A stretch of DNA of 64,000 nt from an uncultured Candidatus Saccharibacteria bacterium (GTDB taxonomy: Bacteria; Patescibacteriota; Minisyncoccia; Phycocordibacterales; 2-02-FULL-43-11): positions 57,631-121,630 of the forward strand of contig CAYGDO010000003.1 of assembly GCA_964348785.1 (NCBI GenBank), given 5' to 3'. The stretch's first letter is position 1. Each line of letters begins with the position of its first letter. The notes under the pieces are model-generated. The model saw nothing but the letters and a program-made list of their open reading frames with translations, ran no database searches and had not been told where the DNA came from. This document shows, one piece after another, positions 1 to 64,000 of the stretch. Both the position numbers and the translations under genes were made by a program.

Positions 1-132
1 ATTGAAAATTCTATCCCCCATACCCAAAGATTCAATTCTTTGTTTCAAATTTCTAGCAACGGCATTTTCATACCCCGCGTATGTGTGTATGGCATACCAA
101 TGTCTTTCTCCATCTGTTTTTTGTTTGCTCAT
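1..132 (-). CDS. nusG: Transcription termination/antitermination factor NusG, N-terminal part; the gene runs off the window start
   Basis: Reverse-complement translation from ATG at 132: MSKQKTDGERHWYAIHTYAGYENAVARNLKQRIESLGMG..., an NGN-domain N-terminus. It sits directly downstream of secE in the conserved secE-nusG order. Confidence 0.75.
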   Translation of the reverse strand, partial: MSKQKTDGERHWYAIHTYAGYENAVARNLKQRIESLGMGDRIFN

Positions 133-136
133 AGAA

Positions 137-331
137 TTAACCAATTAAATTCTTAATGCCTGAAGAAAACAAATAATCAAAAAACCCAAGATAAAAAGAA
201 ACTGCCACAGAAAAAATAATCACCAAAAAAGTAAACACGGCCGTCTGTCTTTTATTTGGCCATGACACATGTGTTAATTCAGCCCTTGTTTCCCTAATGT
301 AATCAAATATTTTTGACATATTTTTTAACAA
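137..331 (-). CDS. secE: Preprotein translocase subunit SecE
   Basis: 64-aa ORF reading MSKIFDYIRETRAELTHVSWPNKRQTAVFTFLVII, a single C-terminal TM helix typical of SecE. It lies 4 nt upstream of nusG. The start may be the internal Met at 319. Confidence 0.7.
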   Translation of the reverse strand: MLKNMSKIFDYIRETRAELTHVSWPNKRQTAVFTFLVIIFSVAVSFYLGFFDYLFSSGIKNLIG

Positions 332-360
332 TTTTAAAACCCCCGAAGGGGCCTTAAAAT
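331..360 (-). terminator. Short GC hairpin (CCCC-GAA-GGGG) with a flanking T-run, downstream of the SIMPL-domain gene
   Basis: Hairpin seen in sequence at 341-351 followed by a T/A-rich run on the minus strand. Confidence 0.35.
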
Positions 361-390
361 AATACCCTTTATAAAACTAAAGTCAATGAC

Positions 391-1176
391 CTATTTAATC
401 TCATAGGTAATCGTGACGGTTGATTTAATTTTGCTTTCTCCTGGAGTGATTTCTGGAGCAACAGTAGATTTGGCGTCCATTGCCACAGCTCCTCCTCTAC
501 CATACAAGAACGTAGGGAAATCAGATTCGCTATAGCTCACTATTTTGCCTAATTTAACACCTAAATCTCTAGCTGTAATTTGGGCTTTCTCCTTGGCAGA
601 AGCAATAGCATCTTTTCTAGCTTTTACTTTCAAACTTTCTTCTTTATCAAAACCGAAATCCAAACCTGAGACATCAGTAGCACCGAGTTCACCCAATCCG
701 CCTAAAAGTTTCCCAGCATCGGATAATTTTCTAACCTTTACTTCAACTGATTGACTCACGACGTAAGCAACAAGATTTCTTTTACCTGTTTGATAATAAT
801 AACCACCCTCATATTCGTATCGTGGATAGATGTTATAACCTGATGTTTTTATATCTTTTTTATCAACTCCATTTTTTGTCAAAAAATCAATAATGGCATT
901 GGTAGATTTTGCTGACTCATCTTGAGCAGTACCAACAAGCGGAGATTCTTCAGTAACACTAAAATTAAAAGTGGCAACGTCTGGAACTCCAACCACTTCT
1001 CCCTCACCTGAAACTGTTATTGTGCTTGCAGGCAATTCTTGACTACCAGTATAAGAAATCTGATTAAATTCATTGATCGCCTTACCCAACAAAAAAATCG
1101 CTAAAAAAAGCAACGTGGCGCTGACCATTTTTCTAGTAAAAGAATCTGCTAGGATGTTCTTCTTTTCTGTATCCAT
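391..1176 (-). CDS. SIMPL/DUF541-domain periplasmic protein (YggE-like)
   Basis: N-terminal TM/signal segment and a repeated beta-rich body (…YEYEGGYYYQTGKRNLVAYVVSQSVEV…) typical of 26-kDa periplasmic immunogenic protein/SIMPL. Confidence 0.55.
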   Translation of the reverse strand: MDTEKKNILADSFTRKMVSATLLFLAIFLLGKAINEFNQISYTGSQELPASTITVSGEGEVVGVPDVATFNFSVTEESPLVGTAQDESAKSTNAIIDFLTKNGVDKKDIKTSGYNIYPRYEYEGGYYYQTGKRNLVAYVVSQSVEVKVRKLSDAGKLLGGLGELGATDVSGLDFGFDKEESLKVKARKDAIASAKEKAQITARDLGVKLGKIVSYSESDFPTFLYGRGGAVAMDAKSTVAPEITPGESKIKSTVTITYEIK

Positions 1177-1232
1177 TTTAAATTAGTTAATTAATAATCC
1201 AACCTATTGGCTGGGTTTTGAGTATACAATAT

Positions 1233-2117
1233 CTATTTTTTATTGAAAGTAGACAAATCTATAAGGTTTTCAAACAAAGCCAAAACTGTCATCTGACCCA
1301 CACCACCAGGAACAGGAGAAATAGCCTTAACTATATCTTTTACTTCAAAAAAATTAACGTCCCCTACTATTTTTGTGACCACCTCCTCATTCATCTTTTC
1401 CGTTATACCGCCACTTGTCCTATTAATACCGACATCAACTACAACCTGACTGCCATCATTTTTAAAAAACTTTGCATCAACAAAATTTGGCTTACCAATC
1501 GCCACAACGACAATGTCGCTACCTATAGTTATTTTTTCCTCATCAACTGTCTTACTGTGACAAACAGTCACAACCCCACCTTTCAATGCAAGATTTTCTG
1601 CAATTGGACCACCTGCCAAAACAGATCTTCCCAAAACAGCTATTTTTTTGTTTTTAATATCTATCTTATAAAAACTCAGCAATTCCTCTACACCTCTTGC
1701 GGTTGCAGGAATTGGCGCATATCTATCTGCCCCTCTTTCTATCCGACTGAAAGAGGACAGTCCGTCAACATCTTTTTTTGGATCAATCAAATCAAGCAAA
1801 TCTTGTTTTTGAAATCTATCTGGTACTGGCAACTGCAAGATTATTCCCCCGACTTCACTGTCTTTATTAAATTTTTCTACAACATCCCTTATCTCATCAA
1901 AAGTAACTTCTTCTTTGAATTTAATATAAAGAACTTTAATACCGATTAGTTCACCAAATTTTATTTTGGCATTTATATAAGCGTTAGATTCAGATTTATC
2001 ACCTATCTGCAAAATAACCAATTTAGGAACAACGCTTAAAGCCAAAACTTTTTCCTTAAGTTTCCCTATAAAAAATTCTTTGGCCTTTTTACCATCCAAA
2101 ATCAAAACTTCACTCAT
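1233..2117 (-). CDS. folD: Bifunctional methylenetetrahydrofolate dehydrogenase/cyclohydrolase
   Basis: 294 aa with the motifs GKPNFVDAKFFKNDGSQVVVDVGINR and PVPGGVGQMTVLALFENL (FolD C-terminal NAD(P)-binding signature). Confidence 0.85.
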   Translation of the reverse strand: MSEVLILDGKKAKEFFIGKLKEKVLALSVVPKLVILQIGDKSESNAYINAKIKFGELIGIKVLYIKFKEEVTFDEIRDVVEKFNKDSEVGGIILQLPVPDRFQKQDLLDLIDPKKDVDGLSSFSRIERGADRYAPIPATARGVEELLSFYKIDIKNKKIAVLGRSVLAGGPIAENLALKGGVVTVCHSKTVDEEKITIGSDIVVVAIGKPNFVDAKFFKNDGSQVVVDVGINRTSGGITEKMNEEVVTKIVGDVNFFEVKDIVKAISPVPGGVGQMTVLALFENLIDLSTFNKK

Positions 2118-2672
2118 TTAATTATTTTGAATCTTTGCTTTAGACAAGGAAGTCTTTCTAAAAACCGATATTAAATTCACAGATAATTCCCAAAGTAAAA
2201 TAGCTGATGAAACAAAAAGTAAATCGCCTAAAAATTGGTTCGTGAAAAACGGTAAGGCCATAAAATACGAAGAAACCAATCCGTAAAAATTATGAGGATA
2301 CATAGTTCCAAAAGCCCAAACCGCCATATTAGTAAATATAAAAAACAACAATGATGAAAAACTTGTGCCTAGCAAAATAAAACCGAATTTTTTACTTCTA
2401 GCCAAAAAGCCAAATAAAGAGTAAAGAATTGTACACAAATAAACACTGAGCATGATTGGCCACAAGTAAAAACCCAAAAACAGGTCAGAAACTAACAAAA
2501 CTACCAAAGGTAAAGCTAACCCCCAAGATAAACCAAGTTTCAAAGAGGCGACAATAGCTAAGGCTCCAACGGGTGTCATATTCCACATATGAGGTAAAAA
2601 ACGCCCCAAAATTGACATGGCCACAAACAAAACAAAAACCAATAATTTATGATTAATTTTCATAAGAATCAC
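2118..2672 (-). CDS. Polytopic membrane protein, possibly an ECF-transporter S-component-like vitamin uptake protein
   Basis: 184 aa with 5-6 predicted TM helices. It lies adjacent to and overlaps a DUF4430-like gene; the family assignment is tentative. Confidence 0.3.
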   Translation of the reverse strand: MILMKINHKLLVFVLFVAMSILGRFLPHMWNMTPVGALAIVASLKLGLSWGLALPLVVLLVSDLFLGFYLWPIMLSVYLCTILYSLFGFLARSKKFGFILLGTSFSSLLFFIFTNMAVWAFGTMYPHNFYGLVSSYFMALPFFTNQFLGDLLFVSSAILLWELSVNLISVFRKTSLSKAKIQNN

Positions 2673-3126
2673 TATATTCTACCAATTTAAAAACTATCCT
2701 GTCATCTTTTTTTGGATAATAATTACTAATACCAACCTTAGCATATTTATCATTGATCCAATATTGCCACCATTTATTTTTCTCATTACTATAGCCTTCA
2801 ATAGAAACAACAAATTCCCCCATCATCCCACCAAAATTTTTAGTTTCAAAAGGAATTTCGTTGGTTTTTAAACCTCGTTTTAAAATGTCTACCAATTTTT
2901 CACCTTGATTAAATTCGATATCAAACGCAGTTTTATCTTTGGCCAACCCAGAATTAATTGTTAAATTTAAAAAACTTTTTTCTACAGGAACATCATTTTG
3001 AATGACAGAATCAATTGGTAAATAAGGTTTTTTAACAAAATCAAAAGAAACGTAATTTAATAAAATTAAAATACTAACAAAAAACAGAATCAAAAATAAA
3101 ATTTTTATTTGTCTGCCTTTAAACAT
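2653..3126 (-). CDS. DUF4430-like secreted protein, of the kind associated with cobalamin/ECF uptake loci
   Basis: 157 aa with an N-terminal TM anchor and a C-terminal …GEFVVSIEGYSNEKNKWWQYWINDKYAKVGISNYYPKKDDRIVFKLVEY motif resembling DUF4430. Confidence 0.4.
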   Translation of the reverse strand: MFKGRQIKILFLILFFVSILILLNYVSFDFVKKPYLPIDSVIQNDVPVEKSFLNLTINSGLAKDKTAFDIEFNQGEKLVDILKRGLKTNEIPFETKNFGGMMGEFVVSIEGYSNEKNKWWQYWINDKYAKVGISNYYPKKDDRIVFKLVEYSDSYEN

Positions 3127-3727
3127 TTTTCAATTTTTTAATTTTATTAATATCAACCGCACCCTCTCTCAAAACTGATACTTTTCCATTTTCTATAACA
3201 ACCAAAGTTGAAACTTGCTCTTTACTTTTACCAGAAACATAAACATCGACTTTATTACCAAAATACTTTCTAGCCTCACGTATATTTTTTGCAACTGGTA
3301 ACCCCTGCAAATTGGCGGATGGCGCAAGAACAGGTCCGGTCTTTGCTAAAAAAGCACGGAGTTGGAGCGATTTTGGAATTCGAACGGCCAAAGTCCCCGA
3401 CCCACGATGAAGATAATCAAATTTCTTACTTGGGCAATTTAGTATAACACTTACAGAGTTAGGCCAAATTTTTTCTAAGATACCAGATTCTACTTCATTC
3501 AAAACAATACCCAAACTAGGCAAATCAGATAAACTAGAACATAAAATGATACAAGGCTTGTTTAAATTCCTTCCCCTAACCTCATAAAGCCTTTCGACTG
3601 AGTTTTTAGAAAAAGCAGAGGTAATAAAACCAAAAACCGTGTCAGTTGGCATCACAACTAATGCACCGGACTGTATCTTTTTTATTAAGTCTGAATTATT
3701 TTTGTAATTACTGATATTAATGACCAT
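3119..3727 (-). CDS. tsaC: L-threonylcarbamoyladenylate synthase (YrdC/Sua5 family)
   Basis: Motifs VVMPTDTVFGFITSAF, LAVRIP and PSANLQG are typical of YrdC/TsaC. Confidence 0.8.
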   Translation of the reverse strand: MVINISNYKNNSDLIKKIQSGALVVMPTDTVFGFITSAFSKNSVERLYEVRGRNLNKPCIILCSSLSDLPSLGIVLNEVESGILEKIWPNSVSVILNCPSKKFDYLHRGSGTLAVRIPKSLQLRAFLAKTGPVLAPSANLQGLPVAKNIREARKYFGNKVDVYVSGKSKEQVSTLVVIENGKVSVLREGAVDINKIKKLKNV

Positions 3728-3766
3728 ATATGTTATATTAATTCATAAATTAACTTTTATTTCAAA

Positions 3767-5347
3767 ATGAATCAAGACAATACATTAAAAAAAATACTCA
3801 GTAAAAAATACATAGCCGGAGCTATAGTTGTAATAATCCTAGTATCAATTTTCGGATTAAGAAGTAATAATAACAAAGAAATACCCCATTTCGTGGTAAG
3901 TAAAGGAGACGTAATTCAAGAAGTCTTAGTAAGCGGAAACATTAAGTCTGCAAACTTCGTAGACCTCGCTTTTGAAAAAACAGGCTCAATACAGTGGATA
4001 AGTAAAGAAATCGGAGAAACGGTCTATGCTGGAGAAACAATTGCTTACATTGAAAACGGCAGTGAAACAGCAAATTTAGAAGACGCCAAGGCCAAACTTA
4101 AATCTGAACAAGCACGTTATGAAGAACTAAAAAACGGTGGTCGCGTAGAGGAAGTTAGAGTAAAAGAAATTGAACTCAACCAGAATGAACAAAAATTATT
4201 GAATTATTACAATTCAATTCCCCAAACTATAAATGACGCTTATAACAAAGCTGATAGTGCCATAAATAAATATGCAGATCCTTTATTTTCAAATGATCAA
4301 GGCCAAAACCCTCAAATAAGTTTTAATATCAATGATCAAAGTAGCAAAAATGAAGCGGAGACATTTAGGTTCAAAGCCGGCACTTCCTTAAAAAATATTG
4401 GGGTTATAAATGACGACGTCCTATCAAATGCTAGCGCAATTACAAAATCAAAAGATGTGTCTGAAAATTATTTAAAACAAACAAAAGATGAATTGTTAAT
4501 AATTCAAACTTTTTTGATAAAAGCTTCTGCCACCCTTAATCAGACAACAAATTTAAGTGAAAGTGACTTGTCTACTTACAAAGATAACATGTCTACTGCA
4601 AGAGCTAATCTCAACACTTCAATTCAATCCTTAAGCGAACTTATAGACAATCTAGCTTCACAAAAAATATTGGTAGAAAAAAGCAAACAAGAACTTGAAC
4701 TAGAAAAAATTGGTGCCACCAAAGAAGTTTTGGAACAAGCGGAAGCATCAATTGAAAGAGCAAGAGCTAGTATAAAAAGCGCAGAATCTGCCCTATCAAA
4801 AACAATAATGCGCTCCCCTATCAATGGCATAATTACTAAACAAGATGGCAAAACTGGAGAAATCATACAGTCAGGGATAAAAATTGTTTCTGTTATGGGT
4901 AAAAATGAATTTGAGATAGAGACTAACATCCCCGAATCAGATCTATCAAAAATAAAAGTTGGAAATTTGGCAAAAGTCACACTTGACGCATTTGGACCAG
5001 AAAAAATAATAGTGGCTGAGGTTAGAGATATTGATCCTGCAGAAAAAATAGTTGATGGAGTTTCTACATATAAAACAACTTTAGTATTTAAGGAGCCAAC
5101 TGAAAACATCAGATCCGGAATGACAGCAGATATTAAGATAACCACAGCAGAGAAAAAGGATGTGCTTGCGATACCTCAAAAGGCCGTTTTCATGAAAGAA
5201 AACGCCCGCTTTGTAAACGTCATCAAAAACGACTCAGGTATCGAGCAAAGAGAAATCAGTATTGGATTAAAAGGCACAAATGGAAATTTTGAAGTAATTG
5301 AAGGGTTAGAAGAAGGAGAAAAAATTTCTTTAAATCAAAACAAGTAA
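3767..5347 (+). CDS. HlyD-family periplasmic adaptor (efflux/secretion membrane-fusion protein)
   Basis: N-terminal TM anchor, long coiled-coil and a C-terminal barrel with MRSPINGIITKQDGKTGEII. No cognate transporter gene lies nearby. Confidence 0.6.
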   Translation: MNQDNTLKKILSKKYIAGAIVVIILVSIFGLRSNNNKEIPHFVVSKGDVIQEVLVSGNIKSANFVDLAFEKTGSIQWISKEIGETVYAGETIAYIENGSETANLEDAKAKLKSEQARYEELKNGGRVEEVRVKEIELNQNEQKLLNYYNSIPQTINDAYNKADSAINKYADPLFSNDQGQNPQISFNINDQSSKNEAETFRFKAGTSLKNIGVINDDVLSNASAITKSKDVSENYLKQTKDELLIIQTFLIKASATLNQTTNLSESDLSTYKDNMSTARANLNTSIQSLSELIDNLASQKILVEKSKQELELEKIGATKEVLEQAEASIERARASIKSAESALSKTIMRSPINGIITKQDGKTGEIIQSGIKIVSVMGKNEFEIETNIPESDLSKIKVGNLAKVTLDAFGPEKIIVAEVRDIDPAEKIVDGVSTYKTTLVFKEPTENIRSGMTADIKITTAEKKDVLAIPQKAVFMKENARFVNVIKNDSGIEQREISIGLKGTNGNFEVIEGLEEGEKISLNQNK

Positions 5348-5391
5348 ACGCTGTTTAGTCGGATTTAATTATATAAATTCGGGCCTTAAGA

Positions 5392-5769
5392 TTACTTTTC
5401 CCAATAAGCCTTAAATTTTTCAATTTGCTCCACCAATTCTTCCGCCTTCTGTCCTTTATAACAGATCGCCCTGTCATCAACATAAACGAAGGCAATTGGT
5501 TTGCCTTCGTTTTGGCCATATTTATCAAATCTCTTGTTTATATAATCAAAAGGTATAGAAAAATCTTCACAATATTTTTTTAAAAATTCATCACCCCTTG
5601 TAGAATGAACAAGAATCTTAAACCCTTTATCTTTCAAAATTTTTATAGCACCAACAACATCATCAATCGGAGGTTTAACATCTTCGGAAGATATAAAGCC
5701 CTCATATTTTGATATAACGCCGTCAAAATCAAAAGCAACAGTCTTTTTTACACTTTCCTTTAATTCCAT
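5392..5769 (-). CDS. HAD-superfamily phosphatase-like protein
   Basis: VAFDFDGVI motif I (the DxDG nucleophile) and …ILVHSTRGD…VDDR motifs. Confidence 0.5.
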   Translation of the reverse strand: MELKESVKKTVAFDFDGVISKYEGFISSEDVKPPIDDVVGAIKILKDKGFKILVHSTRGDEFLKKYCEDFSIPFDYINKRFDKYGQNEGKPIAFVYVDDRAICYKGQKAEELVEQIEKFKAYWEK

Positions 5770-5802
5770 ATAAAAAGTTTATCACAAAATTTAATATAAA
5801 AA

Positions 5803-6189
5803 TTATTTTTGAAAATCTATATCAAAAGAATACATGCCCATACCACAAGTGCCATTAAAAATACCCGCTTCTGATACACCAATATCTATGTCATCTTTTT
5901 CCTTCCTATCTAAAATCTTTGAAATTTTCAAACTAGGTAAGTACAAAGAAGCTGAGCAATCAAAAGCTCCCTTTGAATCAAAACGCAACACTGTTGGCAC
6001 CCCAGCTTTTGCAACGCTATGTCTTGGGCTATAACCACCCTTGGCTTTTATCTCAATAATCTGCTTACCATTTTCCATAAAAACATTATTTATGCTTTCT
6101 TTTGAAATATCATTGTTATTTCCTCTATATACCAACGCTCCACCGATTAAAACAATAACAATTAAAATTGATACAACTGTATTTTTCAT
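5803..6189 (-). CDS. Small secreted cupredoxin-like / metal-binding protein, last gene of the copper operon
   Basis: Signal/TM anchor and candidate ligand residues H…C…CGMGM. It overlaps the upstream membrane-protein gene by 4 nt. Confidence 0.35.
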   Translation of the reverse strand: MKNTVVSILIVIVLIGGALVYRGNNNDISKESINNVFMENGKQIIEIKAKGGYSPRHSVAKAGVPTVLRFDSKGAFDCSASLYLPSLKISKILDRKEKDDIDIGVSEAGIFNGTCGMGMYSFDIDFQK

Positions 6190-6611
6190 AAATTATTTTT
6201 TTTAAATAATAATCCCGCAACCAAAAAAACAAACGGTGGAATAACGGTCATTTGCAAAACCGGCAACAAACCAACCCTTAAAACAGGAATAACGGGCATT
6301 AAACTATACTGCCACCTTAAAGTCTCGAGTGCCCACAATTCAACCAAAATGGCAATTACTACTCCAAAAAAAGATAACCAAAACAGGTGGCCAATTTTTG
6401 GATCGTGTACCCAAGAAAAATCCCGAAAAAATAAAGAAACTAATAAATACAGCACGCCCACAATTAATATATCACCAAAAGAAGCAATGAGGCACGGCTC
6501 AAAATGTTGCCAAAAATTTTCATAACCTTTATACAAAAAAGCCTGGCTATTTTCCCAAATTAAATTAATTACAAACGTTAAAGAAATTATGAATAATAAA
6601 AAAATTTTCAT
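6186..6611 (-). CDS. Small integral membrane protein in the copper operon
   Basis: 141 aa with four predicted TM helices, tightly packed between the HMA-membrane gene and the cupredoxin-like gene. Confidence 0.4.
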   Translation of the reverse strand: MKIFLLFIISLTFVINLIWENSQAFLYKGYENFWQHFEPCLIASFGDILIVGVLYLLVSLFFRDFSWVHDPKIGHLFWLSFFGVVIAILVELWALETLRWQYSLMPVIPVLRVGLLPVLQMTVIPPFVFLVAGLLFKKNNL

Positions 6612-6614
6612 AAC

Positions 6615-7646
6615 CTAAAAATTTAAAAATGGTTTAATAAGCCCAACAACAACCAAAGCGTTAAGAATATTAATTATTGCAAAAGCCACAACTATTAATC
6701 CTGCCGTCTTAAAGAATATACCGGATTGTGAAGTTTTACTTATCTTTGATGAACCGAAGCTTAAAATTGCTAAAACCGGAAACGTTCCCAAAGCAAAAAA
6801 CAACATCGTTAGACCTCCTTTTAAAAAACTTCCGGATGAAAGAGTGTAAACTTGCATTGATTGTGTAAAACCGCAAGGTAAAAAGAAAGTTGCCACACCC
6901 ACTAAAAGCGGTGTTAGACTATGGTTAATTTTATGAACATCAAGAGCGCGCTTTGCCAAAAATCTTGGCATACTAAACTGAAATTTCTTAGTGAAATGAA
7001 AAATATCAAGCAAATTTAAACCTAGAATCAGCATCACAATCCCTACCAATAAACCCAAAACAAAAGTTCCAGTGATATTTAAAGTGAAAGCTGAACCAAT
7101 CATTCCGATAACTCCACCAAGAATGAAAAAGGAAATAATTCTTCCAAAATGAAAAAGGAGTTGAGGTTTTACCCTATCGCCCTCCTTAGAAAAAGTAGCA
7201 GACATTGATAAAACCAGCCCGCCGACAACGGCCATACAACTTGAAAGTGATGCTATAACACCAATCAAAAATGCTGTCCCGAAAGAAACATCATTCACTT
7301 CAATAAAATTAACAATACCCATTTTTTGCAATAAAACAAAAAGAAATATAAACGCAATAGCGACAGGCACGGCAATTTTAAAATCAGCCCATTTTTTTTC
7401 TTTAGTTTGTTTATCTACAGAAACTGTATAACCGTGAGCTTCAAGAGGTATTGTTAATTCCCGAGCAATTTGCTCTTCGGTTTTCTCACCAAAATCTCCT
7501 TCTACCTCAACTGTGTGATTCACGAGACTGGTTTTAACACTGATAACATTTGGCAATTCACCAATTTCGCTTTCAGTTAAAAGAACGCAGGCCTCGCAAT
7601 GCATACCATGTACATGAAATGTATATTTTTGTTTTTTATTATTCAT
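6615..7646 (-). CDS. Heavy-metal-associated (HMA) domain fused to a polytopic membrane transporter-like domain (TauE/SafE- or DsbD_2-like)
   Basis: N-terminal MHCEACVLLTESEIGELPNV (MxCxxC HMA fold) followed by 7-8 TM helices. Confidence 0.5.
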   Translation of the reverse strand: MNNKKQKYTFHVHGMHCEACVLLTESEIGELPNVISVKTSLVNHTVEVEGDFGEKTEEQIARELTIPLEAHGYTVSVDKQTKEKKWADFKIAVPVAIAFIFLFVLLQKMGIVNFIEVNDVSFGTAFLIGVIASLSSCMAVVGGLVLSMSATFSKEGDRVKPQLLFHFGRIISFFILGGVIGMIGSAFTLNITGTFVLGLLVGIVMLILGLNLLDIFHFTKKFQFSMPRFLAKRALDVHKINHSLTPLLVGVATFFLPCGFTQSMQVYTLSSGSFLKGGLTMLFFALGTFPVLAILSFGSSKISKTSQSGIFFKTAGLIVVAFAIINILNALVVVGLIKPFLNF

Positions 7647-7647
7647 C

Positions 7648-9903
7648 TTACAATTTTTTAGTTTTTAAACGTAAAGAATTAAAGACCACTGAAACGCTTG
7701 AAAATGCCATAGCTAATCCGGCAAAAATCGGATTAAGAACAATCCCCCAAATCGGATAAAGTGCCCCAGCTGCAATAGGAATACCAACAACATTGTAAAT
7801 AAAAGCCCAAAAAAGATTTTGCTTAACAGTTCTTATTGTGACTTTAGAAAGTTCTATGGCCTTTGAAATTTTTAAAATGTCACCGGATAAAAGTGTTACA
7901 CCGGCAGATTCAATGGCCACATCAGTGCCTGTTGACATTGCAATACCAACGTCTGCCACCACAAGTGCCGGCGCATCATTAACGCCATCACCAGCCATAG
8001 CCACAATATTACCCGCCTCCTGTAATTCTTTTATTTTTAAAGATTTTTCATTAGGTAAAACCTCTGAAATTACGTTATCTATATTAACCTGTTTTGCAAT
8101 ATAAGATCCTGCCAAATGATTATCCCCAGTTATCATAACCACTTTTATGCCTTTTTTGTGTAGTTTTTCTATCGCCTCTTTAGCCCCATCTTTTATGGTA
8201 TCACTTAAAGCAATGAACCCTGCCTTTATACCATCAATTTCCACGAAAACTACAGTTTTGCCCTCTTCTTGAAGAGTTTTTAATTTCAAATTATTCTCAT
8301 TTTTTTCTGGCTTATGAACATATATTTCTTTTTTATCTACAACAGCCCGGACACCGACGCCCTCTAAAGCGACAAAATCTTTTGCTGGTACTAAAGAAAT
8401 ATTTTTCAAATTGGATCCTTCAACAATTGCCCTAGCAAGAGGATGCTCAGACATTTTTTCCACGCTACTGGCAAATTTTAAAATATCATTTTCACTAAAC
8501 CTATCATCCAAAACTACCAAATCTGTGACCTCTGGTTTTCCTTTCGTAATAGTTCCAGTCTTATCAAAAGCAACAACTGTTACCTTATTTAAAATCTCCA
8601 GACTTTCAGCATCTTTAATCAATATTCCGTACTCTGCCCCCTTCCCAACCCCAACAATAATAGCGGTCGGAGTGGCCAATCCAAGAGCGCAAGGACAGGC
8701 AATAACTAAAATTCCAACAAAAGACAAAATGGCATAAGAAATCGCCAAAGATTGTCCTAAATATAAAACACCTACACTAAGCCAAAGAACAAAAGATAAA
8801 GTTGCCACACCAAGTACCACTGGTACAAAGACACTTGATATCCTATCGGCCAAAGCCTGAATAGGAGCTTTTGATCCTTGAGCTTCCTCCACCATCTTTA
8901 TTATTTCCGCAAGCATGGTTTCTCCTCCAATCTTTGTTGCTTCAAATTTAAAACTTCCTTGTTTGTTTATCGTAGAACCTATGACAACATCTCCTTCTTT
9001 TTTATCTACAGGAACAGACTCGCCAGTTATCATTGATTCATCAATAGAAGTTTTTCCTTCAATTATTTTTCCATCTACTGGAATTTTAGCGCCCGGTTTT
9101 ACAATAACAATATCACCGACAACTACCTCCCCTACTGATATTTCAACCTCAACTCCATCACGCATAACTAATGCGGTCTTTGCCTGAAGCCCAAGTAATT
9201 TTTCTATAGCCTCTCCGGTTCTTTTTTTTGAATTTGCTTCCAAATATTTTCCAAAGGTCACAAAACCAATAACCACAATAACAACATCGAAATACGTATA
9301 CTCTGGGACCTGAATAAAATCTCTGATTTGAGGCAATAACGTGATAATAGTGCTATATAAATAGGCGCTCAGTGTTCCAATGCCTATAAGCGTATCCATA
9401 TTGGCCACTCTATATTTTAGAAATCGAGTTACGCCTAAAATAAAAGGTTTACCTACCCAAAACATCACGACAGATGCCAAAATCATTGAAACTATATTAA
9501 AAAAAGGCATCGGAATTGGAAAATTTGGAATAAAATAAAAAGTTCTAGCCAAAATATCCCAAATCATTACAATAAAAATGATAAGGGCTAGAGGCAAAAC
9601 AAAATATGTTTTAGCCTGTTGCTCCAATAATTCTTTTTCTTTTTGTTCTTTTTTTTGATTGAGGCCAAGATGTTCACTGTGATCCATACCTTTCATATCA
9701 CCAACAGGCTCAAGTTTGTAACCCAATTTATTTATTTCATTATTGGCCACATTTAAATCAAAATTGCCTTCTATTTCAGCTTTTTCAGTAGCAAAGTTAA
9801 CATCTACCATATTTACACCTGAAACTTTTTCAACTTTTTTCTTTATAATCGTGGCGCAACTAGCACAATGCATACCACTAACTGTAAATATTTTTTTTGA
9901 CAT
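7648..9903 (-). CDS. copA: Copper-translocating P1B-type ATPase
   Basis: N-terminal HMA GMHCASCA, CPC motif IACPCALGLATP, phosphorylation motif DKTGTIT, and GDGVNDAPAL. Confidence 0.9.
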   Translation of the reverse strand: MSKKIFTVSGMHCASCATIIKKKVEKVSGVNMVDVNFATEKAEIEGNFDLNVANNEINKLGYKLEPVGDMKGMDHSEHLGLNQKKEQKEKELLEQQAKTYFVLPLALIIFIVMIWDILARTFYFIPNFPIPMPFFNIVSMILASVVMFWVGKPFILGVTRFLKYRVANMDTLIGIGTLSAYLYSTIITLLPQIRDFIQVPEYTYFDVVIVVIGFVTFGKYLEANSKKRTGEAIEKLLGLQAKTALVMRDGVEVEISVGEVVVGDIVIVKPGAKIPVDGKIIEGKTSIDESMITGESVPVDKKEGDVVIGSTINKQGSFKFEATKIGGETMLAEIIKMVEEAQGSKAPIQALADRISSVFVPVVLGVATLSFVLWLSVGVLYLGQSLAISYAILSFVGILVIACPCALGLATPTAIIVGVGKGAEYGILIKDAESLEILNKVTVVAFDKTGTITKGKPEVTDLVVLDDRFSENDILKFASSVEKMSEHPLARAIVEGSNLKNISLVPAKDFVALEGVGVRAVVDKKEIYVHKPEKNENNLKLKTLQEEGKTVVFVEIDGIKAGFIALSDTIKDGAKEAIEKLHKKGIKVVMITGDNHLAGSYIAKQVNIDNVISEVLPNEKSLKIKELQEAGNIVAMAGDGVNDAPALVVADVGIAMSTGTDVAIESAGVTLLSGDILKISKAIELSKVTIRTVKQNLFWAFIYNVVGIPIAAGALYPIWGIVLNPIFAGLAMAFSSVSVVFNSLRLKTKKL

Positions 9904-9907
9904 TTTT

Positions 9908-10468
9908 TTAAATTGAATACCAAGAGCTTCTCCAACCTTTAAGCATATCTATTCCGCCTGACAAAAAAGCTTCTACCCCATCGGCATTATCTAAAACCTC
10001 AACTCTAGATGTTTTCGTTCTCGCTGATTTTGTCATAACAATCCCATTTTCATGATGAGAAATGAGTGCATTTAAAAATCTCAAATCAAAATTTTTATCA
10101 TAGTTACCCAAATTTGAGACTTTTGGGTCAATAACCTTTTTAGAATCTTTATACCAAGCTTTTTTCCATTGATATAATTCTTCAATAGCTCCCGGTTCAG
10201 CTTTTAAAATATCTTCAGCTAAATTTTTTATTTCTAATCTCTCACTTTTTGTGGCTTGTTCCGCTAAAAGCATCGCCCCTCTATGATGAGCAATCATTGA
10301 ATTTACATACCTTAAATCTAACCATTTATCTGCCCCACCCAAATCCATATCAACCTTGTCATACATAGAGAGTTGATATTGAGGAGTTAGATAATAACCA
10401 ACAGCCATACCCACAACAAGAGCAATAACCATCAAAGAACCTGCTAAATAAATTGAAATTTTTGTCAT
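9908..10468 (-). CDS. DUF305-family protein, common in copper-resistance clusters
   Basis: Duplicated motif MIAHHRGAM / ISHHENGIVM and an N-terminal TM anchor. Confidence 0.6.
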   Translation of the reverse strand: MTKISIYLAGSLMVIALVVGMAVGYYLTPQYQLSMYDKVDMDLGGADKWLDLRYVNSMIAHHRGAMLLAEQATKSERLEIKNLAEDILKAEPGAIEELYQWKKAWYKDSKKVIDPKVSNLGNYDKNFDLRFLNALISHHENGIVMTKSARTKTSRVEVLDNADGVEAFLSGGIDMLKGWRSSWYSI

Positions 10469-10471
10469 AAA

Positions 10472-10735
10472 TTATTTTCTTTTTAACCTATAAACTTTTA
10501 AAATCTCGCCAACAGCTTTCTTCTCTTGCCCCTTTTTTATTTGGTGAATAACACAACTACCAAGATGATCCTCCATAAGAGCATCCTCAATGCCAGAAAG
10601 CGCCTGTTTTACAGCAGAAGTCTGAGTAATAATATCAATACAATATTTTTCCTCTTCAAGCATCTTCTCTAACCCTCTAATTTGTCCCTCAATAATTTTT
10701 AATCTTTTTGCCAACTTGTGTTTTTGTTTATCCAT
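10472..10735 (-). CDS. csoR: CsoR/RcnR-family metal-sensing transcriptional repressor
   Basis: MDKQKHKLAKRLKIIEGQIRGLEKM…C…H…C is the CsoR W-X-Y-Z pattern. The ORF-track start at 10774 is probably an over-extension; the Met at 10735 fits the family length. Confidence 0.7.
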   Translation of the reverse strand: MDKQKHKLAKRLKIIEGQIRGLEKMLEEEKYCIDIITQTSAVKQALSGIEDALMEDHLGSCVIHQIKKGQEKKAVGEILKVYRLKRK

Positions 10736-10746
10736 ATATAAACATA

Positions 10747-10767
10747 GTATACCCCCTAGGGGTATAC
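10747..10767. promoter_or_regulatory. Candidate CsoR operator: perfect palindrome GTATACCCC-cta-GGGGTATAC, 12 nt upstream of csoR
   Basis: Seen directly in the sequence; CsoR operators are GC-tract pseudo-palindromes of the TACCC…GGGTA type. Confidence 0.55.
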
Positions 10768-10796
10768 TAGTCAAATACTCTAACTGTGAAAAACTA

Positions 10797-11906
10797 TTAC
10801 GCTAATCGTTTATACAAAAATGGATCTAATCTTTTTATTTCTAAAGCCCAAGCCCTAGCAAGATCAAACTCATCTTTAAAATGATCCTTAGAAAATCTGA
10901 AATTGGCAATCCTATAAGCAACTTTATCTTCTCTGGTATCTACAGACTGATCATTCAAATCACGGCATTTCTTTGCTGGCGAATTTTTAGATTCACCATA
11001 AGTGTCAGAAACATAAGCATCAATGGCAGTTTTAGGAAAACCAAAACGTATCCCTTCGACTCTAACAATTAAAGAATTAATGGCGGACACTTCTTCCTCT
11101 GAAAAACCAAGATTAGTGTTAATGATCGAACATTTATCAGGCAAAACCTCCCTTTCAGCTTCTTTATGCTTAGTGTCAAAAACATCACACAACAATGCAC
11201 CTCCAAGTCTAGGATCTTGAGAATAACTAACATCCAAACCAAATTTTCTCAAACTAGGCCTTAAATTTTCGATAAGATCTACATATTTATCTTCTACCGC
11301 CAAAGTTGCCTCACGCTTATACCCTTTTAAAAGAAGAAGGAGTTCTTTTAATTCATTGTCTTGCACAGGAAAACTATTAACAAGTTCCACAAAATCATTT
11401 TCTTCCTCCGTCAATGGTTCAAAATCTTCAGAATTTGCAACATCCTTGCCGTGGCCACCCAAAAAAGATCTTGCGTTAGCAATCTGTTCTTTTAACCGCA
11501 CTTTCATATTGTCTATTTTTCTTTTTAAAAAATAATTATGAAAAACAACATAATCGATTGTCTTGATTTTTTCAATTTGTTCTCTCTTTCTATTCAAAGC
11601 TGCCACCAATCGAGTTCTGACATTGGGGACATTATCAAAATCCGAACGGTCTACAGATTGAAGTGACTGAATCCCCTCTTTGCTCCTATCATTTTTTACT
11701 TCAATGTTCTTTGTTTCAAGCTCAACAGAATGGCCGATATTCAACTCCCTTCTTACGGCTTCAATGGATCGCTCATCTGATTGACCACCTGCAGGTTCAC
11801 GCAAAAGACAAAAGTCCTTCTTTTCAATTATTTCACCATCTATAGTTCCCCCTTCTAAACGATTTTCTCTATTTCCCTGGTTTGAATTATCTGATTTTTC
11901 TTTCAT
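10797..11906 (-). CDS. Hypothetical protein, 369 aa, no recognisable domain
   Basis: Long ORF with conserved codon bias and no TM segment; acidic/basic, mixed alpha content. Confidence 0.4.
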   Translation of the reverse strand: MKEKSDNSNQGNRENRLEGGTIDGEIIEKKDFCLLREPAGGQSDERSIEAVRRELNIGHSVELETKNIEVKNDRSKEGIQSLQSVDRSDFDNVPNVRTRLVAALNRKREQIEKIKTIDYVVFHNYFLKRKIDNMKVRLKEQIANARSFLGGHGKDVANSEDFEPLTEEENDFVELVNSFPVQDNELKELLLLLKGYKREATLAVEDKYVDLIENLRPSLRKFGLDVSYSQDPRLGGALLCDVFDTKHKEAEREVLPDKCSIINTNLGFSEEEVSAINSLIVRVEGIRFGFPKTAIDAYVSDTYGESKNSPAKKCRDLNDQSVDTREDKVAYRIANFRFSKDHFKDEFDLARAWALEIKRLDPFLYKRLA

Positions 11907-11926
11907 AGCCTTACTTATTAAAAAGC

Positions 11927-12853
11927 CTACAAACTATTCAACTTAGAAACATTTAACAATTTAAATGATTTCAATAAGAAATATCCGATAATCACAAAAG
12001 TTACAACCGGAGATAGCCAAACTGGGACATTAATGCCGAACGAGTCGCTAATCATAATCAAACCTAAAAATAAAATTGAGTACATGGCCGCATTTTTTAA
12101 AAATACAAACCTCTTCACCCTTTCAATATTACTAACTGTAAGCTGTCTTACAACAACTGCCCCAATACCATTCCCTATTAAAATAAGAGGGACAGAAAGA
12201 GTAAAAGCAAAAGCTCCTAAAACTCCATCGATTGAAAAGCAGGCGTCAATTGCTTCAAGATACAAAATCTTTGACCAATCTGATATGCCCGTTTTACCAG
12301 CCAACATGGCTCGTTCGGCTGATTCAGCGTTTTCTTTAAAACCATGGACCATAAAAAATCCTGTTGACCCAACTACAGCGCCGAGAGCCATTACTGGATC
12401 AACTTTTATACAAATCCAAACAACCAAAGTTAAAAATAGAGACGCAATGGTATAAAACCAAAGTCCGTGTCTATGAATAAATTTTTCTCCAACTAAACCA
12501 TAAGTTTTTTCTTCCAAAAATAACCAGTGTAAAAACAAAAACACCAAAAATATACCAGCACCAACAAGAAGGGGTGGGGCGGAAGTCTCTATCAAATGGG
12601 CTATCTCGGGGCTTGATCCTAATGTAGCAACCAAGGCTTGCCACATAGTTAAATCTTTACTTGTAAGCCAAATAATAGCCCAAGGAAGAAGGCCTCTTAC
12701 CAAAAATACAGCGAAAAGAATTCCCCAAAACAAAAACCACCTCCTCGCCTTTTCACCCATTTTAGAAAGAACTTCGGCGTTAATAACTGCGTTATCAACA
12801 CTGTTTATTACCTCAAAAACTACGAGCCCTAAAATTGTAAGAATTATCGCCAC
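11927..12853 (-). CDS. TerC/DUF475-family integral membrane protein
   Basis: N-terminal …VINSVDNAVINAEVL (the SVDNA motif of the TerC/Alx family) and 7-8 TM helices. Confidence 0.55.
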   Translation of the reverse strand: MAIILTILGLVVFEVINSVDNAVINAEVLSKMGEKARRWFLFWGILFAVFLVRGLLPWAIIWLTSKDLTMWQALVATLGSSPEIAHLIETSAPPLLVGAGIFLVFLFLHWLFLEEKTYGLVGEKFIHRHGLWFYTIASLFLTLVVWICIKVDPVMALGAVVGSTGFFMVHGFKENAESAERAMLAGKTGISDWSKILYLEAIDACFSIDGVLGAFAFTLSVPLILIGNGIGAVVVRQLTVSNIERVKRFVFLKNAAMYSILFLGLIMISDSFGINVPVWLSPVVTFVIIGYFLLKSFKLLNVSKLNSL

Positions 12854-12924
12854 GAATGTATTTTAAATCACTAAAGCCTTTTTAACCATATCTAAAAAAC
12901 CATTTTCAATAAAAAGCCGGCTCA

Positions 12925-13317
12925 TCACAGACAAACCGGCTTAACACTCAAATCATAAACCTCTAAAAAATCTCGAACTGGAGTTACAACAACCTGACCA
13001 AATAGACGAGAACAATGAACAAGTTCACTGTCTGAAAAAATTATTGCCACATGCGTCCAACTTCTAGGTAAAGCGCTTTTTCTTTTTTTGAAAAAAACAC
13101 TATGACCAATCGGCATTTCATAAAAATCTTCCAGTGTTAAATGAAAGTATTCTGGAGGAAATAATCTTTTATTTAATAAGGGAAAATCAATCAAAACATC
13201 TCGATAGACCCGCCTTACAAAATGAACACAGTTAAATACGTCAAAATCATAATGCCTACCTAAATAGGATGATGCGGAGGTAATTATATCCCCCGCCAGA
13301 GTTTTAGAGACAAACAT
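12925..13317 (-). CDS. NlpC/P60-like (C40) cysteine peptidase domain protein
   Basis: Putative catalytic Cys/His in FDVFNCVHFVRRVY, GHSVFF and THVAII, in the order C then H then H. No signal peptide. Confidence 0.4.
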   Translation of the reverse strand: MFVSKTLAGDIITSASSYLGRHYDFDVFNCVHFVRRVYRDVLIDFPLLNKRLFPPEYFHLTLEDFYEMPIGHSVFFKKRKSALPRSWTHVAIIFSDSELVHCSRLFGQVVVTPVRDFLEVYDLSVKPVCL

Positions 13318-13502
13318 AAAGAACTCCTTTCTTTTTAAAAAGTCTTTAAAATTTATACAAAACTAGACCAAGTTGAAATTTTTTTATTCAAAATCATTGG
13401 AGTGCCTTAGTAAAGGATAGTAAAACTATATTTAAGCAAATTAATGATGCAACTATACATATTCCTACATATTATTCTTTTGTTGAATATAACAAGCTTC
13501 CA

Positions 13503-13880
13503 CTAGCCACCACTAAGCGTTAATAGAATAATAAAAAGAATAAATATGAAAAAAAATGGAATATAACATAATACAAGTATTCGGCTCTTTCGAACCAAGC
13601 CGTCTTGAGGAAAAAACTTAAAATTATGTTTATTGATAAAACTAGATATTACAGCCAAAATAAAAGATAGAATAATAGAAAAATAAATAAATTGCATAAA
13701 AAATTCATTTATCCTTATATAATGCAGATCCTTCCTTAGGGCCTGAGCCTCCTCGGAACTTGTCACAGTAAATGATAAATTAAAATGCATTATGTACAAC
13801 CAAGCAGATATTACCGCCAAACTTACAATCATTAATAAAATTGACAAAAAATATCCTACGTAAATTTTTTTTGTATGCAT
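13503..13880 (-). CDS. Small membrane protein (hypothetical)
   Basis: 125 aa with 3-4 TM helices. Confidence 0.3.
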   Translation of the reverse strand: MHTKKIYVGYFLSILLMIVSLAVISAWLYIMHFNLSFTVTSSEEAQALRKDLHYIRINEFFMQFIYFSIILSFILAVISSFINKHNFKFFPQDGLVRKSRILVLCYIPFFFIFILFIILLTLSGG

Positions 13881-14025
13881 ATTATATAGATAGTTAATTT
13901 ACACCTCAAAAAATAAAGTTATGTAATATTATTTCTTCCTTATAAAGCAATTACTCCAACGGTTCTTGTTTCCATGGTCTAAATTTTATCATAATCGAGA
14001 AAAGAAATCGTTGAGTACGAGAAAT

Positions 14026-14101
14026 TGGGGTGCCTATCGAGATTCGAACTCGAACTAAGGGATCCACAGACCCTTGTGCTAACCGTTACACTATAGGCAC
14101 C
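14026..14101 (-). tRNA. tRNA-His (GTG) with encoded G-1 and CCA
   Basis: Hand-folded: G-1 pairs with C73; acceptor GTGCCTA/TAGGCAC; D-stem GTGT/GCAC; anticodon loop CTGTGGA; T-arm TCGAG-TTCGAAT-CTCGA; CCA encoded. Confidence 0.8.
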
Positions 14102-14107
14102 ATCACC

Positions 14108-14659
14108 CTACTTATAACTAGGGGCAGACTCTTTTATACCAGATTTATGACTCGTTAGTCTAGAGAGAGCATAAAGTAGAGATGACATTCGATTTAAAAA
14201 AGCCAGAGTGTTTGGGCTAATTTTTCTCAAACCTTCTTCATTCACATGGACAACCCTCCTTTCAGCTCGCCTTGTCGTAGTCCTTGCGACATCTAAAAAT
14301 GCTCCTAATTTGTTTTCTCCAGAAATAAAAAAAGTTTTTATTGGGGGCAACTCCTTTTCAACAGAATCGATAATGAGCTCCGCTTCTTTTACTCTCTCTT
14401 CAGTAACACTTTTTTCGGCACCAGCCACTTCAGCTTGAACAATAAAAAAACCTTCTTGCGACCAAAACAAAATATCTTCAAATTTTTTTCCGATAATTTC
14501 CAAATTTAATCCTTTAGCTTCAGCGCGCGCCAAACCAATAAAAGAATTGGCCTCATCAAGAGAGCCGAGCGCTTCAGCTATATTTGAACTTTTGCTAACA
14601 CGCTGATCGCAACCAAAAGTTTTTGTTGTTCCACTATCTCCTTTTCGTGTGTAGAGCAT
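14108..14659 (-). CDS. pduO: ATP:cob(I)alamin adenosyltransferase, PduO-type
   Basis: N-terminal MLYTRKGDSGTT, the Cob_adeno_trans signature (YTKTGDKGET-like). Confidence 0.65.
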   Translation of the reverse strand: MLYTRKGDSGTTKTFGCDQRVSKSSNIAEALGSLDEANSFIGLARAEAKGLNLEIIGKKFEDILFWSQEGFFIVQAEVAGAEKSVTEERVKEAELIIDSVEKELPPIKTFFISGENKLGAFLDVARTTTRRAERRVVHVNEEGLRKISPNTLAFLNRMSSLLYALSRLTSHKSGIKESAPSYK

Positions 14660-14687
14660 AACCAATATTTTAACATTTATTTTTTAC

Positions 14688-14712
14688 TGTGCGCGGGACA
14701 GGAATCTTGAAA
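14688..14712 (-). repeat. Direct repeat of the last ~15 nt of tRNA-Leu (CCTGTCCCGCGCAC), 260 bp downstream of the tRNA. Att-site-like, or a tRNA 3' fragment.
   Basis: gtgcgcgggacagga occurs at 14689-14705 and 14967-14983. The copy lacks a T-stem and CCA. Confidence 0.6.
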
Positions 14713-14964
14713 CTTACAGTTTCTGTACACCTTTTCTGTTTTATACTCGTGAAGACACTCCATAAAACTATCCAAGGTCTGCAAGTCCTCACTCGAAGAC
14801 TCGTGGCCCGTGCTCGTTCGATGACTCACTGTGGTCAGGAATAATGTTTGAGCCGTCGCTCAAACATTTTCACGACCCTGGCTCAGCTGTTTTTTTTGTT
14901 AAAAAAACATGCCTCCGCCTCGCATCAGTATCGAAAAATCTAAAGCAGTTTAAATTTTTCTATC

Positions 14965-15051
14965 TGGTGCGCGGGACAGGACTTGCACCTGCACGCCCGT
15001 AAGGGCGCTACCACCTCAAGGTAGTGGGTCTGCTAATTCCCCCACCCGCGC
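14965..15051 (-). tRNA. tRNA-Leu (GAG), type II with a long variable arm, CCA encoded
   Basis: Hand-folded: acceptor GCGCGGG/CCCGCGC; 3-bp D-stem with an 11-nt loop; anticodon arm CTACC-TTGAGGT-GGTAG; variable arm CGCCC-TTAC-GGGCG; T-arm GCAGG-TGCAAGT-CCTGT. Confidence 0.75.
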
Positions 15052-15052
15052 A

Positions 15053-15745
15053 TCATCTCACAAAAACCCTGCCTTTGTGCTTGCTTACTATATCTAAACT
15101 TTTCTTTATTTTCAAATATTTTCTTTTTAATCTGACACTACCCTTTTTTTTATACATTAAATGTGCAAGTTTAATTGCTTCATATTTTGAATACTTTAAC
15201 TGGAAACAAACACTTTTTCTTTTTGCATATGTCACATGGCCCTTAATACCTGATAATCTAAAAATTCTTGAGCGGTACCAATCCACATATTTTTTACTGG
15301 CAGAGGCAAAAGTTATATAAAACATAAAACTTGATTTCCAACGAGAATCCCAATATGAGTATGAACAGCCATCACCATCGAAACACCCTCTAACAAAATC
15401 AAAAAAATACTGTTGAGGAATGCCCAATTTGGCCATAGTTTTTGATTTTGCTTTATACAAACCGATACTATTTAAAAAATAGTAAAAAAACACATCACTA
15501 AATTGAACGACAAAATATTTCTTTTCCTCTTCACCCCCTCTCGCCTTTTTGCCTATCCAGCATTTTAACTTCAAAGCCTTCAGAAAATTTTTTATCTGAT
15601 CAAAATCTTTTGAAGTAAAATTTATATGTCTACCATCTGGCGACAAGTTACCATCAGTAGCGATAAGACCGATTGCATAGGCAAAATCCGCTGACCACTT
15701 TATTTTAACTTTTCCTTTTGGTTTTGGACCTCTCTTCCCCACCAT
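15053..15745 (-). CDS. LAGLIDADG-family homing endonuclease (double-motif, single-chain)
   Basis: Two LAGLIDADG motifs: AIGLIATDGNL and FVRGCFDGDGC. The ORF stops 1 nt before the tRNA-Leu 5' end. Confidence 0.8.
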   Translation of the reverse strand: MVGKRGPKPKGKVKIKWSADFAYAIGLIATDGNLSPDGRHINFTSKDFDQIKNFLKALKLKCWIGKKARGGEEEKKYFVVQFSDVFFYYFLNSIGLYKAKSKTMAKLGIPQQYFFDFVRGCFDGDGCSYSYWDSRWKSSFMFYITFASASKKYVDWYRSRIFRLSGIKGHVTYAKRKSVCFQLKYSKYEAIKLAHLMYKKKGSVRLKRKYLKIKKSLDIVSKHKGRVFVR

Positions 15746-15805
15746 TAAATATTAACAAATAATACAAAAAAGCTCAAATAAAAAGCGTATACCAATTAAA
15801 TATAA

Positions 15806-15838
15806 ATTAAAATCCCCTGAAAGACTTCAAGGGATTTT
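15806..15838 (-). terminator. Rho-independent terminator downstream of rplS
   Basis: Hairpin aaatcccctgaa-agac-ttcaagggatttt followed by a T-run on the minus strand. Confidence 0.45.
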
Positions 15839-16253
15839 AATTTGCGACTTCTTCTTTTATTTCTTGTGGGGTCTCTTCAACAACAACTTCCTTTACCGAT
15901 CTTAGATTTCTCATCTGCCTCTTAATTTCCTTGTTTGCTTTTTCTCTAATGTGGTAAAGCTTAGCTCTTCTGACCTTCGAACTTTTAACAATTTCAATCT
16001 TATCAATCATTGGGGAATAAAGAGGAAAGATTCTTTCAACACCAATTCCATCAACCACCTTTCTAACAGTAAAAGTAGCGCCCGGTTCTTTACCGTGCTT
16101 ACAAGCTAAAACCAAACCCTCAAAAGCCTGAAGTCTATATTTATCTTTTTCTTTGATTTTCTGCCAAACCTTAACAGTATCACCGGTTCTAACTCCGATT
16201 TTAGCTCTTTTCTCCAAAGAAATTGGTGAAATTGTTATACCTTTTAAATCCAT
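15837..16253 (-). CDS. rplS: 50S ribosomal protein L19
   Basis: Typical bL19 sequence: [29 protein letters not shown]…. Confidence 0.85.
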
Positions 16254-16282
16254 AGTTGGCAGTTAATCTAACATGACACCTT

Positions 16283-17059
16283 TCATTTAGCAAGCGCTTT
16301 TATTGCCTTTTCCATATCTTTAGGCATCACGGCTTCTACTTTAATAGTCTTATTAGATAAATTCTTAAACTCCACAGAAAACGAGTGTAAAGCCGTTCTT
16401 TCCAATCCAAAAAGACAAACTTTATTGGGGGCATATAATTTGTCGCACAAAACAGGATGATTCATAGATTTCATATGAACTCTGATTTGATGAGTTCTAC
16501 CCGTCTTAGGCATTGCTTCGATATACGAAACCCCATTACCCTCACTTAAAACCCAATAAAAAGTGATAGCCTCTCTTTCTTCCCCTCTTTTACCGCGTTG
16601 CGCAGTCCAACGTCTAAAATCACCCTGGCTTCTACCAATCGTCTTATTTATAATACCTTCTTTTTCGGTAAAAGTTCCCCAGACTAAGGCTCGATAAAAC
16701 TTCTTAACTGTTCTTTTTAAAAATTGCTTTTTCAAATATTCAAATCCCTCAGTTGTTTTTGCAATCAAAAGAACACCAGACGTTTCCCTATCCAATCTAT
16801 GGACAATGCCCGGCCTATCAATTGTCGCCGTCCCGAATTCGTCATTCTCAAGCTGAATGGGTTCACCGACGCCTTTTGTGTTCGGGTAATTCTTTAAAAT
16901 CCAATCCACCAATGTCGGCTCATTTGTGCGCCCATCAGAATGCACAATTAAACCTGCAGGTTTATCAATCGCCAAAATATCATTGTCCTCATAAAGTATT
17001 TTAATTTTTTTAAAAATTTCCATATTGATTTCATTTGCCAAATCTCCTATTCCTTTCAT
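16283..17059 (-). CDS. RluA-family pseudouridine synthase
   Basis: Catalytic motif HRLDRETSGVLLIAKT. Confidence 0.8.
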   Translation of the reverse strand: MKGIGDLANEINMEIFKKIKILYEDNDILAIDKPAGLIVHSDGRTNEPTLVDWILKNYPNTKGVGEPIQLENDEFGTATIDRPGIVHRLDRETSGVLLIAKTTEGFEYLKKQFLKRTVKKFYRALVWGTFTEKEGIINKTIGRSQGDFRRWTAQRGKRGEEREAITFYWVLSEGNGVSYIEAMPKTGRTHQIRVHMKSMNHPVLCDKLYAPNKVCLFGLERTALHSFSVEFKNLSNKTIKVEAVMPKDMEKAIKALAK

Positions 17060-17714
17060 TATACTCAGCTATTATCTTTTCAAACTCATCTTTTGAAAAA
17101 TCAGGCCAGTAGGTTTTTGGGAAAAAAAGTTCACTGTAAACACTTTGCCAAGTAAGAAAACCAGAAAGTCTTTGTTCGCCACCCGTTCTGATTATTAAAT
17201 CTGGATCAGGAACATTTTTAGTATCTAACAAAAGAGACATCTCTTTTTCAGCAACTTCCTTACCATTCTCTATCTTTATCTTTGCTATAGCCCTTAATAT
17301 CTCATCTCGTCCTCCATACGAAAGAGCCACTATTAAAGCACACTTTCCTTTAATTTCCGATTTTTGATTTGCTTCATCACAATAAGCCCTTAAATCCTCT
17401 GATAACATATCAAGGTTTCCTATAAACCTAACAGTTCTTTCCTTCCCTAATGCCTCAAAATAGGTTTGAGACGCTTCTCTAAAAATATTCATTAAATACG
17501 AGACTTCTTCTTTTTCTCTTTTCCAGTTTTCAGTAGAAAAGGCGTAAACTATCAAATGAGAAATGTTCAATTCACCCGACCAATTTAATACGTCTTTAAT
17601 TTTTTCATAGCCCGCTTTATGCCCTAGCATTGTGGGCAAATTCCTTTCTTTGGCCCAACGTCTGTTCCCGTCCATTATGATTCCAACAGATAATTTTTTA
17701 TTTTCAGTGTTCAT
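17031..17714 (-). CDS. uppS: Isoprenyl transferase (undecaprenyl diphosphate synthase)
   Basis: GIIMDGNRRWAKERNLP and ERLSGFLTWQSVYSELFF, the UPPS signatures. Confidence 0.85.
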   Translation of the reverse strand: MNTENKKLSVGIIMDGNRRWAKERNLPTMLGHKAGYEKIKDVLNWSGELNISHLIVYAFSTENWKREKEEVSYLMNIFREASQTYFEALGKERTVRFIGNLDMLSEDLRAYCDEANQKSEIKGKCALIVALSYGGRDEILRAIAKIKIENGKEVAEKEMSLLLDTKNVPDPDLIIRTGGEQRLSGFLTWQSVYSELFFPKTYWPDFSKDEFEKIIAEYNERNRRFGK

Positions 17715-17720
17715 TTTAAA

Positions 17721-18017
17721 TTAAATCCTATCCCAAAAACTAGAATACTTAATGTTAAAATTTTTAAACTCTTCATTATTAATATACGGTTCAAAGGTAA
17801 CATTTGTTACTTTTGAAAAAACACTGCCAATTTTTACCTTCTCTATCAATCGTTTCAGATCTTCTTCCTTGCCTCCAGCAACAATTTCAACTGAACCGTC
17901 ATCTTTATTCATTACAAAACCTACAATGCCTATCGCCCTTGCGTTTCGCCTGGTAAAATCTCGAAACAGTACCCCTTGAACTCTTCCGAAGACTTTAATT
18001 TTTATGAATTGAGGCAT
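17721..18017 (-). CDS. acyP: Acylphosphatase
   Basis: VFGRVQGVLFRDFTRRNARAIGIVGFVMNKDDGSVEIVAGG. Confidence 0.8.
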   Translation of the reverse strand: MPQFIKIKVFGRVQGVLFRDFTRRNARAIGIVGFVMNKDDGSVEIVAGGKEEDLKRLIEKVKIGSVFSKVTNVTFEPYINNEEFKNFNIKYSSFWDRI

Positions 18018-18026
18018 GGAAAAAAC

Positions 18027-18551
18027 TTAATTAGAATTTCTGCTTATATATTCTAGGACTTTACCCAAATTTACCTCAACACTAATGCCAGAATCGACAA
18101 CTAACCTCTCTTCATTCCACGGAAAATACTCTCTGCGACAATTTTCAACATCAACCCAAGTTACCTCCTGAATTCCATGAATGTTGCGAACACGTGATTC
18201 AATTCTTTTTTTATGTATTATGTGATTTAATACACACTCAATAATAATCAACTCAGCATTATTTTTTTTGGACAAATTACGCCACATCTCTCTCGGCTCT
18301 TTCACTGAATTGACTGCATCAATAATTACGGAAGTGCCAAGTTTTAGATGTTCGGTCGCAAGCATCTCTGAAACAAGATACGCCGCTAAACCAGTTTCAA
18401 AACTTTTCACAATGCCACTTCTTATGATTGATGATTCAATTGGATCGACTGAAAATATTGGCAAACTCATTTTTTTTGCCACAGCCTCAGAAAGGGTACT
18501 TTTACCAGACCCGGGAAGACCCGAAAATATAATTAGACTTAATTTATCCAT
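18027..18551 (-). CDS. P-loop NTPase/kinase (AAA-ATPase-like or zeta-toxin/gluconokinase-like fold)
   Basis: MDKLSLIIFSGLPGSGKSTL Walker A. The ORF-track 5' extension is a read-through across tRNA-Val, so the true start is the Met at 18551. Confidence 0.5.
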   Translation of the reverse strand: MDKLSLIIFSGLPGSGKSTLSEAVAKKMSLPIFSVDPIESSIIRSGIVKSFETGLAAYLVSEMLATEHLKLGTSVIIDAVNSVKEPREMWRNLSKKNNAELIIIECVLNHIIHKKRIESRVRNIHGIQEVTWVDVENCRREYFPWNEERLVVDSGISVEVNLGKVLEYISRNSN

Positions 18552-18559
18552 TTTTTTAA

Positions 18560-18635
18560 TGGTGCGCGATGCAGGACTCGAACCTGCGACCCTCTCAGTG
18601 TAAATGAGATGCTCTACCAACTGAGCTAATCGCGC
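18560..18635 (-). tRNA. tRNA-Val (TAC), CCA encoded
   Basis: Acceptor GCGCGAT/ATCGCGC; D-arm GCTCAGTTGGTAGAGC; anticodon arm TCTCA-TTTACAC-TGAGA; T-arm GCAGG-TTCGAGT-CCTGC. Confidence 0.8.
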
Positions 18636-18869
18636 ATTTTGTGATATTCGGAGGGAATCTCCTTCAGTGTTTCGAGGGAATCTCCCGCGACTAAATTTTT
18701 GCCGTCGCAAAAATTTGTCTGGGCACCATTACATTCGCACTTCTGTGCTCAGTACTTCCTCATTCCCATTCGGTCGCTCGCGAACTCGATAAGGAAAGTC
18801 CTTTCGATTCCCACACGGAGCCAAGCAGTTGGCTCCTCGAGGGAACACTCGTTCGTGTCCTCACTCGTG
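18636..18869. repeat. Structured spacer between tRNA-Val and tRNA-Arg carrying repeated tRNA T-arm-like segments (cgGAGGGAATCtcc twice), one partial copy, and an 8-bp hairpin GGAGCCAA-gcag-TTGGCTCC
   Basis: Seen in sequence. The repeats resemble the T-arm of the neighbouring tRNA-Arg (ctcggagggaatcgaaccc). Confidence 0.4.
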
Positions 18870-18941
18870 TGCCCTCGGAGGGAATCGAACCCCCATCAAG
18901 ACCTTAGAAGAGTCCTGCTTTATCCATTAAGCTACGAGGGC
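18870..18941 (-). tRNA. tRNA-Arg (TCT), CCA not encoded
   Basis: Acceptor GCCCTCG/CGAGGGC; D-stem GCTT/AAGC; anticodon loop CTTCTAA; T-arm GGGGG-TTCGATT-CCCTC. Confidence 0.7.
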
Positions 18942-19001
18942 ATATTTCATATGCCCAATATAAATTACAACAAAAAGACAAAAAACAAAAGGGATTACTT
19001 T

Positions 19002-19328
19002 TTAAGAAGGATCGTTTATAGAAGATATAGATTCTATATTTTTTTTGAAAAGTTCTTCTTCCTTCTTGTAATTCTCAAAAACCTCAGACAATGCTCCACG
19101 ATTTAAAGTGAGAGAATCAGAAATTGGGCCTGCGTCCTCTAAATTTAAATCGGTAGTTTTTCTCCAACTACTAAAAGAAAACACTGCGACCAAAATCAAA
19201 ACTAAACCCGTCATTAAAATAAGCTTCCAAAATAAAAATACCGACGATGATTCACGATTAAAACACCCCCTTACAGGTATCAACTTTCTTATGAAAAATT
19301 TCCAGCCTTTTATTTGTGAATTATTCAT
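19002..19328 (-). CDS. Small membrane-anchored protein downstream of pilO, possibly a pilus accessory protein
   Basis: 108 aa with a single TM helix, packed 10 nt after pilO. Confidence 0.3.
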   Translation of the reverse strand: MNNSQIKGWKFFIRKLIPVRGCFNRESSSVFLFWKLILMTGLVLILVAVFSFSSWRKTTDLNLEDAGPISDSLTLNRGALSEVFENYKKEEELFKKNIESISSINDPS

Positions 19329-19337
19329 ATTAAAGAA

Positions 19338-19874
19338 TTATTTATTTTTATTTGACTTTAAAATGACAGCATCGACGTCAGCTTGCCAAAAACCTTTTTT
19401 AAATTTTTCATCGCTTTCTTCCTCAGTCAATGAAACATTTCTCAAAAAAAACGTAGCGGGCATATGATCTAAAGCATATAAAGACTTAAAAACTTGGCCC
19501 CAGGAGCCTTTTACTTCTAATCTAATTCTGTTACCCCCAACAAAACCCACCTTTTCCTCGTCCGCAACAGAAATTACAGAAACCGTAGCGCCGGTTTGTT
19601 TTCCTATAGACTCTAAAAGATCCAAAAAATCTATTATGGAATCCTTATCAACAAATAACGATGATACGTAGTCTCTTTTGTCTTTAGTTTCATTCAACAT
19701 CAAACTCACATCTTTTAAGTTCGTAATTTTGCCGATCTCCGCCTTAAGAGCAAGACTTGAATCATCTAGTTTTTTATCAAACCAAACAGTGCCAAAAACC
19801 ACACCTGAAAACAACAAAACCGAAAGTAGGAAAAAGAAAATGCTAAATTTAAATATCCTTTTTGTTTTATTGCC
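19338..19874 (-). CDS. pilO: Type IV pilus assembly protein PilO-like
   Basis: N-terminal TM anchor, coiled-coil and a periplasmic domain. Third gene of the pilM-pilN-pilO order. The start is probably MGNKTKR at 19874, giving an 8-nt overlap with pilN. Confidence 0.45.
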   Translation of the reverse strand, partial: GNKTKRIFKFSIFFFLLSVLLFSGVVFGTVWFDKKLDDSSLALKAEIGKITNLKDVSLMLNETKDKRDYVSSLFVDKDSIIDFLDLLESIGKQTGATVSVISVADEEKVGFVGGNRIRLEVKGSWGQVFKSLYALDHMPATFFLRNVSLTEEESDEKFKKGFWQADVDAVILKSNKNK

Positions 19875-20418
19875 CATAAGTTGAAGATAATTTAAGTGTA
19901 ATAGAAAAATCATTCTCAGTAGATTTGGCAAAATTAGAAACAGGAACATCAACTCCAGAAAAAGTCATGTTTGATTTTAAAATGGCTGAAAATTGTCTCA
20001 AGTCTTCTCTGGAATCAGCAGTCCCACTAATATACAAAGTGTTTTCTTTCTCGCCTTTAGAAAAAGATATATTGGTAATTGAAATACCTCTCGGTTTACC
20101 GTTAAGCAACTCAGGTAAAATTTTAGACAAATAAGACCTCCCTTCCAGATTTTTCTTAGCTGAGTCAATCTGTTTTTTAGTCAAAGAAACAGAACTCTCA
20201 AGATTTTTATAATCAATTGAAGCTGGTTTATTTTTTAAATCATCCAATTGCTTACTGACACCTCGGTGTTCAATGAAAACCAAAAACATTCTAGGGGCTA
20301 AAGCTATGACGCAAGCACCGAAACTTAAAGAAAAAATGATAAGGGCAATATTAATAACACGAAACTTCCGTTCCTTTTTTAATCCAATCCTATCTTTTTC
20401 TGTTAAAAGATTAACCAT
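19867..20418 (-). CDS. pilN: Type IV pilus assembly protein PilN-like
   Basis: Cytoplasmic N-terminus, a single TM helix (RVINIALIIFSLSFGACVIAL) and a periplasmic domain. Located between pilM and pilO. Confidence 0.5.
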   Translation of the reverse strand: MVNLLTEKDRIGLKKERKFRVINIALIIFSLSFGACVIALAPRMFLVFIEHRGVSKQLDDLKNKPASIDYKNLESSVSLTKKQIDSAKKNLEGRSYLSKILPELLNGKPRGISITNISFSKGEKENTLYISGTADSREDLRQFSAILKSNMTFSGVDVPVSNFAKSTENDFSITLKLSSTYGQ

Positions 20419-20421
20419 AAA

Positions 20422-21501
20422 TTAATTTATTGTAAGGCCAACAGCCCCAGCATAATCCAAAGAATCTTTATAATTTATAGGCGGTATATAGTCCTCAAGA
20501 GAAAAAACGTTTCGCCAGACATTGGCCACCTCTGTTTTTATGCCCGAAACACCAGAGATATATTCATCGACAGCGGGTAAAATGGTATCCTTGCCACACA
20601 AAATTATTTTCTCTATAGGGCTAGATGTGCCCATCAAAGATGCACTGTGAGTTTTCCAATAAGTAATAAGTTTTACTATCTCCTCTTTTAAAGGATCGAG
20701 TTCATTCATAATTTCCATAAACAAAGACATATTTTGTTTACCGCTGCCCAATATATCATCTTTGATTTTATCAACTTTCGTAGAATCAACTTTAAACTTT
20801 TGAGCAATAATCATATTGGAAGTCGATGACCCGACAGAAACAGTTGATGAAAAAAACACATTACCTTTGTTAACAATGGAGAAACCAGTTTTTAACTCAC
20901 CAAAATTCATTATTAAAAATGTTCTTTTGTCACCAAAAGGAGTAACGGCTTTGGCGACCGCCTGACTAGAAATCTCAAAACGAAGCGGTTGAAAACCTGC
21001 ATTAATGGCAACTTCAGAATACGTGTCAGACAATTTAAAAGGCACTAGCGATACCACAACATCAATATGATCACTTCCCTCCTCAGAACCAATTATTGAA
21101 TAATCAAAAACTGCTTCTTTTAAAGGCACGGGAACATTTTCTTCTATTCTAAAACTAATTGCTTCCCTAATTTCTTCATCTCTTACTTTAGGAACCTGCA
21201 TTTTAAACAAATAAGCCCTCTCTTCTGGAAGAGATAAACTTATAAAATCAAAAGTGGTCTTTGCTTTGATTTTAGCAAGAACATCTGACACCGCTTTTTT
21301 ATCATTGATAATACCCCCAGAAATGGCACCGGGTGGAATAACTTCTGTTCCAAAGTCTTTGATTCTTAAACCTTTAACTTGATCTTCAAAAACAACAAAA
21401 CGAGCTGATGAATCAGAAATATCAACCCCAACAGACTTCATTTGAAGATATTTTGGAGGTGGAAAAAAACCATCTAAATATTGGCAAATATTTTTAGACA
21501 T
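20422..21501 (-). CDS. pilM: Type IV pilus assembly ATPase-fold protein PilM (actin/FtsA-like)
   Basis: VGVDISDSSARFVVFE… and LCGKDTILPAVDEY…GAVGLTI, the actin-like fold found in PilM/FtsA. Confidence 0.65.
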   Translation of the reverse strand: MSKNICQYLDGFFPPPKYLQMKSVGVDISDSSARFVVFEDQVKGLRIKDFGTEVIPPGAISGGIINDKKAVSDVLAKIKAKTTFDFISLSLPEERAYLFKMQVPKVRDEEIREAISFRIEENVPVPLKEAVFDYSIIGSEEGSDHIDVVVSLVPFKLSDTYSEVAINAGFQPLRFEISSQAVAKAVTPFGDKRTFLIMNFGELKTGFSIVNKGNVFFSSTVSVGSSTSNMIIAQKFKVDSTKVDKIKDDILGSGKQNMSLFMEIMNELDPLKEEIVKLITYWKTHSASLMGTSSPIEKIILCGKDTILPAVDEYISGVSGIKTEVANVWRNVFSLEDYIPPINYKDSLDYAGAVGLTIN

Positions 21502-21539
21502 TAATACGCCTTATCGGCAACATAATTATACTACAACGC

Positions 21540-22139
21540 TTAAAATATCTGCATTATCAAAAATATAATAACCGCCATCGCCACCAACCCAGTTATCCAA
21601 TTAAAATATTTAATAGCAATTTCTCCAAATTTTTTACCGAATATCTTACTTGCATACGAAACCATAAAAAATCTCCCTCCTCTTCCCAAAACTGACGCTA
21701 AAATAAAACTAAACAAGTTTATTTCAAATAATCCTCCAGCAATAGTGAAAACCTTGTATGGAATTGGAGTAAAGGCCGCAGTAAAAATGGCCAAAAAAGC
21801 ATTTTTTTGGAATAAATCTCCTACAATTTCAATTTGATTTTCTAGGTGGTAAAGAGCGACAAGTGGTTTACCAAGAAATTCAAAAAACACAAAGCCAATA
21901 AAATAACCAAAAAGCCCGCCCGCAACGGAAGACACTGTCACAATAATCGCTATCCTCAACCATCGTTCGGGCTTTCTCATTACTAATGGAAAAATAAAAA
22001 AATCTGGGGGTATAGGAAAAAACGATGACTCCGCAAAGGATAAAGCCCCCATCAAAAAATTGGATCTCTTTTCTGAATCTTCTTCTTTGTATAAAAGATT
22101 AAGAATTTTTTCTTTTATTTTTTTTATGTATTGAAACAT
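21540..22139 (-). CDS. DedA/YqaA-family membrane protein
   Basis: SFFPIPPDFFIFPLV motif followed by 4 TM helices. Confidence 0.6.
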   Translation of the reverse strand: MFQYIKKIKEKILNLLYKEEDSEKRSNFLMGALSFAESSFFPIPPDFFIFPLVMRKPERWLRIAIIVTVSSVAGGLFGYFIGFVFFEFLGKPLVALYHLENQIEIVGDLFQKNAFLAIFTAAFTPIPYKVFTIAGGLFEINLFSFILASVLGRGGRFFMVSYASKIFGKKFGEIAIKYFNWITGLVAMAVIIFLIMQIF

Positions 22140-22142
22140 TTA

Positions 22143-22871
22143 TTATCTAGCTTTCTGACCTGGCATTACATTTTTATCAGGCTTAAATAAAATTATGTTA
22201 TCTTTTTCACCCGTTGCCAAAATCATAGCCTGGCTTTCAAACCCCTTTATCATTCTTGGCTCTAAGTTGGTAACAAACAAAGCAAAAACCCCAATCAAAA
22301 CAGATGGATCTGTAAAAGTTTCAGCGATACCAGAAACAACCTGTCTTGTTTTTTCTTCACCAAAATCAACATTCAACTTAAGTAATTTATCTGCATTGGC
22401 CACTTTTTCAGCTAAAATAATTTTACCAACCTTAATTTCAACTTTAGTAAAATCATCATAGCTAATTTTAGGTAAATTATTGTTTAAACTATTATTCCTT
22501 TTGTCCAAAAAACTTTGAAGAATGATGGTGGCCGCCGAAGCATCTAACATTTTATTTTCTCCTTGAATTCGTGATGCTTGAATAGAAGTCATAAATTCAG
22601 GCTCAAGGTGAATGCTTCTTCCGGTTATTTTCTTCAATTCCTCAATAAACTTTTTAATATCCGCCATAATTACATTGTCCTCTCCATTTAATTTCTTTGA
22701 CTCGCCAACTACTATTTCCCCTATTCCTTTCTCATCACAAATCTTGCTTAAATTATCAAAAATATTCTTGTCATTATCCAAAACTGAATCAGGAAAGGCC
22801 ATTTTACCTTTATCGTCAGACACCGAAATGCCTATTCTTTTTAATCCATAATCAATACCTAAAAATTTCAT
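22143..22871 (-). CDS. ruvX: Fusion protein: RuvX/YqgF pre-16S rRNA nuclease (Holliday-junction-resolvase-like) at the N-terminus and a Trbp111/CsaA-type tRNA-binding (OB-fold) domain at the C-terminus
   Basis: N-terminal MKFLGIDYGLKRIGISVSD…IVVGES (YqgF). C-terminal KVEIKVGKIILAEKVANADKLLKLNVDFGEEKTRQVVSGIA…, the Myf/EMAP tRNA-binding domain. Confidence 0.65.
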   Translation of the reverse strand: MKFLGIDYGLKRIGISVSDDKGKMAFPDSVLDNDKNIFDNLSKICDEKGIGEIVVGESKKLNGEDNVIMADIKKFIEELKKITGRSIHLEPEFMTSIQASRIQGENKMLDASAATIILQSFLDKRNNSLNNNLPKISYDDFTKVEIKVGKIILAEKVANADKLLKLNVDFGEEKTRQVVSGIAETFTDPSVLIGVFALFVTNLEPRMIKGFESQAMILATGEKDNIILFKPDKNVMPGQKAR

Positions 22872-22890
22872 AAGACAATTATACATAAAT

Positions 22891-22988
22891 CCCGTTAGAA
22901 TCCCACAAACTTTACCTCATATTAACCAATTCTCTTTGAGTCTTCGTTTCTGCAACACTGCCAAAAAAATTGTTAAAATTCTAACGGG
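22891..22988. repeat. Inverted pair of the dispersed motif CCCGTTAGAA / TTCTAACGGG (22891-22900 and 22979-22988)
   Basis: Seen in sequence. Further copies lie at 37681-37692, 40618-40629 and 40787-40799. Confidence 0.6.
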
Positions 22989-23154
22989 ATAAAAGCTAAA
23001 TATTTGCCCCGTAAGCTTTTTTTGATATTATGGCACCTGAAGTTCTTTATACTACCTGATCAAATTAATCATGTATTAGTTTGAATTGACCGTCCCGTTT
23101 TTAAGCGGGATTAAGGACTCAATCACTCCGCCATGTGCGGACTGATCGTCCCAA

Positions 23155-23241
23155 GGAGAGGTGGCAGAGTGGTCTAATGCACTGGTCTTGAAAACCAGAA
23201 CGTCCGCAAGGGCGTCGCGAGTTCGAATCTCGCCCTCTCCG
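23155..23241 (+). tRNA. tRNA-Ser (TGA), type II, CCA not encoded
   Basis: Acceptor GGAGAGG/CCTCTCC; 3-bp D-stem with an 11-nt loop; anticodon arm CTGGT-CTTGAAA-ACCAG; long variable arm; T-arm GCGAG-TTCGAAT-CTCGC. Confidence 0.8.
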
Positions 23242-23285
23242 TATATAAAAAATCCCGCTTAAAAGACGGTGATTTTTTATATACG
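23242..23285 (+). terminator. Long A/T-rich hairpin TATATAAAAAATC…GATTTTTTATATA immediately after tRNA-Ser
   Basis: 13-bp inverted repeat with a 16-nt GC-containing loop. Confidence 0.4.
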
Positions 23286-23384
23286 GAGAGAGAAAAATTG
23301 AAAATTTTTCGGGTGAGATTCAAACGGATTGGCAGTCTACTGGTCGAGCACGACATGTCGACAATCCGACGCCTAGGATTTTTT

Positions 23385-23430
23385 CGAGCGACGGCGAAAA
23401 AAAATTGTAGGAGAAATTCTCGCCCTCCAT
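23385..23430 (+). repeat. Direct repeat R1 (core GAGCGACGGCGAA…TTGT…AGA…TTCTC), paired with R2 at 24519-24565
   Basis: 13-nt perfect core plus ~27 nt of imperfect match. Together R1 and R2 flank the SWIB gene, the membrane gene and tRNA-Arg(GCG). Confidence 0.5.
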
Positions 23431-23503
23431 AAAAATCAAAGTTTGCCTTTAAAAGTATATGTAATATAGTTATAGGGCTATTTAATAAGTAATAAAGAAA
23501 AAT

Positions 23504-23758
23504 ATGCCAAAAGCAAATTCCGCATTTATGAAGCCATTAAACATCAGCGCTGATTTAGCTGTTGTTGTTGGTGCAGGTCCTATGCCAAGATCAGAGGTCG
23601 TCAAAAAACTTTGGGAATATATAAAAGGAAAAAATCTCCAAGATCCAAAGAACAAGAGAAATATCAACGCCGACGAAGCATTAAAGAAAGTCTTTGGCGG
23701 GAAAGCTGTAGTTAATATGTTTGAAATGACCAAGTTGGTTTCAAAACATCTATCATAA
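23504..23758 (+). CDS. SWIB/MDM2-domain protein
   Basis: VVGAGPMPRSEVVKKLWEYIKGKNLQDPKNKRNINADEALKKVFG…MFEMTKLVSKHL matches the SWIB fold signature. Confidence 0.6.
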   Translation: MPKANSAFMKPLNISADLAVVVGAGPMPRSEVVKKLWEYIKGKNLQDPKNKRNINADEALKKVFGGKAVVNMFEMTKLVSKHLS

Positions 23759-23824
23759 AAACTACCAAATACACAAAACAAAAACCGCTTTTTAGCGGTT
23801 TTTGTTTTGTGTTAAAATTATCCT

Positions 23825-24286
23825 ATGATTAAAACTTTAATTTCTTGGCAAACTCCAGAATACATAATGGAGAAAAAAACTCCGGATTGGTATTGGGCTG
23901 TTGGAATAATATCAGTCGCCATAATGATTGCCTCAATTTTATTTAACAATATTTTGTTTGCCGTTTTTATTTTAATAGGTACGCTGACTATTTTTATGTA
24001 TGCCAAAAGAGATCCCGACATGATCGACATAGAAATAACAGAGGAAGGTGTAAGGGCAGGAAGAAATGTTTATCCCTATTCCCTACTAAATTCTTTTTTT
24101 GTTGATGAACAAAGAGATCCCCCACACCTGTTGTTAAAATCCTCCGGCATAACAAATCAACTTATATTGATACCAATAATCAAAGTAGATCCTCAAAAAG
24201 TTTATGATATTTTAAAACTGCAACTCGAGGAAGAAAAGTTGTCTGAACCACTTGCTATTCAAATTTTAGAAAGATTGGGATTTTAG
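23825..24286 (+). CDS. Membrane-anchored hypothetical protein
   Basis: 153 aa with two N-terminal TM helices and a soluble C-terminal domain. Confidence 0.35.
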   Translation: MIKTLISWQTPEYIMEKKTPDWYWAVGIISVAIMIASILFNNILFAVFILIGTLTIFMYAKRDPDMIDIEITEEGVRAGRNVYPYSLLNSFFVDEQRDPPHLLLKSSGITNQLILIPIIKVDPQKVYDILKLQLEEEKLSEPLAIQILERLGF

Positions 24287-24328
24287 AAAACTTTACTTTT
24301 CAGTCTATACAAATTAGATTCTTAATAC

Positions 24329-24400
24329 CCCCTCGTCGTTCAACGGATAGGACATGAGTTTGCGGAACTTAAAATAGAGGTTCGATTCCTCTCGAGGGGA
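24329..24400 (+). tRNA. tRNA-Arg-like (anticodon GCG) with an unusual C1-G72 acceptor; could be a pseudo-tRNA
   Basis: Acceptor CCCCTCG/CGAGGGG; D-stem GTTC/GGAC; anticodon arm TGAGT-TTGCGGA-ACTTA; T-arm AGAGG-TTCGATT-CCTCT. Confidence 0.5.
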
Positions 24401-24518
24401 TTATGTAACGAAGTGAAATAATCACCTCGAAGCGAATGGACTGCTTCATTCGCGTGAGGAATCGAAAGACGGAACTATGTTTTCTGTTTCAGAAAACAAG
24501 CGAGTCGGGGTCGCGACT

Positions 24519-24565
24519 TTTGTGAGCGACGGCGAACAAAAAGTTGTGACAGATTCTTCTCTGAA
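24519..24565 (+). repeat. Direct repeat R2, partner of R1
   Basis: See R1. Confidence 0.5.
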
Positions 24566-24745
24566 GAAATGAACAAAATGAAATAATCACCTCGAGAATA
24601 TCCCTATCCAAACACAACAAATCTCTCCAAAATAAACAAACCTTTTAAAACCCTTAATCAGGTTCTTTTAAAATTGTAAAAAATAATTAGTACCAATTTT
24701 GTAATAACTTTTTATCTCAATCGTCTTGTATTTGCAAAAGAAAAA

Positions 24746-24818
24746 GGGCGATTAGCTCATGTGGAAAGAGCGTGCCGTTGACGTCGGCAAGGTACAAGTT
24801 CAAATCTTGTATCGCCCT
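24746..24818 (+). tRNA. tRNA-Val (GAC)
   Basis: Acceptor GGGCGAT/ATCGCCC; D-arm GCTC-ATGTGGAAA-GAGC; anticodon arm TGCCG-TTGACGT-CGGCA; T-arm ACAAG-TTCAAAT-CTTGT. Confidence 0.75.
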
Positions 24819-24909
24819 CAAAGACTCTCAAACTGTAATATTTCAAATTTTCCAGCGTCTTCATAAGGTAAACATCTTTATACTTTATAAAAATCGTAAA
24901 AACAAAAAT

Positions 24910-25995
24910 ATGAACAAAACTACCACAATAACTGGAGTAATTATTACAATTATAATAATTGGGGGACTTATTTTTTATGCTAACCAAAAACCAATTCCAC
25001 CAATAGAACAGACCAAAACCCCTCAGACTACTTATACGAACTCTGATCAAACAAAACAGGCTGGTTTACCTACAGCAACAACAAATTCAAGTGTCTCCTC
25101 AACAGATACCACTGCCGTCTTAAATGGCACAGTCATTCCGCAAGGGTCTTTCACAAGCTATTGGTATGAATATGGCACTTCCTCCAACTTAGAAAACAAA
25201 TCATCAAGTCAAAAACAAATGATCGGCTCCGGTTTTACATCAATTACAGCACCTGGATATATCACGGGGCTAACAAAAAATACAATATACTTCTTCCGAA
25301 TAATAGCTGAGAACTCTTTTGGCCAAGTGACCGGTTCACAACATTCATTTCAAACAACTTTTGGTAATCCCCCACCAACAGGAAATGCTCCGGTCATGAA
25401 AACCTTAACGGCAACGGGGGTATCCAAAACCACAGCCAAGTTACACGGAGAAGTAAATCCTAACGGCGCACCAACTCAATTTTGGTTTGAATATGGACAA
25501 AACCCAAACTTGGGAAACACTACAGCTTTTGAAACTATAGGAAATGGAACAATAAAATTACCAGTATCCATCTCCTTATCAAATCTTAGTCCAGGAACTA
25601 TGTATTATTTTCGTCTTAATGCTCAAAATCAGTTTGGGACAATCACCGGTGAAATCCTAAATTTCAAAACCGACAATCCCCCATCAGCAACAGCTCCATC
25701 TGTCAGTACCAAAAACGCCACAAACATTAGCACTTCTACTGCCATGCTTAAAGGGACCGTCAATTCAAATGGGGCAGAAACATTATATTGGTTTGAATAT
25801 AGCGTCAGCCCCGCATTTACTTCATTGTTATCATACTCAACCGAAAAAAAATCTAGCGGAGCAGGCTTAGAAAACACATCAGTTGAAGGAAATATAATCA
25901 ACTTAAACTCAAAAACAAATTACTATTTTCGCCTAATCGCCCAAAACAATATGGGGCTTGTAAAAGGAGAACCCGTGACATTTAAAACGAAGTAA
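24910..25995 (+). CDS. Membrane-anchored surface protein with four tandem ~95-aa Fn3-like beta-sandwich repeats
   Basis: N-terminal TM helix, then a fourfold repeat L.G.VNPNG..T.YWFEYG…L…T.YYFRL.A.N.FG…G…F.T. The start is taken as the Met at 24910; the ORF-track 5' extension covers tRNA-Val. Confidence 0.55.
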   Translation: MNKTTTITGVIITIIIIGGLIFYANQKPIPPIEQTKTPQTTYTNSDQTKQAGLPTATTNSSVSSTDTTAVLNGTVIPQGSFTSYWYEYGTSSNLENKSSSQKQMIGSGFTSITAPGYITGLTKNTIYFFRIIAENSFGQVTGSQHSFQTTFGNPPPTGNAPVMKTLTATGVSKTTAKLHGEVNPNGAPTQFWFEYGQNPNLGNTTAFETIGNGTIKLPVSISLSNLSPGTMYYFRLNAQNQFGTITGEILNFKTDNPPSATAPSVSTKNATNISTSTAMLKGTVNSNGAETLYWFEYSVSPAFTSLLSYSTEKKSSGAGLENTSVEGNIINLNSKTNYYFRLIAQNNMGLVKGEPVTFKTK

Positions 25996-26019
25996 AAAAA
26001 TTATTAATAATAAAAAAAT

Positions 26020-26253
26020 ATGACAACCATCCTAAATACACCAGCGAATAATGGAAACGAAGAAAATTCAATCACCAGCATAGTAATCGGTGTCATTTTA
26101 ACGATAACAATTATCGCGCTCTTCCTTATCTACGGCTTACCCTCAATCCAATCTAATGACAAAAGTAAACTAGATGACACTATTAATATAAACCTAGAGT
26201 TACCAGCCGAAAAAGCGACAACACCCGATATAAAAACCAACCCCGCCTATTAA
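26020..26253 (+). CDS. Small single-TM protein (hypothetical)
   Basis: 77 aa with a central TM helix. Confidence 0.3.
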   Translation: MTTILNTPANNGNEENSITSIVIGVILTITIIALFLIYGLPSIQSNDKSKLDDTININLELPAEKATTPDIKTNPAY

Positions 26254-26284
26254 ATTAAAAATTAACAAAAAATCAATCAATATC

Positions 26285-26641
26285 ATGGACTCATTTAACT
26301 CTCCGAGCACACAACCCATCTATAGAGGAACGCAAATCGTCTGGTATGTTTTAGGTCTTATAGAAATTTTGCTTGCATTTAGAATAATTTTAAAACTCTT
26401 AGGCGCAAATCCAGATGCCGGATTTACCAGTTTTATTTACGGATCAACCTATATTTTTTCAGCCCCATTTCTAAATGTTTTTCGTGTCACACAACTTGAA
26501 GGCAACATTTTTGAATGGACAACGCTTCTAGGAATGTTTGTTTATTGGGTCATAGCTTTTGGCATTATAAAGTTATTTCTTATGGGCAAAACAGTATCAA
26601 CACCAGAAGCCGCCATAAAGCTTAATGACCAAGAAAAATAA
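26285..26641 (+). CDS. yggT: YggT-family membrane protein
   Basis: …YVLGLIEILLAFRIILKLLGANP…, two TM helices, ~100 aa, typical of YggT/Ycf19. Confidence 0.55.
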   Translation: MDSFNSPSTQPIYRGTQIVWYVLGLIEILLAFRIILKLLGANPDAGFTSFIYGSTYIFSAPFLNVFRVTQLEGNIFEWTTLLGMFVYWVIAFGIIKLFLMGKTVSTPEAAIKLNDQEK

Positions 26642-27202
26642 ATGAGAAAAAACAAATTAAATTTATCCCTCTTAGCAATAATCTTAATATCTATTGTATC
26701 GATTTCACCCATTTTTGCAGAAGAAAACGATGCCAAAAAAATAGAACTCGAAACACAATCTGTGAGTGAAAATGATAAAAATTTCAGTTCAGAGTCACAC
26801 AAAAACACCACTTCAAATCTTATCAAAAATTTAAAGAAGGTGTCCGACAAAGAAGGTGAGGCAGGAAATAAAATAAAAATTATTGCGAATGAGCAAGATA
26901 AATCAAATGAGATATCTTCAAACGCCATTAATGATGTTGAGGGTAGAGGAAATTTCAAAGCTTTCTTTCTTGGCAGTGATTACCAAAATATCGGTTTGAT
27001 TAGAAGTGAAATGGCAAAAACCAACAATCAAATTACCAAACTAAAAGAACTCATGAACGAGACAACAAATTCAGATGACAAGGTGACACTTGATACGCAA
27101 ATCAAACTTTTAGAAGAAGAGCAAACAAAAATTAGAATGTTTCTTAACCTCCACGAAGACAACTTCAGCTTGTTCGGCTGGCTTGTAAAAATTTTAAATT
27201 AA
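26642..27202 (+). CDS. Secreted coiled-coil protein (hypothetical)
   Basis: Signal peptide MRKNKLNLSLLAIILISIVSISPIFA followed by a K/E/N-rich helical body. Confidence 0.35.
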   Translation: MRKNKLNLSLLAIILISIVSISPIFAEENDAKKIELETQSVSENDKNFSSESHKNTTSNLIKNLKKVSDKEGEAGNKIKIIANEQDKSNEISSNAINDVEGRGNFKAFFLGSDYQNIGLIRSEMAKTNNQITKLKELMNETTNSDDKVTLDTQIKLLEEEQTKIRMFLNLHEDNFSLFGWLVKILN

Positions 27203-27203
27203 A

Positions 27204-27234
27204 ATAAAAAAAACCGCCTTGAGCGGTTTTTTTA
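27204..27234. terminator. Bidirectional rho-independent terminator between the coiled-coil gene and rpsT
   Basis: aaaaaaaCCGCcttgaGCGGttttttt. Confidence 0.6.
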
Positions 27235-27525
27235 TTTCTTAGTAGAAACCTTAGTTGTTGAAGTTTTTGCCTTATTTATAAGAGACATAAGTCGAGATTT
27301 CTTTCTTGAGGCGTTATTCTTCTTTATAGTCTTACTTTTTACTGCCTTATCAAAAGCCTGATAAGCATCAGGAACAAGTTTAACCGCTTCATCAATTTTC
27401 CCAGTAGATACCAATTTCTTTATTTGTCTAACAGGGTCTTGAATATTCTTTTTTCTGCGCAAATTAAAGACTCCTTTTCTAACGGATACTCTTAGGGCCT
27501 TTTTTGCTGATGATGTGATTGCCAT
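27232..27525 (-). CDS. rpsT: 30S ribosomal protein S20
   Basis: MAITSSAKKALRVSVRKGVFNLRRK…, the bS20 pattern. Confidence 0.8.
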   Translation of the reverse strand: MAITSSAKKALRVSVRKGVFNLRRKKNIQDPVRQIKKLVSTGKIDEAVKLVPDAYQAFDKAVKSKTIKKNNASRKKSRLMSLINKAKTSTTKVSTKK

Positions 27526-27572
27526 AATTTGTAGAGCGAATCCTAACAGAACAATTAAAAAATGGCAAGAAC

Positions 27573-28178
27573 TTGAGCTTATTATCTACGTGTTATTATT
27601 TATCTGTGATATACAAAATAACAGGTAAATTATTGGAACGAGAACTGGGTTACGCCGTCATAGAAGCTGGGGGCATCGGCTACAAAGTCTTTGCGACAGC
27701 CGAAACTCTAAACACAATTACCAAAAACAGTTCCAAAGAAGTCTCATTGTGGACGAGACTTTCAATCAAAGAGGACGCTTGGGATCTTTACGGTTTTCTA
27801 GAAAAAGAAGAAATGGAATTATTTGATCTCTTAATTTCTATCTCCGGAATTGGACCGAAAACTGGCATTTCTGTTTTAAACGCTTCTTCAATAGAAAACC
27901 TTAAAACCGCTATCGCTTCCGGTGATACTTCTTATCTAACAAAAATCTCTGGCATTGGCAGAAAAATTGCTGAAAAAATTATCTTTGAATTAAAAGAAAA
28001 AGTTGGGGGAAGTAAAGAAGCCGAAAAAGCTATGCAGGGCGATTCAGACGTTCTTCTGGCACTTCAATCACTTGGCTACAACGAAAGAGATGCTAGAGAG
28101 GCAGTCAAAAAATTGCCAAAAGAAGTTACCGGCACAAGTAACAGAATAAAAGAGACATTAAAATTGTTAGGTAAATAA
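27573..28178 (+). CDS. ruvA: Holliday junction DNA helicase RuvA
   Basis: …ITGKLLERELGYAVIEAGGIGYKVFA… (RuvA domain I) and a C-terminal domain III. The true start is probably GTG at 27606. Confidence 0.75.
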   Translation: MSLLSTCYYLSVIYKITGKLLERELGYAVIEAGGIGYKVFATAETLNTITKNSSKEVSLWTRLSIKEDAWDLYGFLEKEEMELFDLLISISGIGPKTGISVLNASSIENLKTAIASGDTSYLTKISGIGRKIAEKIIFELKEKVGGSKEAEKAMQGDSDVLLALQSLGYNERDAREAVKKLPKEVTGTSNRIKETLKLLGK

Positions 28179-28534
28179 TTCACAAAAAAGCACCGAGAGC
28201 GGTGCTCGAAGAAAAAAGGGAGGGCTAGCTGGCCTCAGCGGAGATTTGTTGCGCCTCATCAAGCTTAACCCATCCAACTTGGACCAGATACTGGAGGACA
28301 TCAATCCCCTTGCGACACGCCTCAGCGATCGTATCTTCGACCTGTTTACGCCAAGGGCGAACCGAAAGTGCAGGGCAAACTCTCCACAGAATAGTTGGAT
28401 TGAAACCATTCATACAGTCTTTCCGCACCCCAACAGAAGGAGTGCTTTACCAAATTAAATGTTACGCCTATTTTCACAAAATACAAATAAAAAGTGGCGG
28501 GATTTCTCCTGCCACCTAACCAGACACCGAAGCC

Positions 28535-28870
28535 TTACTTCTTCTTTTTGCCTTGCCCAGTCTTCCCCCGCCACGAACGATCCCGCCAGATGACGAGACT
28601 GTTCCAAGTGATCCTGACCGGAGAAATCCCGGCTCCGAGAGTAATTTTCAGAAAATCCGTGCGAATTGAGAAGCCCAATCCCGCATCCTCCAGGATCCCA
28701 ACGATCTCATTGAATTCCGGAGGATTAACTCCTTGGGCTTCATAATCCTCGAGGACGCCCATGATAACCCTGCGCAGAATTTCAGACCTGCTCGGCCTGC
28801 CTCCGTTTACTTTTCTAACTGATTTACCCATAAACTGTTGCCTGTCTGACGGGTTTTGAACGCTTCGCAC
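28535..28870 (-). CDS. Hypothetical basic protein inside GC island 1; weak resemblance to phage small-terminase/HTH-like proteins
   Basis: …GGRPSRSEILRRVIMGVLEDYEAQGVNPPEFNEIVGILEDAG… The coding frame is uncertain in GC-rich DNA. Confidence 0.25.
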   Translation of the reverse strand: MRSVQNPSDRQQFMGKSVRKVNGGRPSRSEILRRVIMGVLEDYEAQGVNPPEFNEIVGILEDAGLGFSIRTDFLKITLGAGISPVRITWNSLVIWRDRSWRGKTGQGKKKK

Positions 28871-28960
28871 CTGCGAATTAGTTCGTTACTTTAATATAAA
28901 AAATAGATTTTGTCAAATAAAAATACTCAATAAAAAATCCCCAGCCGAAACCGAGGAAAT

Positions 28961-29359
28961 CTAACTTCCGCACTCCCTATCAACCTGGAGTGGTAAATAA
29001 GGCTGGATAGAACAACGCGTGGGCCTACGGTTAAGGACGAAACTTGAAGACATAAGGCGGTTAAGGGCTAGACGAGCGACCCGAAGTCCGGCCCAGCCGG
29101 CCCACGAAGCCAGCAACACCAATGTCACCATCTCTGGCGACACGCTAATCGCCAGCGATTCCCTGGCGAAATACCCCGCCCCACTCCCAAGCATCCAAGA
29201 TGGAATGTGCCCCCACCCCACCAAATCCGAAAAGTGAACCAATGAGGGTTCAAAAAACACCAAACCCAAAAACCGATTCTGTTCCTCCCAACCGTAAAAG
29301 TCATTGGAAGTGAGAAACACGAAGTACAACACCGATAGAACTACGAGCGTTCTTTTCAT
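28961..29359 (-). CDS. Hypothetical secreted/membrane protein at the edge of GC island 1
   Basis: Signal peptide MKRTLVVLSVLYFVFLTS encoded in AT-rich DNA, followed by a GC-rich body. The N-terminus resembles that of the 37849-38823 protein. Confidence 0.3.
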   Translation of the reverse strand: MKRTLVVLSVLYFVFLTSNDFYGWEEQNRFLGLVFFEPSLVHFSDLVGWGHIPSWMLGSGAGYFARESLAISVSPEMVTLVLLASWAGWAGLRVARLALNRLMSSSFVLNRRPTRCSIQPYLPLQVDRECGS

Positions 29360-29446
29360 GGTGATTATTTCCTGACCAACTTATACCACTAAAATTAATA
29401 AACTGTCAATATCGAAAAACCAGCCTAAATAAGCGATATTAAGCAA

Positions 29447-30709
29447 ATGGACAATTTGCTAAAAATCACAAAAAATATAATTCCCAAAAAACTCTTTAAA
29501 ACCCTCCAACCTATATACCATTACAAACTAGCCCTTTTAGGCGCACTTCTCTATCGATTTCCTTCTAAAAAAATAAAAGTCATTGGTGTCACTGGAACCA
29601 AAGGAAAAAGTTCAACAACTGAAATGATTGCTCATATCCTACGAAATGCTGGATTTAAGACGGCATCCGCCAGCACTGTTCGTTTCCAAATTGGTGAAAA
29701 TGCCAAAAGAAATATGTTTAAAATGACAATGCCAGGCAGATTTTTTATTCAAAAATTTTTGAGAGACGCTGTAAATCAAAAATGTCATTTTGCGGTAATT
29801 GAAATTAGTTCGGAAGGCGCAAAACAATATAGACACAGATTCATTGATTTAGACGCTCTAGTGTTCACAAATTTAGCAAAAGAACATATTGAATCTCACG
29901 GCTCTTATGAAAAATATGTTGAAGCCAAATTATCTATTGCTAGTTCTCTAAGCAAATCTCCAAAAAAACAAAAATTCATGATTGGAAACATAGATGACAC
30001 CGAAACCTCCAAATTTTTTGAAAAAGCCCTACCAGCAAAACCTGTTACATACTCCTTAAAAGAAGCCGATAAAATCAAAGAAAAAGAAAATGGAATTGAT
30101 TTTGAAATTGAAGGAAAAAAAATTCATTCCAACCTAGTTGGCAAATTCAACATTTATAACTGGCTGGCCACTTGGAAAACAGTTTCAAATTTTGGAATTT
30201 CAATAGAACAATTTAAAAAAGCAGTTGAAGAATTAAAAGAAATTCCTGGCAGAGCTCAAATTATAAAAAAAGGCGACATTGAATGTGTAATTGATTATGC
30301 TCACACACCCGAATCTTTAGAGGCAATTTACAAAGCTTTTCCAAACAAGAAAAAAATCTGTATTTTGGGAAATACAGGCGGAGGCAGAGATACTTGGAAA
30401 AGACCTGAAATGGCTAAAATTGCTGACAAACATTGTGAGACTATTATCCTGACAAACGAAGACCCTTACGATGAAGATCCTATGAAAATAATCAATGATA
30501 TGGCCGTTGTTATCCCAAAAGATAAATTGTTTGTAGAAATAGATAGAAGAAAAGCCATAAATACAGCCATAAAAATGGCCGACAAGGATTCAATTGTCAT
30601 AATTACTGGCAAAGGAACTGATCCTTATATCATGGGCAAAAATGAAGAAAAAACTCCATGGGACGATAAAACCGTAGTCGAGGAAGAATTGGGGAAAATA
30701 AAAAATTAA
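29447..30709 (+). CDS. murE: Mur ligase, MurE-like (UDP-MurNAc-tripeptide synthetase)
   Basis: VIGVTGTKGKSSTTEMIAHIL (ATP-binding) and DYAHTPESLEA (MurE DYAHTP motif). Confidence 0.75.
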   Translation: MDNLLKITKNIIPKKLFKTLQPIYHYKLALLGALLYRFPSKKIKVIGVTGTKGKSSTTEMIAHILRNAGFKTASASTVRFQIGENAKRNMFKMTMPGRFFIQKFLRDAVNQKCHFAVIEISSEGAKQYRHRFIDLDALVFTNLAKEHIESHGSYEKYVEAKLSIASSLSKSPKKQKFMIGNIDDTETSKFFEKALPAKPVTYSLKEADKIKEKENGIDFEIEGKKIHSNLVGKFNIYNWLATWKTVSNFGISIEQFKKAVEELKEIPGRAQIIKKGDIECVIDYAHTPESLEAIYKAFPNKKKICILGNTGGGRDTWKRPEMAKIADKHCETIILTNEDPYDEDPMKIINDMAVVIPKDKLFVEIDRRKAINTAIKMADKDSIVIITGKGTDPYIMGKNEEKTPWDDKTVVEEELGKIKN

Positions 30710-30762
30710 ATATCAAAAATGTCTTTATCTTCTATTTTTAATATTTAATTTTTGATTTAATT

Positions 30763-31671
30763 ATGCCTGAACTACCCGAAGTTGAAACAACTGTCAGATC
30801 ATTAAACAAACTGTCGGGCCTTTCGATAAAAGACTTTTGGACTAGTTATAATTCCCCATTTTATAAAGGTAAAGAAAACATCAAAGACAAAAAATATCTT
30901 GAACTTTTTAAAAAAAATATAATTAACAAACAAATTCTTAGTGCTGAAAGAAGAGCAAAAAACATTTTAATCCATCTAAGTGGTGATATAACCATTCTTG
31001 TTCATATGAAAATGACTGGCCATTTTTTACACGGCGAATACAAATTTAAAAAAAACAACTGGAAACCAAAAGATGAAAAAGGTCCTCTCAATGATATGCA
31101 CAACAAATTCATTAGAGCTGTTTTTATTCTTTCAGATGGAAAACACCTTGCATTTTCTGACATGAGAAAATTCGCCAAAATAAATTTCTTTAACACAGAC
31201 ACGATTAACAAGCACAAAGAGCTAAGCAAACTAGGACCAGAACCCTTAGATAAAAAATTTTCTTTTGAAAATTTCAAAAAAGTTTTATTAAAAAAGCCTA
31301 ACGGAAAAATTAAACAGGTTCTGATGATGCCAGAAATTATTTCGGGTATTGGCAATATTTATTCGGATGAAATTCTATGGGCATCAGATATCCATCCTTT
31401 TTCCTCCCCTATTAAAATCCCAGACTCTAATCTCAAAAAAGCCTTTGAGGCTATGAGAGAGATTCTTGAATCTTCTATAAAAACAGGCGGTGATTCTATG
31501 TCAGATTTTAGAAGAATAGACGGCACAAAAGGTGGTTTCCAAAATTTTCATAAAGCTTACAGAAAGACAAATGATAGGTGTTCAAAAAGAAATTGTCTGG
31601 GTGTAATAAAGAAAATGAAAATTGGCGGACGGAGTGCTCATTTTTGCAATTTACACCAAAAAACATTTTAA
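30763..31671 (+). CDS. mutM: Formamidopyrimidine-DNA glycosylase (Fpg/MutM)
   Basis: N-terminal MPELPEVETTVRSL (catalytic Pro2/Glu3), H2TH region and a C-terminal zinc finger C…C…C…C. Confidence 0.85.
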   Translation: MPELPEVETTVRSLNKLSGLSIKDFWTSYNSPFYKGKENIKDKKYLELFKKNIINKQILSAERRAKNILIHLSGDITILVHMKMTGHFLHGEYKFKKNNWKPKDEKGPLNDMHNKFIRAVFILSDGKHLAFSDMRKFAKINFFNTDTINKHKELSKLGPEPLDKKFSFENFKKVLLKKPNGKIKQVLMMPEIISGIGNIYSDEILWASDIHPFSSPIKIPDSNLKKAFEAMREILESSIKTGGDSMSDFRRIDGTKGGFQNFHKAYRKTNDRCSKRNCLGVIKKMKIGGRSAHFCNLHQKTF

Positions 31672-31707
31672 ACTGGATTAGAAAAAATTAAGATATATAA
31701 TTGTCTT

Positions 31708-32763
31708 ATGTCAGAAGGTGGCGGAGTTTCATCAGCAGTTAAAGAACTTATACTCATAATACTTATATTTCTAGGTATTGGTTTTTTGTGGATGGCAACC
31801 GGCGGAATAAAACTGTCTCAAAATAACAACGAGCCAGTAAAAGAAAACGCTCAAACAGCAACAACCACCAAAACCGGTGGGGGTTTTTGGAATTTTTTTA
31901 AACCGTTTGACTTTGATTCTGGGACTTCAACTTTTGATTCAGATTACGGCATAGACTCTTGGTACGATGACAGTGGCAACACCACCGAACCCAATACCCC
32001 TCCCAAAAAACCTGATGATGTGACTTACAATTCTTACCAAAGAGACATAATCTACTATGGTTCTGAGCAAGTGAAAAATCCAGTAATTGAGGAACCAGAC
32101 AAAATTTTTATTGATGGCGTAAGCGGAAGTTATTATTCATCAGACGAAGAAACCAGCGAGTATATATCCATATCTGCTCCAGAAACAAATAAAAAGAAAT
32201 TCTTAATAACCGGTCTAACATTAAAAAGTAGAATGTCCGGGAGCCAAATACAAATCGGAGAAGGTGTAACAACTTATTATTCAAATTCTATAAATGCCAA
32301 AACCGCCGTCTTTTTAGCGCCCGGTGAAAAAGCTTTAGTCATAACCAGAAAGTCCCCTCTGGGTTATTCTTTCAAAACAAACAAATGTATGGGTTATTTA
32401 ACCCAATATCAAGATTTCTATCCAGGAATTTACTCGCAGTGCCCCCTAGTTAGCGACTACCCTTACCCAGAGAGACCTAACGCTTTCACTGATCAATGTT
32501 TAGACTTTTTAGACGGCATTGGATCCTGCCAATCAGTTTCTTTGGACTATGTGCCAGAAGGACTTCCTCAAAATTGTTTGAATTTTGCAACCGAAAGAGC
32601 AAATTACAATCGTTGCGTAGCCGATTTTTCCAACGATAAAGATTTCCTAAGTAATGAATGGAGAATTTATCTTGGAAGAACACAGAGTATTTGGAAAGAC
32701 AGGCGAGAAATAATTGATGTAATCGACGCCAAAGGAAATATTATCCAAACTTATACCTATTAA
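31708..32763 (+). CDS. Membrane-anchored extracellular Cys-containing protein (hypothetical)
   Basis: N-terminal TM helix. The C-terminal domain has 8 Cys (…QCPLV…QCLDFLDGIGSCQSV…NCLNF…NRCVADF). Confidence 0.4.
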   Translation: MSEGGGVSSAVKELILIILIFLGIGFLWMATGGIKLSQNNNEPVKENAQTATTTKTGGGFWNFFKPFDFDSGTSTFDSDYGIDSWYDDSGNTTEPNTPPKKPDDVTYNSYQRDIIYYGSEQVKNPVIEEPDKIFIDGVSGSYYSSDEETSEYISISAPETNKKKFLITGLTLKSRMSGSQIQIGEGVTTYYSNSINAKTAVFLAPGEKALVITRKSPLGYSFKTNKCMGYLTQYQDFYPGIYSQCPLVSDYPYPERPNAFTDQCLDFLDGIGSCQSVSLDYVPEGLPQNCLNFATERANYNRCVADFSNDKDFLSNEWRIYLGRTQSIWKDRREIIDVIDAKGNIIQTYTY

Positions 32764-32764
32764 G

Positions 32765-33250
32765 TTAAAACGAGGAAAAAAGAAAGACCGCAAGAGCAAT
32801 ATTTACATTTAAGGACTCCTTGTTGCCCCTCATTGGAATCTCTACTATTTCATCACACACATCCAAATCTTCCTTAGAAAAACCCTCTCGTTCCCTACCC
32901 ACCACTACTGCCATCTTTGAAGTTGCCTTAAAATCTTTAAAATTTGTAGACCTCTTATCTTGTTCAAGAGCTACAATTTTAATATTCTGTTTCTTTAAAT
33001 TTTCAACCGCATCAACAAAACTTTTAAAATATTCGTAAGAAACTGTTTTTTCAGCACCTAAGGAAACTTTAGAAAAATCTTTCCTTGTTCTTCCAAACCT
33101 GTCTATTGGCTCTGGTGTAACACCACACAAAATTATTTTCTTAACACCAACACAATCAGCAATACGAAAAATAGAAGCGGTGTTAAAGACACTTCTTATG
33201 TTGTTCAAAACCACAATAGGCTCAAGATTTTTATTAACGCCATCTTTCAT
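32765..33250 (-). CDS. SpoU/TrmH-family RNA 2'-O-methyltransferase
   Basis: VVLNNIRSVFNTASIFRIADCVGV…EIPMRGNKESLNVNIALAVFLF, SPOUT motifs I-III. Confidence 0.75.
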   Translation of the reverse strand: MKDGVNKNLEPIVVLNNIRSVFNTASIFRIADCVGVKKIILCGVTPEPIDRFGRTRKDFSKVSLGAEKTVSYEYFKSFVDAVENLKKQNIKIVALEQDKRSTNFKDFKATSKMAVVVGREREGFSKEDLDVCDEIVEIPMRGNKESLNVNIALAVFLFSSF

Positions 33251-33269
33251 AAAACAACTTTATAAGCGA

Positions 33270-33305
33270 CGTAGAGCGAGGGAAATGAAAACTGTTTGAA
33301 GTTTT
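33270..33305. promoter_or_regulatory. Perfect 12-bp palindrome GGAAATGAAAAC-n8-GTTTTCATTTCC in the divergent promoter region, plus a second inverted repeat TATATAGTCC…GGACTATATA at 33330-33420
   Basis: Seen in sequence. It lies between the divergent SpoU-family and doxX genes. Confidence 0.35.
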
Positions 33306-33449
33306 CATTTCCGAGCCGAGGAGTTTATATAGTCCCTCTAAAAATGCACGTTTCTGCCACGCAAGCAGAACGAATCTTTGAGTTCCAATTACCTCAAGGT
33401 TTGCCCCGATGGACTATATAATTAAACATTATTCTGTTAAAATTGCCAC

Positions 33450-33854
33450 ATGTTAAATACATTTCCAACATTGTTAGCTTTTGGCTTATTAGCCCCTTTT
33501 ATTCTTAGAATTTGTATTGGTTTAATAATGCTTGATTTTGGTTATTCAAAAATATCCAAATTGAAGTCCGATAAAACAGTGATGTTTGAATCACTGGGCA
33601 TGAAACCGGGTATCTATTACGTTTATATTTTTGGATTAGTAGAAATAGTTGCAGGACTAGCATTAATCGCTGGATTCTTTACTCAGATTGCCAGTTTAAT
33701 AACATTTATAATTTGTCTTTTGGCCATACTCGTCAAAAGACGAAACTCTGAAAACGTTAAGAGTTCATACACGACCCTTATCCTATCCATGATGATAGCT
33801 CTATCATTAATATTCTCTGGTGCAGGTTTCTTGGCTTTTGATTTACCGTTGTAA
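33450..33854 (+). CDS. DoxX-family membrane protein
   Basis: 134 aa with 4 TM helices and the DoxX-like N-terminus LLAFGLLAPFILRICIGLIMLDFGYSKI. Confidence 0.55.
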   Translation: MLNTFPTLLAFGLLAPFILRICIGLIMLDFGYSKISKLKSDKTVMFESLGMKPGIYYVYIFGLVEIVAGLALIAGFFTQIASLITFIICLLAILVKRRNSENVKSSYTTLILSMMIALSLIFSGAGFLAFDLPL

Positions 33855-33904
33855 AAATCACAAAGCTGTATTGCAAAACTTATATAAAACAAAGTTGTTT
33901 TCTG

Positions 33905-33977
33905 TCCGCCCGGGGGGAATCGAACCCTCGACCATCTCCTTAAAAGGGAGCTGCTCTACCAACTGAGCTACGGGCGG
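33905..33977 (-). tRNA. tRNA-Lys (TTT), unusual C1-G72 acceptor, CCA not encoded
   Basis: D-arm GCTCAGTTGGTAGAGC; anticodon loop CTTTTAA; T-arm GAGGG-TTCGATT-CCCCC; acceptor CCGCCCG/CGGGCGG. Confidence 0.7.
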
Positions 33978-34035
33978 AATAGAGAATAATTTAAGCTTTT
34001 ATTGACAAAAAGTAAAGCTGGTTTTTTAAGGATCG

Positions 34036-34737
34036 TTACACCCCCAACAAAAAAATCTCTAAAGCATTTTCCAAAGTATATTCCCCCCTATGACCTCTAT
34101 GATAAATTTCAACTAATTTTGAAAGCCACTTTTGTATCTCCCCTTCTTTGAAATTTTTTAAAAAACCTTTTGCCTTAGAGAAAACAAAAGGTTTCATTTT
34201 TGCCTCAACGGCATCCTTTGAAACCTCAGCAATCGCCAAAGATTTAATTTGCCAAAAAATCGTACCGTGAATTTCTTCTGGCTGGAATCCTTCTTCTATA
34301 AGTTTTCTATAGATAAGCCATGAGTGTTTCTTATCTCTCCTTCCAATCGAATCTGCCAAAGCAAAGATATTGGTAGGCTCTTTTTTGAAATTTTTTGATT
34401 TAATATCATGTAAAATAATATTTTTTCTTTTAACTTCTTCTTTCCAAACTCCAACGCTTAAAGAAACCACAAAAGTATTTTGAGAATTTTCAAACTTATC
34501 TAAATTTTCCAAAAAATTACTAACTGTCGCTTTATCAGCTCCCGTAATATCAAACAAAATTAAAGTGCCTCCGCCAAAAAGGCTTTTAGACAAAACCAGC
34601 TCATCCCAATTCAAAGGCAAACTAGAATCCAATTCATTGAAAAAATAATCCCGATTGGTAGCCAAAAAATCTTTAGCAAATTTTTTTGCCTCAATTCGGA
34701 CATCACTCTCATTTTCTCCAATAAAAACGTGCAACAC
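34036..34737 (-). CDS. holA: DNA polymerase III delta subunit-like (HolA)
   Basis: N-terminal MLHVFIGEN…, with an AAA+-lid-like alpha/beta region then a helical one. Immediately downstream of polA, a short CPR-style version. Confidence 0.45.
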   Translation of the reverse strand: MLHVFIGENESDVRIEAKKFAKDFLATNRDYFFNELDSSLPLNWDELVLSKSLFGGGTLILFDITGADKATVSNFLENLDKFENSQNTFVVSLSVGVWKEEVKRKNIILHDIKSKNFKKEPTNIFALADSIGRRDKKHSWLIYRKLIEEGFQPEEIHGTIFWQIKSLAIAEVSKDAVEAKMKPFVFSKAKGFLKNFKEGEIQKWLSKLVEIYHRGHRGEYTLENALEIFLLGV

Positions 34738-34747
34738 TTTTTTATTT

Positions 34748-37153
34748 TTAATATTTAATTTTCTCTAATTCAGCCCAATTTTTGCCAGCTGAAGCATCAA
34801 CGACAATCGAAACCCCTTCGCTTTTTTCTGCTGGTAAACAAGTCTCCATAATATTTTTTATTTCCTTCGAAACAGAATCGACTAGAGAATTCTCCACCTC
34901 ATAAACCAATTCGTCGTGAACTTGAAGCAATAAATTTACCTTCCCTGTTAAACCTTTTTTAATCAAAAAATCATCAGTCCGGACCATTGCTAACTTTATA
35001 ATGTCAGCCTCAGTGCCTTGAATCGGCGCATTGATAGCCATTCTTTCAGCCCCAGCTCTTACAAAAGGCAACTTAGAATTTATACCCTCAAAATATCTGC
35101 GTCTTCCAAAGAGTGTTTCAGTAAAACCTTTTTCACCTGCACTCTTTTTCGTATCCTCTAAATATTTTGCCAAACCCGAAAATTTCTCAAAATAATCATT
35201 ATAAAATTTCTGAGCGTCTTCTCTCTTAAACTCTATGGGCATACCATTGCTATCAATCGCCAACTGAGCCCGTAAAGCATTTACCCCCATCCCATACATC
35301 ACTCCAAAATTTATAGCTTTAGCTCTTCTTCTCATTTCTTTATCAATCTTATCTATCGGCACCCCAAAAACGGATGAAGCTACTGCCGAATGAATATCTT
35401 TGCCTTGCTTGAAAATTTCTATAAGATTTTCATCTTTAGAAATAATCGCCGCTATACGAAGTTCTATTTGAGAATAATCCAAAGACAACAAACTAAAACC
35501 ATCTTTGGCCGTAAAAGCCTTTCTAATCTCCTTACCCATTTCTGTATGATTTGGAATATTTTGCAAATTAGGATTTTCTGAGGACATTCTTCCTGTCGTC
35601 GTGCCCGCCTGAATAAAGCGCGCATATAATCTGCCATCAATACCAATAACTGGTATCAAATTTTCTATATAAGTCGAAAGGACTTTCGCCAGCTCTCTAT
35701 ATTTTACGATATAAGGGATAACTTCATGTTCTTCGTACAACTTTAAAAGTTCCGATTCTTTTGTGGACAATGCTCCTCCCGGGGTTTTCTTTTGTCCTTT
35801 TGCTTTTAATCCCAATTTAACAAAAAGTACTTCGCCAAGTTGTTTTGGTGAAGCAATATTAAATTCTGTACCAGTCATTTTCCAAATTTTCTTTTCAATT
35901 TGAGCAAGTTCTAAAGAGTATTTTTTTCTTAATTGTTTCAAATGTCCTATATCAACAGAAACTCCCGCCCTGTTCATCTTTTCAACTACGGGTAAAAGTG
36001 GTTTTTCTATTTCCTGAAACACTTCAGTCAAATTCATTTCTTTTATTTTCTTCTCCAAGAAAACCTTGGCATCTTTTAGAGAATTGGTATTGGAAAAATT
36101 TAAGACATCTTCAATTGAAGGGTCCGTAACAGACGAATTTACAAGCCACAACATCAATTTTATTTCTTCTTTTTCTTTTTCAGTTAAAACATCCTCTACT
36201 TTTTCAACATTCTCCTTTTTCAAATCACCCTTAATTCCTTTAATCTCCCTCAATCTTTCAGACATAGTTCTAAATTCAAATTTGGAAAAAATAGTTTGGG
36301 CTTGTTCCAAATCTAATTCATCAATCCATTTTTTCTCTGGCAATTTAAAATTAATAGGTGCATCAACCCTAATAGAAGCCAAGATTTTACTAAACTCAGC
36401 TTCTTCCTTGCCCGCTTTCAACAACTCTATGATTCTTGGTTTAAAACCCAAATCTAAAAACCTTTTTTCATCTTTCTGTAATGCCTTATAAATATTTTCA
36501 ACAGAACCAAAATTGGTAATTAAAGAGGTAGCAGTCTTTTCGCCAATACCTTTTATACCAATAATATTGTCCGACTGATCACCGGACAATCCTTTGTAAT
36601 CTGGAATAAGTTTTGGTGAAAATCCAAAACGTTTAAATACCGCGTCTTCGTTATATAAAATTGTATCGTTGATACCTTTTTTGAGAGTATAAACTAAAAC
36701 CTTATCGTCACTGACCAATTGCAAAGTATCCATATCGCCAGAGGCAATAACGATTTGCAAATCATGGTTATCTTTTGTTTTATCAACTATTGTTCCTAGA
36801 ATATCGTCAGCTTCAAAACCTTCTTTATCATAAATTGGAATTGAGAATGCCTTTAAAACATCTCTCGAACTTTGAAGTTGAGATACGAGTTCATCATCAG
36901 CTTTTTTTCTGCCAGCTTTATATTCTTTATAAACCTCATGACGGTGCGTTGGTTTTGGTAAATCATAAGCTGCAATAATATAATCGGGCTTTAAATCTTT
37001 AGCTATTTTAATCACCATTGAACACAAACCGTACAAAGCGCCCGTGGGCTCCCCTTTAGATGACGCAAACTGAGGTAGAGCGTGATAAGCCCGATGAATT
37101 ATGGCGTGAGCATCAAGCAAAACTATTTTTTTTCTATTTGAGTTTTCCTTCAC
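34748..37153 (-). CDS. polA: DNA polymerase I (5'-3' exonuclease plus polymerase domains)
   Basis: N-terminal 5'-nuclease (…LLDAHAIIHRAYHAL…) and C-terminal polymerase motifs A (DYSQIELR), B (RRRAKAINFGVMYG) and C (VHDELV). Confidence 0.9.
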   Translation of the reverse strand: MKENSNRKKIVLLDAHAIIHRAYHALPQFASSKGEPTGALYGLCSMVIKIAKDLKPDYIIAAYDLPKPTHRHEVYKEYKAGRKKADDELVSQLQSSRDVLKAFSIPIYDKEGFEADDILGTIVDKTKDNHDLQIVIASGDMDTLQLVSDDKVLVYTLKKGINDTILYNEDAVFKRFGFSPKLIPDYKGLSGDQSDNIIGIKGIGEKTATSLITNFGSVENIYKALQKDEKRFLDLGFKPRIIELLKAGKEEAEFSKILASIRVDAPINFKLPEKKWIDELDLEQAQTIFSKFEFRTMSERLREIKGIKGDLKKENVEKVEDVLTEKEKEEIKLMLWLVNSSVTDPSIEDVLNFSNTNSLKDAKVFLEKKIKEMNLTEVFQEIEKPLLPVVEKMNRAGVSVDIGHLKQLRKKYSLELAQIEKKIWKMTGTEFNIASPKQLGEVLFVKLGLKAKGQKKTPGGALSTKESELLKLYEEHEVIPYIVKYRELAKVLSTYIENLIPVIGIDGRLYARFIQAGTTTGRMSSENPNLQNIPNHTEMGKEIRKAFTAKDGFSLLSLDYSQIELRIAAIISKDENLIEIFKQGKDIHSAVASSVFGVPIDKIDKEMRRRAKAINFGVMYGMGVNALRAQLAIDSNGMPIEFKREDAQKFYNDYFEKFSGLAKYLEDTKKSAGEKGFTETLFGRRRYFEGINSKLPFVRAGAERMAINAPIQGTEADIIKLAMVRTDDFLIKKGLTGKVNLLLQVHDELVYEVENSLVDSVSKEIKNIMETCLPAEKSEGVSIVVDASAGKNWAELEKIKY

Positions 37154-37203
37154 AACTTAATTCTACATTAAAGCAAGTAAAAGAAAATTGACTGAACCTA
37201 AAT

Positions 37204-37638
37204 TTAAAATGTTAATTTTCTTGTAGTTTCGTCTATAAATTCAAAATTTATTTTGTAAGCATTATTTGGAATAGACTCCTTCACTATTTCTGGCCATTCC
37301 ACAAAAATTAAATTGTCGCTGTCCTTGAGTAATTCCGCAAACCCCAGAACCCCTAATTCTGAACTGTTATTTAAACGATAAACATCCATATGAATTAAGT
37401 TTTTAAACTTAAATCTTAAATCTTTAATTTTAAATCTTTTTTGAATGACAAAAGTGGGACTGGTGATATCTTCTTGTATGCCGAGTGTGCTCGCTACGCA
37501 TTTAACAAACGCTGTTTTGCCAGAACCAAGTTCACCAAACAAAACCACAACTGTGGCATTGTCCCCTTTTTCAATCTTGGATAAAAAATCAGAAGCCAAC
37601 TTTTGCGTATCTTCTAAACTTTTACTTAAAAATTCCAT
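37204..37638 (-). CDS. tsaE: tRNA threonylcarbamoyladenosine biosynthesis ATPase TsaE
   Basis: VVLFGELGSGKTAFVKCV and SPTFVI motifs. Confidence 0.75.
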   Translation of the reverse strand: MEFLSKSLEDTQKLASDFLSKIEKGDNATVVVLFGELGSGKTAFVKCVASTLGIQEDITSPTFVIQKRFKIKDLRFKFKNLIHMDVYRLNNSSELGVLGFAELLKDSDNLIFVEWPEIVKESIPNNAYKINFEFIDETTRKLTF

Positions 37639-37680
37639 ATCCGCATTTTATATTAAAAGAGAGTCGTTAGACAAATCAAT

Positions 37681-37692
37681 CCCGTTAGAAGC
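37681..37692 (+). repeat. Dispersed motif copy CCCGTTAGAAGC, with a degenerate copy GTCGTTAGACAA 15 nt upstream
   Basis: Seen in sequence. Confidence 0.5.
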
Positions 37693-37787
37693 CACGGACA
37701 CTGACTCTGGATTAAAAAACATTGTTAAAAAATAATTAAAATCTAAAAATATAGGGACGTAGATAATCTGTCCGTGTCCTGCTTTTA

Positions 37788-37828
37788 ACGGGATAAAAAA
37801 AGCCCCCCGCGATGCAAGCATCGCGAGG
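37788..37828 (-). terminator. Rho-independent terminator of the Gly/Tyr-rich protein gene
   Basis: CGCGATGC-ttg-CATCGCG followed by GGGGC and a T7 run on the minus strand. Confidence 0.55.
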
Positions 37829-37848
37829 GATTGAAATTCGCTTGGCGA

Positions 37849-38823
37849 CTAATGTCGCCTTCCTCCTCCACTTGGAGTGGACCCAGAGGACACCTGTCCT
37901 CCGTGATTCAAACCAGAAGAAACACTTCCCCCGATCGTCGCGCCACCACCCCAGGAGTAGGTGTTTTCACGGGTATACCCGACGTTGCTCGGATAAACGT
38001 TGAGGATGGCACCGCCACCCACGGAAAACCCTGAGGACGAGTACGACTGACTGCCATACCCGAAACCAGACCCTCTATGGCTGGACCGAGATTGTCCGCC
38101 ATAAACACCGCCCCCGGAATAGGCCTGACCTCCATAGGTCTGCCCGCCGTAAACACCACCACCAGAGTAAGCCTGACCTCCGTACACTCCGCCAGAGTAG
38201 GCTTGTCCACCATAAGTTCCTCCGGAGAAGGCCTGCCCTCCATAGGTACCGCCCGAAAAGACTTGGCCTCCGTAGGACTGGTAGCTTCCGTAGCCACCAT
38301 CACAGCAGGGTTGTGGATCACAACATTGCTGGACCACAACCACCTGCGGAGGTGGAGATGGGTCGGCGAGGTGACGAACAGCGCGGTAAGACTTTTGCCC
38401 TGTGGCATAATCCACCACTTCCGTAATGTAATTCGTCCCAATCACTTCATCCCGCGAGTTACGGACAAGCACCACTCGGTGCGTTTCCACTCGCGAGTCC
38501 CGATAATGAGGCGATCGAGGATCGGTCGGAAGAATTTCCTCATCCGGGACACCAACACCGCTGGCAAAAAGACCTTCCGCCATCCCCTCCTTACTAACTG
38601 GAATCATTCCCGTGGAAGTGGACACCTCATTAGTAGTTACAGAGGGAGAATTGGTTTCGACCATGATGACCACATTGGTCACGATCACGGTCACCGTATT
38701 GGTTACGACTGGAGGAGGGACCGACATTTCCACCTTCGCGACGACACCTGTCGTCCACAGCGTGGCCGGCATCGAGGAGACAGCGAAACCGAAAACCGAC
38801 AACAAAACGATTAGAGTTTTCAT
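37849..38823 (-). CDS. Secreted Gly/Tyr/Gln-rich low-complexity repeat protein with a Cys cluster (QQCCDPQPCCDGG), encoded in high-GC island 2
   Basis: Signal peptide MKTLIVLLSVFGFAVSS, then ~9 tandem YGGQ(A/V)(Y/F)SGG(T/V) repeats. GC is roughly 58%. The frame is supported by the in-frame signal peptide and by the repeat periodicity. Confidence 0.5.
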   Translation of the reverse strand: MKTLIVLLSVFGFAVSSMPATLWTTGVVAKVEMSVPPPVVTNTVTVIVTNVVIMVETNSPSVTTNEVSTSTGMIPVSKEGMAEGLFASGVGVPDEEILPTDPRSPHYRDSRVETHRVVLVRNSRDEVIGTNYITEVVDYATGQKSYRAVRHLADPSPPPQVVVVQQCCDPQPCCDGGYGSYQSYGGQVFSGGTYGGQAFSGGTYGGQAYSGGVYGGQAYSGGGVYGGQTYGGQAYSGGGVYGGQSRSSHRGSGFGYGSQSYSSSGFSVGGGAILNVYPSNVGYTRENTYSWGGGATIGGSVSSGLNHGGQVSSGSTPSGGGRRH

Positions 38824-38941
38824 TGAGTAGATGGGTTGAATTGTTTGAGAACAGCTACATTTAATTATATCATAAAAATAGATAAAGTCAAACAAGATAA
38901 ACGCCCTTTTTACAAAGCCAGATAAAGGTTAAAATAGTCCC

Positions 38942-40615
38942 ATGGTAACTTTTGATGAAGACAAATCGCGTTTAAAAATAGCTGAAATAAAGGAACAAGA
39001 AGAGGAAGGACTGCTCCGAGAAATGGCTGATAATTTAGGTTTGCCATTTACTACAGTTTTATCAAACGCCATAGAAATTGATGCCTTAAATTTTGTAAAA
39101 GAAGAAGAAGCCAGAAAAATCCAATGTATCCCCTTCAAACTAGATGGCAAGGTAATATCAATCGCAGCAAGATGGCCAGAAAATGAAGAATTTTTGAAAA
39201 TTGTAGAACGCATAAAAGCTATGGGCTACAGTGTTGAAATTAGCGTGACGTCAGAAAAAATTCTAGAACGTGCATTTGAAGCATACAAAAATCTGTCTTT
39301 GAGTATAGCCTCAAAAGCTGGAACAGTTGATATAACAGCAGAAGCTCTAAATGAATACGTAACAAAAGTAACTTCGGTTGCTGACATACAAAAAATCCTA
39401 GCTGAAAATAAAGAAAAAAAGTTTATAAACACTTCTCATACTTTAGAAATAATCTTAGCTGGTGCAATTTCCACCAAAGCTTCTGACATACATTTAGAAG
39501 CAGGAGAACAAGATGCGAGACTAAGATATAGATTGGACGGTATGCTCTATGACATTTTTTCTTTTGACCATAAAACATTCCATTCCATCTTGTCTCGTAT
39601 TAAATTGCTTTCCGGTCTGAAACTCAACATAAAAAGCGAGGCTCAAGACGGACGTTTTGCGATAGCAATCGGCGATGGAGCAATTGAAATCAGAACCTCT
39701 ATTGTGCCTGGCGGTTTTGGAGAATCTTCCGTTCTAAGAATATTGAATCCAAAATCAATATCCGTTCCTCTTGAAGATTTAGGTTTTAACAAAAAACTTC
39801 TTGGGATTATTTCTGACTTAATTTCACGCCCACAAGGTATGATTTTAACGACCGGTCCAACAGGAAGCGGAAAAACAACAACACTTTATGCTTGTCTAAA
39901 AAAAGTTTACGAACCATCACTTAAAATTTTAACTATTGAAGATCCTATAGAATACCGTTTGGGAGGTATCGTCCAAACGCAAGTTGATGAGAAAAAAGGT
40001 TACGGTTTTATGCTTGGTTTACGCTCAGCTCTTAGACAAGACCCAGACATAATAATGGTCGGAGAAATAAGAGATGAAGAAACTGCACGAACAGCAATTG
40101 ATGCCGCCTTAACCGGCCACTTAGTCTTTTCCACTCTTCATACAAATAACGCCGCTGGTGCCTTCACTCGTCTTATTGATTTAAAAGTAAATCCAAAAGT
40201 CATAACCTCTGCCCTATCAGCATCTCTGGCCCAAAGACTTATAAGAAAACTTTGTCCAAACTGTAGAAAAGAAGTCACGTTAGAAGGTAAAGATAAAGAG
40301 TCTATAGAAAAAATTGTTGCAGGAATGCCATACAAAGATGAAATCACAAATACTACTAAAATGTGGGTGCCTGCTGGTTGCGAAAAATGTTCTGGCATTG
40401 GTTACAAAGGCAGAATCGGAGTTTATGAAGCAATTCTTTCAAGCGGTGAAATTGAAAAAGTGGTTGAAGCCAATCCAAGTGAAAGAGAAATCCAAAAAGT
40501 GGCCCGCGCGCAAGGCATATACAACATGGCAGAAGATGGGGTAGCAAAAGTCTTACAAGGAATTACATCTTTAGACGAACTAAAACGCGTTGTCGATATT
40601 GAAAACACAAATTAA
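38942..40615 (+). CDS. pilB: Type IV pilus/type II secretion assembly ATPase (PilB/GspE family)
   Basis: N-terminal GSPII_E_N-like domain; Walker A GPTGSGKTTTLYA; Asp box; Walker B IMVGEIRD; His box; a C-terminal tetracysteine. Confidence 0.85.
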   Translation: MVTFDEDKSRLKIAEIKEQEEEGLLREMADNLGLPFTTVLSNAIEIDALNFVKEEEARKIQCIPFKLDGKVISIAARWPENEEFLKIVERIKAMGYSVEISVTSEKILERAFEAYKNLSLSIASKAGTVDITAEALNEYVTKVTSVADIQKILAENKEKKFINTSHTLEIILAGAISTKASDIHLEAGEQDARLRYRLDGMLYDIFSFDHKTFHSILSRIKLLSGLKLNIKSEAQDGRFAIAIGDGAIEIRTSIVPGGFGESSVLRILNPKSISVPLEDLGFNKKLLGIISDLISRPQGMILTTGPTGSGKTTTLYACLKKVYEPSLKILTIEDPIEYRLGGIVQTQVDEKKGYGFMLGLRSALRQDPDIIMVGEIRDEETARTAIDAALTGHLVFSTLHTNNAAGAFTRLIDLKVNPKVITSALSASLAQRLIRKLCPNCRKEVTLEGKDKESIEKIVAGMPYKDEITNTTKMWVPAGCEKCSGIGYKGRIGVYEAILSSGEIEKVVEANPSEREIQKVARAQGIYNMAEDGVAKVLQGITSLDELKRVVDIENTN

Positions 40616-40906
40616 ACCTCGTTAGAAGCTAACAGAGCACAAAATATTAAAACAATCAGAACCATAGTGTGTTTATGGTATTGATTGACTAGCAAAATAC
40701 TAATTTTAGTTAAAAAATTCACTAAGTTTCCTCCAAACCACATCAAACATCAGATAAAACGCACACTCAATAATATGTTGCAACTTGCTTCTAACGGGGT
40801 AAAGCTGTTGTAGTTTATCTCTTTCTTTCCAAATCAAAAAAAGGGGCTTGTAAATATTGCCTCTTTCGTAAAAAAGTTAAAATGGTCATAGAGATCATAT
40901 AAATCA

Positions 40907-41066
40907 AAAGCACGAACCTCTAAGCAACACTTTTAATTATGGGAATCAAAAGTATGACTGCAACACTAAGGAGAAACTCAGCAGAGTCACGTAAAGTGCA
41001 AAACCAAGTTTTCCTCGCAGAAGCATCAATTGGCGTAAGCCTTCATTGCTTAGAGGTTCGTGCTTT
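40907..41066. mobile_element. MITE-like element: perfect 21-bp terminal inverted repeats AAAGCACGAACCTCTAAGCAA (40907-40927) and TTGCTTAGAGGTTCGTGCTTT (41046-41066) flanking a 118-bp core
   Basis: Seen in sequence. No transposase lies within it. Overlapping ORF 40946..41227 is probably spurious. Confidence 0.5.
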
Positions 41067-41258
41067 CGGATAAACCTACAAACACATAAAAATGTGAAGA
41101 TCGCTACATTAGGCAGGTATGATAACACCAAATGCCTTACAACAAGTAGCATATCACAAATCAATTGTAATGTCAATAAGACACCTTTAAACCCCTTGAT
41201 TTTGAAAGTGTATTTAAACTGCACCAAAAAAAATAATCTGTAGTGATATAATCTAAAT

Positions 41259-42284
41259 ATGTCGATAAAAAAAGAAAAAACTGAAGAGAAAAAACCTCAA
41301 GAAGAGACTTTTTTAGACCAAACCCTACGACCTTCAGAGTGGGACGAGTATATTGGTCAACAAAACATTAAAGAAAATCTAAAAATCTTGCTTCAAGCTG
41401 CCAAAGAAAGAAAACACCCTCCAGAACATATCCTTTTCTATGGCCCACCAGGCCTTGGCAAGACAACCTTGGCTCATTTAATAGCCAGAGAGACTGGTTC
41501 GCAAATGAAAATTACATCAGGGCCAGCAATTGAGAAAGTTGGAGACCTTGCTTCTATACTAACCAACCTTTCACCTGGAGATATTTTGTTTGTAGATGAA
41601 ATCCATCGACTAAATAAATCCGTTGAGGAAATTCTATACCCGGCCATGGAATCCGGGGTTCTTGATATCATTATTGGCAAAGGTCCGTCGGCCCGAACTA
41701 TTCAGCTTGATTTGCCTCCGTTTACACTTCTCGCCGCAACAACCAAAATTGCCATGCTCTCCTCCCCTCTTCGCTCAAGATTTTCCGGTGGAGTCTTCCG
41801 ACTAGAATTTTATAAAGAAGAAGAGATTGGAAAAATTATTGATCGATCATCAAAAATTCTTGGTGTAGAAATGAAAGCCGACGCTATAAAAGAAATTGCT
41901 AAAAGAAGTCGCTTTACGCCAAGAACTGCCAACTACCTACTAAAAAGATGTAGAGATTTTGTCCAAATTAAAAAAGAAAAAATGAGTAAAGAGATGGTAG
42001 AAAGTGCTTTATCATTACTTGGTATAGATGAAGAAGGACTAAACAGCGCAGACCGCAATCTTCTCGAAGTAATGATTGAAAAATTCGGCGGTGGACCTGT
42101 TGGTTTAAATACTCTTTCGGCGGCACTCTCCGAAGATCAATCCACAATTGAAGATGTTCATGAACCATATCTCTTGCAACTTGGTTTTATTGAAAGAACT
42201 CCTAAAGGAAGATCCGCCACCACAAAAGCGTACGAACACATTAAAGTGAAAGGAAAAAACAAAAACCAAGAAAAATTACTGTAA
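41259..42284 (+). CDS. ruvB: Holliday junction DNA helicase RuvB
   Basis: Walker A GPPGLGKTTLA, Walker B ILFVDEIHRL, sensor motifs and the RuvB C-terminal winged helix. Confidence 0.9.
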   Translation: MSIKKEKTEEKKPQEETFLDQTLRPSEWDEYIGQQNIKENLKILLQAAKERKHPPEHILFYGPPGLGKTTLAHLIARETGSQMKITSGPAIEKVGDLASILTNLSPGDILFVDEIHRLNKSVEEILYPAMESGVLDIIIGKGPSARTIQLDLPPFTLLAATTKIAMLSSPLRSRFSGGVFRLEFYKEEEIGKIIDRSSKILGVEMKADAIKEIAKRSRFTPRTANYLLKRCRDFVQIKKEKMSKEMVESALSLLGIDEEGLNSADRNLLEVMIEKFGGGPVGLNTLSAALSEDQSTIEDVHEPYLLQLGFIERTPKGRSATTKAYEHIKVKGKNKNQEKLL

Positions 42285-42367
42285 AATTTAATCTTTATTT
42301 TAGAGATAAAAAATTGCCTTTTTCATCCTTTCTCCTATACTAACAACTATTAACTAACAACTAATTT

Positions 42368-42898
42368 ATGTCAGGACATAATAAATGGAGTCAGATAAAA
42401 GAAAAAAAGGGCAAAACTGATGCCTATAAAAGTAAAATTTTTGGCAGGTTAGCGAGACTAATAACCGTTGAAACCAAAAAAGCGGCGGGCAACAAAGAAG
42501 CCCCAGGACTTAAATCGGCCGTTGAAAAAGCTCGTGCCGAAAATATGCCAAACGACAACATTGAAAGAGCTATTAAAAAAGCCAGCGATGCCTCAAGTTC
42601 AAGTTTAGAAAATATTACTTACGAAGCTTATGGTCCAGGTGGTGTAGCTATTATCATTGAGGCCCTTACTGACAATAAAAACAAAGCTGTCCAAGAAATT
42701 AAAACTGTTCTGGCTAAAAATGGCACATCTCTCTCTTCCCCAGGAAGTGCTATGTGGGCTTTCAAAAAAACTGGAAATGTTTTTGAACCAGTAACAACCA
42801 CTAAAGTTGAAGAAAATGATGCACCAGCTTTAGAAAAATTAATTGATGAGCTTGATAACTGCGATGAGGTGCAAGAGGTGTTCACAAATGCGGAATAA
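42368..42898 (+). CDS. yebC: YebC/PmpR-family transcriptional regulator (short form)
   Basis: MSGHNKWSQIKEKKGKTDAYKSKIFGRLAR…, the YebC N-terminus, and a C-terminal …CDEVQEVFTN. Confidence 0.7.
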   Translation: MSGHNKWSQIKEKKGKTDAYKSKIFGRLARLITVETKKAAGNKEAPGLKSAVEKARAENMPNDNIERAIKKASDASSSSLENITYEAYGPGGVAIIIEALTDNKNKAVQEIKTVLAKNGTSLSSPGSAMWAFKKTGNVFEPVTTTKVEENDAPALEKLIDELDNCDEVQEVFTNAE

Positions 42899-43000
42899 AG
42901 TTCGTAAAAATCTTAATATCTAATTCCTAATTTCTAATAAAATTCCAAATGCTTGAATTTAGAAATTAAATATTAGAACTTAGAAATTACTTCCATTCAT

Positions 43001-43495
43001 ATGAAAATTCTCGGAATCGATCCTGGATATGAACGTGTGGGGCTCGCCATAGTTGAAAAAGGCCTTAAAAAAGACAAAGTGCTTTTTTCTATGTGTTTTA
43101 TTACCAAAAGAGAGGATGACCACGAAGTAAGGTTATTAAACATAAAAAAATGTGTCACAAAAGTAATTAAAAAATGGCAACCAGAAAAAATGGCCATAGA
43201 AAAATTATTTTTTAATGAAAATCAAAAAACGGCCCTAAAAGTGGCGGAAGCAAGAGGTGTCATTATCACAGAAGCTGCAGAAAACAACTTAGACGTTTTA
43301 GAAATTGGTCCATTAGAGGTAAAAATGGCCATTACTGGATATGGAAGAAGTGATAAAAGACAAATAAAGTTGATGTTGGACAAGATTGCTGATATAAGTA
43401 CTAAAATAAAATACGATGATGAATATGACGCCATAGGCATAGGGATAGCGGGACTCGCCATAGGAAATAATTTAAAAAAGTTATTCACAGCCTAG
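43001..43495 (+). CDS. ruvC: Crossover junction endodeoxyribonuclease RuvC
   Basis: MKILGIDPGYERVGLAIVE (catalytic Asp) and …YDAIGIGIAGL. Confidence 0.85.
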   Translation: MKILGIDPGYERVGLAIVEKGLKKDKVLFSMCFITKREDDHEVRLLNIKKCVTKVIKKWQPEKMAIEKLFFNENQKTALKVAEARGVIITEAAENNLDVLEIGPLEVKMAITGYGRSDKRQIKLMLDKIADISTKIKYDDEYDAIGIGIAGLAIGNNLKKLFTA

Positions 43496-43568
43496 GGTTA
43501 TTTTCAAAAAGTTTTTTATTTGGTAGAAATAGACTAGCCAAACGGCTCATTATAAATATATTTCAAAT

Positions 43569-43691
43569 ATGAACGTTTACGATGACGAAGAATTAGAAAA
43601 AAAAGAAGATGAAGCGGTAAACATAGAAGAAAGTGAGGAAGACGATGGAGAGATAGTGGAAGAAAGCTTTGACGATACGTACTCAATATAG
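43569..43691 (+). CDS. Small highly acidic protein (40 aa, hypothetical)
   Basis: MNVYDDEELEKKEDEAVNIEESEEDDGEIVEESFDDTYSI, followed by a strong terminator. Not in the ORF track because it is under 60 aa. Confidence 0.25.
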   Translation: MNVYDDEELEKKEDEAVNIEESEEDDGEIVEESFDDTYSI

Positions 43692-43692
43692 A

Positions 43693-43716
43693 AAAACCCC
43701 GCTATGCGGGGTTTTT
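43693..43716. terminator. Bidirectional terminator between the small acidic ORF and tyrS
   Basis: aaaaaCCCCGCtatGCGGGGttttt. Confidence 0.65.
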
Positions 43717-43718
43717 CT

Positions 43719-44906
43719 TTAAGAAACTTTTATATTCATAAACTTATGTTTACCTACCTTAACCACCAGGTTTTTTTCAATTTTAAAATGAAAATCTTCC
43801 ACTTTCTCCCCGTCCGGCAAAACACTTACAGCCCCTTCATCAATCAATCTTTTAAACTCAGCTTTTGAAGATAAAATCTTATTATTTAAAACCAACTCCA
43901 TAAGTTCCTCGCCTTTCTTTACAAACACCTCAGGTAAATCTTCAGGTATTTCTTTCTTGGAAAAAGTGTTTTCAAAATTTTCTAAAGCTTTCTTAGCGAG
44001 CTCTTCTCCGTGATAAAGAGAAACAATATTTTTAGCAAGTTCTAGTTTTAAATTTTTTGGGTTTGCACCATTATCCATTTCTTTTTTTATTGATTCTATA
44101 TACCCAACCGTAGCATCAGTACACAAAAGAAAATATTTTGCTATGAGCTCATCTTTAATAGACATAATCTTTCCGAACATATCGTTTGGTTCATCAGTAA
44201 TATTCACCACATTCCCCCAACTTGTACTCATCTTTCTGCCGTCTGTCCCTTCAAGCATTGAACAAGTAAGGACATCTTGCACTTCCATACCATAATATTT
44301 CTGAATAACCCTACCTGCCTTCACATTAAAAAGCTGATCGAATCCTCCAATTTCAACATCAGCTTTAATGGCCACAGAATCGTAACCTTGCATAATTGGA
44401 TATAAAAACTCCCTAATAGAAATGTCCTGACCTTTTTCATATCTTTCTGAAAAATTCCTACGAGCCAACATTTGCTGAACAGAAAAAGATTCCGCAAGTT
44501 TTCCTATTTCCTTAAAATTTAGCTTGGAAAGCCAAGAGCTGTTAAATACCACCTCAGCTTTTTCCGTATCTATAATTTTTCCTATAATTTTTATATAATT
44601 TTTAAGATTTTTCTCAACAGTGCTCTCATCAAGCATTGGTCGTTTTTCTGACTTATCAGATGAGTCACCAATTAAAGCAGTAAAATCCCCTACCACGAGC
44701 ACAATTTGATGTCCTAATTCCTGAAATCTTTTTAATTTTCTTAGCACGCTCGCTCTACCAAGGTGAATAGTGTCCCCGGTTGGATCAATGCCCAATTTTA
44801 TCCTCAATGTTTTTTCTGACTTCAATTTTGTCTCCAGATTTTCTTTAACAAAAACATCCTCCACCCCCCTGGTGAGAACATCATAAATTAATTCTTTTTT
44901 TTCCAT
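43719..44906 (-). CDS. tyrS: Tyrosine--tRNA ligase
   Basis: Class I HIGH region (GIDPTGDTIHLGRAS), a KMSTS-like KMSTSWG, and a C-terminal S4-like domain. Confidence 0.85.
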   Translation of the reverse strand: MEKKELIYDVLTRGVEDVFVKENLETKLKSEKTLRIKLGIDPTGDTIHLGRASVLRKLKRFQELGHQIVLVVGDFTALIGDSSDKSEKRPMLDESTVEKNLKNYIKIIGKIIDTEKAEVVFNSSWLSKLNFKEIGKLAESFSVQQMLARRNFSERYEKGQDISIREFLYPIMQGYDSVAIKADVEIGGFDQLFNVKAGRVIQKYYGMEVQDVLTCSMLEGTDGRKMSTSWGNVVNITDEPNDMFGKIMSIKDELIAKYFLLCTDATVGYIESIKKEMDNGANPKNLKLELAKNIVSLYHGEELAKKALENFENTFSKKEIPEDLPEVFVKKGEELMELVLNNKILSSKAEFKRLIDEGAVSVLPDGEKVEDFHFKIEKNLVVKVGKHKFMNIKVS

Positions 44907-44973
44907 TAATAAAATTTAACACAACCTCTCCATTTTGTCCCTAAACATTTAGGTTTTGTGATAATATTTCATA

Positions 44974-47514
44974 ATGTTAAAAAGAGTAAAACATCATATT
45001 CACCATATTAAAAAACACAAGAAACATTGGTTTATATACTCAATTTCAATTGTTCTTCTTAGTATATCTTTTTTTATGTTGTGGATTGCTTCTTTCAAAT
45101 TACCCGATTTAAGCTCATTTGAGGGAAGGGTTGTCTCTCAATCCACAAAAATTTTTGATAGAACAGGTCAAATATTGCTTTATGATGTACACAAAAATAC
45201 AAAAAGGACACTTGTTACCAGTAAGGAAATATCAAGATACCTAAAAGACGCCACCGTCGCCATAGAAGATGCTGATTTTTATGAACATAAAGGAGTAAAG
45301 CCGTCTTCTTTCATAAGGGCGGTGTTCGCCAACTTAATGTCAGTAAGCTACAGCCAAGGCGGATCAACAATAACTCAACAAGTAATAAAAAACACAATTT
45401 TAACTACAGAAAAAAGTATTGCCAGAAAACTAAAAGAATGGATACTGGCCATAAAACTTGAAAAAGTAAAAACAAAAGATGAAATATTAACAATTTATTT
45501 AAATGAATCGCCTTACGGAGGGAGTATTTATGGCATTGAAGAAGCTTCAAAAATTTTTTTTGGTAAAAAAGCCTCTGATCTAACCCTCGCTGAATCAGCT
45601 TATTTGGCCGCCCTCCCAAATGCTCCGACCAGATTTTCACCTTATGGAAATAACCGCGAAGCGCTAGAAAATAGAAAAAATTTGGTTTTAGAAAAAATGT
45701 ATGAAAAAAATTTCATAACCATTAAACAAAAACTTGATGCTGAAAAAGATGAGGTGACATTTTTACCAAATAACAACTTAAACATTAAAGCCCCCCACTT
45801 TGTGATGTATGTAAAAGAGTGGCTTGAGGAAAAATATGGAACTGAAGCTGTAGAATCTAAAGGTTTAAGAATTATTACCAGCTTAGATTATGACTTGCAA
45901 GAAAAAGCAGAAAACATTGTTGCCAAATTCTCAAAAGAGAACTTAGAAAAATATAACGCCTCCAACGGCGCCATGGTAGCAACGGACGCGCATAACGGAG
46001 AAATATTGGTAATGGTTGGTTCAAAAGATTACTTCGCAAAAGATATAGATGGAAATTTCAATATCGCCACGGCTTTCAGACAACCAGGTTCATCTTTTAA
46101 ACCTTTTGTGTATGCAGCTTCATTTGAAAAAGGTTACACACCCGAAACAGTTTTGTTTGATTTAAAAACTGAATTTTCCAGCTCATGCAAACCTGATGGT
46201 AAACCAATCATAGAAGGTGAAGAAGATAAATGTTATTCACCGGAAAATTATGATGATAAATTTAGAGGACCAATAAGCTTAAGAGACGCCTTGGCACAAT
46301 CAATAAACATACCGGCTATAAAAATTTTGTACCTAACAGGTATAAAAAATGCCATTGCTCTAGCTAATAACATGGGCATAGCAAGCATAGACGACCCAGA
46401 TAGATATGGACTCACTTTAGTTTTAGGTGGTGGAGAAGTAAGTTTATTAGAACTTACAAATGCCTACAGCGTATTTGCTAACAATGGTGTAAAAAACGAA
46501 CCTAGGCCGGTTTTGAAAGTTGAGGATAGCGATGGAAATGTTATTGAATCATTTACAGAAAATAACAGAAAGAGGGTTTTAAGCGAAGAATCTTCATTGG
46601 CCATTACAAGCATTTTGAGTGACAATAACGCGCGATCACCGTCTTATGGCTACAACTCCCCTCTTCACTTCCCAGGACACGATGTAGTGGCAAAAACGGG
46701 CACTACAAACGATTATAGAGATGCATGGATTATGGGTTACACACCAAGCGTGTCGCTTGGCGCATGGGTTGGCAACAATGACAACTCCCCTATGGAAAAA
46801 AAGGTGGCCGGTTTTATCGTGGCACCAATGTGGAATGCTTTTATGCAAGAGATTTTAAAAAAATATCCTGACGAAAAATTTAAAACCTATTATCCAACAT
46901 ATGGCAGTAACATAAAACCAGTTTTAAGGGGCATTTGGCAAGGTGGAGAAAATTATTTTATAGATTCTAGAAACGGGACTCTGGCCAGTGACTCAACTCC
47001 GGAACAATTTAGAGAAGAAAGGGTTTACCCCGCAGTACACAGCATTTTGTATTGGTTAAATAAAGATGACCCAAATGGAATCAAGCCAATTAACCCCCAA
47101 AATGATTCTCAATTTGAACTTTGGGAAGAGCCTATCAAAAAATGGTTAGAAAGTAACCCCATTAAAATGGAGGTAGCTCCCCCCGTTACCACCCCAAACA
47201 ACCCACCAGTTATAAATACACAAACAGTGAATGAAAAACCGACGATGCAAATAATTTCCCCGAGTCAAACAATAAAACACTCCACGACATCACCAATAAA
47301 AGTTAGTGTGCTCTTAAAAAACTTTAATGCATCAAGAATGGTTTTTTATCTAAATGGCCAACTAATAGGTTCAACAAACACAAAACCTTTTGATTTCTCT
47401 TTTGTGATGAAAGACTACGGGGATCCGCTTCTTTATAACAACATAAGAATCGTTGCTTATGGATTTTTAGGCGAAAAAGTAGAAGCCAGCACATCATTTT
47501 TGGTCTCAAAATAG
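44974..47514 (+). CDS. Class A penicillin-binding protein (glycosyltransferase plus transpeptidase) with a C-terminal extension
   Basis: GT51 motifs (EDADFYEHKGV, GGSTITQQ), TP motifs (SSFKPF, SxN, KTGT) and an ~130-aa C-terminal Ig-like extension. Confidence 0.85.
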   Translation: MLKRVKHHIHHIKKHKKHWFIYSISIVLLSISFFMLWIASFKLPDLSSFEGRVVSQSTKIFDRTGQILLYDVHKNTKRTLVTSKEISRYLKDATVAIEDADFYEHKGVKPSSFIRAVFANLMSVSYSQGGSTITQQVIKNTILTTEKSIARKLKEWILAIKLEKVKTKDEILTIYLNESPYGGSIYGIEEASKIFFGKKASDLTLAESAYLAALPNAPTRFSPYGNNREALENRKNLVLEKMYEKNFITIKQKLDAEKDEVTFLPNNNLNIKAPHFVMYVKEWLEEKYGTEAVESKGLRIITSLDYDLQEKAENIVAKFSKENLEKYNASNGAMVATDAHNGEILVMVGSKDYFAKDIDGNFNIATAFRQPGSSFKPFVYAASFEKGYTPETVLFDLKTEFSSSCKPDGKPIIEGEEDKCYSPENYDDKFRGPISLRDALAQSINIPAIKILYLTGIKNAIALANNMGIASIDDPDRYGLTLVLGGGEVSLLELTNAYSVFANNGVKNEPRPVLKVEDSDGNVIESFTENNRKRVLSEESSLAITSILSDNNARSPSYGYNSPLHFPGHDVVAKTGTTNDYRDAWIMGYTPSVSLGAWVGNNDNSPMEKKVAGFIVAPMWNAFMQEILKKYPDEKFKTYYPTYGSNIKPVLRGIWQGGENYFIDSRNGTLASDSTPEQFREERVYPAVHSILYWLNKDDPNGIKPINPQNDSQFELWEEPIKKWLESNPIKMEVAPPVTTPNNPPVINTQTVNEKPTMQIISPSQTIKHSTTSPIKVSVLLKNFNASRMVFYLNGQLIGSTNTKPFDFSFVMKDYGDPLLYNNIRIVAYGFLGEKVEASTSFLVSK

Positions 47515-47519
47515 CCAAT

Positions 47520-47780
47520 CTATCTTATATCTTTTATCTTCTCTTTCTCTGGTAATGTTTCATTAACACAAGAAATGAACTCGTTTTTCCTGACAAAAAT
47601 TTCTGTTTTATACAAACCCCCTACCTTTAAAACCACCTTATCTCCCGAAAAAGAAATGTCTTTATCGTCTAATTTTAGAGAAAAAATTTTATCTAAACAA
47701 ACTTTTACTAATTGTTTTTTTTGTTTACGATTATTATCTAAAAAAGTGAACTTGGATAATAAATCAGAAATATTATTCAT
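47520..47780 (-). CDS. DUF721/DciA-like small protein downstream of dnaN
   Basis: 86 aa, basic. Positional equivalent of DciA/DUF721 in the dnaA-dnaN-(recF/dciA) neighbourhood. Confidence 0.35.
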   Translation of the reverse strand: MNNISDLLSKFTFLDNNRKQKKQLVKVCLDKIFSLKLDDKDISFSGDKVVLKVGGLYKTEIFVRKNEFISCVNETLPEKEKIKDIR

Positions 47781-47783
47781 ATT

Positions 47784-48887
47784 TTAACGATTCATAGGCA
47801 TAACAACATACCTAAATGAATGATCGGACACCCCCCTTAAAAGGGCCGGCTTTGCATCACCTGAAAAAGATAAAGAGATGCTGTCTGATTTTATAAAATT
47901 TAGACAATCAATAACATATTTATGATTGAAACTAATCTCCATTTCATCACCAGAAATAGCTGCGTCTAAATTTACACAGCCTTCACCAATTTCATTACTT
48001 TTGGATTTTATAGAAACTACTTTTCCTTGGGGCAAAATGGAAAAAACAGTTTGATTAAACTTATCAGAAAAAGCAACAGAGGCTTTTAATGCTCTCAAAA
48101 GATCTTCCTTTAAAATTATCACCTCTGTTTTAAATTCTTTAGGAATAATTTGTTTATAATCTGGGAAACTTCCATCAACGGTCCTAGAAATTAATACCAC
48201 GCCTCCGACCTCTATCATTATCTGGCCCTTAGAAAATGATGTCTTAATTTCATCATTTTTAAATTCATCAGCAATTTTAGCTATTTCTATTGCATTTTTT
48301 ACTGGTACGATTGTTTGAGAAATTTGTTCTCCCAAATTTAAACGCACACTCTTTTCAGCCAATCTAAAAGAATCCGTAGAGACAAAAAATAAATTCTTTT
48401 CCTGAGAAAATAAAACTACACTGGAAAGTTCTGGTTTTATCTGAGATAGAGAAGCACTGTAACAAACAGACTTTATACCGTCCGATAAAGATGATGCTTC
48501 TATTTTAAAATGTGTCTCACCAATCGGTTTTGACATTTTAGGAAAATCATCAGTATTGAAACCCTTAACAGTGGCCTTACCAGACTTACTTTTTACCACA
48601 AGATTACCCTCTATAAATTCCAAATTAACAGTGCTCTCTTTACCTACCGAACTTAAAAAACCTAAAAGAGCTTCAGCGCTTACGGCCACAATTCCATTTT
48701 TATCCGTTTTGCAATTCAAAGTTACCTCTATAAAAACATCAAGATTAGTAGCTCTAATTAAAAGTTTTCCAGAATCAGCTTCTAAAACAACATTAGACAA
48801 AACAGGTAAAGTTAAATTTTTACTACAAGCTCTATTAGCTAGTGCCACTCCCCAACTTAATTTTTCTTTTGAACATTCAATCTTCAT
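47784..48887 (-). CDS. dnaN: DNA polymerase III beta sliding clamp
   Basis: Three-domain ~367-aa protein with the DnaN N-terminus MKIECSKEKLSWGVALANRA…, immediately downstream of dnaA. Confidence 0.85.
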   Translation of the reverse strand: MKIECSKEKLSWGVALANRACSKNLTLPVLSNVVLEADSGKLLIRATNLDVFIEVTLNCKTDKNGIVAVSAEALLGFLSSVGKESTVNLEFIEGNLVVKSKSGKATVKGFNTDDFPKMSKPIGETHFKIEASSLSDGIKSVCYSASLSQIKPELSSVVLFSQEKNLFFVSTDSFRLAEKSVRLNLGEQISQTIVPVKNAIEIAKIADEFKNDEIKTSFSKGQIMIEVGGVVLISRTVDGSFPDYKQIIPKEFKTEVIILKEDLLRALKASVAFSDKFNQTVFSILPQGKVVSIKSKSNEIGEGCVNLDAAISGDEMEISFNHKYVIDCLNFIKSDSISLSFSGDAKPALLRGVSDHSFRYVVMPMNR

Positions 48888-49097
48888 ATGTATTTATTAT
48901 TTTAATTAAATTTATGATTATGATAATAGTCCTGTGTATATGTTGATAAGTTTTTTAACCTTTATTTATTAACGCTATTTTTTGGAAAATTAAGTTTTTG
49001 CTTTGGGGATTAAATTTTTTATTTGTTAATGATTTTTGTTTTGTGTAAAAGTTATCCCGTTTTTATTATTTTTTTCCACAAGCAATCAACAGGTTTT
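48888..49097. promoter_or_regulatory. AT-rich dnaA-dnaN intergenic region, a candidate oriC/DUE with DnaA-box-like 9-mers (TTTTCCACA at 49072-49080; TTATCCCGT at 49052-49060)
   Basis: Seen in sequence; the boxes differ by 1-2 mismatches from TTATCCACA. A second candidate lies upstream of dnaA at 50457-50556 (TGTTGATAA). Confidence 0.35.
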
Positions 49098-50456
49098 TTA
49101 CAGCATAGCTCTTATTTGGGCGATATCTTGTTCCATTACCTGGTTGTTTTTTACCTGTTCTTTTATTTTTTCATAAGAGTGGATTACTGTGGTGTGATCT
49201 CGTCCTCCCAACTTCTCGCCTATTAGAGGAAACGATACTCCACAGTCTTCTCTTAAAATATACATAGCAATTTGTCTTGGTAACACAACCTCTTTCCTTC
49301 TAGTTTTTTCATAGACCGAAGATTCTTCTATGTTGTAATAGGTGGCTATAGCTTTTACTACTTCTTTTGCTGAAGCGGATTTTTTAGGTTTTATGTTTAG
49401 TTTTAGAAGGTTTTTTATTTCTGATAAATTCAAATCTCTTCCTTTTATTTGCATTTGGCACAAAATTGAATTCAACACCCCTTCTATTTCTCTTATATTG
49501 CCCTCTATTGTGCTCGCCAAGAAGTTTACGTTGTCTTCTGATAGATTACCCCCCAATCGGCCTACTTTAGCCCTTATAATGGCCAAACGAGACTCGTGGT
49601 CTGGTGGTGGAATATCCACAATCATACCAGCGGCGAATCTTGATTTTAGTCTGTCTTCTAGACCGGGGATAAAATTGGGATGCTTGTCAGAGGAAAAAAC
49701 TATTTGTCTCCCTGCGTCGTACAAGGTGTTGAAAAGATGAAACAGCTCTTCCTGGGTTTTTTCTTTACTAGAGAGAAATTGGATGTCATCCATTATGATG
49801 ACATCATATTTTCTGTATTTTTCTTTAAAAGATGAAATTTTATTTGCTTGCACTGCGTTCATGTAGTCTAAATAGAATCTTTCTGATGTAAGGTAGAAAA
49901 CTTTTTTGCCATCTTTCCTGTCTTTGATGCTATTACCTACCGCTTGAATCAGGTGAGTTTTTCCATGACCAGTATTTCCGTATACGAAAAGTGGATTATA
50001 GACCGATCCTAAATTTTTAATTACTGCTTGGGCGGCAGTGTGGGCAAGTTCATTAAATGGACCAACAACAAATGTGTCAAAGATATATCTTGGATTTAAA
50101 TTGCTTTCCTGATCAACATAATGTTCTCCAAGTGGTAAAGATTGATTTATGTTTGCTGATAGAGGTTTTTTTTGCTCAAGAACTTTCTTCTGGTCAATTT
50201 TAGCAATGGTGTAATCTAAACCTCTAATGTGTTCTGAAGCGTTTCTTAGTATTTTTAATATATTTTTATGATATTTATTTGCTATCCAATCCCTCACGAA
50301 CGCGTTTTGAACAGAGATATAAACAATACCGTCGTCAACCTTTGATATCTCGGTGTCTTTAAACCAAGTACTAAAGTTTGCTTTAGAAATTTCTATTTCT
50401 ATTTCAGCGAGAACTTTTTGCCACAAGGATTTATTATCTATTTCTAAAGTTATCAT
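49098..50456 (-). CDS. dnaA: Chromosomal replication initiator DnaA
   Basis: AAA+ Walker A GNTGHGKTHL, Walker B IIMDDIQFL, sensor II, and C-terminal DNA-binding domain IV (…GGRDHTTVIHSYEKI…). Confidence 0.9.
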   Translation of the reverse strand: MITLEIDNKSLWQKVLAEIEIEISKANFSTWFKDTEISKVDDGIVYISVQNAFVRDWIANKYHKNILKILRNASEHIRGLDYTIAKIDQKKVLEQKKPLSANINQSLPLGEHYVDQESNLNPRYIFDTFVVGPFNELAHTAAQAVIKNLGSVYNPLFVYGNTGHGKTHLIQAVGNSIKDRKDGKKVFYLTSERFYLDYMNAVQANKISSFKEKYRKYDVIIMDDIQFLSSKEKTQEELFHLFNTLYDAGRQIVFSSDKHPNFIPGLEDRLKSRFAAGMIVDIPPPDHESRLAIIRAKVGRLGGNLSEDNVNFLASTIEGNIREIEGVLNSILCQMQIKGRDLNLSEIKNLLKLNIKPKKSASAKEVVKAIATYYNIEESSVYEKTRRKEVVLPRQIAMYILREDCGVSFPLIGEKLGGRDHTTVIHSYEKIKEQVKNNQVMEQDIAQIRAML

Positions 50457-50556
50457 TGGGGCTATTATATCTTGAAGAAGACTTTGTGAAACTTGAGTAA
50501 AAGCATATAATATGTTAGTAATTTGTTATTAAGTTGTTGATAACTTTTAAAATAAT

Positions 50557-50691
50557 ATGTCATTTACTTACAAACCAAAAAAAAGAAAGAGAGCAAAGTC
50601 CCATGGTTTTTTAGTCAGAAAGAGAACCGCTGGTGGCAAACGCATTGTAAAGAGAAGAAGAAATAAGGGCAGAAAACGTTTAACTGTTTAA
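50557..50691 (+). CDS. rpmH: 50S ribosomal protein L34
   Basis: [44 protein letters not shown], 44 aa. Not in the ORF track because it is under 60 aa. Confidence 0.85.
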
Positions 50692-50696
50692 GTTTA

Positions 50697-51044
50697 ATGT
50701 TACCTAAAAAGAACAGATTGTCTTCAATAGACTTCCCTGTTTTGTTGAAGTCTGGAAAAAAGGTCTCTAATAAAGACTTTTTTGCTCGTTATGCTTTTGA
50801 TAAAGGGGCGATTAAAAGTTACAAGGTTTCTTTTGTCACCAGCGCTAAATTATCTAAAAAGGCGGTAGTAAGAAATAGAATAAGAAGGAGGTTGTATACC
50901 TCATTGAGACGTATTGCCCCGTTTTTTTTAAAAGGGCTTAATGGTGTTTATATGTCTATTACTCCCAAAGCTGATTGTTCCTTATATAACTCGGACTATA
51001 TAGACAATTCTTTAAAAAATCTATTTTCTCTTGTAAAGTTTTGA
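50697..51044 (+). CDS. rnpA: RNase P protein component
   Basis: Basic 115-aa protein …KKNRLSS…FVTSAKLSKKAVVRNRIRRRL… (RNR motif), following rpmH. Confidence 0.8.
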   Translation: MLPKKNRLSSIDFPVLLKSGKKVSNKDFFARYAFDKGAIKSYKVSFVTSAKLSKKAVVRNRIRRRLYTSLRRIAPFFLKGLNGVYMSITPKADCSLYNSDYIDNSLKNLFSLVKF

Positions 51045-51074
51045 AAAAGTCAGTTTTTAATCTAGAATAGACCA

Positions 51075-51824
51075 ATGATAGGTTTTTTCCACGATACTTT
51101 ATATCAACCGCTTTATAATGCTTTGGTATTTTTGATAGACGTTTTGCCTGGCGCTGATGTCGGTTTGGCAGTTTTAGTGCTTACGATTGTGGTTAAATTA
51201 ATCCTTTTACCTCTTTCTGAAAAGGCCACAGCCACCCAATTAGCAGTGAAAAGATATGAAAAAGACATAGAAGACATAAAGTTAAAATTTAAAAATGATA
51301 AAGAAGGCCAAGCGCAGGCTATCCTAAAATTTTACAGGGAACACAACATAAATCCATTTTCTGGTTTTTTGGTTTTATTTATACAACTACCGATAGTCAT
51401 TTCTCTTTATTACGTTTTTTATAAAGGTGGTTTGCCAATTATTAACACTGATTTATTGTATTCGTTCGTTGAAGCCCCTAAGGTGGTGGACATGCATTTT
51501 TTGGGTATTTGGGATATGGCTTCTAAGAGTATCTTATTGGCTTTTATTGTTGGTATTACTCAATTTTGGCAGATGAAACTATCTTTCCCCCCTCTTCCCC
51601 CAAGGGACAAGAATCAAAAGGAGGTTTCAATGAAGGAGGAGTTGTCTAGATCAATGAATTTGCAGATGAGATATGTTATGCCGGTCATTACTGGTGTAAT
51701 TGCTTACAGTATATCTGGGGCAGTTGCACTTTATTGGACTACGAGTAATATCTTTGCCATAGCTCAGGAGCTTTACTTAAGAAGAAAGTTTAAACCTATA
51801 AGAGAGGCAGATAGTAAAAAATAA
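51075..51824 (+). CDS. yidC: Membrane protein insertase YidC (short form)
   Basis: 5-TM core with the conserved motifs …GCLPILIQLPIVISLY… and …NLQMRYVMPV…; third gene of rpmH-rnpA-yidC. Confidence 0.75.
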   Translation: MIGFFHDTLYQPLYNALVFLIDVLPGADVGLAVLVLTIVVKLILLPLSEKATATQLAVKRYEKDIEDIKLKFKNDKEGQAQAILKFYREHNINPFSGFLVLFIQLPIVISLYYVFYKGGLPIINTDLLYSFVEAPKVVDMHFLGIWDMASKSILLAFIVGITQFWQMKLSFPPLPPRDKNQKEVSMKEELSRSMNLQMRYVMPVITGVIAYSISGAVALYWTTSNIFAIAQELYLRRKFKPIREADSKK

Positions 51825-51828
51825 AATT

Positions 51829-52317
51829 ATGTCTGAAGTTGATCTACAAAGAATCAAAGAAATAATAGAAAACACATTGAAGGCAATGGGTGTAAGTTTT
51901 GATTCAGTTGACGTTAGTGAAAATGCTACCACTTCTTCTCCTAAATTTACTATAAAAACTAAAGAATCAGCCATGCTTATTGGTATTAAGGGAGCAAATT
52001 TGTTTGCTTTTAATCACTTGGTAAAAAAAATTGTCTCTAAAGGTAAGGAGGAGGACGAAGATCAAACAAAGTTTTTTATAGATGTTAACGATTATCATGA
52101 GAGGGTGGAATATGAACTTAGAAATAAGGCTAGAATTATGGCTGATAGGGCCAGATCTTTTAAAACAAATATAGAGCTAGAGCCGATGTCTTCTTATGAA
52201 AGAATGGTGGTGCACTCATTTTTGCAAGAAATGCCTGATATAAAAACAGAGTCCATTGGTTTTGGAAAAGATCGAAGGGTTGTAATTAAGTTTGTTGAGA
52301 ATCTTGAGAATAAATAG
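51829..52317 (+). CDS. jag: Jag/KhpB-like RNA-binding protein (KH and R3H domains)
   Basis: C-terminal R3H (…LEPMSSYERMVVHSFLQEMPDIKTESIGFGKDRRVVIK). Confidence 0.7.
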   Translation: MSEVDLQRIKEIIENTLKAMGVSFDSVDVSENATTSSPKFTIKTKESAMLIGIKGANLFAFNHLVKKIVSKGKEEDEDQTKFFIDVNDYHERVEYELRNKARIMADRARSFKTNIELEPMSSYERMVVHSFLQEMPDIKTESIGFGKDRRVVIKFVENLENK

Positions 52318-52323
52318 AAGTTT

Positions 52324-52366
52324 AAAAATCCCCTCCGACGTAACCCGTCGGAGGGGATTTTTATTG
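52324..52366. terminator. Strong bidirectional terminator between jag and the T4SS-like block
   Basis: aaaaaTCCCCTCCGACGtaacCCGTCGGAGGGGAttttt. Confidence 0.65.
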
Positions 52367-52401
52367 CTTTTAAGAGTTTATTTGATCTCTAGCTGATATA
52401 T

Positions 52402-53652
52402 TTATTCAACAATTTGGAGTGTGTAAAGTTTTAAGTTATTTTTATTCAAAAAAGTTAAAAATTTCTCATTTGAGCTCAAAGACATTTTATAGGCATCAAC
52501 ATCTTCTCCGGCATCGTTACTTAAATTGGTTAAAAATACAGTTTCTCCAGTTGATATATTTGTCTTCCACATCTCATCCTTAAATGATTTAGTTCCTAAA
52601 TACCAATCTTCTGGGTAATCCCCCGTTGGTATGGTTTCTGGTACAGCGCAAAATAGTGTAGTTTTTTCAATTTGAGACCATACACATTTTTCTGGTAAGG
52701 TATTAAATCTAAATGGAAAAGATTGGTTTGTTTCTATGTTTAATATATAGCTATCAAAACTATTTTTATTAGATTCAGAATGCAATACTCGTTTTAGATC
52801 AGAGCTATAAAGAGTGGTTAATCCTTTTTTATCAGATAGGACTAATTTTTCTTCCCCAGTTTTTAAGTTTACAGTTTGTGATAGACCATCAATGTCTTTA
52901 GCCGGTTTAGAAGAAATTATTAAGTAATTTTGTTCTGGCCAATCTATTAACCAATCATTTAGAGGTGAGCTGAAAATTTCTAATTTTTGTTGCAGAGAAA
53001 GATTGCTGGTAATTATAGAGCTTCCAATTTCGCTTTGGTTTATATATGCAATTTGAGAATTGTTTGGAGAAAATATTACGTCCCCTACCGTTGCGTTGAG
53101 AAACTGAGTTTGTAATTCACCATTACCTCCTGTTTTGTCTTTTACACTACCCAAAAAGGTTTGCACTTTTTCTTGGTCTCTTAGGTATTGTCCTACTAGC
53201 TGATCGCCGTTTTTTGTCCAGTAAGCATTATATATTTGAGGTATTGTATTGGTCGTTAACCTTTGAGGCCTTATGTTTTTAGCTTCTGTTTCGTAAGCAT
53301 TACCCTTTGCTCTTTCAATAAATCTAGTGTAATCCTTACCTTCTTTGTTAAATGTGACTCCTCCTGATGTTGGTGTTTCCGAGACTAAACGAAGTTGCGG
53401 TTTAAATGCTCCCCCAGTATTGTTGCCATTATTATTACCATTGTCACCCGCTGTCCCGCCGGTTGTGCCGTTATTGTTGTTATTGTTGCCTTGGTTACCA
53501 TTGTTATTATCAATATCTCCAGAAATTGGCAGATTTGGATCTGTATTTATATTTGTTCCTCTAAAAAACAAAAAATAAGCAAGTACACCAAGTCCGATTA
53601 AGACAAAAATGATGATTATGGGAATTATTTTTTTTAGTTTATCGTTTTGCAT
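52402..53652 (-). CDS. Membrane-anchored extracellular protein with an N/G-rich low-complexity linker and a beta-propeller-like (TolB/WD40-like) body; last gene of the T4SS-like block
   Basis: N-terminal TM helix, then …NNNGNQGNNNNNNGTTGGTAGDNGNNNGNNTGG, then repetitive beta-strand-rich segments. Confidence 0.35.
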   Translation of the reverse strand: MQNDKLKKIIPIIIIFVLIGLGVLAYFLFFRGTNINTDPNLPISGDIDNNNGNQGNNNNNNGTTGGTAGDNGNNNGNNTGGAFKPQLRLVSETPTSGGVTFNKEGKDYTRFIERAKGNAYETEAKNIRPQRLTTNTIPQIYNAYWTKNGDQLVGQYLRDQEKVQTFLGSVKDKTGGNGELQTQFLNATVGDVIFSPNNSQIAYINQSEIGSSIITSNLSLQQKLEIFSSPLNDWLIDWPEQNYLIISSKPAKDIDGLSQTVNLKTGEEKLVLSDKKGLTTLYSSDLKRVLHSESNKNSFDSYILNIETNQSFPFRFNTLPEKCVWSQIEKTTLFCAVPETIPTGDYPEDWYLGTKSFKDEMWKTNISTGETVFLTNLSNDAGEDVDAYKMSLSSNEKFLTFLNKNNLKLYTLQIVE

Positions 53653-53655
53653 TTT

Positions 53656-54840
53656 TTATGGACTACAATGAACTCTGGCTGGGTTAGGTATGTAAGTTAT
53701 TATTGGAGCTTGATACATGCCAGTACCTGGACTGGTCTGATAAGTTGTTGCGGGCACTTGGACACATATGGCCGTTTTTGCTGCATCAGCGGCCGCCCTC
53801 ATTTCCGCCTCTCTATTTCTCACTTGTTCTGCTGGTAAATTTAATCTGTTTATTGTTGCCATTCTGTCTCTATATTCATTTTCTACAGCATCAAGAGCGT
53901 TTTTCACATCGTTGGGGTTTGTTGGGCGTATTCTTCCGTCAGCTACTTGAATTTTAAAATTTTCTGGTTTTTGGGCCATATCTATTTTAAATCCTTCTTT
54001 GCTTGATTCGGCTTGGGCAAGATTTCTTATTTCTGTAGCTTGTCGGTCTAGACTGGCTAAAGCATTTTCAATATTATTTTCTCCTGTTTTGGCTAGTATT
54101 TCTTGCTCTACAGCAGGGAGTCTTTCAAGTGCCGCTCGGATTTCTTCATCAGTCTTTCCGGCGAAGTATGTATCTCTTAGGGTTTGTAGTCTGGTAACTT
54201 CTTCTTCGGTCATTCCGGTTGTACCTTGAGCATTTATTATTCTTTGAATTTCACGCATATCTCTATAACTGTTTGCTTTTTGCTGGAGAGCGTTAGCTTC
54301 GGCGCGCATTTCTCCAGTTGTTTGTCTTAATCTGTCTAAAGCAGCGAGGCTTCTATTTACAGCCCGGTCAAAATCTCTTTGAGCGGTCCTAGACATCATC
54401 ATTAATTCAGTAAGATCGGTACTTTTGAGGGATTCATTGACCACTTTTAAATCAACTAGTTGCGGGTTTATGGTATTTAAAATTATATATGAAGCAAAAA
54501 TAATCAATAATCCGCCAAGCGCCATTTTGATGGTGTGTTTTCCTTCTTCTTTATTTGATATGGCGTCAGTTGAAACATAACTGAATCCACCCATTACAAT
54601 TTGAAGAACAGCTAAAACGGCCGCTGAGGCCACTATTAATTTATAGAGATTATTTATATAAACAGCCAAGTTGTTGCTTCCTGTTTTGGTGATGCATTGC
54701 CCAGTTGCTCCTACTGTGCATGTCCCCGGTAATGGTGCCAACTCTACGTAGTCTAAAGCTAATGTTGTGGTCATAATGCCAAAAAATAAACAAATAGGTA
54801 TTAGTATCAAAATTATTTTTTTGGCTAATGCTTTTTTCAT
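53656..54840 (-). CDS. Secreted/membrane protein whose N-terminus has a VirB2/TrbC-pilin-like hydrophobic hairpin, followed by a long coiled-coil
   Basis: Signal peptide, two hydrophobic helices (LIVASAAVLAVLQIVMGGF and MALGGLLIIFASYIILN), then an ~250-aa heptad-rich region. Confidence 0.3.
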   Translation of the reverse strand: MKKALAKKIILILIPICLFFGIMTTTLALDYVELAPLPGTCTVGATGQCITKTGSNNLAVYINNLYKLIVASAAVLAVLQIVMGGFSYVSTDAISNKEEGKHTIKMALGGLLIIFASYIILNTINPQLVDLKVVNESLKSTDLTELMMMSRTAQRDFDRAVNRSLAALDRLRQTTGEMRAEANALQQKANSYRDMREIQRIINAQGTTGMTEEEVTRLQTLRDTYFAGKTDEEIRAALERLPAVEQEILAKTGENNIENALASLDRQATEIRNLAQAESSKEGFKIDMAQKPENFKIQVADGRIRPTNPNDVKNALDAVENEYRDRMATINRLNLPAEQVRNREAEMRAAADAAKTAICVQVPATTYQTSPGTGMYQAPIITYIPNPARVHCSP

Positions 54841-55847
54841 TATCTTGAAAGGGTGTTAAGTTTTATAAAAATAATTTTTAATGAATTATTTGCTGACTGA
54901 AAATAGTCAAGGTCATTTGAAAGTTGTAACGATAAATTTGCTTGGCCATTTTTACCACTAGTGTTTCTTAAAATTATAGCACTATCAGAATTTTCAATAC
55001 TTTTATCGGATAAGACCCATTTATACTTTAGAGTAGATAAATTTTTGTTATTTACACCAAAAAATACTGGCATAGCTGATATCACGGCCTCTTCTTTATC
55101 AAATGTAAAACTTCCTTCAAGGGCTTTGTTTGTTAATAGACCATATTCTGGATCTTCTTCATAAAACACAACTTTTGATTCTATTGGCTCTATTGAGACC
55201 GTTTTACTAGCGAACGCCCCATTATCCGGGTAGCTAGCTTCTACAGTGATTTCTATAGTTTTTGGAAGGTCGTTGTCTGATTTGTAAGCAATATTGTTTT
55301 TTCCATAACCTGATAAATTATTTAAATATTGATTACCATCTTTCCATTTAAATATTATTTTACTATCCGGCACCTTTTTTCCAGAAGCATCAAGAATGTT
55401 TGGTATCGCAACTAGTTTTAAAGATCCTTGAAAAGGCAATCTTGGTTTACCTTTGTAAAATGGTGGTGTATAGGAATTAGCCTCATAGAGTATGTCCACT
55501 TTTGCTGGAGAAAATATAATTCTTTTTGAAAAAATTTGACCATTTTTTTGTCCAATGACCTCTAAGGTATTTTTTGACCCCAACTTGCCAGATTTGAAAG
55601 AGTATATTCTTAACCCTTTACCACTTTGGACATTTTCTCCGTTTAAAATCCAAGATAATTCAAGTGTATTTATGTCTACTCCGTAAGCGTTTAAAGTGGC
55701 CACGACTTGTTCTTCTGGTCCTGGATTATCAGGTGTTATGGTAAGTTCGACGCCATCTAAGCCAGTAAATTGAGCATTAACTGTATGAGTCAAGAAAAAC
55801 AACAGAAAAAAAATAACATAGGAGATATTGAAAAACTTTCTAAACAT
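54840..55847 (-). CDS. Secreted beta-rich protein (hypothetical)
   Basis: Signal peptide MFRKFFNISYVIFFLLFFLTHTVNA. Confidence 0.35.
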   Translation of the reverse strand: MFRKFFNISYVIFFLLFFLTHTVNAQFTGLDGVELTITPDNPGPEEQVVATLNAYGVDINTLELSWILNGENVQSGKGLRIYSFKSGKLGSKNTLEVIGQKNGQIFSKRIIFSPAKVDILYEANSYTPPFYKGKPRLPFQGSLKLVAIPNILDASGKKVPDSKIIFKWKDGNQYLNNLSGYGKNNIAYKSDNDLPKTIEITVEASYPDNGAFASKTVSIEPIESKVVFYEEDPEYGLLTNKALEGSFTFDKEEAVISAMPVFFGVNNKNLSTLKYKWVLSDKSIENSDSAIILRNTSGKNGQANLSLQLSNDLDYFQSANNSLKIIFIKLNTLSR

Positions 55848-55888
55848 AGATAAATTTTAACATATTTTTTAAAAGTCACTTAGCATAC

Positions 55889-57145
55889 TTATGCTTTTTT
55901 GCTTGCTATTTTTTGTATAGCTTCATTTGCCTTTTCTCCTGCTCCTGGAATTTTAGAGATTACTTTTGATCCATCGGTTATAAGCCATGCATAGGCAATA
56001 TCAAAAGACCAAGCAGGCATTATGCCTAAGGATACGAAATCTACTAAAAATCCAAGAGCTAAGCTAATGGCTAGTTTTCTGTTCATCATCTTATTAAACC
56101 AAAAGAAACTAAATAGTATTAGACCGATTAAGACATCAGCAAGCATATTAACCGCTAGGGCTATTACAGTGACACCAAGAGCATCTTGTACAAAATCAAT
56201 TATTACAGCTCCGGCGCCTAGTAATATCCAGGTCGTAACATTTAATTTTTTCGGTGTTTTATTTTGGGATAAAACCTTTTGAATATTTTTTAGGTTTTGG
56301 CCCAAACTGTTTTTTTGAGTATTTACAGGTGGTTCCCCGTTGGTGTCACCCGATTCATTTTTTTGGTCGCCTGTGGGTTTACCCTCTTCCCCTTTTAGTT
56401 TCGGAGGTAAATTTGAATTTTTAGTATTAGGAGTTTCAGCGGTATCGTAAGATTCACCGTTTTTCCCTTGAACAGTATCGTTTAGTTTCGGAGGCTGATT
56501 GGCCTCGCTGAAACTATTATTTGGTTTTTGTTCGCGATCTCCTTTGCTTTGTGGAGATTCTTCTGTGTCAAACGATTCACCGTTTGGTCCTTGTACGGAA
56601 TCATCTAATTTTGGAGGCTGATTGATTGTGCCGAAACTACTATTTTGTTTTTGTTCTTCATCGAAAGTTTGCTGTGTGTTATTTCGATTTTCTTCTTTAT
56701 TTTCTTTTTGTGTTGAGATACCACCCCCTCCTTTATTTTCATCATTTCCTGTTTCCTCTCTATAAGGATCTTTTTTTTTGTTATTGTTACCATTCGGAGT
56801 TATATATTTTGGAGCTTCTTTTTTTTCGTTACCATTATTCAAATTGTTTTTTTCTTGAGGTTGAAGATTGGAGTCTTGTCCTTTTTTGTCTTGATTTAAT
56901 CCTTTTAGTCTTGTGTTTACTATCTGTTCTGCCAATTGATCGGCTGATAAATTTATGTTTAAACCAGAATAAAAATTCATAGTTTCATCTATGATTCTTG
57001 ACATGTCAGCGTCCCATTTTTTACTGATTTGCTCTAGTTTCGGATTAATTAACTCTGCCCTTTTGGTTACTGATTTTAGTATTTTCTCTTTCATGGCCTG
57101 TTGATTTTTTGCCGGAGAAAGATTTGTTTTTTCTGCCATTTTCAA
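55889..57145 (-). CDS. Protein with a long N/Q/K-rich low-complexity region containing internal ~35-aa repeats and a C-terminal 3-TM membrane anchor (possibly VirB2/VirB3-like)
   Basis: Repeats …NSSFGTINQPPKLDDSVQGPNGESFDTEESP… occur twice. C-terminal TM helices LLGAGAVIIDFV…, VIALAVNMLADVLIGLILF, LAISLALGFLVDFVSLGI. Confidence 0.35.
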   Translation of the reverse strand: MKMAEKTNLSPAKNQQAMKEKILKSVTKRAELINPKLEQISKKWDADMSRIIDETMNFYSGLNINLSADQLAEQIVNTRLKGLNQDKKGQDSNLQPQEKNNLNNGNEKKEAPKYITPNGNNNKKKDPYREETGNDENKGGGGISTQKENKEENRNNTQQTFDEEQKQNSSFGTINQPPKLDDSVQGPNGESFDTEESPQSKGDREQKPNNSFSEANQPPKLNDTVQGKNGESYDTAETPNTKNSNLPPKLKGEEGKPTGDQKNESGDTNGEPPVNTQKNSLGQNLKNIQKVLSQNKTPKKLNVTTWILLGAGAVIIDFVQDALGVTVIALAVNMLADVLIGLILFSFFWFNKMMNRKLAISLALGFLVDFVSLGIMPAWSFDIAYAWLITDGSKVISKIPGAGEKANEAIQKIASKKA

Positions 57146-57431
57146 ATTATAACTCTTATTTGGATAAAATAAGAGTTATAAGATTTTTATTACGACGAGT
57201 GAGCCCGCCTGCCGGCGAGGCAGGGAGCGGGTGGAAAATTCTTACCTGTCTGCGTGTTACGCACGAGCAGATTTTACACAGCGTTCAAGCGAAGTTGTAT
57301 AAAAAGGTTTAATGCCTCCCCTCTTTGGAGCGGGAAAGTGCTAGCTTGTGAGTTTAATATGGGTGTGGCGCTTGCCCTTCGGTCAATGCCCTTTATTTAG
57401 ATAAATTAAGAGTTGAAAAGGCTTCAAAAAT

Positions 57432-59252
57432 TTATAATCCAGAAGATCTAAATTCTTCTTTGGCTTTCTTAATGTTTAATAGTTGTGATGGATCTGAGGT
57501 TATTATTTGATCTTCAGTATAAGAAGCAATAATTTTAATGGCTACGTGTTTTAATCCTACAAAGAATATCCCCTCTCCTACCGATGACTCTAACAAAAGA
57601 TATTTTTCTTCATCTGTTAGATGAAAGATTTCTTGAATTCTATCCATTACTGACGGTGATTGTTTTAGAAGGATTTGCATTGAAGAGTTGGTGATTATGG
57701 GTGTGCCGTAAGGTGATTTCAAGAAATCATCAACGTCCTGAGTAATAGTTGATACCCCTAGATAATATTTTCTCCCTCTTTTAACCATTCTCGTTAAAAA
57801 AGAAGCCGTATCGTCTGATTTCATCATCCACCACGCCTCATCAATGACAAGCAGTCTCTTTTTAAGATTTTTTCTAATGGCAGACCAGATATGGTGGGTA
57901 ATTAAAAAGGTAGCAACAGATTTTAATTCATCCTCCATATCTCTAATAGAAAAGACTATGAATTTACTGTTGATATCAACGTTGGACGGGTTGTTTAGGA
58001 ACCCGCTCCATGTGCCTTTTGTGTATTTACTCAATCTTTCTACCAGAGATTTTGAACCCTCCATACCGCTTAATACTGACTCAAAATCAGATAGTAATGG
58101 TGGCGGAATATTAGTGAAATCATTTTCTGGCGTTATGTCTTTTGAGGAATAGGTTTCGCTTATGGCCTGATCAATTATGGCATCTTCTTCTGGGGTAAGT
58201 CCTCCCAACATTATCCTAAATAGACCAACTAAATTTATAATATGCGATCTTAAAATATCAGAAGGAAGCTCGTCTTCTTTAGGAGGTGGTAAATCAAACG
58301 GATTTATATGGTGTTCTGAATTAAGAGAAATGTTAAAGTATTTTCCTCCTACTGATTCAGCCAATTGAGAGTACTCGTTTTCTGGGTCTATGACCATCAC
58401 ATCAACGTCAAACATCAAAGATCGAAGAATTTCTAATTTGCATGTATATGACTTTCCCGAACCTGATTGGGCGAAAGTTACGGAATTGTAGTTTGGTAGT
58501 GAAAATCTATCAAAGATAACCAAGCTGGCGTTATGTCTATTTATTCCGTATAAAATTCCCTTATTGTCAGTTAAATCGAAAGATACAAAAGGAAAAATAC
58601 TTGAAAGAGGTGCAGAATTTAATTTATTATGAACTAAAAGTTTGTCTTCGCATAAAGGCATAACACTTAAAAACCCTTGTTCTTGTTGGAAAAGAGCCGG
58701 TTTAATAAAAATCATTTTTGCTTCAAGAATGGATTTGACTTCAGACTCAACTTTGTTTATTTCTTCTTCGGTGTCGCCGTAAATTGTTAAATAGAGACCA
58801 ACGTCAAACATTTTTTCTTGAGCTTGCATTAGATTATCTCTAAGGCTTTCTAAATCTTGGTAAGCGGTATCTAACATGGGATCTCTAACGAACCCTTTTT
58901 TCTCTCTTTCGGCAATTTGGCTTTGAACCTGAGCCACTTTTTGTTGAAAGGCCTTTAGGACCTTTGCTGTATCGGTTGGATGGACAAAGATGGCGATATC
59001 AAAGACTTTATCCAAATTTATTATAGGAGAAAACCAGCCCTCGTTTAAAAATCTTGGATATGAGATTACAAAATATGTTCTAGCAATTTTGTCTCCCAAG
59101 TTTAGACTTTTAGGACTTATTTTAAGTGCTGCAGGAGCGATAATATCACTTGTTTTAACAGAATCTGATTGATAAAACTGGCCAGGTATTGTTGCCCCGT
59201 TTTCGTTTGTTTTATCTGTTTTTTTTGATTTTAAAAAGTCAAAAATTCCCAT
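57432..59252 (-). CDS. virB4: VirB4/TrbE/CagE-family conjugal-transfer ATPase, C-terminal ATPase portion
   Basis: Walker A FAQSGSGKSYTCK; Walker B RLLVIDEAWWMM; …GVSTITQDVDDF…QS…, the VirB4 C-terminal signature. Confidence 0.65.
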   Translation of the reverse strand: MGIFDFLKSKKTDKTNENGATIPGQFYQSDSVKTSDIIAPAALKISPKSLNLGDKIARTYFVISYPRFLNEGWFSPIINLDKVFDIAIFVHPTDTAKVLKAFQQKVAQVQSQIAEREKKGFVRDPMLDTAYQDLESLRDNLMQAQEKMFDVGLYLTIYGDTEEEINKVESEVKSILEAKMIFIKPALFQQEQGFLSVMPLCEDKLLVHNKLNSAPLSSIFPFVSFDLTDNKGILYGINRHNASLVIFDRFSLPNYNSVTFAQSGSGKSYTCKLEILRSLMFDVDVMVIDPENEYSQLAESVGGKYFNISLNSEHHINPFDLPPPKEDELPSDILRSHIINLVGLFRIMLGGLTPEEDAIIDQAISETYSSKDITPENDFTNIPPPLLSDFESVLSGMEGSKSLVERLSKYTKGTWSGFLNNPSNVDINSKFIVFSIRDMEDELKSVATFLITHHIWSAIRKNLKKRLLVIDEAWWMMKSDDTASFLTRMVKRGRKYYLGVSTITQDVDDFLKSPYGTPIITNSSMQILLKQSPSVMDRIQEIFHLTDEEKYLLLESSVGEGIFFVGLKHVAIKIIASYTEDQIITSDPSQLLNIKKAKEEFRSSGL

Positions 59253-59253
59253 T

Positions 59254-59916
59254 TTATTTTTGTTCTATTATAGGGCTATGATTTTCCCCAGGGTTAAACA
59301 ATTTATAATAAAATTCCACTAACTCTTCTGTTCCCAGCCTTACTGATCTGATACCACAACGTAATAGTGCTTGTTCGGCTATGGCCACTCTCTGTTCGAG
59401 TTGCACTTTATTTTCTTCAAAAGTCATTTTTTCCTGTTCTTCTTTATTGTTACTTGTTGCTTTTTTTGATCCGCCCTGGATTATATCTGTAAATGACGTT
59501 GAAACACCGTGACTGCCCCCTGAAATTAAAGTTGAGGCGTAAGGTATAACTACAAAAAATCTTTTACTCATTATATTGGAGTTTTGTGTGAACTGTTGTA
59601 TGAAATTAATATATTCTTTTGTTTGGATTTTTAGAAGGTCGTTTAACTGTTCTTTGTACCTTTGTTCAAGTTGGGCTATATATGGCTTTATATCCATTCT
59701 TCTTGATTCAATAAATATTTCTACTGAAAAATCTAAAACATTCAAAAAATTTTGAAACTGGAGTATGGTGGCTTGTTGTATATCTGCTGATTGTAAATCA
59801 AAATTGATAGATGAAGCCATCAAAATTACTCTAAGTGAATTATCTTTGAGAATTAATGTCCCATCTCTTATTTCTTTTATTGGTAAAAAATCTTGTGTTG
59901 CTTTTCCTGAAGACAT
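59254..59916 (-). CDS. VirB4 N-terminal domain encoded as a separate ORF (split gene or frameshift)
   Basis: …FLPIKEIRDGTLILKDNSLRVILMASSINFDLQSADIQQATILQFQNFLNVLDFSVEIFIESRRMD…, the pattern of the TrbE/VirB4 N-terminal domain. It ends 1 nt before the ATPase ORF start. Confidence 0.5.
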   Translation of the reverse strand: MSSGKATQDFLPIKEIRDGTLILKDNSLRVILMASSINFDLQSADIQQATILQFQNFLNVLDFSVEIFIESRRMDIKPYIAQLEQRYKEQLNDLLKIQTKEYINFIQQFTQNSNIMSKRFFVVIPYASTLISGGSHGVSTSFTDIIQGGSKKATSNNKEEQEKMTFEENKVQLEQRVAIAEQALLRCGIRSVRLGTEELVEFYYKLFNPGENHSPIIEQK

Positions 59917-60024
59917 ATTTAAAAGGTGTTTATGTCTTATATTATAACCTAAAACAGTTTTAATAGATTATTTAATTGGTAATTTTGTGGAAAATTAGCA
60001 ATTAAATAAAAACAAGGATTTTTC

Positions 60025-60432
60025 TTATTTTTTACTTTGTCCAGTTAAGTCTAATAGATTGTCTAAATTGTTTACCTTACCCTCTTTTATATTTTTAGGG
60101 GAAACCATTTTTGGTATGTTTGAAGGGATGTTTATGTTTACGTTTTGTGGTTGATCAACTTTTTTCCAAAGATAAATTTTTGAGGAAATAATATATTTTA
60201 ATCCAGCTTCTAGTGTGAAGATAAAAGGTTTGCCATTTATTTTAACGAAGGCTAATGAGACAGATAAAAGCACCATTGGAGCAATTACAATGATAGCAAA
60301 AACTAAAGGTAAAAATTTGTAGGCAATATATGATAAAGCAACTCCTCCGGTTACATATACAAATTGTTTGGCCGTGAAAGGACCAAAGATTGTATCTTCT
60401 ACGCCAATAAATTGTGGTACTTGGAATCTCAT
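60025..60432 (-). CDS. VirB3-like small membrane protein (Gram-positive PrgI/TcpE type)
   Basis: 135 aa with two TM helices (YVTGGVALSYIAYKFLPLVF and AIIVIAPMVLLSVSLAFV), positioned just upstream of the VirB4-like ORFs. Confidence 0.4.
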   Translation of the reverse strand: MRFQVPQFIGVEDTIFGPFTAKQFVYVTGGVALSYIAYKFLPLVFAIIVIAPMVLLSVSLAFVKINGKPFIFTLEAGLKYIISSKIYLWKKVDQPQNVNINIPSNIPKMVSPKNIKEGKVNNLDNLLDLTGQSKK

Positions 60433-60433
60433 T

Positions 60434-61396
60434 TTATTCTTCTAGGGCTTCGCGATAAGGGTCTACATTGTAATTTTTTCTTTCCATAGGTATATGAACT
60501 CTTTTTGTCATTTTGTCCTCGGTAGGGTTTGATAGATTATCCGCTTTCGGTATTTCTATTTTTGGTTTAGGCACATTTTCAATTTTTACTTCTGGTTTTG
60601 GTGGCGTAGGAACTGTGGTTTTATTATTTTCAATAGGGGTCGGAACTGAATTTATCGATTCCCCAACTTTTATTTGTCTTATTTGTGGAATATTACCACT
60701 GCCAAATTTTCCCCTTGTTCCTGATAAAAATGGAAATTCTTCTTTTATGGCAGGCGCTTTAACTGCTGGTAATTCCTCACCTGATTTTTTGGCTATATCT
60801 CTTTGCATTGTTCTTACTATAGGCACTTCTCTTTGCACTTCTTCAGTGGGTAAGTTTTCTGGGATTTTGGGTTCAATTTTTTCTGGGACTGGCGGACTGT
60901 TTTTTTGAGTACTGGTTGAAAATTTTGCTGGAGGCGGGTTTTCTAGGTCTCTTAATACTTGTTCTCTTGAGATTTTTTCGTATATGGTATCGCTTATATT
61001 ACTAGGCGAGTTTGTTTGAATCGGTGAAGTGGGAGTTGCCGGTACTACTGGTTCGTGTAGATTTGGTAGTAAATCAGATTTTCTACCATACAAATCACCT
61101 TTTATTCTGTCTATGATTTCTGTTGTTATAAAAGCCGAAATTGCCCCCATATTTTTCTGATTATCTTCATCTAAAATTTCTAATAGAGCCGTTTCCGTTG
61201 ATCCAAGAGTTTGATCTCCATTTAGAATTTTATAAACAAGTTCACAAATATTACTAATCTCATCTATTGTTAATTCAAGTTTGTCTCCCAAGTCGTATAT
61301 AAATAAAACATAATCTTTCGTTAGATTAACATTTTTTTCTTTATACATTTTCTGCAATAAAGAAGTTAGTTGTTGTTGTTTATCGTAATTATCCAT
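60434..61396 (-). CDS. Pro-rich hypothetical protein of the T4SS-like block
   Basis: 320 aa, with a structured N-terminal ~110 aa and then a P/T/K/E-rich extended region. Confidence 0.35.
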   Translation of the reverse strand: MDNYDKQQQLTSLLQKMYKEKNVNLTKDYVLFIYDLGDKLELTIDEISNICELVYKILNGDQTLGSTETALLEILDEDNQKNMGAISAFITTEIIDRIKGDLYGRKSDLLPNLHEPVVPATPTSPIQTNSPSNISDTIYEKISREQVLRDLENPPPAKFSTSTQKNSPPVPEKIEPKIPENLPTEEVQREVPIVRTMQRDIAKKSGEELPAVKAPAIKEEFPFLSGTRGKFGSGNIPQIRQIKVGESINSVPTPIENNKTTVPTPPKPEVKIENVPKPKIEIPKADNLSNPTEDKMTKRVHIPMERKNYNVDPYREALEE

Positions 61397-61405
61397 TGTT
61401 TTATT

Positions 61406-63997
61406 TTATTCATCACTATACCTTTTTCTTTTTGCTCCTGATGCTGTAGGTGTGTTCATTCGAGTCACTAGATCTTGTAATGCAGTATCAAGTTCCGCTG
61501 GATCATTGAAAGCGGAAGATTTCACCCCTACTAATTTTGATTCCAAATCTTCAAAAATTTTTCTTAATTCTGGTGCTATCGCTCCTTCTTGTTTGAACAT
61601 TTTTCCTTCTTTTTCATTCATAATCCAAATTAAAGTATCAAAGTTTTCTTTGCTCATTTGCCTTCCTTCTTTTCCGCTCGTCGCCATAAATTTTACTTGA
61701 TCTTCCATAGCTCCCAAGAAATGATTCATTAATATTTTTATTTCTCCAATGTCTTTATCGCCGAATTTTCTTGTTATACCTCTATCAAAGAACCTTGAGG
61801 CATCAGAATTTTGCCACATATAGCCTCTCATTTTGGCAACCTCTTCTTGTGTTTTTCCGGAAATACCTTCTTGAATGTAACCCAATCCAATTTTTCTTAG
61901 AGCTTTTTGTTCGGCGTTCATATTTTGGATATATTCAGCGTAAGACCCGTCTTCCATTTTTTCTCCTACCGCACTTCTTATGGTGGTCGATTTTTCTTTT
62001 TCCCATTCTTCCTCTGTCATGTTTTGAAGGAAATCTTTAAATTCTTTTGTAGATGCTTTTGCCGAATCAACCAATCCTAAATCAACATAAATTTTTTTCA
62101 TTGTTTCGATGCTTGGTTTGTTGACTCCCAATCCTGCAGCAAGAACCTCACCATCTCCGACTATTTGGCTTTTTCTTTCTCTCATTTTGTCTCTATCCAC
62201 TGAAGCTATGTTTTCACTGTTTCTTGCATAGTCTATGGCCCCTTGTCTAACAGTGCTACAAAATTCTGGGTCTTGAGCTAGCTCTTCTGGATGAACTTTG
62301 TATATCCAGTCCATTTCTTTTGGACTCATTGCTCTTAGCCAGTTTCTTACTGTTGGGTCTACATCTCTAATACTTGGTTTTTTTGGCTCTTCAGGTATTG
62401 CTATGCCCGCCTTTTTTGCCGTATCAATTGCTAATTTAACATCAACTTCATCATCTATATTTATTTTCCTTCCCAATACTTTTTCGGCCTCTTCGAATAC
62501 TTTTGCCATACCTTCAATGTATTCACCCTGTTTTTTTTCAAATTCTTCCATCGGTCCTTTTAGTCTGCCAAAAGCGTCTTTGACGTGAGCGTATCTGGCT
62601 TGTAACGATTTGTCTTTTTCTTCGTCTGTTAATCTATCACCTCCTTGGACCGCGCTTATTTGAGCCTGTGATGCATTTCTCATTATTACTTCATTAAACA
62701 AAGTTTTTTTGGCCATATGAGAAAAAGCTTTTGGTGACAATTTAACCAAAATTCTCTGTATGTCGCCATCTGCTTTTTCGAGAGCCTTACTTTTATTTGA
62801 TTGGGCTTTTTTAACTTCTTTTTGAGCTTTTTTGAGTTCTTCTTTTGCTTTATCAATATCAACTGTTGAGGCACCAGTATTTTGAAGTCTTTTAACCTCA
62901 TCTTTAGCTGAAAGAGCTTTGTCTTTAGCCTTCTGAACTTCTGCGTTTTGAGTTTGCTCAACTGTTGTTCTGGTTTGTGCTAAATGCTCAGCCTCTTCCT
63001 CATGATGAATTTCTTCTCTTCTTGCTCTTTCTTCAAGGGCCTCTTTGTGGACTTCTTCTGCTGTATGGTGTCCGCCGAAAGTGGCCTTTTCTGCCAAGTA
63101 TCCAGTTGTCATTAATCTGACTTTTTTGCCCAAACCTGTATTTCCAAATTTAGACTCAGAAAACTTTTCATTGAGAGCTCTTATTCCGCCATATCTTACA
63201 GCATTTCTACCAATAAAGCCGGTCGCCATACCTCTCGCATGCTCTGCCCAATGCATAGCTGTCGTTGCCCCTTCTCCAGCGGAATGCTCAGCAATGTGAA
63301 GACAGGCAATCATAAGACCTATGATTATTACGAAATTAAAGAAAACACCTACTGCTCCCAAGAGCGTCCCTGTATCAGTTCCTGCTCCGGAGCTTATAAT
63401 TTCAAGAGATTGTGACACAGTCTTATTAACTGTGATTCCTACTAAGCTATTTTCACTTTGAATAATTTTTCCGACAATATAAGCCATGCCCATAAAGATG
63501 GGAGCAAAAAATGCTTGATGGAAAAGTTTGTGCCACCAATCGTGAGTATAATTGCCCATATGAGGTACGACCCAAGCAATGAAAGCAAAAGGAGAAGTAA
63601 TCATTAATATTACTAAAGATAGAGTCCTGTATACCATTAATATAGATCCTGCAATAAAAACCCAGCAAGCCACTAAAATCATTACTGATCCAAATGCTCC
63701 TATCATAATGATTTTTGTTAGACCTAAAGTTCTAAATCCTTCAGGATCGTAAATTCCTTGCATTCTTAGGCCTTGCATAAAAACGCCGGACAGAGTCCCG
63801 TCTCCTCCATCGGTAATCAAGTCATAGAAATGGAGAGCTATGACGTTGGCTACGTCAATAACAGCTTTTGTAATAAACAAACTGAAGTTTATAAGAAGAG
63901 CCGCCACAACAATTTTCATTATAGAGCCCATGGTTGAGCCGTGGTGTAGCCCTAAAATTGTAGACAAACCCACCCATAGGACTAAAAAAATGAACAC
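61406..63997 (-). CDS. VirB6/TrbL-like polytopic membrane protein with a large C-terminal hydrophilic coiled-coil domain. The N-terminus probably runs off the window end.
   Basis: At least 6 TM helices within the first ~250 aa (…IMIGAFGSVMILVACWVFIAGSILMVY…SPFAFIAWVVPHMG…), then ~600 aa that are hydrophilic and coiled-coil-rich. Confidence 0.45.
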   Translation of the reverse strand: MFIFLVLWVGLSTILGLHHGSTMGSIMKIVVAALLINFSLFITKAVIDVANVIALHFYDLITDGGDGTLSGVFMQGLRMQGIYDPEGFRTLGLTKIIMIGAFGSVMILVACWVFIAGSILMVYRTLSLVILMITSPFAFIAWVVPHMGNYTHDWWHKLFHQAFFAPIFMGMAYIVGKIIQSENSLVGITVNKTVSQSLEIISSGAGTDTGTLLGAVGVFFNFVIIIGLMIACLHIAEHSAGEGATTAMHWAEHARGMATGFIGRNAVRYGGIRALNEKFSESKFGNTGLGKKVRLMTTGYLAEKATFGGHHTAEEVHKEALEERARREEIHHEEEAEHLAQTRTTVEQTQNAEVQKAKDKALSAKDEVKRLQNTGASTVDIDKAKEELKKAQKEVKKAQSNKSKALEKADGDIQRILVKLSPKAFSHMAKKTLFNEVIMRNASQAQISAVQGGDRLTDEEKDKSLQARYAHVKDAFGRLKGPMEEFEKKQGEYIEGMAKVFEEAEKVLGRKINIDDEVDVKLAIDTAKKAGIAIPEEPKKPSIRDVDPTVRNWLRAMSPKEMDWIYKVHPEELAQDPEFCSTVRQGAIDYARNSENIASVDRDKMRERKSQIVGDGEVLAAGLGVNKPSIETMKKIYVDLGLVDSAKASTKEFKDFLQNMTEEEWEKEKSTTIRSAVGEKMEDGSYAEYIQNMNAEQKALRKIGLGYIQEGISGKTQEEVAKMRGYMWQNSDASRFFDRGITRKFGDKDIGEIKILMNHFLGAMEDQVKFMATSGKEGRQMSKENFDTLIWIMNEKEGKMFKQEGAIAPELRKIFEDLESKLVGVKSSAFNDPAELDTALQDLVTRMNTPTASGAKRKRYSDE

Positions 63998-64000
63998 TAT

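Follow-up and report, generated by a model that had tools for sequence, protein, structure and literature searches.

The window analysed here, by which we mean the whole 64 kb stretch of DNA examined, carries dnaA/dnaN together with repair, cell-wall and type IV secretion genes among its ORFs, as identified with Pfam. All parts of the tRNA-Leu(GAG) locus within it lie on the minus strand. The locus is anchored upstream by rplS, the gene for ribosomal protein L19 (15837-16253; Pfam Ribosomal_L19, E 2e-33), which is syntenic in nearly all related loci and has at its 3' side a terminator-like hairpin consisting of an 18-pair stem and then a T-rich tail (15804-15843). The downstream anchor is a cob(I)alamin adenosyltransferase gene (14108-14659; Pfam Cob_adeno_trans, E 1e-42). 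Between the two are a free-standing double-motif LAGLIDADG gene encoding 230 aa (15053-15745), the tRNA-Leu(GAG) gene (14965-15051), and a spacer that is made up of two intact small elements, E2 (14966-14831) and E1' (14830-14689).

The tRNA-Leu(GAG) gene is contiguous and complete, uninterrupted by an intron, and the full cloverleaf found by ARAGORN, together with its 96-98% identity to the copies in the related loci L284 and L287, bears out the initial annotation, which called it apparently intact. Because its T loop has the unusual sequence UGCAAGU and its D loop lacks GG, it is missed by the Rfam tRNA model RF00005. A promoter-like TTGAAA-17-TATAGT (15087-15115) precedes the tRNA inside the 3' end of the endonuclease ORF, in the codons LKI...DIV. 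Identical hexamers lie 5' of tRNA-Leu in the endonuclease-free relative L284, and 44 of 83 loci have the pattern TTGAAA-N16-18-TANNNT at a distance of 9-51 nt before tRNA-Leu; we infer from these patterns that it is probably the promoter of tRNA-Leu.

The LAGLIDADG ORF ends, as had been annotated, one base before the tRNA (15745-15053 versus 15051-14965), with its stop codon at 15055-15053. Its two motifs read AIGLIATDG and FVRGCFDGDG, and all 67 homologues compared, like all 32 in another set, keep the aspartates D31 and D125. The window protein falls just below the 22.5-bit cut-off of Pfam LAGLIDADG_3 (20.8 bits, E 4.8e-4), PF14528 is present in most of the homologues, and the solved structure closest to the family profile is PDB 2DCH (E 7e-6), deposited as a putative homing endonuclease. 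The gene is intergenic and its ORF is unfused to any host protein, which fits the free-standing class. LAGLIDADG genes are found in rRNA insertions of CPR bacteria (PMC11270868). The present gene resembles these and other free-standing examples in its double motif, its intact catalytic aspartates, its presence or absence at one conserved intergenic site and its wide occurrence in Patescibacteria; unlike those of the rRNA insertions, it lies outside any intron, intein or rRNA, and the 3' end of its ORF overlaps the promoter-like hexamers of a tRNA. The literature searched yielded no description of a tRNA-adjacent LAGLIDADG gene.

A LAGLIDADG gene sits beside tRNA-Leu, at this same site between rplS and tRNA-Leu(GAG), in 78 of 79 surveyed species-level loci, most of which have no spacer. 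This synteny suggested a conserved, domesticated host gene, a reading that was dropped in view of the L19-anchored relatives, all six of which (from five source genomes) lack the gene; in endonuclease-free relatives where tRNA-Leu directly follows rplS, the two are 46-110 nt apart. The absence from all six argues that the gene is a separate insertion, and the pairwise identity of the endonucleases barely tracks that of L19 (r = 0.14, in a biased sample). Judged from its sequence and genomic placement, it is a free-standing homing-endonuclease gene that is probably mobile in its own right and unrelated to the elements on the other side of the tRNA. The site thus occupied, between a tRNA and its upstream gene, is a natural system for a settled free-standing homing endonuclease, with occupied and empty rplS-tRNA-Leu sites available in relatives 70-83% identical in L19. 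One D-stem pair of the tRNA differs between the occupied locus of the window and the empty loci of L284 and L287 (G11/C25 against C11/G25).

On the other side of the tRNA, the direct repeat of the tRNA 3' end that the initial annotation placed about 260 bp downstream is exact over 15 nt (14703-14689). The sequence GTGCGCGGGACAGGA has two exact occurrences in the 64 kb, at 14689-14703 and 14967-14981, separated by 263 nt, where none is expected from 100 shuffles with up to two mismatches permitted. Read on the tRNA strand it is UCCUGUCCCGCGCAC, and comprises the last T-loop base, the 3' strands of the T stem and the acceptor stem, A73 and C74. The first copy, X(1) (14967-14981), is the 15 nt of tRNA-Leu itself from U60 to C74, and the second, X(2) (14689-14703), is a sense copy of the tRNA end at the 3' terminus of E1'. 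The spacer has a G+C content of 0.44-0.50, compared with about 0.33 in its surroundings, and folds far better than its shuffles (z = -6.6).

E2 is a 136 nt element of what we call type II, CAGAUAG...CCUGACCAC (14831-14966), and scores 36.3 bits (E 7e-8) with the covariance model, R1, of the family described below. It is inserted directly after C74 of tRNA-Leu, so that the CA with which it begins completes an encoded CCA, and we propose ...CCCGCGCAC followed immediately by AG as a candidate target junction. Its fold has three hairpins (z = -7.3), among them the hairpin noted earlier, which is real and longer than the 8 bp first assigned to it: it forms the apex of helix P4, GUUUGAGC-GACG-GCUCAAAC (14843-14868), with 11 nt arms at 14843-14853 and 14858-14868. 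The P4 apex GCGACGGC is a conserved motif across the element family.

E1' (14689-14830) is a type I element with a variant core, type B, and carries the repeat at its end. As R1 scores it poorly (4.2 bits), its membership rests on two other features, a 51 nt 5' module that is 96% identical to that of element E1 in L284 and L287, and an alignment with the type B copies of L041, L044 and L012. Its closing stem is formed by 14815-14807 and the repeat. The segment concerned, X'a (GAGCACGGG, 14807-14815), is an imperfect complement of the acceptor 3' strand; when the window and L287 copies are folded to minimum energy, its partner in each is CCCGCGC of the repeat. The last 10 nt of a second segment, X'b (GUGAGGACUUGCA, 14780-14792), are the exact reverse complement of the unusual tRNA-Leu T loop and the start of the T-stem 3' strand, and the equivalent segment in other copies fits each copy's own tRNA.

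Several known identities for the spacer were considered and rejected. For introns, riboswitches and all other curated RNAs, Rfam 15 at permissive thresholds gave only chance matches in the window region and five other loci; with limits of E <= 10 for the window region and E <= 1 for the five other loci, the intron models, group I and II included, gave none, and the suggestion of an intron remnant is not upheld. No Rfam family matches the elements, and the literature searched contains no description of them. ARAGORN in its default, intron-permissive and default-lowered (-ps) modes found neither tmRNA nor tRNA in the elements, with spurious calls only at very low threshold. The small ORFs of the spacer have no Pfam match above the curated cut-off, the sole sub-threshold match being to Frigida (E 0.024). 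A phage or plasmid origin was also rejected, since 84 pattern matches from two scans of viral contigs included no model match.

E2 and E1' are members of an apparently undescribed family of elements, small, folded and probably mobile, that lie directly behind tRNA genes in Patescibacteria. At least 45 copies are present behind 13 tRNA species; they are about 110-190 nt in length and contain no ORF, and nearly every match lies 0-45 nt 3' of a tRNA on the same strand or behind another copy. Four of the eight tRNAs of the window carry an element, the other three copies being behind tRNA-Arg(TCT) (18667-18838, minus strand; 49.6 bits, E 2e-11), tRNA-Ser(TGA) (23280-23431, plus strand; 26 bits, E 3e-5), where the antisense and sense segments fit tRNA-Ser, and tRNA-Arg(GCG) (24422-24569, plus strand; 121 bits, this copy itself being in the R1 training set). 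A first alignment of six copies from different genomes and tRNAs had compensation at 32 of 41 predicted pairs. With the covariance model, 80 related loci yielded 24 copies, metagenome contigs 10 and the window four, and close relatives contributed more. When 34 copies were aligned, 92.4% of cells could pair, as against 59.6% after shuffling and 35-45% with slid partners, and double changes were found at all 41 pairs. A multi-helix core is thus kept by compensatory changes, and several of its unpaired nucleotides are strongly conserved along with the structure despite extensive sequence divergence; a conserved G.U pair in the core points to the tRNA strand as the strand that folds. The spacer, which had been taken for a decayed element, therefore holds two complete family members.

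The type I elements are closed by sequences drawn from the tRNA that they follow. Their 5' part is the reverse complement of the 3' 20-odd nt of the host tRNA, often split by a hairpin at, or at most one base from, the acceptor/T-stem junction (in the copies inspected, tRNA position 64/65 or 65/66), and at the 3' side they finish with a sense copy that covers the tRNA from its T loop to C74. These two segments fit whichever tRNA adjoins and pair with each other in minimum-energy folds, so that the element is closed by a replica of the tRNA acceptor/T helix. Exact sense copies of a tRNA end, 14-23 nt long, are present in at least 15 other elements. Type B copies retain a T-arm-like 3' end, and type A copies are without a T loop. 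In type II the repeat is displaced and comprises the last 3 nt of the tRNA plus flank, and the opening 11-14 nt of a type II copy recur at its own 3' end. The direct repeats vary in position and in length, from 14 to 30 nt, the longest being the repeat around E1 of L284 once E2 is removed, and this variation fits no single known cutting rule.

The mirroring of the acceptor and T stems by the closing helix, and the T-arm-like end of type B, would be expected of a degenerate tandem tRNA duplicate, and the terminator-like hairpins that often stand 5' of elements could suggest a module that serves the downstream gene as promoter or terminator. We disfavour both versions and give them very little credence. 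Neither ARAGORN at its default threshold nor Rfam finds a tRNA or tmRNA in the elements, and the 5' strand is no copy of a tRNA 5' strand but a perfect complement of the 3' strand, with A opposite U65 and with an inverted T loop; the same core stands behind unrelated tRNAs and in front of different downstream genes, and a scan for promoters and terminators was blank at the repeat. Plant tRNA-snoRNA dicistrons are released by RNase Z (cited in PMC12045711). Like these dicistrons and the tRNA-like domain of tmRNA, the elements lie directly behind a tRNA and have an acceptor plus T stem helix with a branch at the 7/5 junction, but they differ in having no anticodon arm, no T loop in type A, a helix that is extended through the discriminator base, and no recognition by tRNA or tmRNA finders.

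Comparison with relatives, which had been suggested at the outset as a search for an empty site, is informative. In L003 the cob gene lies 25 nt past tRNA-Leu with no spacer, L287 lacks E2, and the six L19-anchored relatives lack the endonuclease. The order of parts is tRNA-E2-E1'-X in the window, tRNA-E1-X-E2 in L284 and tRNA-E1-X in L287, E2 of L284 lying after X(2) and not X(1). The two E2 copies are 91% identical, as compared with 75-85% for the flanking genes. These three genomes provide the one clear polymorphism examined in detail. New copies land directly after any copy of the tRNA end and so build up tandem arrays, such as those in L029 and L289, each of which ends in a copy of X. The relatives thus do not show a conserved promoter or terminator element without insertion polymorphism, the outcome named as one that would overturn the initial interpretation. 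More broadly, of the 79 orthologous tRNA-Leu loci about 12 have an element, and close relatives differ in which of their tRNAs bear one. Two copies from one genome resemble each other no more than two from different genomes do (mean identity 0.53 versus 0.50), and a recent transposon burst was rejected on these grounds.

The initial annotation read the repeat as the footprint of site-specific integration or of endonuclease-mediated repair. Insertion at the tRNA 3' end stands; a role for the endonuclease does not, as elements follow tRNA-Arg, Ser, Val, His, Thr, Lys, Gly, Glu and Met genes with no LAGLIDADG gene nearby. The endonuclease and the spacer are therefore not one causally linked element, the gene being mostly without a spacer and the elements occurring elsewhere without the gene. 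A remnant of an integrase-borne island or of endonuclease-triggered repair, with attL/attR-like repeats around junk, would account for a direct repeat of the tRNA 3' end that begins in the T loop, and related genomes do have large serine recombinase genes at the 3' ends of tRNA-Leu, His and Val, which indicates that tRNA ends serve as integration sites in this clade. The covariation data largely refute this reading, however, in that compensatory changes preserve the interior fold across at least 34 similarly small copies; elements at other tRNAs have nothing to do with the endonuclease, and the L298 recombinase region has neither an element nor a second tRNA-end copy within 10 kb. We consider such a remnant most improbable. 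The large serine recombinases, which lie at tRNA 3' ends in L295-L297 and L003, were also rejected as the partner enzyme of the elements, the link being unsupported, as they are not accompanied by elements; the L298 region, 21.6 kb with seven tRNAs, contains neither an element nor a further copy of the tRNA end.

The conservation of structure and of several unpaired nucleotides despite sequence divergence, and the greater conservation of the elements than of neighbouring genes, could instead reflect a cis-acting RNA that benefits the host, in which the antisense segment would pair with its own pre-tRNA at the 3' end and control folding, 3' processing, termination or turnover, with the sense copy as an internal competitor. 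The antisense segment is exactly complementary to the tRNA, the unusual T loop included, and is sometimes better kept than the 3' sense copy (window Arg-GCG, L040a and L177), which would be surprising if it served solely to close the helix. In L029, L041, L177 and the window tRNA-Ser the complementarity extends into the genomic flank of the tRNA, forming a perfect palindrome around a terminator-like hairpin. Such a function is difficult to reconcile with the sporadic distribution of the elements, both among tRNA-Leu loci and among the tRNAs of the window, and with the differences between close relatives in which tRNAs carry them; tandem copies, the differing position of E2 between genomes, and the unfavourable energy of opening folded acceptor and T stems also count against it, and on balance we think it unlikely.

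It is also conceivable, if improbable, that the elements are guided by nucleic acid or mobilized through RNA, the core being a scaffold for a trans-acting protein and the tRNA-matching segments its guides, or, in a variant, that the RNA becomes linked to tRNA 3' ends before a DNA copy is made of it. The scaffold is conserved, the target-matching segments keep fixed positions while being re-specified for 13 tRNAs, and closely related cores can stand behind different tRNAs (L079-Val and L051-Leu, for instance, are 74% identical). Junctions fall exactly at the processed tRNA end, after C74; those of E2 read ...GCGCA-CCA-GAUAG although the tRNA genes of relatives have no encoded CCA; and the type II repeat of its own first nucleotides resembles a longer-than-unit copy of a circle. 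On the other hand, a CCA is often encoded where there is no element (at 27 of 79 tRNA-Leu genes), and its presence at the junctions is therefore not diagnostic of an RNA intermediate. No effector gene is found beside any copy or among the Pfam-scanned window ORFs, and no copy in viral contigs. The elements share with the omega RNAs of IS200/IS605 and the bridge RNAs of IS110 a structured scaffold with variable segments that match the DNA beside the insertion, but they have no adjacent TnpB, IscB or DEDD recombinase gene and no match to Rfam omega-RNA families, and their sense and antisense segments pair mutually and span the same target bases on both strands, as those of known bridge and omega RNAs do not. 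TIGR-Tas systems are arrays of short dual-spacer repeat units beside a Nop-domain Tas gene (PMC12045711); compared by that description, they were rejected, as the elements are single units of 110-190 nt with no array of 36 nt units and no Tas gene. A more specific proposal, which we regard as doubtful, is that of a programmable mobile element, an RNA scaffold whose sense and antisense 'address' segments direct a trans-acting enzyme, or RNA joining and copy-back, to a chosen tRNA 3' end, with the address rewritten at each move.

The explanation we favour, with a confidence only a little better than even, is that E2 and E1' are members of a family of structured, non-autonomous elements that target tRNA ends, and that the LAGLIDADG gene is an unrelated insertion. 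The elements would be non-autonomous mobile elements with the tRNA 3' end as attachment site, in which case the repeat would be the duplicated attachment sequence. They may form a structured 3' trailer on the tRNA transcript, which enzymes that process tRNA ends could presumably still cut owing to the tRNA-like closing helix; insertion could then be harmless because the helix keeps the transcript cleavable. The enzyme that moves them would act in trans, and Pfam searches of 32 window ORFs and of the genes beside elements found no integrase/recombinase, transposase or reverse transcriptase. That negative result weighs against the favoured explanation, as do the lack of any sign of a recent burst, the variability of the direct repeats and the better preservation of some antisense segments.

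Integrative elements target the 3' ends of tRNA genes, with an att identity block that runs from the T loop or the anticodon loop to the gene end. The family resembles these in the direct repeat of the tRNA 3' end from the T loop, the intact tRNA, tandem insertion at the regenerated site, and polymorphism, but its members are far smaller (110-190 nt), encode no integrase or other protein, have a covarying RNA-type fold as their interior, carry an antisense copy of the attachment sequence, and produce repeats of varying length and position. MITEs are similarly small and non-coding, with several copies per genome, mutually inverted ends and a presumed trans-acting enzyme; in contrast, the terminal sequences of the present elements follow the adjacent tRNA, there is no fixed-length target duplication, near-identical copies are not numerous (about 50% identity within a genome), and location and orientation behind tRNAs are strict. 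As with integron attC sites and the attP hairpin of CTX phage, structure is conserved over sequence, one strand is the relevant one, a stem reproduces the double-stranded target, and tandem arrays are formed; unlike those single hairpins, the elements are multi-branched and have no integron integrase, dif context or evident R-box core.

The elements also matter for genome annotation, as they give rise to apparent tRNA fragments, provide encoded CCA ends and change the junctions between tRNA and mRNA. If the favoured explanation is correct, Patescibacteria hold a widespread family of structured RNAs or mobile elements that standard annotation has overlooked, and a large share of tRNA 3' flanks, half of those in the window, would be occupied by them. 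The sense and antisense copies of a tRNA end around a scaffold suggest either a new mode of integration-site recognition or a new tRNA-linked RNA, and both options are now testable since the family, its model and polymorphic loci have been defined.

On the minus strand of the window, rplS (16253-15837) and a terminator-like hairpin (15843-15804) are followed by a LAGLIDADG ORF of 230 aa (15745-15053), which ends one base before tRNA-Leu(GAG) (15051-14965); a non-coding spacer of 263 nt separates the tRNA from the repeat UCCUGUCCCGCGCAC (14703-14689), itself 29 nt before the cob(I)alamin adenosyltransferase (cob) gene, which starts at 14659. The initial annotation described a double-motif endonuclease and a duplicated tRNA 3' end. 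The repeat is a 15-mer identical to tRNA-Leu positions 60-74, and occurs only twice in 64 kb, with no occurrence expected by chance. The spacer is higher in G+C than its surroundings and folds far more strongly than shuffled versions (z = -6.6). Given both LAGLIDADG motifs, the unique repeat and the strongly folding spacer, the observation stands. The related locus L003 has its cob gene 25 nt past tRNA-Leu, so the spacer is dispensable.

The endonuclease has more than 2,700 relatives, all in Patescibacteria, mostly 217-235 aa long and 55-66% identical; among solved structures 2DCH comes nearest, an entry deposited as a putative homing endonuclease. When 79 species-level loci were fetched with the endonuclease as query, its gene was found between rplS and tRNA-Leu (anticodon usually GAG) in 78, with the stop codon anywhere from an overlap with tRNA-Leu to about 40 nt ahead of it, and both catalytic aspartates were kept in all 67 full-length copies. 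Such synteny suggested a fixed host gene, which was ruled out by a second survey anchored on L19 instead of the endonuclease. The gene is absent from the window's nearest relatives, L284/285/286 (L19 83%), L287 (L19 identity 82%) and L289 (74%), where rplS and tRNA-Leu are 110, 67 and 80 nt apart, respectively, and from three more relatives with L19 identity of about 70%. The endonuclease gene thus behaves as free-standing homing endonuclease genes do, being polymorphic for insertion at a conserved rplS/tRNA-Leu site, and is an insertion separate from the spacer, with which the initial annotation had joined it in a single element. Pairwise identity of the endonuclease scarcely follows that of L19 (r = 0.14, in a sample picked by similarity to the query), which lends weak support to mobility.

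The final 20 or so codons of the ORF are overlapped by TTGAAA-17-TATAGT (15087-15115), a candidate tRNA-Leu promoter; both hexamers also precede tRNA-Leu in the endonuclease-free L284, and 44 of 83 loci have a motif of this type at 9-51 nt upstream of tRNA-Leu, with TTGAAA as the -35-like hexamer in all 44. In the endonuclease family, the two hexamers fall on the conserved C-terminal LKI...L.IV, which suggests that this stretch may double as coding region and putative tRNA promoter. A weak promoter-like sequence, TTGAGC-17-TAATAT (15749-15777), falls below the scan threshold and ends 3 nt before the endonuclease ATG; if a promoter, it would yield a leaderless or nearly leaderless endonuclease mRNA.

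The tRNA-Leu itself, which goes undetected by the Rfam tRNA model, is one of those with a T loop beginning UGC (G55, not U), found in the window (14965-15051) and in L003, L005, L013, L020, L031, L072, L284 and L287. This T loop goes with a D loop lacking GG in 10 of 11 tRNA-Leu genes, and GG is kept in all 74 genes with a UUC T loop; the G18-psi55 tertiary pair seems to have covaried here (A18 with G55). The D arm (15041/15027) has G11/C25 in the window, where the endonuclease is present, versus C11/G25 in L284 and L287, where it is absent; other endonuclease-bearing genomes have either pair, and the swap might bear on endonuclease target or immunity.

In five more of the 79 loci searched, the 3' end of tRNA-Leu is repeated 150-262 nt downstream, each repeat matching its own tRNA, and the spacers have in common such motifs as GUGAGGACUYGAA, CGGAGC, GCGAG and GCGACGGC. 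Six copies, located behind tRNA-Leu, tRNA-Val and tRNA-Arg, plus one at a locus edge with its tRNA beyond view, aligned well with MAFFT; of the 41 pairs predicted by RNAalifold, 32 show compensatory changes, and a covariance model, R1, was built from the same copies. R1 picked out four window copies, those behind tRNA-Arg(GCG), Arg(TCT), Leu(GAG) and Ser(TGA), 24 in 80 loci, 10 in metagenome contigs and further ones in close relatives, and none in the viral contigs scanned. Nearly all matches follow a tRNA on the same strand, at a distance of 0-45 nt, or come directly after another copy, and 13 tRNA species serve as hosts. Among 34 aligned copies 92.4% of cells pair, versus 59.6% in shuffles and 35-45% with partners displaced by one to three columns, with double changes at 41 of 41 pairs; this alignment was fitted to the model and hence leans towards the structure; the independent six-sequence alignment agrees. 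A G.U pair retained in 18 of the 34 copies and a tandem G.A internal loop point to the tRNA's strand as the one that folds. We are almost certain that a structured, tRNA-linked family exists and that the flagged repeat belongs to it. Rfam 15 has no matching family, and full-text searches of one literature library returned no account of such elements or of a LAGLIDADG gene beside a tRNA; a published study of LAGLIDADG in CPR describes rRNA insertions only (PMC11270868).

Type I elements comprise, in order, an optional terminator-like hairpin or ACGAAGUGA-type leader; X'a, the complement of the acceptor 3' strand, A73 and C74; hairpin P2, with a CUGC loop in many copies; X'b, the complement of the T-stem 3' strand and T loop, with an invariant GAA at its end; helix P3, with a G.A-rich internal loop; helix P4, with GCGACGGC at its apex; and X(2), a sense copy of the tRNA from T loop to C74. 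Both kinds of segment match the adjacent tRNA, whichever its species, the antisense being exact, in most copies, for 10-15 nt of the T arm and 7-22 nt of acceptor plus flank, and the sense copy for 14-23 nt in about half; the unusual T loop UGCAAGU of the window tRNA-Leu is mirrored as ACUUGCA at 14786-14780. Since X(2) pairs with X'a and X'b, and the branch point of P2 is at tRNA position 64/65 or 65/66, the modelled closing helix copies the acceptor/T-stem stack, its 5' strand being a perfect complement (A opposite U65) and no copy of the tRNA's own 5' strand. Two points speak against guide RNAs: sense and antisense cover the same bases, and no effector gene was found beside the copies or among the Pfam-scanned ORFs of the window. 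Complementarity runs into the genomic flank in L029, L041 and L177 and after the window tRNA-Ser, forming a perfect palindrome centred on a terminator-like hairpin, and in some elements the antisense segment outlasts the sense copy; selection on the closing helix alone leaves both features unaccounted for. Type II copies start 0-3 nt past the tRNA, lack X'b, end in GUGAYCAC, and repeat the last 3 nt of the tRNA plus their own first 11 nt or so. CUGC, a common P2 loop, is complementary to the GCAG in CAGCAG, a common P3 loop (e.g. L193, L167, L032 and window 14941-14944), and could form a loop-loop contact, with incomplete co-occurrence.

Comparison with L284 and L287 resolves the window spacer into two elements on the minus strand, E2 (type II, 136 nt, 14966-14831) and E1' (14830-14689), which has a variant (type B) core. 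The 8-bp hairpin reported earlier is present, as the P4 apex of E2; the spacer around it is not decayed, as had been supposed, but consists of two family members. Because E1' is scored poorly by R1, its membership rests on a 51-nt 5' module, 96% identical to its counterpart E1 in L284 and L287, and on alignment of the type B core, common to L041, L044, L012, L289 and L296. The order is tRNA-E2-E1'-X(2) in the window, tRNA-E1-X(2)-E2 in L284, and tRNA-E1-X(2), with no E2, in L287. E2 is preceded by ...CCCGCGCAC and followed by AG in both the window and L284, and the two copies are 91% identical (rplS and cob DNA, 75-85%); this identity, at different positions, indicates that E2 probably came to lie behind either copy of the tRNA end by independent insertion or by moving. 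The first two bases of E2 finish an encoded CCA, and the relatives' tRNA genes have no such CCA. With E2 removed, L284 has a 30-nt direct repeat flanking E1, which starts in the T loop and extends 12 nt beyond the tRNA, and in tandem arrays in L029 and L289 a copy of the tRNA end closes each unit. A 17-nt direct repeat, TGAAATAATCACCTCGA, at 24414-24430 and 24579-24595, brackets the window element behind tRNA-Arg(GCG); the second copy of this repeat resembles the beginning of a truncated tandem unit.

Large serine recombinase genes (Resolvase + Recombinase + Zn_ribbon_recom, 515-547 aa) also lie at tRNA 3' ends in related genomes, namely those of tRNA-Leu(GAG), tRNA-His and tRNA-Val(TAC) (L297 3029-4672, equivalent to L298 10001-11644; L295 4151-5417; L296 1-497; L003 106-912). 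Three overlap the last tRNA bases; in L296 the gene begins about 140 nt past tRNA-Val. More than 1,000 homologues of the family occur in Patescibacteria, and 21.6 kb examined around one gene held neither a small element nor a tRNA-end repeat. Another tRNA 3' end that differs is that of tRNA-Val(TAC): it is followed in the window by an AAA_33/KTI12-like kinase gene (18027-18560), and in the close relatives L284 (1502-1647) and L287 (1570-1711) by a small element. In L077 (2085-4069), tRNA-Leu is followed by a 515-aa ORF with a weak GDSL-lipase match and then by a truncated element whose end, 1.8 kb downstream, is still a near-copy of the tRNA end; the ORF may be cargo captured between the two. 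Elsewhere in the window (47787-50456 and 52405-63997) lie dnaA and dnaN, which probably mark the chromosomal origin region, and a type IV secretion-like cluster (TraG/VirB4-like ATPase, T4SS pilin) with several large ORFs that lack a Pfam match.

Movement by a simple integrase is difficult to reconcile with the varying length and position of the repeat, and would leave the antisense segment with no role, and no recombinase was found beside the elements or among the Pfam-scanned ORFs of the window; a pure host function is at odds with a sporadic distribution that differs between close relatives. We consider it likely that the elements are mobile now or were so recently, and that they attach at the tRNA 3' end. 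Copies within a genome are as diverged as those between genomes, so the elements are old and under structural selection, with no recent burst. Plausibly, they would be trailers co-transcribed with the tRNA, whose tRNA-like closing helix would keep processing intact.

Follow-up and report, generated by a model that had tools for sequence, protein, structure and literature searches.

Three short elements, E1, E2 and E3, lie in the 64-kb stretch of DNA that was analyzed as a whole (the window), and they are most probably copies of a miniature, non-coding, hairpin-forming mobile element that is MITE-like and non-autonomous. The ends, the flanking duplications, the multiple copies, the patchy presence in relatives, the nested insertions and the membership of many phyla are all demonstrated, and the elements display the features by which MITEs are recognized, namely terminal inverted repeats, a flanking duplication, small size without a transposase gene, and a multicopy distribution with presence or absence among relatives. 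The family appears to be undescribed and very large; its kind is known, and what appears to be new is the family itself, together with its habit of occupying start and stop codons. Among the points against the assignment, the 11-13 nt of the ends are exactly conserved across phyla, which is unusual for a MITE family.

The first-pass annotation had reported an over-represented repeat in these places, and this was borne out. The exact 10-mer CCCGTTAGAA occurs four times in the window against an expectation of 0.13, a count that was reached in 0 of 100 shuffles, and its arrangement in inverted pairs has a chance expectation of 0.00. The full-length 12-mer CCCGTTAGAAGC is exact at only two sites (37681-37692, + strand, and 40787-40798, - strand) and, with up to two mismatches, is found seven times in the window against 2.7 expected, a marginal excess. 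A further occurrence with two mismatches to the 12-mer, at 40276-40287 inside pilB, is a chance match. When variants are included, the five copies that had been counted become six arms in three inverted pairs, which bound units of 100, 114 and 183 bp (E1, E2 and E3, respectively; Table 1). The supposed degenerate tandem copy beside the arm at 37681, TCGTTAGAC (37665-37673), lies outside the unit, and the partner of that arm is the inverted GCTTTTAACGGG at 37781-37792.

Table 1. Coordinates of the three elements, their parts and their immediate context, numbered from the first nucleotide of the window.
Feature	Position	Strand	Details or evidence
Exact CCCGTTAGAA	22891; 22979; 37681; 40789	+; -; +; -	
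E1, 100 bp	22890-22989	.	13-bp perfect stem, TSD TAAA
E1 left end	22890-22901		TCCCGTTAGAAT
E1 right end	22978-22989		ATTCTAACGGGA
E1 flanking repeat, 4 bp	22886-22889 (left copy); 22990-22993 (right copy)	.	TAAA; sequence
E2, 114 bp, subfamily A	37680-37793	.	pairing, fold z -6.49, covariation
E2 helix 1	37680-37692 with 37781-37793		pairing
E2 internal loop	37693-37695 against 37780		CAC against T
E2 helix 2	37696-37701 with 37774-37779		GGACAC pairs with GTGTCC
Intrinsic terminator of gene 37849-38895	37803-37830	-	12 pairs, 8 G-C, T run; context, outside the element
E3, 183 bp	40617-40799	.	inverted ends, fold, copy in L006
E3 left end	40617-40629		CCTCGTTAGAAGC
E3 right end	40787-40799		GCTTCTAACGGGG
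E3 flanking repeat	40613-40616 (left copy); 40800-40803 (right copy)	.	TAAA; sequence

The terminal inverted repeats of E1-E3 are 12-13 bp long and have the form Y-CCCGTTAGAA-R-Y. Directly outside them stand 4-bp repeats, TAAA/TAAA for E1 and E3 and TCAA/TAAA for E2, in which three of the four bases are identical. The hairpins of the three elements are far more stable than shuffled sequence, with fold z-scores of -3.0 to -6.5. No core sequence common to E1-E3, or to 135 other members of the family, was found; because the cores of E1-E3 are unlike those of other members, only the ends define the family. With Rfam 15, only tRNAs matched in the window at the gathering score, and a search over E1, E2 and E3 with E values up to 10 gave no credible family match.

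All six arms are intergenic, at a density of about one arm per 10 kb of the 64-kb window with none in coding sequence, and they occur only in pairs that bound units of 100-183 bp with 4-bp direct repeats outside. DNA-uptake signals (DUS/USS) are dense (about one per kb), occur also inside genes and are limited to one family of competent bacteria. The suggestion that the word is such a signal, which draws on its over-representation and on the type IV pilus genes nearby, is therefore almost certainly wrong: neither the density nor the lineage restriction agrees, since the arms always bound flanked units and the motif is shared by many, unrelated phyla.

E1 is located between ruvX and tRNA-Ser, just upstream of ruvX, and its fold z-scores are -4.75 and -3.89. 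A TATAAT box before ruvX is 2 nt from the left end of the element, and part of the ruvX promoter region may now be supplied by E1. The element is orthologous in the relatives L133 and L134, in which its arms are decayed and carry uncompensated mutations, as expected of a decaying insertion. E2 is located between the start of tsaE and the terminator of the gene at 37849-38895, the T-tract end of which adjoins the element. This terminator is kept in L006 with compensatory changes; at the site orthologous to that of E2, the element is missing in L007 and a different hairpin is present in L006. A 57-aa ORF called over E2 is spurious. The pairs had been described as lying downstream of genes; of the three, E3 alone is immediately downstream of one, pilB. 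The stop codon of pilB, TAA (40613-40615), is inside the left flank repeat of E3. A copy that is 83% identical occupies the same site in L006, and E3 is absent from L004, where the region is too diverged to be used as a clean empty site or excision footprint.

Confinement to the window, which the first-pass annotation had named as a ground for dropping its claim, was not found. A fourth copy (E4) is present 5 kb beyond the window, between two convergent stop codons, so that this genome has four copies in about 80 kb; and the same paired ends are found in more than 120 loci among the matches listed, from many uncultivated phyla, in Patescibacteria, Omnitrophota, Planctomycetota, Desulfobacterota, Nitrospinota and others. 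Family statistics rest on 135 elements from loci with paired ends, which have a median length of 113 bp (range 68-161 bp) and non-coding, variable cores. The family stem is 13 bp, and the variable positions 10 and 11 are complementary in 125/135 and 117/135 elements, compared with 61 and 57 in shuffles. The 4-bp flanks, of the pattern TNNA, are identical in 88 of 136 cases in register (about 65%) versus 0-3 out of register; the target consensus looks like R-TNNA-Y, and the element ends read Y-CCCG. Nested insertions, each with its own duplication, are present, for example at L129. A regulator binding site, another of the earlier suggestions, would leave these duplications, the nested insertions and the presence or absence among relatives unexplained.

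Between long-range end pairs with matching flanks in the 915 kb around the 135 elements, no transposase or autonomous partner was found and the ORFs are ordinary genes only, the collections having been scanned for ends up to 600 bp apart. The identical copies in DX4.bin27, considered as a case of recent transposition, are explained by a larger repeat of ~300 bp and not by movement of the hairpin, and a phage origin was rejected on the basis of only four matches in 2.9 million viral contigs. In a simple scan, -10-like hexamers inside the elements showed no positional excess over the opposite strand, and a promoter carried by the element is a possibility only for one subfamily with TATAAA-GACAGAC beside the arm. 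Nothing relevant was found in the literature on the motif or on MITEs in these phyla.

In REPs, every unit forms an imperfect palindrome headed by GTAG, and the target is not duplicated. A repeat of the REP/REPIN type, spread by a RAYT (IS200-like) enzyme, would account for inverted pairs in intergenic DNA with a spacing of about 100 bp and for the short hairpin-only versions seen at L082 and L129, and the earlier fallback to a REP-like element was apt insofar as the repeat is interspersed and palindromic. Such an origin is nevertheless very improbable, because a single arm is neither self-complementary nor headed by GTAG, the 4-bp duplications contradict it, and no RAYT gene was seen in a non-systematic look at the window and the examined loci. 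The anatomy of inverted ends, target duplication and variable core is that of a MITE.

The placement of the family relative to genes is exact. In 70 of the 135 elements, a reading frame of 60 codons or more adjoins the element directly (offset 0); the genes at this offset are housekeeping genes, and the neighbors have no common function. At these sites the start codon is rebuilt, as ATG or GTG, from the last base of the element (A or G) and the duplicated TG, and in 19 cases the stop codon of the upstream gene falls within the left flank repeat or at its edge. The frame of the old ATG is free of stop codons through the element in 19/47 cases versus 5.3 +/- 2.1 in shuffles, and its end falls at -7 (13 cases) or +1 (5 cases). 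No start codon is occupied by E1, E2 or E3. A programmed bypass by the ribosome from one duplicated codon to the other was ruled out, since take-off and landing codons are not the same in the C..G type (ATGAAC / GTGAAA), and mobile gene cassettes were rejected in view of the core housekeeping genes next to the elements.

The stable and covarying hairpins, their strict adjacency and orientation to start codons, the open upstream frames that end beside the start codon, and the conservation of E3 between the window and L006, are what would be seen if the unit were a resident, non-mobile, cis-acting RNA hairpin (a processing site, stabilizer or translational-coupling device) conserved for its function. 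We consider this quite improbable, because in-register 4-bp direct repeats, and nested copies with their own repeats, need insertion events. Moreover, in relatives the arms of E1 are decaying with no compensatory changes, 0/3 of the window elements are on a start codon, E2 points into a terminator, and genes without a common function adjoin the family.

In subfamily A, to which E2 belongs, the stem consists of two helices separated by an asymmetric 3/1 internal loop; pairing in helix 2 is kept through double changes (covariation over 27 elements), and orientation to the adjacent gene is fixed (23/23). This pattern points to selection on the folded strand or on some function, which is not predicted by plain cut-and-paste transposition. 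It would be expected if the same mobile unit were moved as a folded single strand or small circle by a site-specific, hairpin-recognizing recombinase with integron attC- or Xer-like logic. The joined ends would then form an 11-6-11 core-type site, TTCTAACGGG-R-TNNA-Y-CCCGTTAGAA, the asymmetric overlap of which would fix the orientation of insertion. Integron attC sites have the polarity RYYYAAC ... GTTRRRY (5' to 3') and mark the 3' ends of cassettes that form arrays beside intI. The present hexamers GTTAGA and TCTAAC match the consensus of the attC core and inverse core, and the likeness extends to an overall length of 57-141 bp, a two-part stem that carries an asymmetric bulge, a variable center and a position at gene boundaries; the R-TNNA-Y target and the lack of any transposase seen near the elements fit as well. 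However, the box polarity is reversed (5'-GTTAGA..TCTAAC-3'), the neighbors are core housekeeping genes and not cassette arrays, no integrase or other recombinase was identified, and 4-bp duplications stand at the boundaries, a 4-bp overlap being atypical of tyrosine recombinases. Because the outer bases of the hexamer, where they differ between the two sides, track the element and not the target, a 4-bp duplication is the better fit, and movement by such a recombinase is unlikely.

For a MITE-like element, the following course is most plausible. The 13-bp Y-CCCGTTAGAA-R-Y ends bound a variable core of 60-160 bp, and insertion duplicated a 4-bp TNNA target. Mobilization, present or past, would occur in trans by an enzyme that recognizes the conserved ends, the simplest candidate being a DDE transposase with a 4-bp staggered cut. 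In compact genomes, the surviving copies would be those whose duplication preserves the signals of the neighbors: a duplicated TAA or TGA would leave the upstream gene its stop codon, with E3 at pilB and E4 as examples, and the duplicated TG with the last base of the element would restore the downstream start. When an element lands on a start codon, the old upstream ATG would still open a short reading frame, often through the element, that ends at the TAA/TGA of the 3' arm, either 7 nt ahead of the rebuilt start codon or in overlap with it, and such an ending would permit termination-reinitiation. The window copies look like old, largely passive insertions, and E1-E3, if transcribed, would fold into long hairpins.

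Short-leader or leaderless mRNAs are common in these lineages. A more far-reaching proposal, which we put forward tentatively as possible but short of probable, is that the family is a mobile hairpin that seeks start and stop codons and neutralizes its own insertion. The 4-bp duplication would keep the stop codon, the last base plus TG would rebuild the start, and ribosomes on such mRNAs would initiate at the old ATG, translate across the element, stop at the 3'-arm TAA/TGA and re-initiate. The ends, helix 2 and the orientation would then reflect recognition of the folded strand by a widely shared putative recombinase (attC-like logic with reversed polarity) and not by a classical transposase.

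The genomes of bacteria of the candidate phyla radiation (CPR) are very small and gene-dense, and mobile DNA is thought to be scarce in them. One family with near-invariant 13-bp ends in dozens of CPR classes and in unrelated phyla would mark gene flow and a putative mobilizing enzyme. That the elements sit precisely on start and stop codons of essential genes, with rebuilt starts and open frames that end beside them, would indicate how insertion is made harmless and supplies a concrete case in which translation re-initiation on short-leader mRNAs can be tested. In genome annotation, the elements explain odd 'intergenic' gaps, spurious small ORFs and GTG starts.

Several known systems share parts of this anatomy. 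Mycobacterial MIRUs are intercistronic repeats that keep translational coupling, with short frames overlapping the stop and start codons of the neighbors. Neisseria REP2 and Borrelia IR units supply an ATG (PMC3184786). The present elements resemble all three in being placed exactly between genes with such frames or a start codon, but those units are tandem or promoter-carrying and, unlike the present family, have no terminal inverted repeats or target duplication. In the piggyBac superfamily and IS1380, its relative in prokaryotes, the 4-bp T..A duplication is TTAA, with the reported variants TAAA, TCAA and TATG, and the ends begin with CCC (PMC10813416). The TNNA flanks and Y-CCCG ends recall this group, a resemblance that is a lead only and not proof; the present elements differ in an extra Y/R base pair outside the CCC, and no transposase of this or any other kind was found beside the ends in the loci examined. 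The Correia elements (CREE) of Neisseria are bacterial MITEs of about 100-160 bp that have terminal inverted repeats, make a short target duplication and lack a transposase; they form long RNA hairpins, are often located 5' of genes and vary in presence between strains (PMC3184786). The likeness to the present family is found in each of these properties. Correia elements, however, show a TA duplication, ends of 26 bp and a distribution limited to a single genus, whereas the present family has a 4-bp TNNA duplication, 13-bp ends conserved across phyla, cores unrelated between lineages, and many copies at offset 0 from a start codon.

The over-represented word in the window, whose 10-mer core is CCCGTTAGAA, probably represents the ends of a MITE-like hairpin element (MITE, a miniature, non-coding, hairpin-forming mobile element), and the readings as a DNA-uptake signal, which the first-pass annotation had favored, and as a regulator-binding site were both rejected. 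The over-representation itself was upheld against shuffled controls: the window (35% G+C), part of a 198-kb metagenome contig of Paceibacterota (candidate phyla radiation), carries four exact copies of the core, whereas dinucleotide-preserving shuffling predicts 0.13 and no shuffle out of 100 had as many as four. The exact full 12-mer occurs only twice. Once one or two mismatches are permitted, six arms are found rather than the five copies originally counted, and they form three inverted pairs, a two-arm pattern for which the chance expectation in the window is zero. The inverted arrangement stands; the arm at 37681 had been assigned a degenerate tandem copy, a direct copy 17 nt upstream, and its true partner is an inverted copy ~100 nt downstream.

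The three hairpin units bounded by these pairs (E1–E3) end in (T/C)CCCGTTAGAA(G/T)(C/T) and its complement, with 4-bp direct repeats immediately outside. MITEs are defined by terminal inverted repeats, a target duplication, small size and the absence of a transposase (PMC3184786). The cores of E1, E2 and E3 have no mutual similarity, and their single strands fold into long hairpins (z of -3.0 to -6.5 relative to shuffled controls) for which Rfam searches, permissive thresholds included, returned no matching family. With E4, ~5 kb past the left edge of the window, the count comes to four copies in ~80 kb of this genome. E3 begins one base past the stop codon of pilB, the TAA of which lies inside the left flank repeat, and E4 separates the stop codons of a convergent gene pair (dCMP deaminase-like and HIT-family). 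E2 is located behind a strong minus-strand terminator, between its T-tract and the start region of tsaE. A TATAAT box lies 2 nt from the end of E1, and the start codon of ruvX follows this box by 6 nt; E1 may by now have become part of the promoter region of ruvX. A 57-aa ORF reported by public gene callers merely spans E2 and is probably a spurious annotation resulting from the element.

Coordinates of the hairpin elements and of neighboring features (window positions unless a locus is named; L142, same genome)
Feature	Position	Strand	Length	Inverted pair	Flanks
E1	22890-22989		100 bp	22891/22988	TAAA/TAAA
E2	37680-37793		114 bp	37681/37792	TCAA/TAAA
E3	40617-40799		183 bp	40618/40798	TAAA/TAAA
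E4	L142 15142-15332		191 bp		TTTA/CTTA
Terminator next to E2	37830-37803	minus			
ORF spanning E2	37648-37821 (L001 8707-8880)	minus	57 aa		
RuvX (YqgF)	22143-22871	minus			
tRNA-Ser	23155-23241				
Inverted repeat at tRNA-Ser 3′ end	23226-23299		29 nt		
Gly/Ser/Tyr-rich product	37849-38895	minus			
PilB	38942-40615				
Candidate non-coding RNA	40835-41176	minus			
Its promoter-like sequence	41176-41148				
Its perfect inverted repeat	40907-40927 / 41046-41066		21 bp		
ORF overlapping candidate RNA	40946-41227		93 aa		

As had been proposed as a check, the word was sought in other genomes, and it is found beyond the window, in relatives and in many phyla. A scan of GTDB, at one genome per species, for arm pairs spaced 61–121 nt apart matched at least 120 stretches, the chance matches under uniform base composition being, by our own estimate, ~16–33. 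Among the matches listed are many classes of Patescibacteria, including the Saccharibacteria and the Nomura-, Kaiser-, Nealson-, Moran-, Kazan and Levyi- groups, as well as Omnitrophota, Planctomycetota, Desulfobacterota, Nitrospinota, Thermodesulfovibrionales, Edwardsbacteria and Stahlbacteria; only four viral contigs have the paired-arm pattern. The composition of the core tracks that of the host, G+C-rich genomes having G+C-rich cores.

The 135 elements among the matches listed, to which the following counts also refer, are 68–161 bp long. The 4-nt flanks are identical in register in 88 of 136, versus 0–3 at a shift of 1–2 nt, and follow the pattern T-N-N-A (TGAA 20, TTCA 13, TAAA 11, TTTA 8, TGAG 8). 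At the outermost base pair, T..A and C..G account for 64 elements each, and two variable stem positions are complementary in 125/135 and 117/135, compared with ~60 in shuffles. Hairpin-only versions of 24–51 bp also occur, as do nested insertions with their own perfect duplications, such as a 26-bp unit with TTTA flanks within a unit with TGAA flanks (locus L129). In the MAG DX4.bin27, the element lies inside a larger repeat of ~300 bp with at least four nearly identical copies (loci L020, L027 and L089), which may itself be mobile, as a composite or second-order unit; the identical element copies of this genome belong to that larger repeat.

In subfamily A, which includes E2, the stem has an asymmetric 3/1 internal loop followed by a second helix, the pairing of which is kept through double substitutions (GATCGC/GCGATC, GGTCGC/GCGACC and GGACGC/GCGTCC; GGACAC/GTGTCC in E2). 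Pairing is found in 97% of cells, versus ~40% with slid partners, and five of the six second-helix pairs have changed on both sides; a second register is kept equally. When the elements are aligned by the stem asymmetry, it is the same arm that points toward the gene start in 23/23 cases: either insertion is oriented or a single orientation survives.

In 70 of the 135 elements, one arm is followed directly, at offset 0, by the start of a reading frame of 60 codons or more. The proteins encoded there are ordinary housekeeping ones, among them ribosomal proteins L1 and L11, topoisomerase I, ATP synthase alpha/beta, FtsH, IF-3, several tRNA synthetases, MurG, ClpP, SecD/F and PilB/C, with RuvX in one genome. 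The start codon is rebuilt from the terminal base of the element and the duplicated TG, giving ATG with T..A elements and GTG with C..G elements (left flank ATGAAC, right flank GTGAAx). In 19 cases, typically former ATGA overlaps, the upstream gene's stop codon falls within the left duplication copy or at its margin, an arrangement that E3 shows at pilB.

The old ATG is retained upstream of the element in 47 cases, and its frame is free of stops across the whole element in 19 of these, compared with 4 and 0 in the other forward frames, 2, 3 and 7 in the reverse frames, and 5.3 ± 2.1 (maximum 14 in 500) in shuffles. Of the open frames, 13 stop at the TAA within TTCTAACGGG, which precedes the rebuilt start by 7 nt, five stop at the TGA of ATGA, which overlaps the start, and one is fused in frame. 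Conservation of the peptides is limited to the arm-encoded MNPVR. Because -10-like hexamers cluster 6–11 nt upstream of the old ATG, where Shine-Dalgarno-like words are rare, the leaders of these genes are suggested to be very short or absent. Translation from the old start is proposed to terminate beside the new start, where the gene would be re-initiated, and such re-initiation would account for the survival of elements inserted where essential genes begin.

Contigs of three related populations keep the synteny around pilB and ruvX, and their PilB shares 87%, 83% and 65% identity with that of the window. E3 is present in the 83% relative at exactly the same place, with perfect ends and an overall identity of 83%. 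It is missing from the 87% relative, in which the pilB–ruvB spacer is 187 bp shorter and the flanks are too diverged for a clean empty site. E2 is missing from the 65% relative, where nothing but a terminator occupies the position, and the orthologous site of the 83% relative (L006 4343-4408) has a different hairpin with a 20-bp stem (TCCGGTAGTAGATTTTGGCA ... TGCCAAAATTCACTACCGGA), which may be a second family of such elements or a replacement of E2. E1 is present in both closer relatives with uncompensated substitutions in the distal arm or in both (CCCGTT to CCTATT in one; CCCG to TTAG plus ACGGG to ATAGG in the other). This patchy presence and arm decay give the window copies the look of old mobile-element insertions and argue against a conserved RNA structure for the E1 copy.

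Other features were noted as well. Between pilB and ruvB lies a candidate structured non-coding RNA with a promoter-like TTGACA-17-TATGCT preceded by TG, a branched fold closed by the perfect inverted repeat, and an intrinsic terminator with a compensatory change in the relative L004. Its core hardly varies in L004 and L006 and can be recognized in the 65% relative (L007), the overlapping ORF is broken by indels, and no Rfam family was matched at E ≤ 10. One arm of an inverted repeat (86% complementary) is the 3′ end of tRNA-Ser and the other lies just downstream, an arrangement also kept in the relative L134. Many Paceibacterota homologues of PilB are ~964 aa long, versus ~558 aa, with a large insertion that has extra P-loop-type domain matches and may be an intein or an inserted domain. 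RuvX is fused to a C-terminal tRNA-binding domain (PF03652 + PF01588), as in ~80 homologues of the lineage. The gene at 37849-38895 is locally high in G+C; its product has GGYGGQ-like repeats, lacks any Pfam domain, and in relatives differs or is shorter (244–283 aa).

The MITE is an already known kind of element; no description of this hairpin family, of its cross-phylum conservation or of exact landing on start and stop codons with codon rebuilding was found in the literature. The GTTAGA/TCTAAC hexamers of the element correspond to those of integron attC core sites, but the polarity of the boxes is reversed and the neighbors are core genes instead of cassettes, so that an attC identity was rejected. 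No transposase was found beside any end in the 915 kb examined. The 4-bp T..A duplication and CCC-type ends of the element recall those of piggyBac and its bacterial relative IS1380 (PMC10813416).

Follow-up and report, generated by a model that had tools for sequence, protein, structure and literature searches.

A clade-restricted islet of three small GC-rich protein genes between ruvA and murE in an AT-rich ultra-small bacterium

Introduction

What does a GC-rich segment between two housekeeping genes represent in the AT-rich genome of an ultra-small bacterium (Paceibacteria)? GC-rich islands in AT-rich genomes are usually RNA genes, and the segment considered here, which separates ruvA from the Mur ligase gene murE (hereafter island 1), had been proposed in a preliminary description to be a foreign cassette with a secreted-protein gene, related to a second GC-rich island (island 2) located elsewhere in the same 64-kb stretch of DNA (hereafter the window). 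We find instead that island 1 is a clade-restricted accessory islet made of three monocistronic minus-strand protein genes, designated o67, o111, and o132 (Table 1). It is an accessory islet of an ordinary kind, and its single puzzle is its composition. This corrects an annotation question, as the GC spike in this candidate-phyla-radiation genome corresponds to three real small genes, and not to an RNA, a chimera, or one of two related cassettes, and it brings to light two protein families that are nearly orphan, one of them with a predicted winged-helix-like fold. Taken as a whole, the explanation that we favor with good confidence is that of a clade-restricted coding islet, probably horizontally acquired, that encodes a predicted regulator and a predicted membrane protein.

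Results and discussion

An insertion at a conserved junction

The distance between ruvA and murE does not exceed 127 nt in 45 of the 51 loci compared from related Paceibacteria, with a median of 23 nt, whereas it reaches 1268 nt in the window, where ruvA (27573/27633–28178) is supported by Pfam domains RuvA_N/HHH_5/RuvA_C and murE occupies positions 29447–30709. Because these 45 relatives do not carry the segment at the ruvA|murE junction, it must have been inserted at some point, and the preliminary description was thus right to report a GC-rich insertion between these two genes. It was also right to place ruvB 13 kb away (41259–42284), but not to regard the island as parting ruvA from its usual partner, since the conserved downstream neighbor of ruvA in this clade is murE. 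Three additional lineages sampled elsewhere (L005, L006, and L077/L078) carry an orthologous islet between ruvA and murE, while in other lineages this site is occupied by unrelated minus-strand genes.

Table 1. Positions in the window of the features of island 1 and of the island 2 gene.
Feature	Position	Strand	Description and evidence
Inserted segment, whole	28179..29446	.	1268 nt, from ruvA stop codon to murE start codon
Terminator of o67, and of ruvA on the other strand	28188..28207	-	Hairpin GAGCACCGCTCTCGGTGCTT followed by a T-run; terminator scan; conserved in L005
o67	28225..28428	-	67 aa from GTG start, or 62 aa from ATG at 28413
o111 terminator hairpin	28485..28515	-	GTGGCAGGAGAAATCCCGCCAC followed by TTTTTATTT; read from sequence
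o111	28535..28831	-	98 aa, Lys-rich N- and C-terminal tails; orthologues, dN/dS, AlphaFold2
o111 predicted promoter and leader	28832..28916	-	TTGACA-17 nt-TAAAGT; scan, 10/12 matches; leader roughly 55 nt
o132 terminator hairpin	28938..28957	-	Terminator scan; conserved in L005 and L077
o132	28961..29359	-	132 aa; orthologues, dN/dS, hydropathy and helix prediction
Likely o132 promoter	29380..29409	-	TTGACA-18 nt-TATAAG; read from sequence
Island 2 gene	37849..38823	-	324 aa; signal-like N-terminus; GC 0.56, GC3 0.54

Three protein-coding units

Each unit of island 1 is composed of a predicted AT-rich sigma-70-like promoter, a GC-rich open reading frame (ORF), and a hairpin terminator. Between orthologues, differences are concentrated at codon position 3 (58 of 99 for o111, 13 of 20 for o67), and dN/dS was estimated at 0.17 for o132, 0.095 for o111, and 0.20 for o67. 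Because of these third-position substitutions and dN/dS values of 0.1–0.2, comparison of the orthologous sequences shows all three genes to be coding and under purifying selection. The two minus-strand ORFs listed in the preliminary description (28961–29359 and 28535–28870) both exist, and its statement that neither could be assigned to a family was borne out by searches of Pfam, NCBIfam, PHROGs, and PADLOC, all without a significant match. This extends to every island protein for PHROGs, and for anti-phage defense and toxin–antitoxin functions as searched with PADLOC, Pfam, and NCBIfam.

The internal ORF that had been singled out as folded-looking, o111, is a genuine gene and represents a new family, as indicated by purifying selection, distant relatives, and a structure model. 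As in its orthologues, translation starts at the ATG at 28831, which corrects the ORF end at 28870. This protein is the founding member of a nearly orphan family: out of 1.84 billion representative proteins, five belong to it, including the orthologues P0002 (70% identity) and P0009 (55%) along with the distant relatives P0010 and P0011, recovered by HMMER at 32% protein identity. An AlphaFold2 model built from a five-sequence alignment (pLDDT 69) displays an H-H-H-beta-hairpin topology (helices 15–33, 40–49, and 58–66, strands 72–74 and 79–82), with an invariant W82/R85/W87 motif located after the wing. The top Foldseek matches of this model in PDB and BFVD were all winged-helix DNA-binding domains, yet insignificant (E > 0.4, range 0.5–4; TM 0.4–0.56), with Zur/Fur, AhrC, DtxR, Rex, LexA, and Rok as structural neighbors. 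No winged helix-turn-helix (wHTH) family was matched in Pfam, NCBIfam, or a PDB sequence-profile search, the last of which returned designed helical repeats only. A ribbon-helix-helix assignment (CopG/Arc/MetJ) was also considered and rejected: the RHH_1 match reached 12.7–13 bits for a cut-off of 20.5 and covered 15 residues only (E 0.01–0.13), and the AlphaFold2 model is devoid of an N-terminal beta-strand.

The regulatory region of o111 is conserved to an unusual degree. The window, L005, and L077 have exactly the same 27-nt promoter core (100% identity), despite a ruvA dS of ~2, and the spacer in which this promoter lies is 86–93% conserved, compared to 62–70% identity for the coding sequences. 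The leader includes a palindrome, TTCGCAGGTGCGAA (28864–28877), which is unique in the window, as well as a conserved hairpin, although the latter is statistically not unusual. The terminator is likewise kept in L005, and in L077 with pair-preserving changes. We infer that o111 probably binds DNA and regulates its own gene via this promoter and leader region, with the palindrome as a candidate operator.

For o132, the preliminary description had proposed a secreted protein, whereas hydropathy and helix prediction point to a two-helix membrane protein, probably with an N-in/C-in orientation. Its N-terminus comprises an n-region (MKR) and a 13-residue h-region without any AXA-type site, and forms a hydrophobic helix (residues 2–18), which is followed by a conserved loop of roughly 58 aa (NDFYGWEEQ...DLVGWGHIPSW...GYF..ESLA), a second hydrophobic helix (~75–95), and a variable Arg-rich tail. 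The structure model (pLDDT 54) was too poor for a fold search. Orthologues in L005 (89% identity), L006 (68%), and L077 (48%) all adjoin murE, and this family is nearly orphan as well. The likely o132 promoter, missed by the promoter scan because position 6 of its −10 hexamer is a G, sits in an 87-nt spacer common to the divergent murE, and this spacer is 98.9% identical to that of L005.

The third gene, o67, is restricted to the lineages of the window and of L005 (88–90% identity), and is absent from L077, in which the o111 terminator abuts ruvA. It would be a later addition to the islet. A weak match to phrog_25183 was obtained for this protein (E = 0.002).

Artifact, structured RNA, or related cassettes

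Several other explanations were weighed against this coding islet. The abrupt change in composition, in a sequence derived from a metagenome, might stem from a chimeric assembly or from contamination with the DNA of a GC-richer organism, to which we attach next to no probability: island 1 is 100% identical, junctions included, across three independent assemblies (Logan ERR3094302, Logan ERR3094292, and ENA ERZ27247837), which rules out an assembly artifact, the orthologous islets occupy the same junction in lineages from other samples, and the spacers within island 1 have a host-like AT content. It is also extremely unlikely that the GC-rich blocks encode structured non-coding RNA, whether a single molecule or several, with the ORFs as mere by-products of GC-richness. 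This is what the usual nature of such islands would lead one to expect, long ORFs do occur on both strands of the GC-rich DNA, and a few 150-nt windows reach minimum free energy (MFE) z-scores of approximately −2.2 to −2.7. Yet sliding z-scores on both strands (−2.7 to +1.3) carry no consistent signal, so that the structured RNA entertained in the preliminary description found neither unusual folding energy nor an Rfam match in its support. A search of the whole window with 4227 Rfam families at gathering score yielded tRNAs only; at E ≤ 10, matches were attributable to chance, both over island 2 and over positions 27900–29700 (two matches of 13–18 bits, for gathering scores of 45–137), and ARAGORN detected neither tRNA nor tmRNA in island 1. 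Codon-periodic substitutions, protein-level homologues of o111, and antisense ORFs that are not conserved between the window and L005 further argue against an RNA.

A third possibility, very unlikely in our assessment, is that islands 1 and 2 are related cassettes, or encode paralogous secreted proteins in which a conserved signal peptide precedes a hypervariable body. Both are inserted at conserved junctions (tsaE|pilB for island 2, which measures ~90 nt in L011 and L072). In both, the genes are monocistronic, lie on the minus strand, and are GC-rich apart from an AT-rich 5′ end, and out of 171 candidate N-termini in the window, those of o132 and of the island 2 protein each find their best match in the other. 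The signal peptides described as near-identical nevertheless match at only about 6–9 of 15–16 residues, depending on gaps, and their local score of 31 is marginal next to the 26–29 obtained for other, unrelated signal-like N-termini. Beyond this generic signal-like N-terminus, alignment of the two islands at the DNA and protein levels revealed no similarity (BLASTP E > 1; no blastn or tblastx match better than chance). Moreover, o132 orthologues carry different N-termini (e.g., MKKTMLVATFLYILFIS), and the mature parts are wholly different: a protein with two predicted transmembrane helices in one case, and in the other a Gly/Tyr/Ser-rich protein with YGGQAYSGG-type repeats and a 30-nt tandem repeat in its DNA. 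Hence, what stands of the suggested pair of related foreign cassettes is that both are insertions with the same compositional anomaly, but not that they are kin.

Mobility hallmarks and donor search

No integrase or transposase was found in or beside island 1, and the closest tRNAs are at least 3.4 kb away. Two repeats were evaluated as att sites and treated as chance occurrences, namely an A-rich 15-nt flanking repeat (14/15 match, 28175–28189 and 29477–29491), the second copy of which lies partly inside conserved murE codons, and a 19-nt inverted repeat with a complementarity of only 74%. The homologues recovered for the island proteins consisted of in-clade orthologues only, plus the two distant o111 relatives, which are found on short contigs, and searches of 5.8 billion clusters and 1.84 billion representatives gave no o132 or o111 family member belonging to a GC-rich genome. 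There was no match to island 1 proteins in phage and plasmid collections, none in viral contigs searched with both family alignments, and none to the promoter core in wider collections. Two metagenome scans also came back empty, although these did not recover even L005 and L006, and the collection evidently does not include those samples. A link to Phocaeicola phages (tblastn, E = 0.09) proved spurious, as the match lies within the N-terminal part of an SNF2 helicase (hhalign probability 10%).

Composition and origin

The GC content of ~55–60% initially given for the whole stretch is reached only by peaks: island 1 averages 0.47–0.49 (400-nt windows), and consists of three GC-rich blocks (100-nt peaks of 0.54–0.60) with AT-rich spacers between them (0.33–0.38). 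The claim of a foreign-looking composition is nonetheless upheld by both GC3 and codon usage. GC3 is 0.52–0.59 for the island genes compared to 0.22–0.34 for host genes, and apart from the four island genes (three in island 1 and one in island 2), no real gene in the window exceeds a GC3 of 0.5; among other ORFs, three short ones have a GC3 of 0.40–0.43, and two above 0.5 overlap tRNA genes. This anomaly is far beyond chance. With host codon usage, the same proteins would be encoded at an expected GC of 0.40–0.46, for 0.51–0.56 observed, and their codon usage is a better fit to Paceibacteria of 45–50% GC than to the host. GC1 and GC2 are shifted as well, i.e., there is also a signature at the amino-acid level.

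Base and codon composition are those that would be expected of genes shaped in a ~45–50% GC background, and because of this match, horizontal entry appears most likely. The islet would then have been acquired before the four sampled lineages diverged, its probable source being a patescibacterium with a higher GC content or a mobile element of such a bacterium. A simple scenario of old horizontal transfer is however incomplete, because a GC3 of ~0.6 persists in four lineages despite housekeeping dS of 1.1–2.1, i.e., saturated synonymous sites; for o132, GC3 is 0.55–0.63 in all four. A model of passive amelioration requires a starting GC3 ranging from 0.9–1.5 (window–L006) to more than 1.9 (window–L077), with values above 1 in all modeled cases but one. 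Passive amelioration thus cannot explain this lasting GC3.

These observations lend some weight to an alternative that we still consider unlikely, in which the island 1 genes are native and fast-evolving and are kept GC-rich by an active process, be it selection acting on codons or mRNA, or GC-biased gene conversion at a recombination hot spot. Such maintenance would account for a GC3 that passive decay cannot produce, and is consistent with the fact that each of the five genes in the o111 family exceeds its AT-rich surroundings in GC content, with the absence of a donor from our searches, and with the mosaic, star-like alleles described below, given that a higher GC3 of recombining genes is documented for 11 out of 14 bacterial groups, a pattern attributed to GC-biased gene conversion (PMC4450053). 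On the other hand, the segment is lacking at the ruvA|murE junction in 45 of 51 relatives, GC1 and GC2 are affected too, and recent polarized changes in o132 lean from GC to AT (9 vs 3, not significant). The ~30 points of GC3 excess seen here also far exceed the few points reported for recombining bacterial core genes. Whichever force is involved, a GC3 near 0.6 kept in four synonymously saturated lineages, in hosts with a GC3 near 0.25–0.3, is not predicted by textbook amelioration. If this holds true in complete genomes and population data, such islets would offer a compact natural test case for base-composition forces in streamlined symbiont genomes, and might make it possible to tell selection, biased gene conversion, and repeated import of alleles apart.

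A probable allelic mosaic of o111

Identity between o111 alleles is 69.6% for window–L005, 67.5% for window–L077, and 61.6% for L005–L077, while the flanks of o111 are 95–99% identical between the window and L005. The alleles are star-like, with a dS of 2.5 compared to 0.14–0.35 in the flanks (Fisher test on synonymous differences, p = 8e-16) and near-identical spacers, in a mosaic that rests on one 1.9-kb metagenomic contig (L005), possibly a chimera of strains joined at the conserved spacers. Because divergent o111 alleles lie between near-identical spacers, this pattern suggests that homologous recombination within the clade exchanged o111 alleles. The notion of a hypervariable region found no support: differences in the variable parts are codon-periodic and under purifying selection (dN/dS ~0.1), which looks like allele mosaicism and not hypermutation, and no repeat of these parts, such as the template copy of a diversity-generating retroelement, was detected anywhere in the 64-kb window.

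Comparison with known systems

The predicted fold of o111 has the same H1-H2-H3-beta-hairpin order, over ~70 residues, as small winged-helix regulators (Fur/Zur, DtxR/IdeR, ArgR/AhrC, Rex, LexA, and Rok), and as in autoregulated repressors, the gene is served by a conserved promoter of its own, which a palindrome closely follows. It differs from these regulators in having no profile match to any wHTH family and insignificant structural scores, and no counterpart was identified for its Lys-rich tails and W82/R85/W87 motif.

At the level of gene organization, immunity regions of phages and mobile elements typically have a divergent repressor allele between conserved flanks, beside a membrane exclusion protein. 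Island 1 likewise pairs a DNA-binder-like gene with a gene for a small, predicted membrane protein, and its alleles are also strongly divergent between near-identical regulatory flanks. By analogy, one may guess that o111 and o132 resemble the regulator and membrane-protein modules of mobile elements, with an immunity- or exclusion-like role, but there is no phage or plasmid homologue among our matches and no other phage gene nearby, and this likeness is architectural only. A bolder and rather improbable proposal would be that the islet, and perhaps island 2, belong to a clade-specific class of small genes, typical of reduced and AT-rich patescibacterial genomes, in which selection on mRNA or codons, or strong biased gene conversion, actively maintains the GC content, and in which allelic bodies are swapped between the conserved AT-rich arms that contain promoter and terminator, with o111/o132 as an undescribed strain-specific immunity or incompatibility module. 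As in the GC3 enrichment of recombining genes (PMC4450053), the genes with evidence of recombination are here the GC3-rich ones, except that the excess in island 1 is ~30 GC3 points and extends to codon positions 1 and 2.

The closest parallel to the islet as a whole may be found within Patescibacteria, which carry hundreds of genomic islands and transferred genes, mostly exchanged among themselves (PMC12455944). With small islets of horizontally acquired ORFan genes in this group, island 1 shares an atypical composition, a broken gene order, and hypothetical proteins, and its codon usage would fit a source among GC-richer Patescibacteria. It differs from these islets in its very small size (1.27 kb), without mobility gene, tRNA, or att-like repeat, and in being common to lineages with saturated synonymous divergence, yet not ameliorated.

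Three protein-coding genes in an old insertion

Against the AT-rich background of the window (0.30-0.40 GC in 400-nt windows), two regions are outliers: 28001-29200 (island 1; 0.47-0.49 GC) and 37601-38800 (island 2; 0.44-0.59 GC). At 100-nt resolution island 1 is patchy: its three GC-rich blocks peak at 0.54-0.60, the AT-rich spacers between them have 0.33-0.38, and every block corresponds to one minus-strand ORF. The host belongs to the Patescibacteria, class Paceibacteria, and the closest MurE matches come from Nomurabacteria-, Taylorbacteria- and Zambryskibacteria-type MAGs at <=57% identity. Gene and domain assignments agreed with the flanks named in the preliminary description (ruvA, a Mur ligase gene and a remote ruvB), and the island-1 proteins matched no curated family, also as proposed there. 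The suggestion that ruvA had been split from its usual partner ruvB did not hold, however, as the conserved downstream neighbour of ruvA in this clade is murE.

Coordinates of the features discussed, in window positions
Feature	Position	Strand	Remarks
tRNA-Leu(GAG)	14965-15051		ARAGORN call
Repeat protein gene	24907-25995		361 aa
ruvA	27633-28178		RuvA_N, HHH_5, RuvA_C domains
o67	28225-28428	minus	GC-rich block ORF
o111	28535-28870	minus	GC-rich block ORF; true start ATG at 28831, 98 aa; predicted promoter TTGACA-17-TAAAGT
o132	28961-29359	minus	GC-rich block ORF; predicted promoter TTGACA-18-TATAAG, read from sequence
murE (Mur ligase gene)	29447-30709		flanks island 1
Island-2 gene	37849-38823	minus	sole gene; 324 aa, then strong terminator
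ruvB	41259-42284		then yebC and ruvC
dnaN-like ORF	47784-48887	minus	
dnaA-like ORF	49098-50456	minus	
rnpA- and yidC-like ORFs	from 50697	plus	
Type IV secretion-like cluster	52402-63997	minus	
Weak T4SS-pilin match	53656-54840	minus	in cluster
TraG/VirB4-like ATPase	57432-59252	minus	in cluster
PrgI-family protein	60025-60432	minus	in cluster

An assembly artefact was ruled out for island 1, since o132 and o111 also occur on contigs of one ENA and two Logan single-run assemblies, which match the window at 100% identity across 8-12 kb, including both junctions; island 2 was likewise reproduced. A structured RNA, the alternative raised in the preliminary description, was searched for with Rfam, and none was found across island 1: gathering thresholds yielded only tRNAs in the whole window, and relaxing the cut-off to E<=10 across both islands gave only chance matches far under threshold. 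Together with the lack of any ARAGORN tmRNA call and with MFE z-scores of -2.7 to +1.3 (150-nt windows, both strands) showing no consistent signal, this rules out an RNA gene.

The same gene arrangement is found on a 1.9-kb JGI contig (L005), beside a 95% identical murE. Differences between the two fall mostly at codon position 3 (24/43 in o132, 58/99 in o111 and 13/20 in o67), and Nei-Gojobori dN/dS ratios are 0.17, 0.095 and 0.20, respectively, comparable to that of murE (0.09). No conservation between window and L005 was found for the plus-strand ORFs of island 1, and the ORF antisense to o111 is common to both over its first 13 residues only. Judged from these substitution patterns, island 1 comprises three real protein-coding genes.

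Among 51 loci of relatives with both ruvA and murE, the gap between them is <=127 nt in 45 (median 23 nt) vs 1268 nt in the window; by this comparison, island 1 is an insertion, but an old one. The islet occupies this site in all four lineages that carry it (window, L005, L006 and L077/L078), and housekeeping genes of these lineages have diverged far (dS of 1.1 for murE between window and L006, about 2.1 for ruvA between window and L077), so that the insertion must be older than their split. Because this junction is occupied by unrelated genes, likewise on the minus strand, in two other lineages (L024 and L063), the site tolerates insertions, and these seem to land there repeatedly. The L024 gene (2320-3566) encodes a protein of 368 aa containing an HHHHDH motif, suggestive by eye of a metallo-beta-lactamase fold, and the L063 gene (4065-5000) a 228-aa protein that appears ROK-family kinase-like, also by eye.

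Possible turnover of units and alleles

Hairpin terminators follow all three genes, that of o67 being common to the convergent ruvA. In L077/L078, o132 and o111 are followed directly by the ruvA 3' end, and o67 orthologues were found in L005 only; o67 itself has a weak match to a PHROG of unknown function. Compared with window positions ~28476-28484, L005 (1442-1554) also has an AT-rich insertion of 113 nt that separates the o111 terminator from the o67 promoter, and the o67 unit as a whole is absent from L077. The islet appears to gain and lose whole promoter-gene-terminator units. In L006, the o132 orthologue (780-1046), which adjoins murE, is truncated, ending after ~91 aligned residues and entering a C-terminal fragment of a GGDEF-domain gene, and o111 is absent downstream; either the islet has been rearranged there or the 1.2-kb contig is chimeric.

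Between window and L005, dS is 0.14 for o132 codons 1-58, 0.97 for codons 59-86, 2.5 for o111, 0.30 for o67 and 0.19 for murE, and the synonymous divergence of o111 differs from that of its flanks (Fisher test, p=8e-16). The three o111 alleles are roughly equidistant (69.6%, 67.5% and 61.6% nucleotide identity). Among window, L005 and L077, the o132-o111 spacer is 86-93% identical vs 62-70% for adjoining coding sequences, with an identical 27-nt promoter core. This pattern fits replacement of o111 alleles by homologous recombination through conserved spacers, although L005 is a single short metagenomic contig in which an assembler strain switch at identical spacers could yield the same mosaic. 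Either way, divergent o111 alleles with shared flanks coexist in nature. The o111 leader contains a palindrome, TTCGCAGGTGCGAA, which occurs once in the window and whose loop is altered and stem retained in L077. Such conservation of spacer, promoter core and leader is what an operator or 5' stem-loop would be expected to show. We infer that o111 may be autoregulated via its own conserved promoter.

Predicted proteins

The predicted structure of o132 is unreliable (pLDDT 54), with hydrophobic helices modelled at 2-18 and 75-109, both coinciding with hydropathy peaks, an acidic, strongly conserved inter-helix loop (NDFYGWEEQ...DLVGWGHIPSW...GYF.RESLA) and a variable, Arg-rich tail. The preliminary description had proposed a secreted protein here; the gene is real, but the two helices and Arg-rich tail favour a two-TM protein, and the positive-inside rule suggests an N-in/C-in topology rather than a cleaved secreted product.

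For o111, a search of 5.8 billion clusters recovered a single, in-clade homologue, and HMMER, run exhaustively on 1.84 billion representatives, added three: one in-clade, one on a 942-bp NCBI contig, and one (in L080) adjacent to a transposase gene that carries Pfam rve domains and looks IS481-like by eye. Invariant positions of the family include R20, G34, P37, R57, D59, W82, R85 and W87. An AlphaFold2 model from the five-sequence alignment (pLDDT 69) contains three helices (15-33, 40-49 and 58-66) followed by a beta-hairpin (72-82), and its leading Foldseek matches in PDB and BFVD were all winged-helix DNA-binding domains (Zur/Fur, AhrC, DtxR/IdeR, Rex, LexA and Rok), none significant (E>=0.5). 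On this model o111 would act in the manner of a small DNA-binding winged-helix protein, and it is assigned to no family. A distant family member (P0010, 32% identity; L079 470-769, NCBI GCA_013565615.1, contig JACCDO011302075.1) also has a GC-rich body (GC 0.53, GC3 0.65) within AT-rich spacers (0.13-0.24 GC), in an unrelated context.

Retained GC-rich composition

GC3 is 0.52-0.59 in island genes vs 0.22-0.34 in nearly all other window ORFs, the exceptions being three short ones (0.40-0.43) and two above 0.5 that overlap tRNA genes. GC is also elevated at codon positions 1 and 2, and re-encoding the island proteins with host codon usage gave an expected 0.40-0.46 GC vs the observed 0.51-0.56. 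By conditional codon likelihood, Paceibacteria of 45-50% GC outperformed the host, which ranked among the worst models. Taken at face value, such a composition is what classically marks genes of foreign origin. Some relatives are GC-richer, with loci reaching 0.56 GC, but neither a donor nor a GC-rich homologue of the island genes was found in the cluster and representative searches.

Across the four islet lineages, GC3 of o132 codons 1-86 is 0.63, 0.62, 0.55 and 0.62. A two-state amelioration model assuming neutrality, with a host equilibrium GC3 of 0.28 and housekeeping dS values (saturated and based on 46-146 codons), required the islet to have had a GC3 of 0.9-1.5 when window and L006 separated and of >1.9 when window and L077 did, the starting value exceeding 1 in all modelled cases except one. 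Recent o132 substitutions, once polarised, included nine GC-to-AT vs three opposite changes (p=0.15). Higher GC3 tends to mark recombining bacterial genes (PMC4450053). The GC-richness of the islet would reflect either active maintenance or a repeated supply of its genes from a pool of lasting high GC content. The GC3 excess reportedly seen in recombining genes is far below the ~30 points found in island 1.

Relation to island 2

The divergent neighbours tsaE and pilB (a pilB-like T2SSE ATPase gene) lie ~90 nt apart in two other lineages (L011 and L072) vs 1303 nt in the window (37639-38941), which makes island 2 an insertion as well. Its protein is Gly/Tyr/Ser-rich, with a signal-like N-terminus and YGGQ(A/T)(Y/F)SGG repeats (YGGQAYSGG-type), the gene has a 30-nt tandem period at 38188-38276, and no family match was found for it. 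The proposal of related cassettes or a paralogous secreted-protein family was contradicted by pairwise comparison, in which the islands showed no detectable similarity at DNA or protein level. The supposedly near-identical signal peptides are indeed each other's best match in a set of 171 candidates, yet their score of 31 barely exceeds the 26-29 of unrelated signal-like sequences, and the N-termini of o132 orthologues have drifted. The likeness between the islands is architectural and compositional, not homologous.

Other features of the window

The tRNA-Leu(GAG) is missing from the Rfam gathering-threshold list, the two tools being concordant for the remaining tRNAs. Upstream of rpsT and ruvA, within a run of small unannotated membrane or secreted proteins, the 361-aa protein has one hydrophobic N-terminal segment and four ~85-aa internal repeats, with only faint, fibronectin-III-like precomputed Pfam matches. 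The dnaA-, dnaN-, rnpA- and yidC-like ORFs are putative assignments from their N-terminal sequences, cumulative GC skew is lowest near 49.2-49.6 kb, and 47784-50456 is probably the replication origin region. A minus-strand cluster resembling a Gram-positive-type type IV secretion system also holds several large proteins without Pfam match.

Overall interpretation

Taken together, island 1 is an accessory islet, small, old and confined to one clade, that holds three real genes. It would most likely encode a membrane protein (o132), a winged-helix-like DNA binder (o111) regulating its own conserved promoter, and a small protein (o67) added later. As such, it belongs to the familiar class of horizontally acquired ORFan islets, and only its codon usage, which has stayed puzzlingly GC-rich, and its star-like alleles between conserved spacers go beyond the ordinary.
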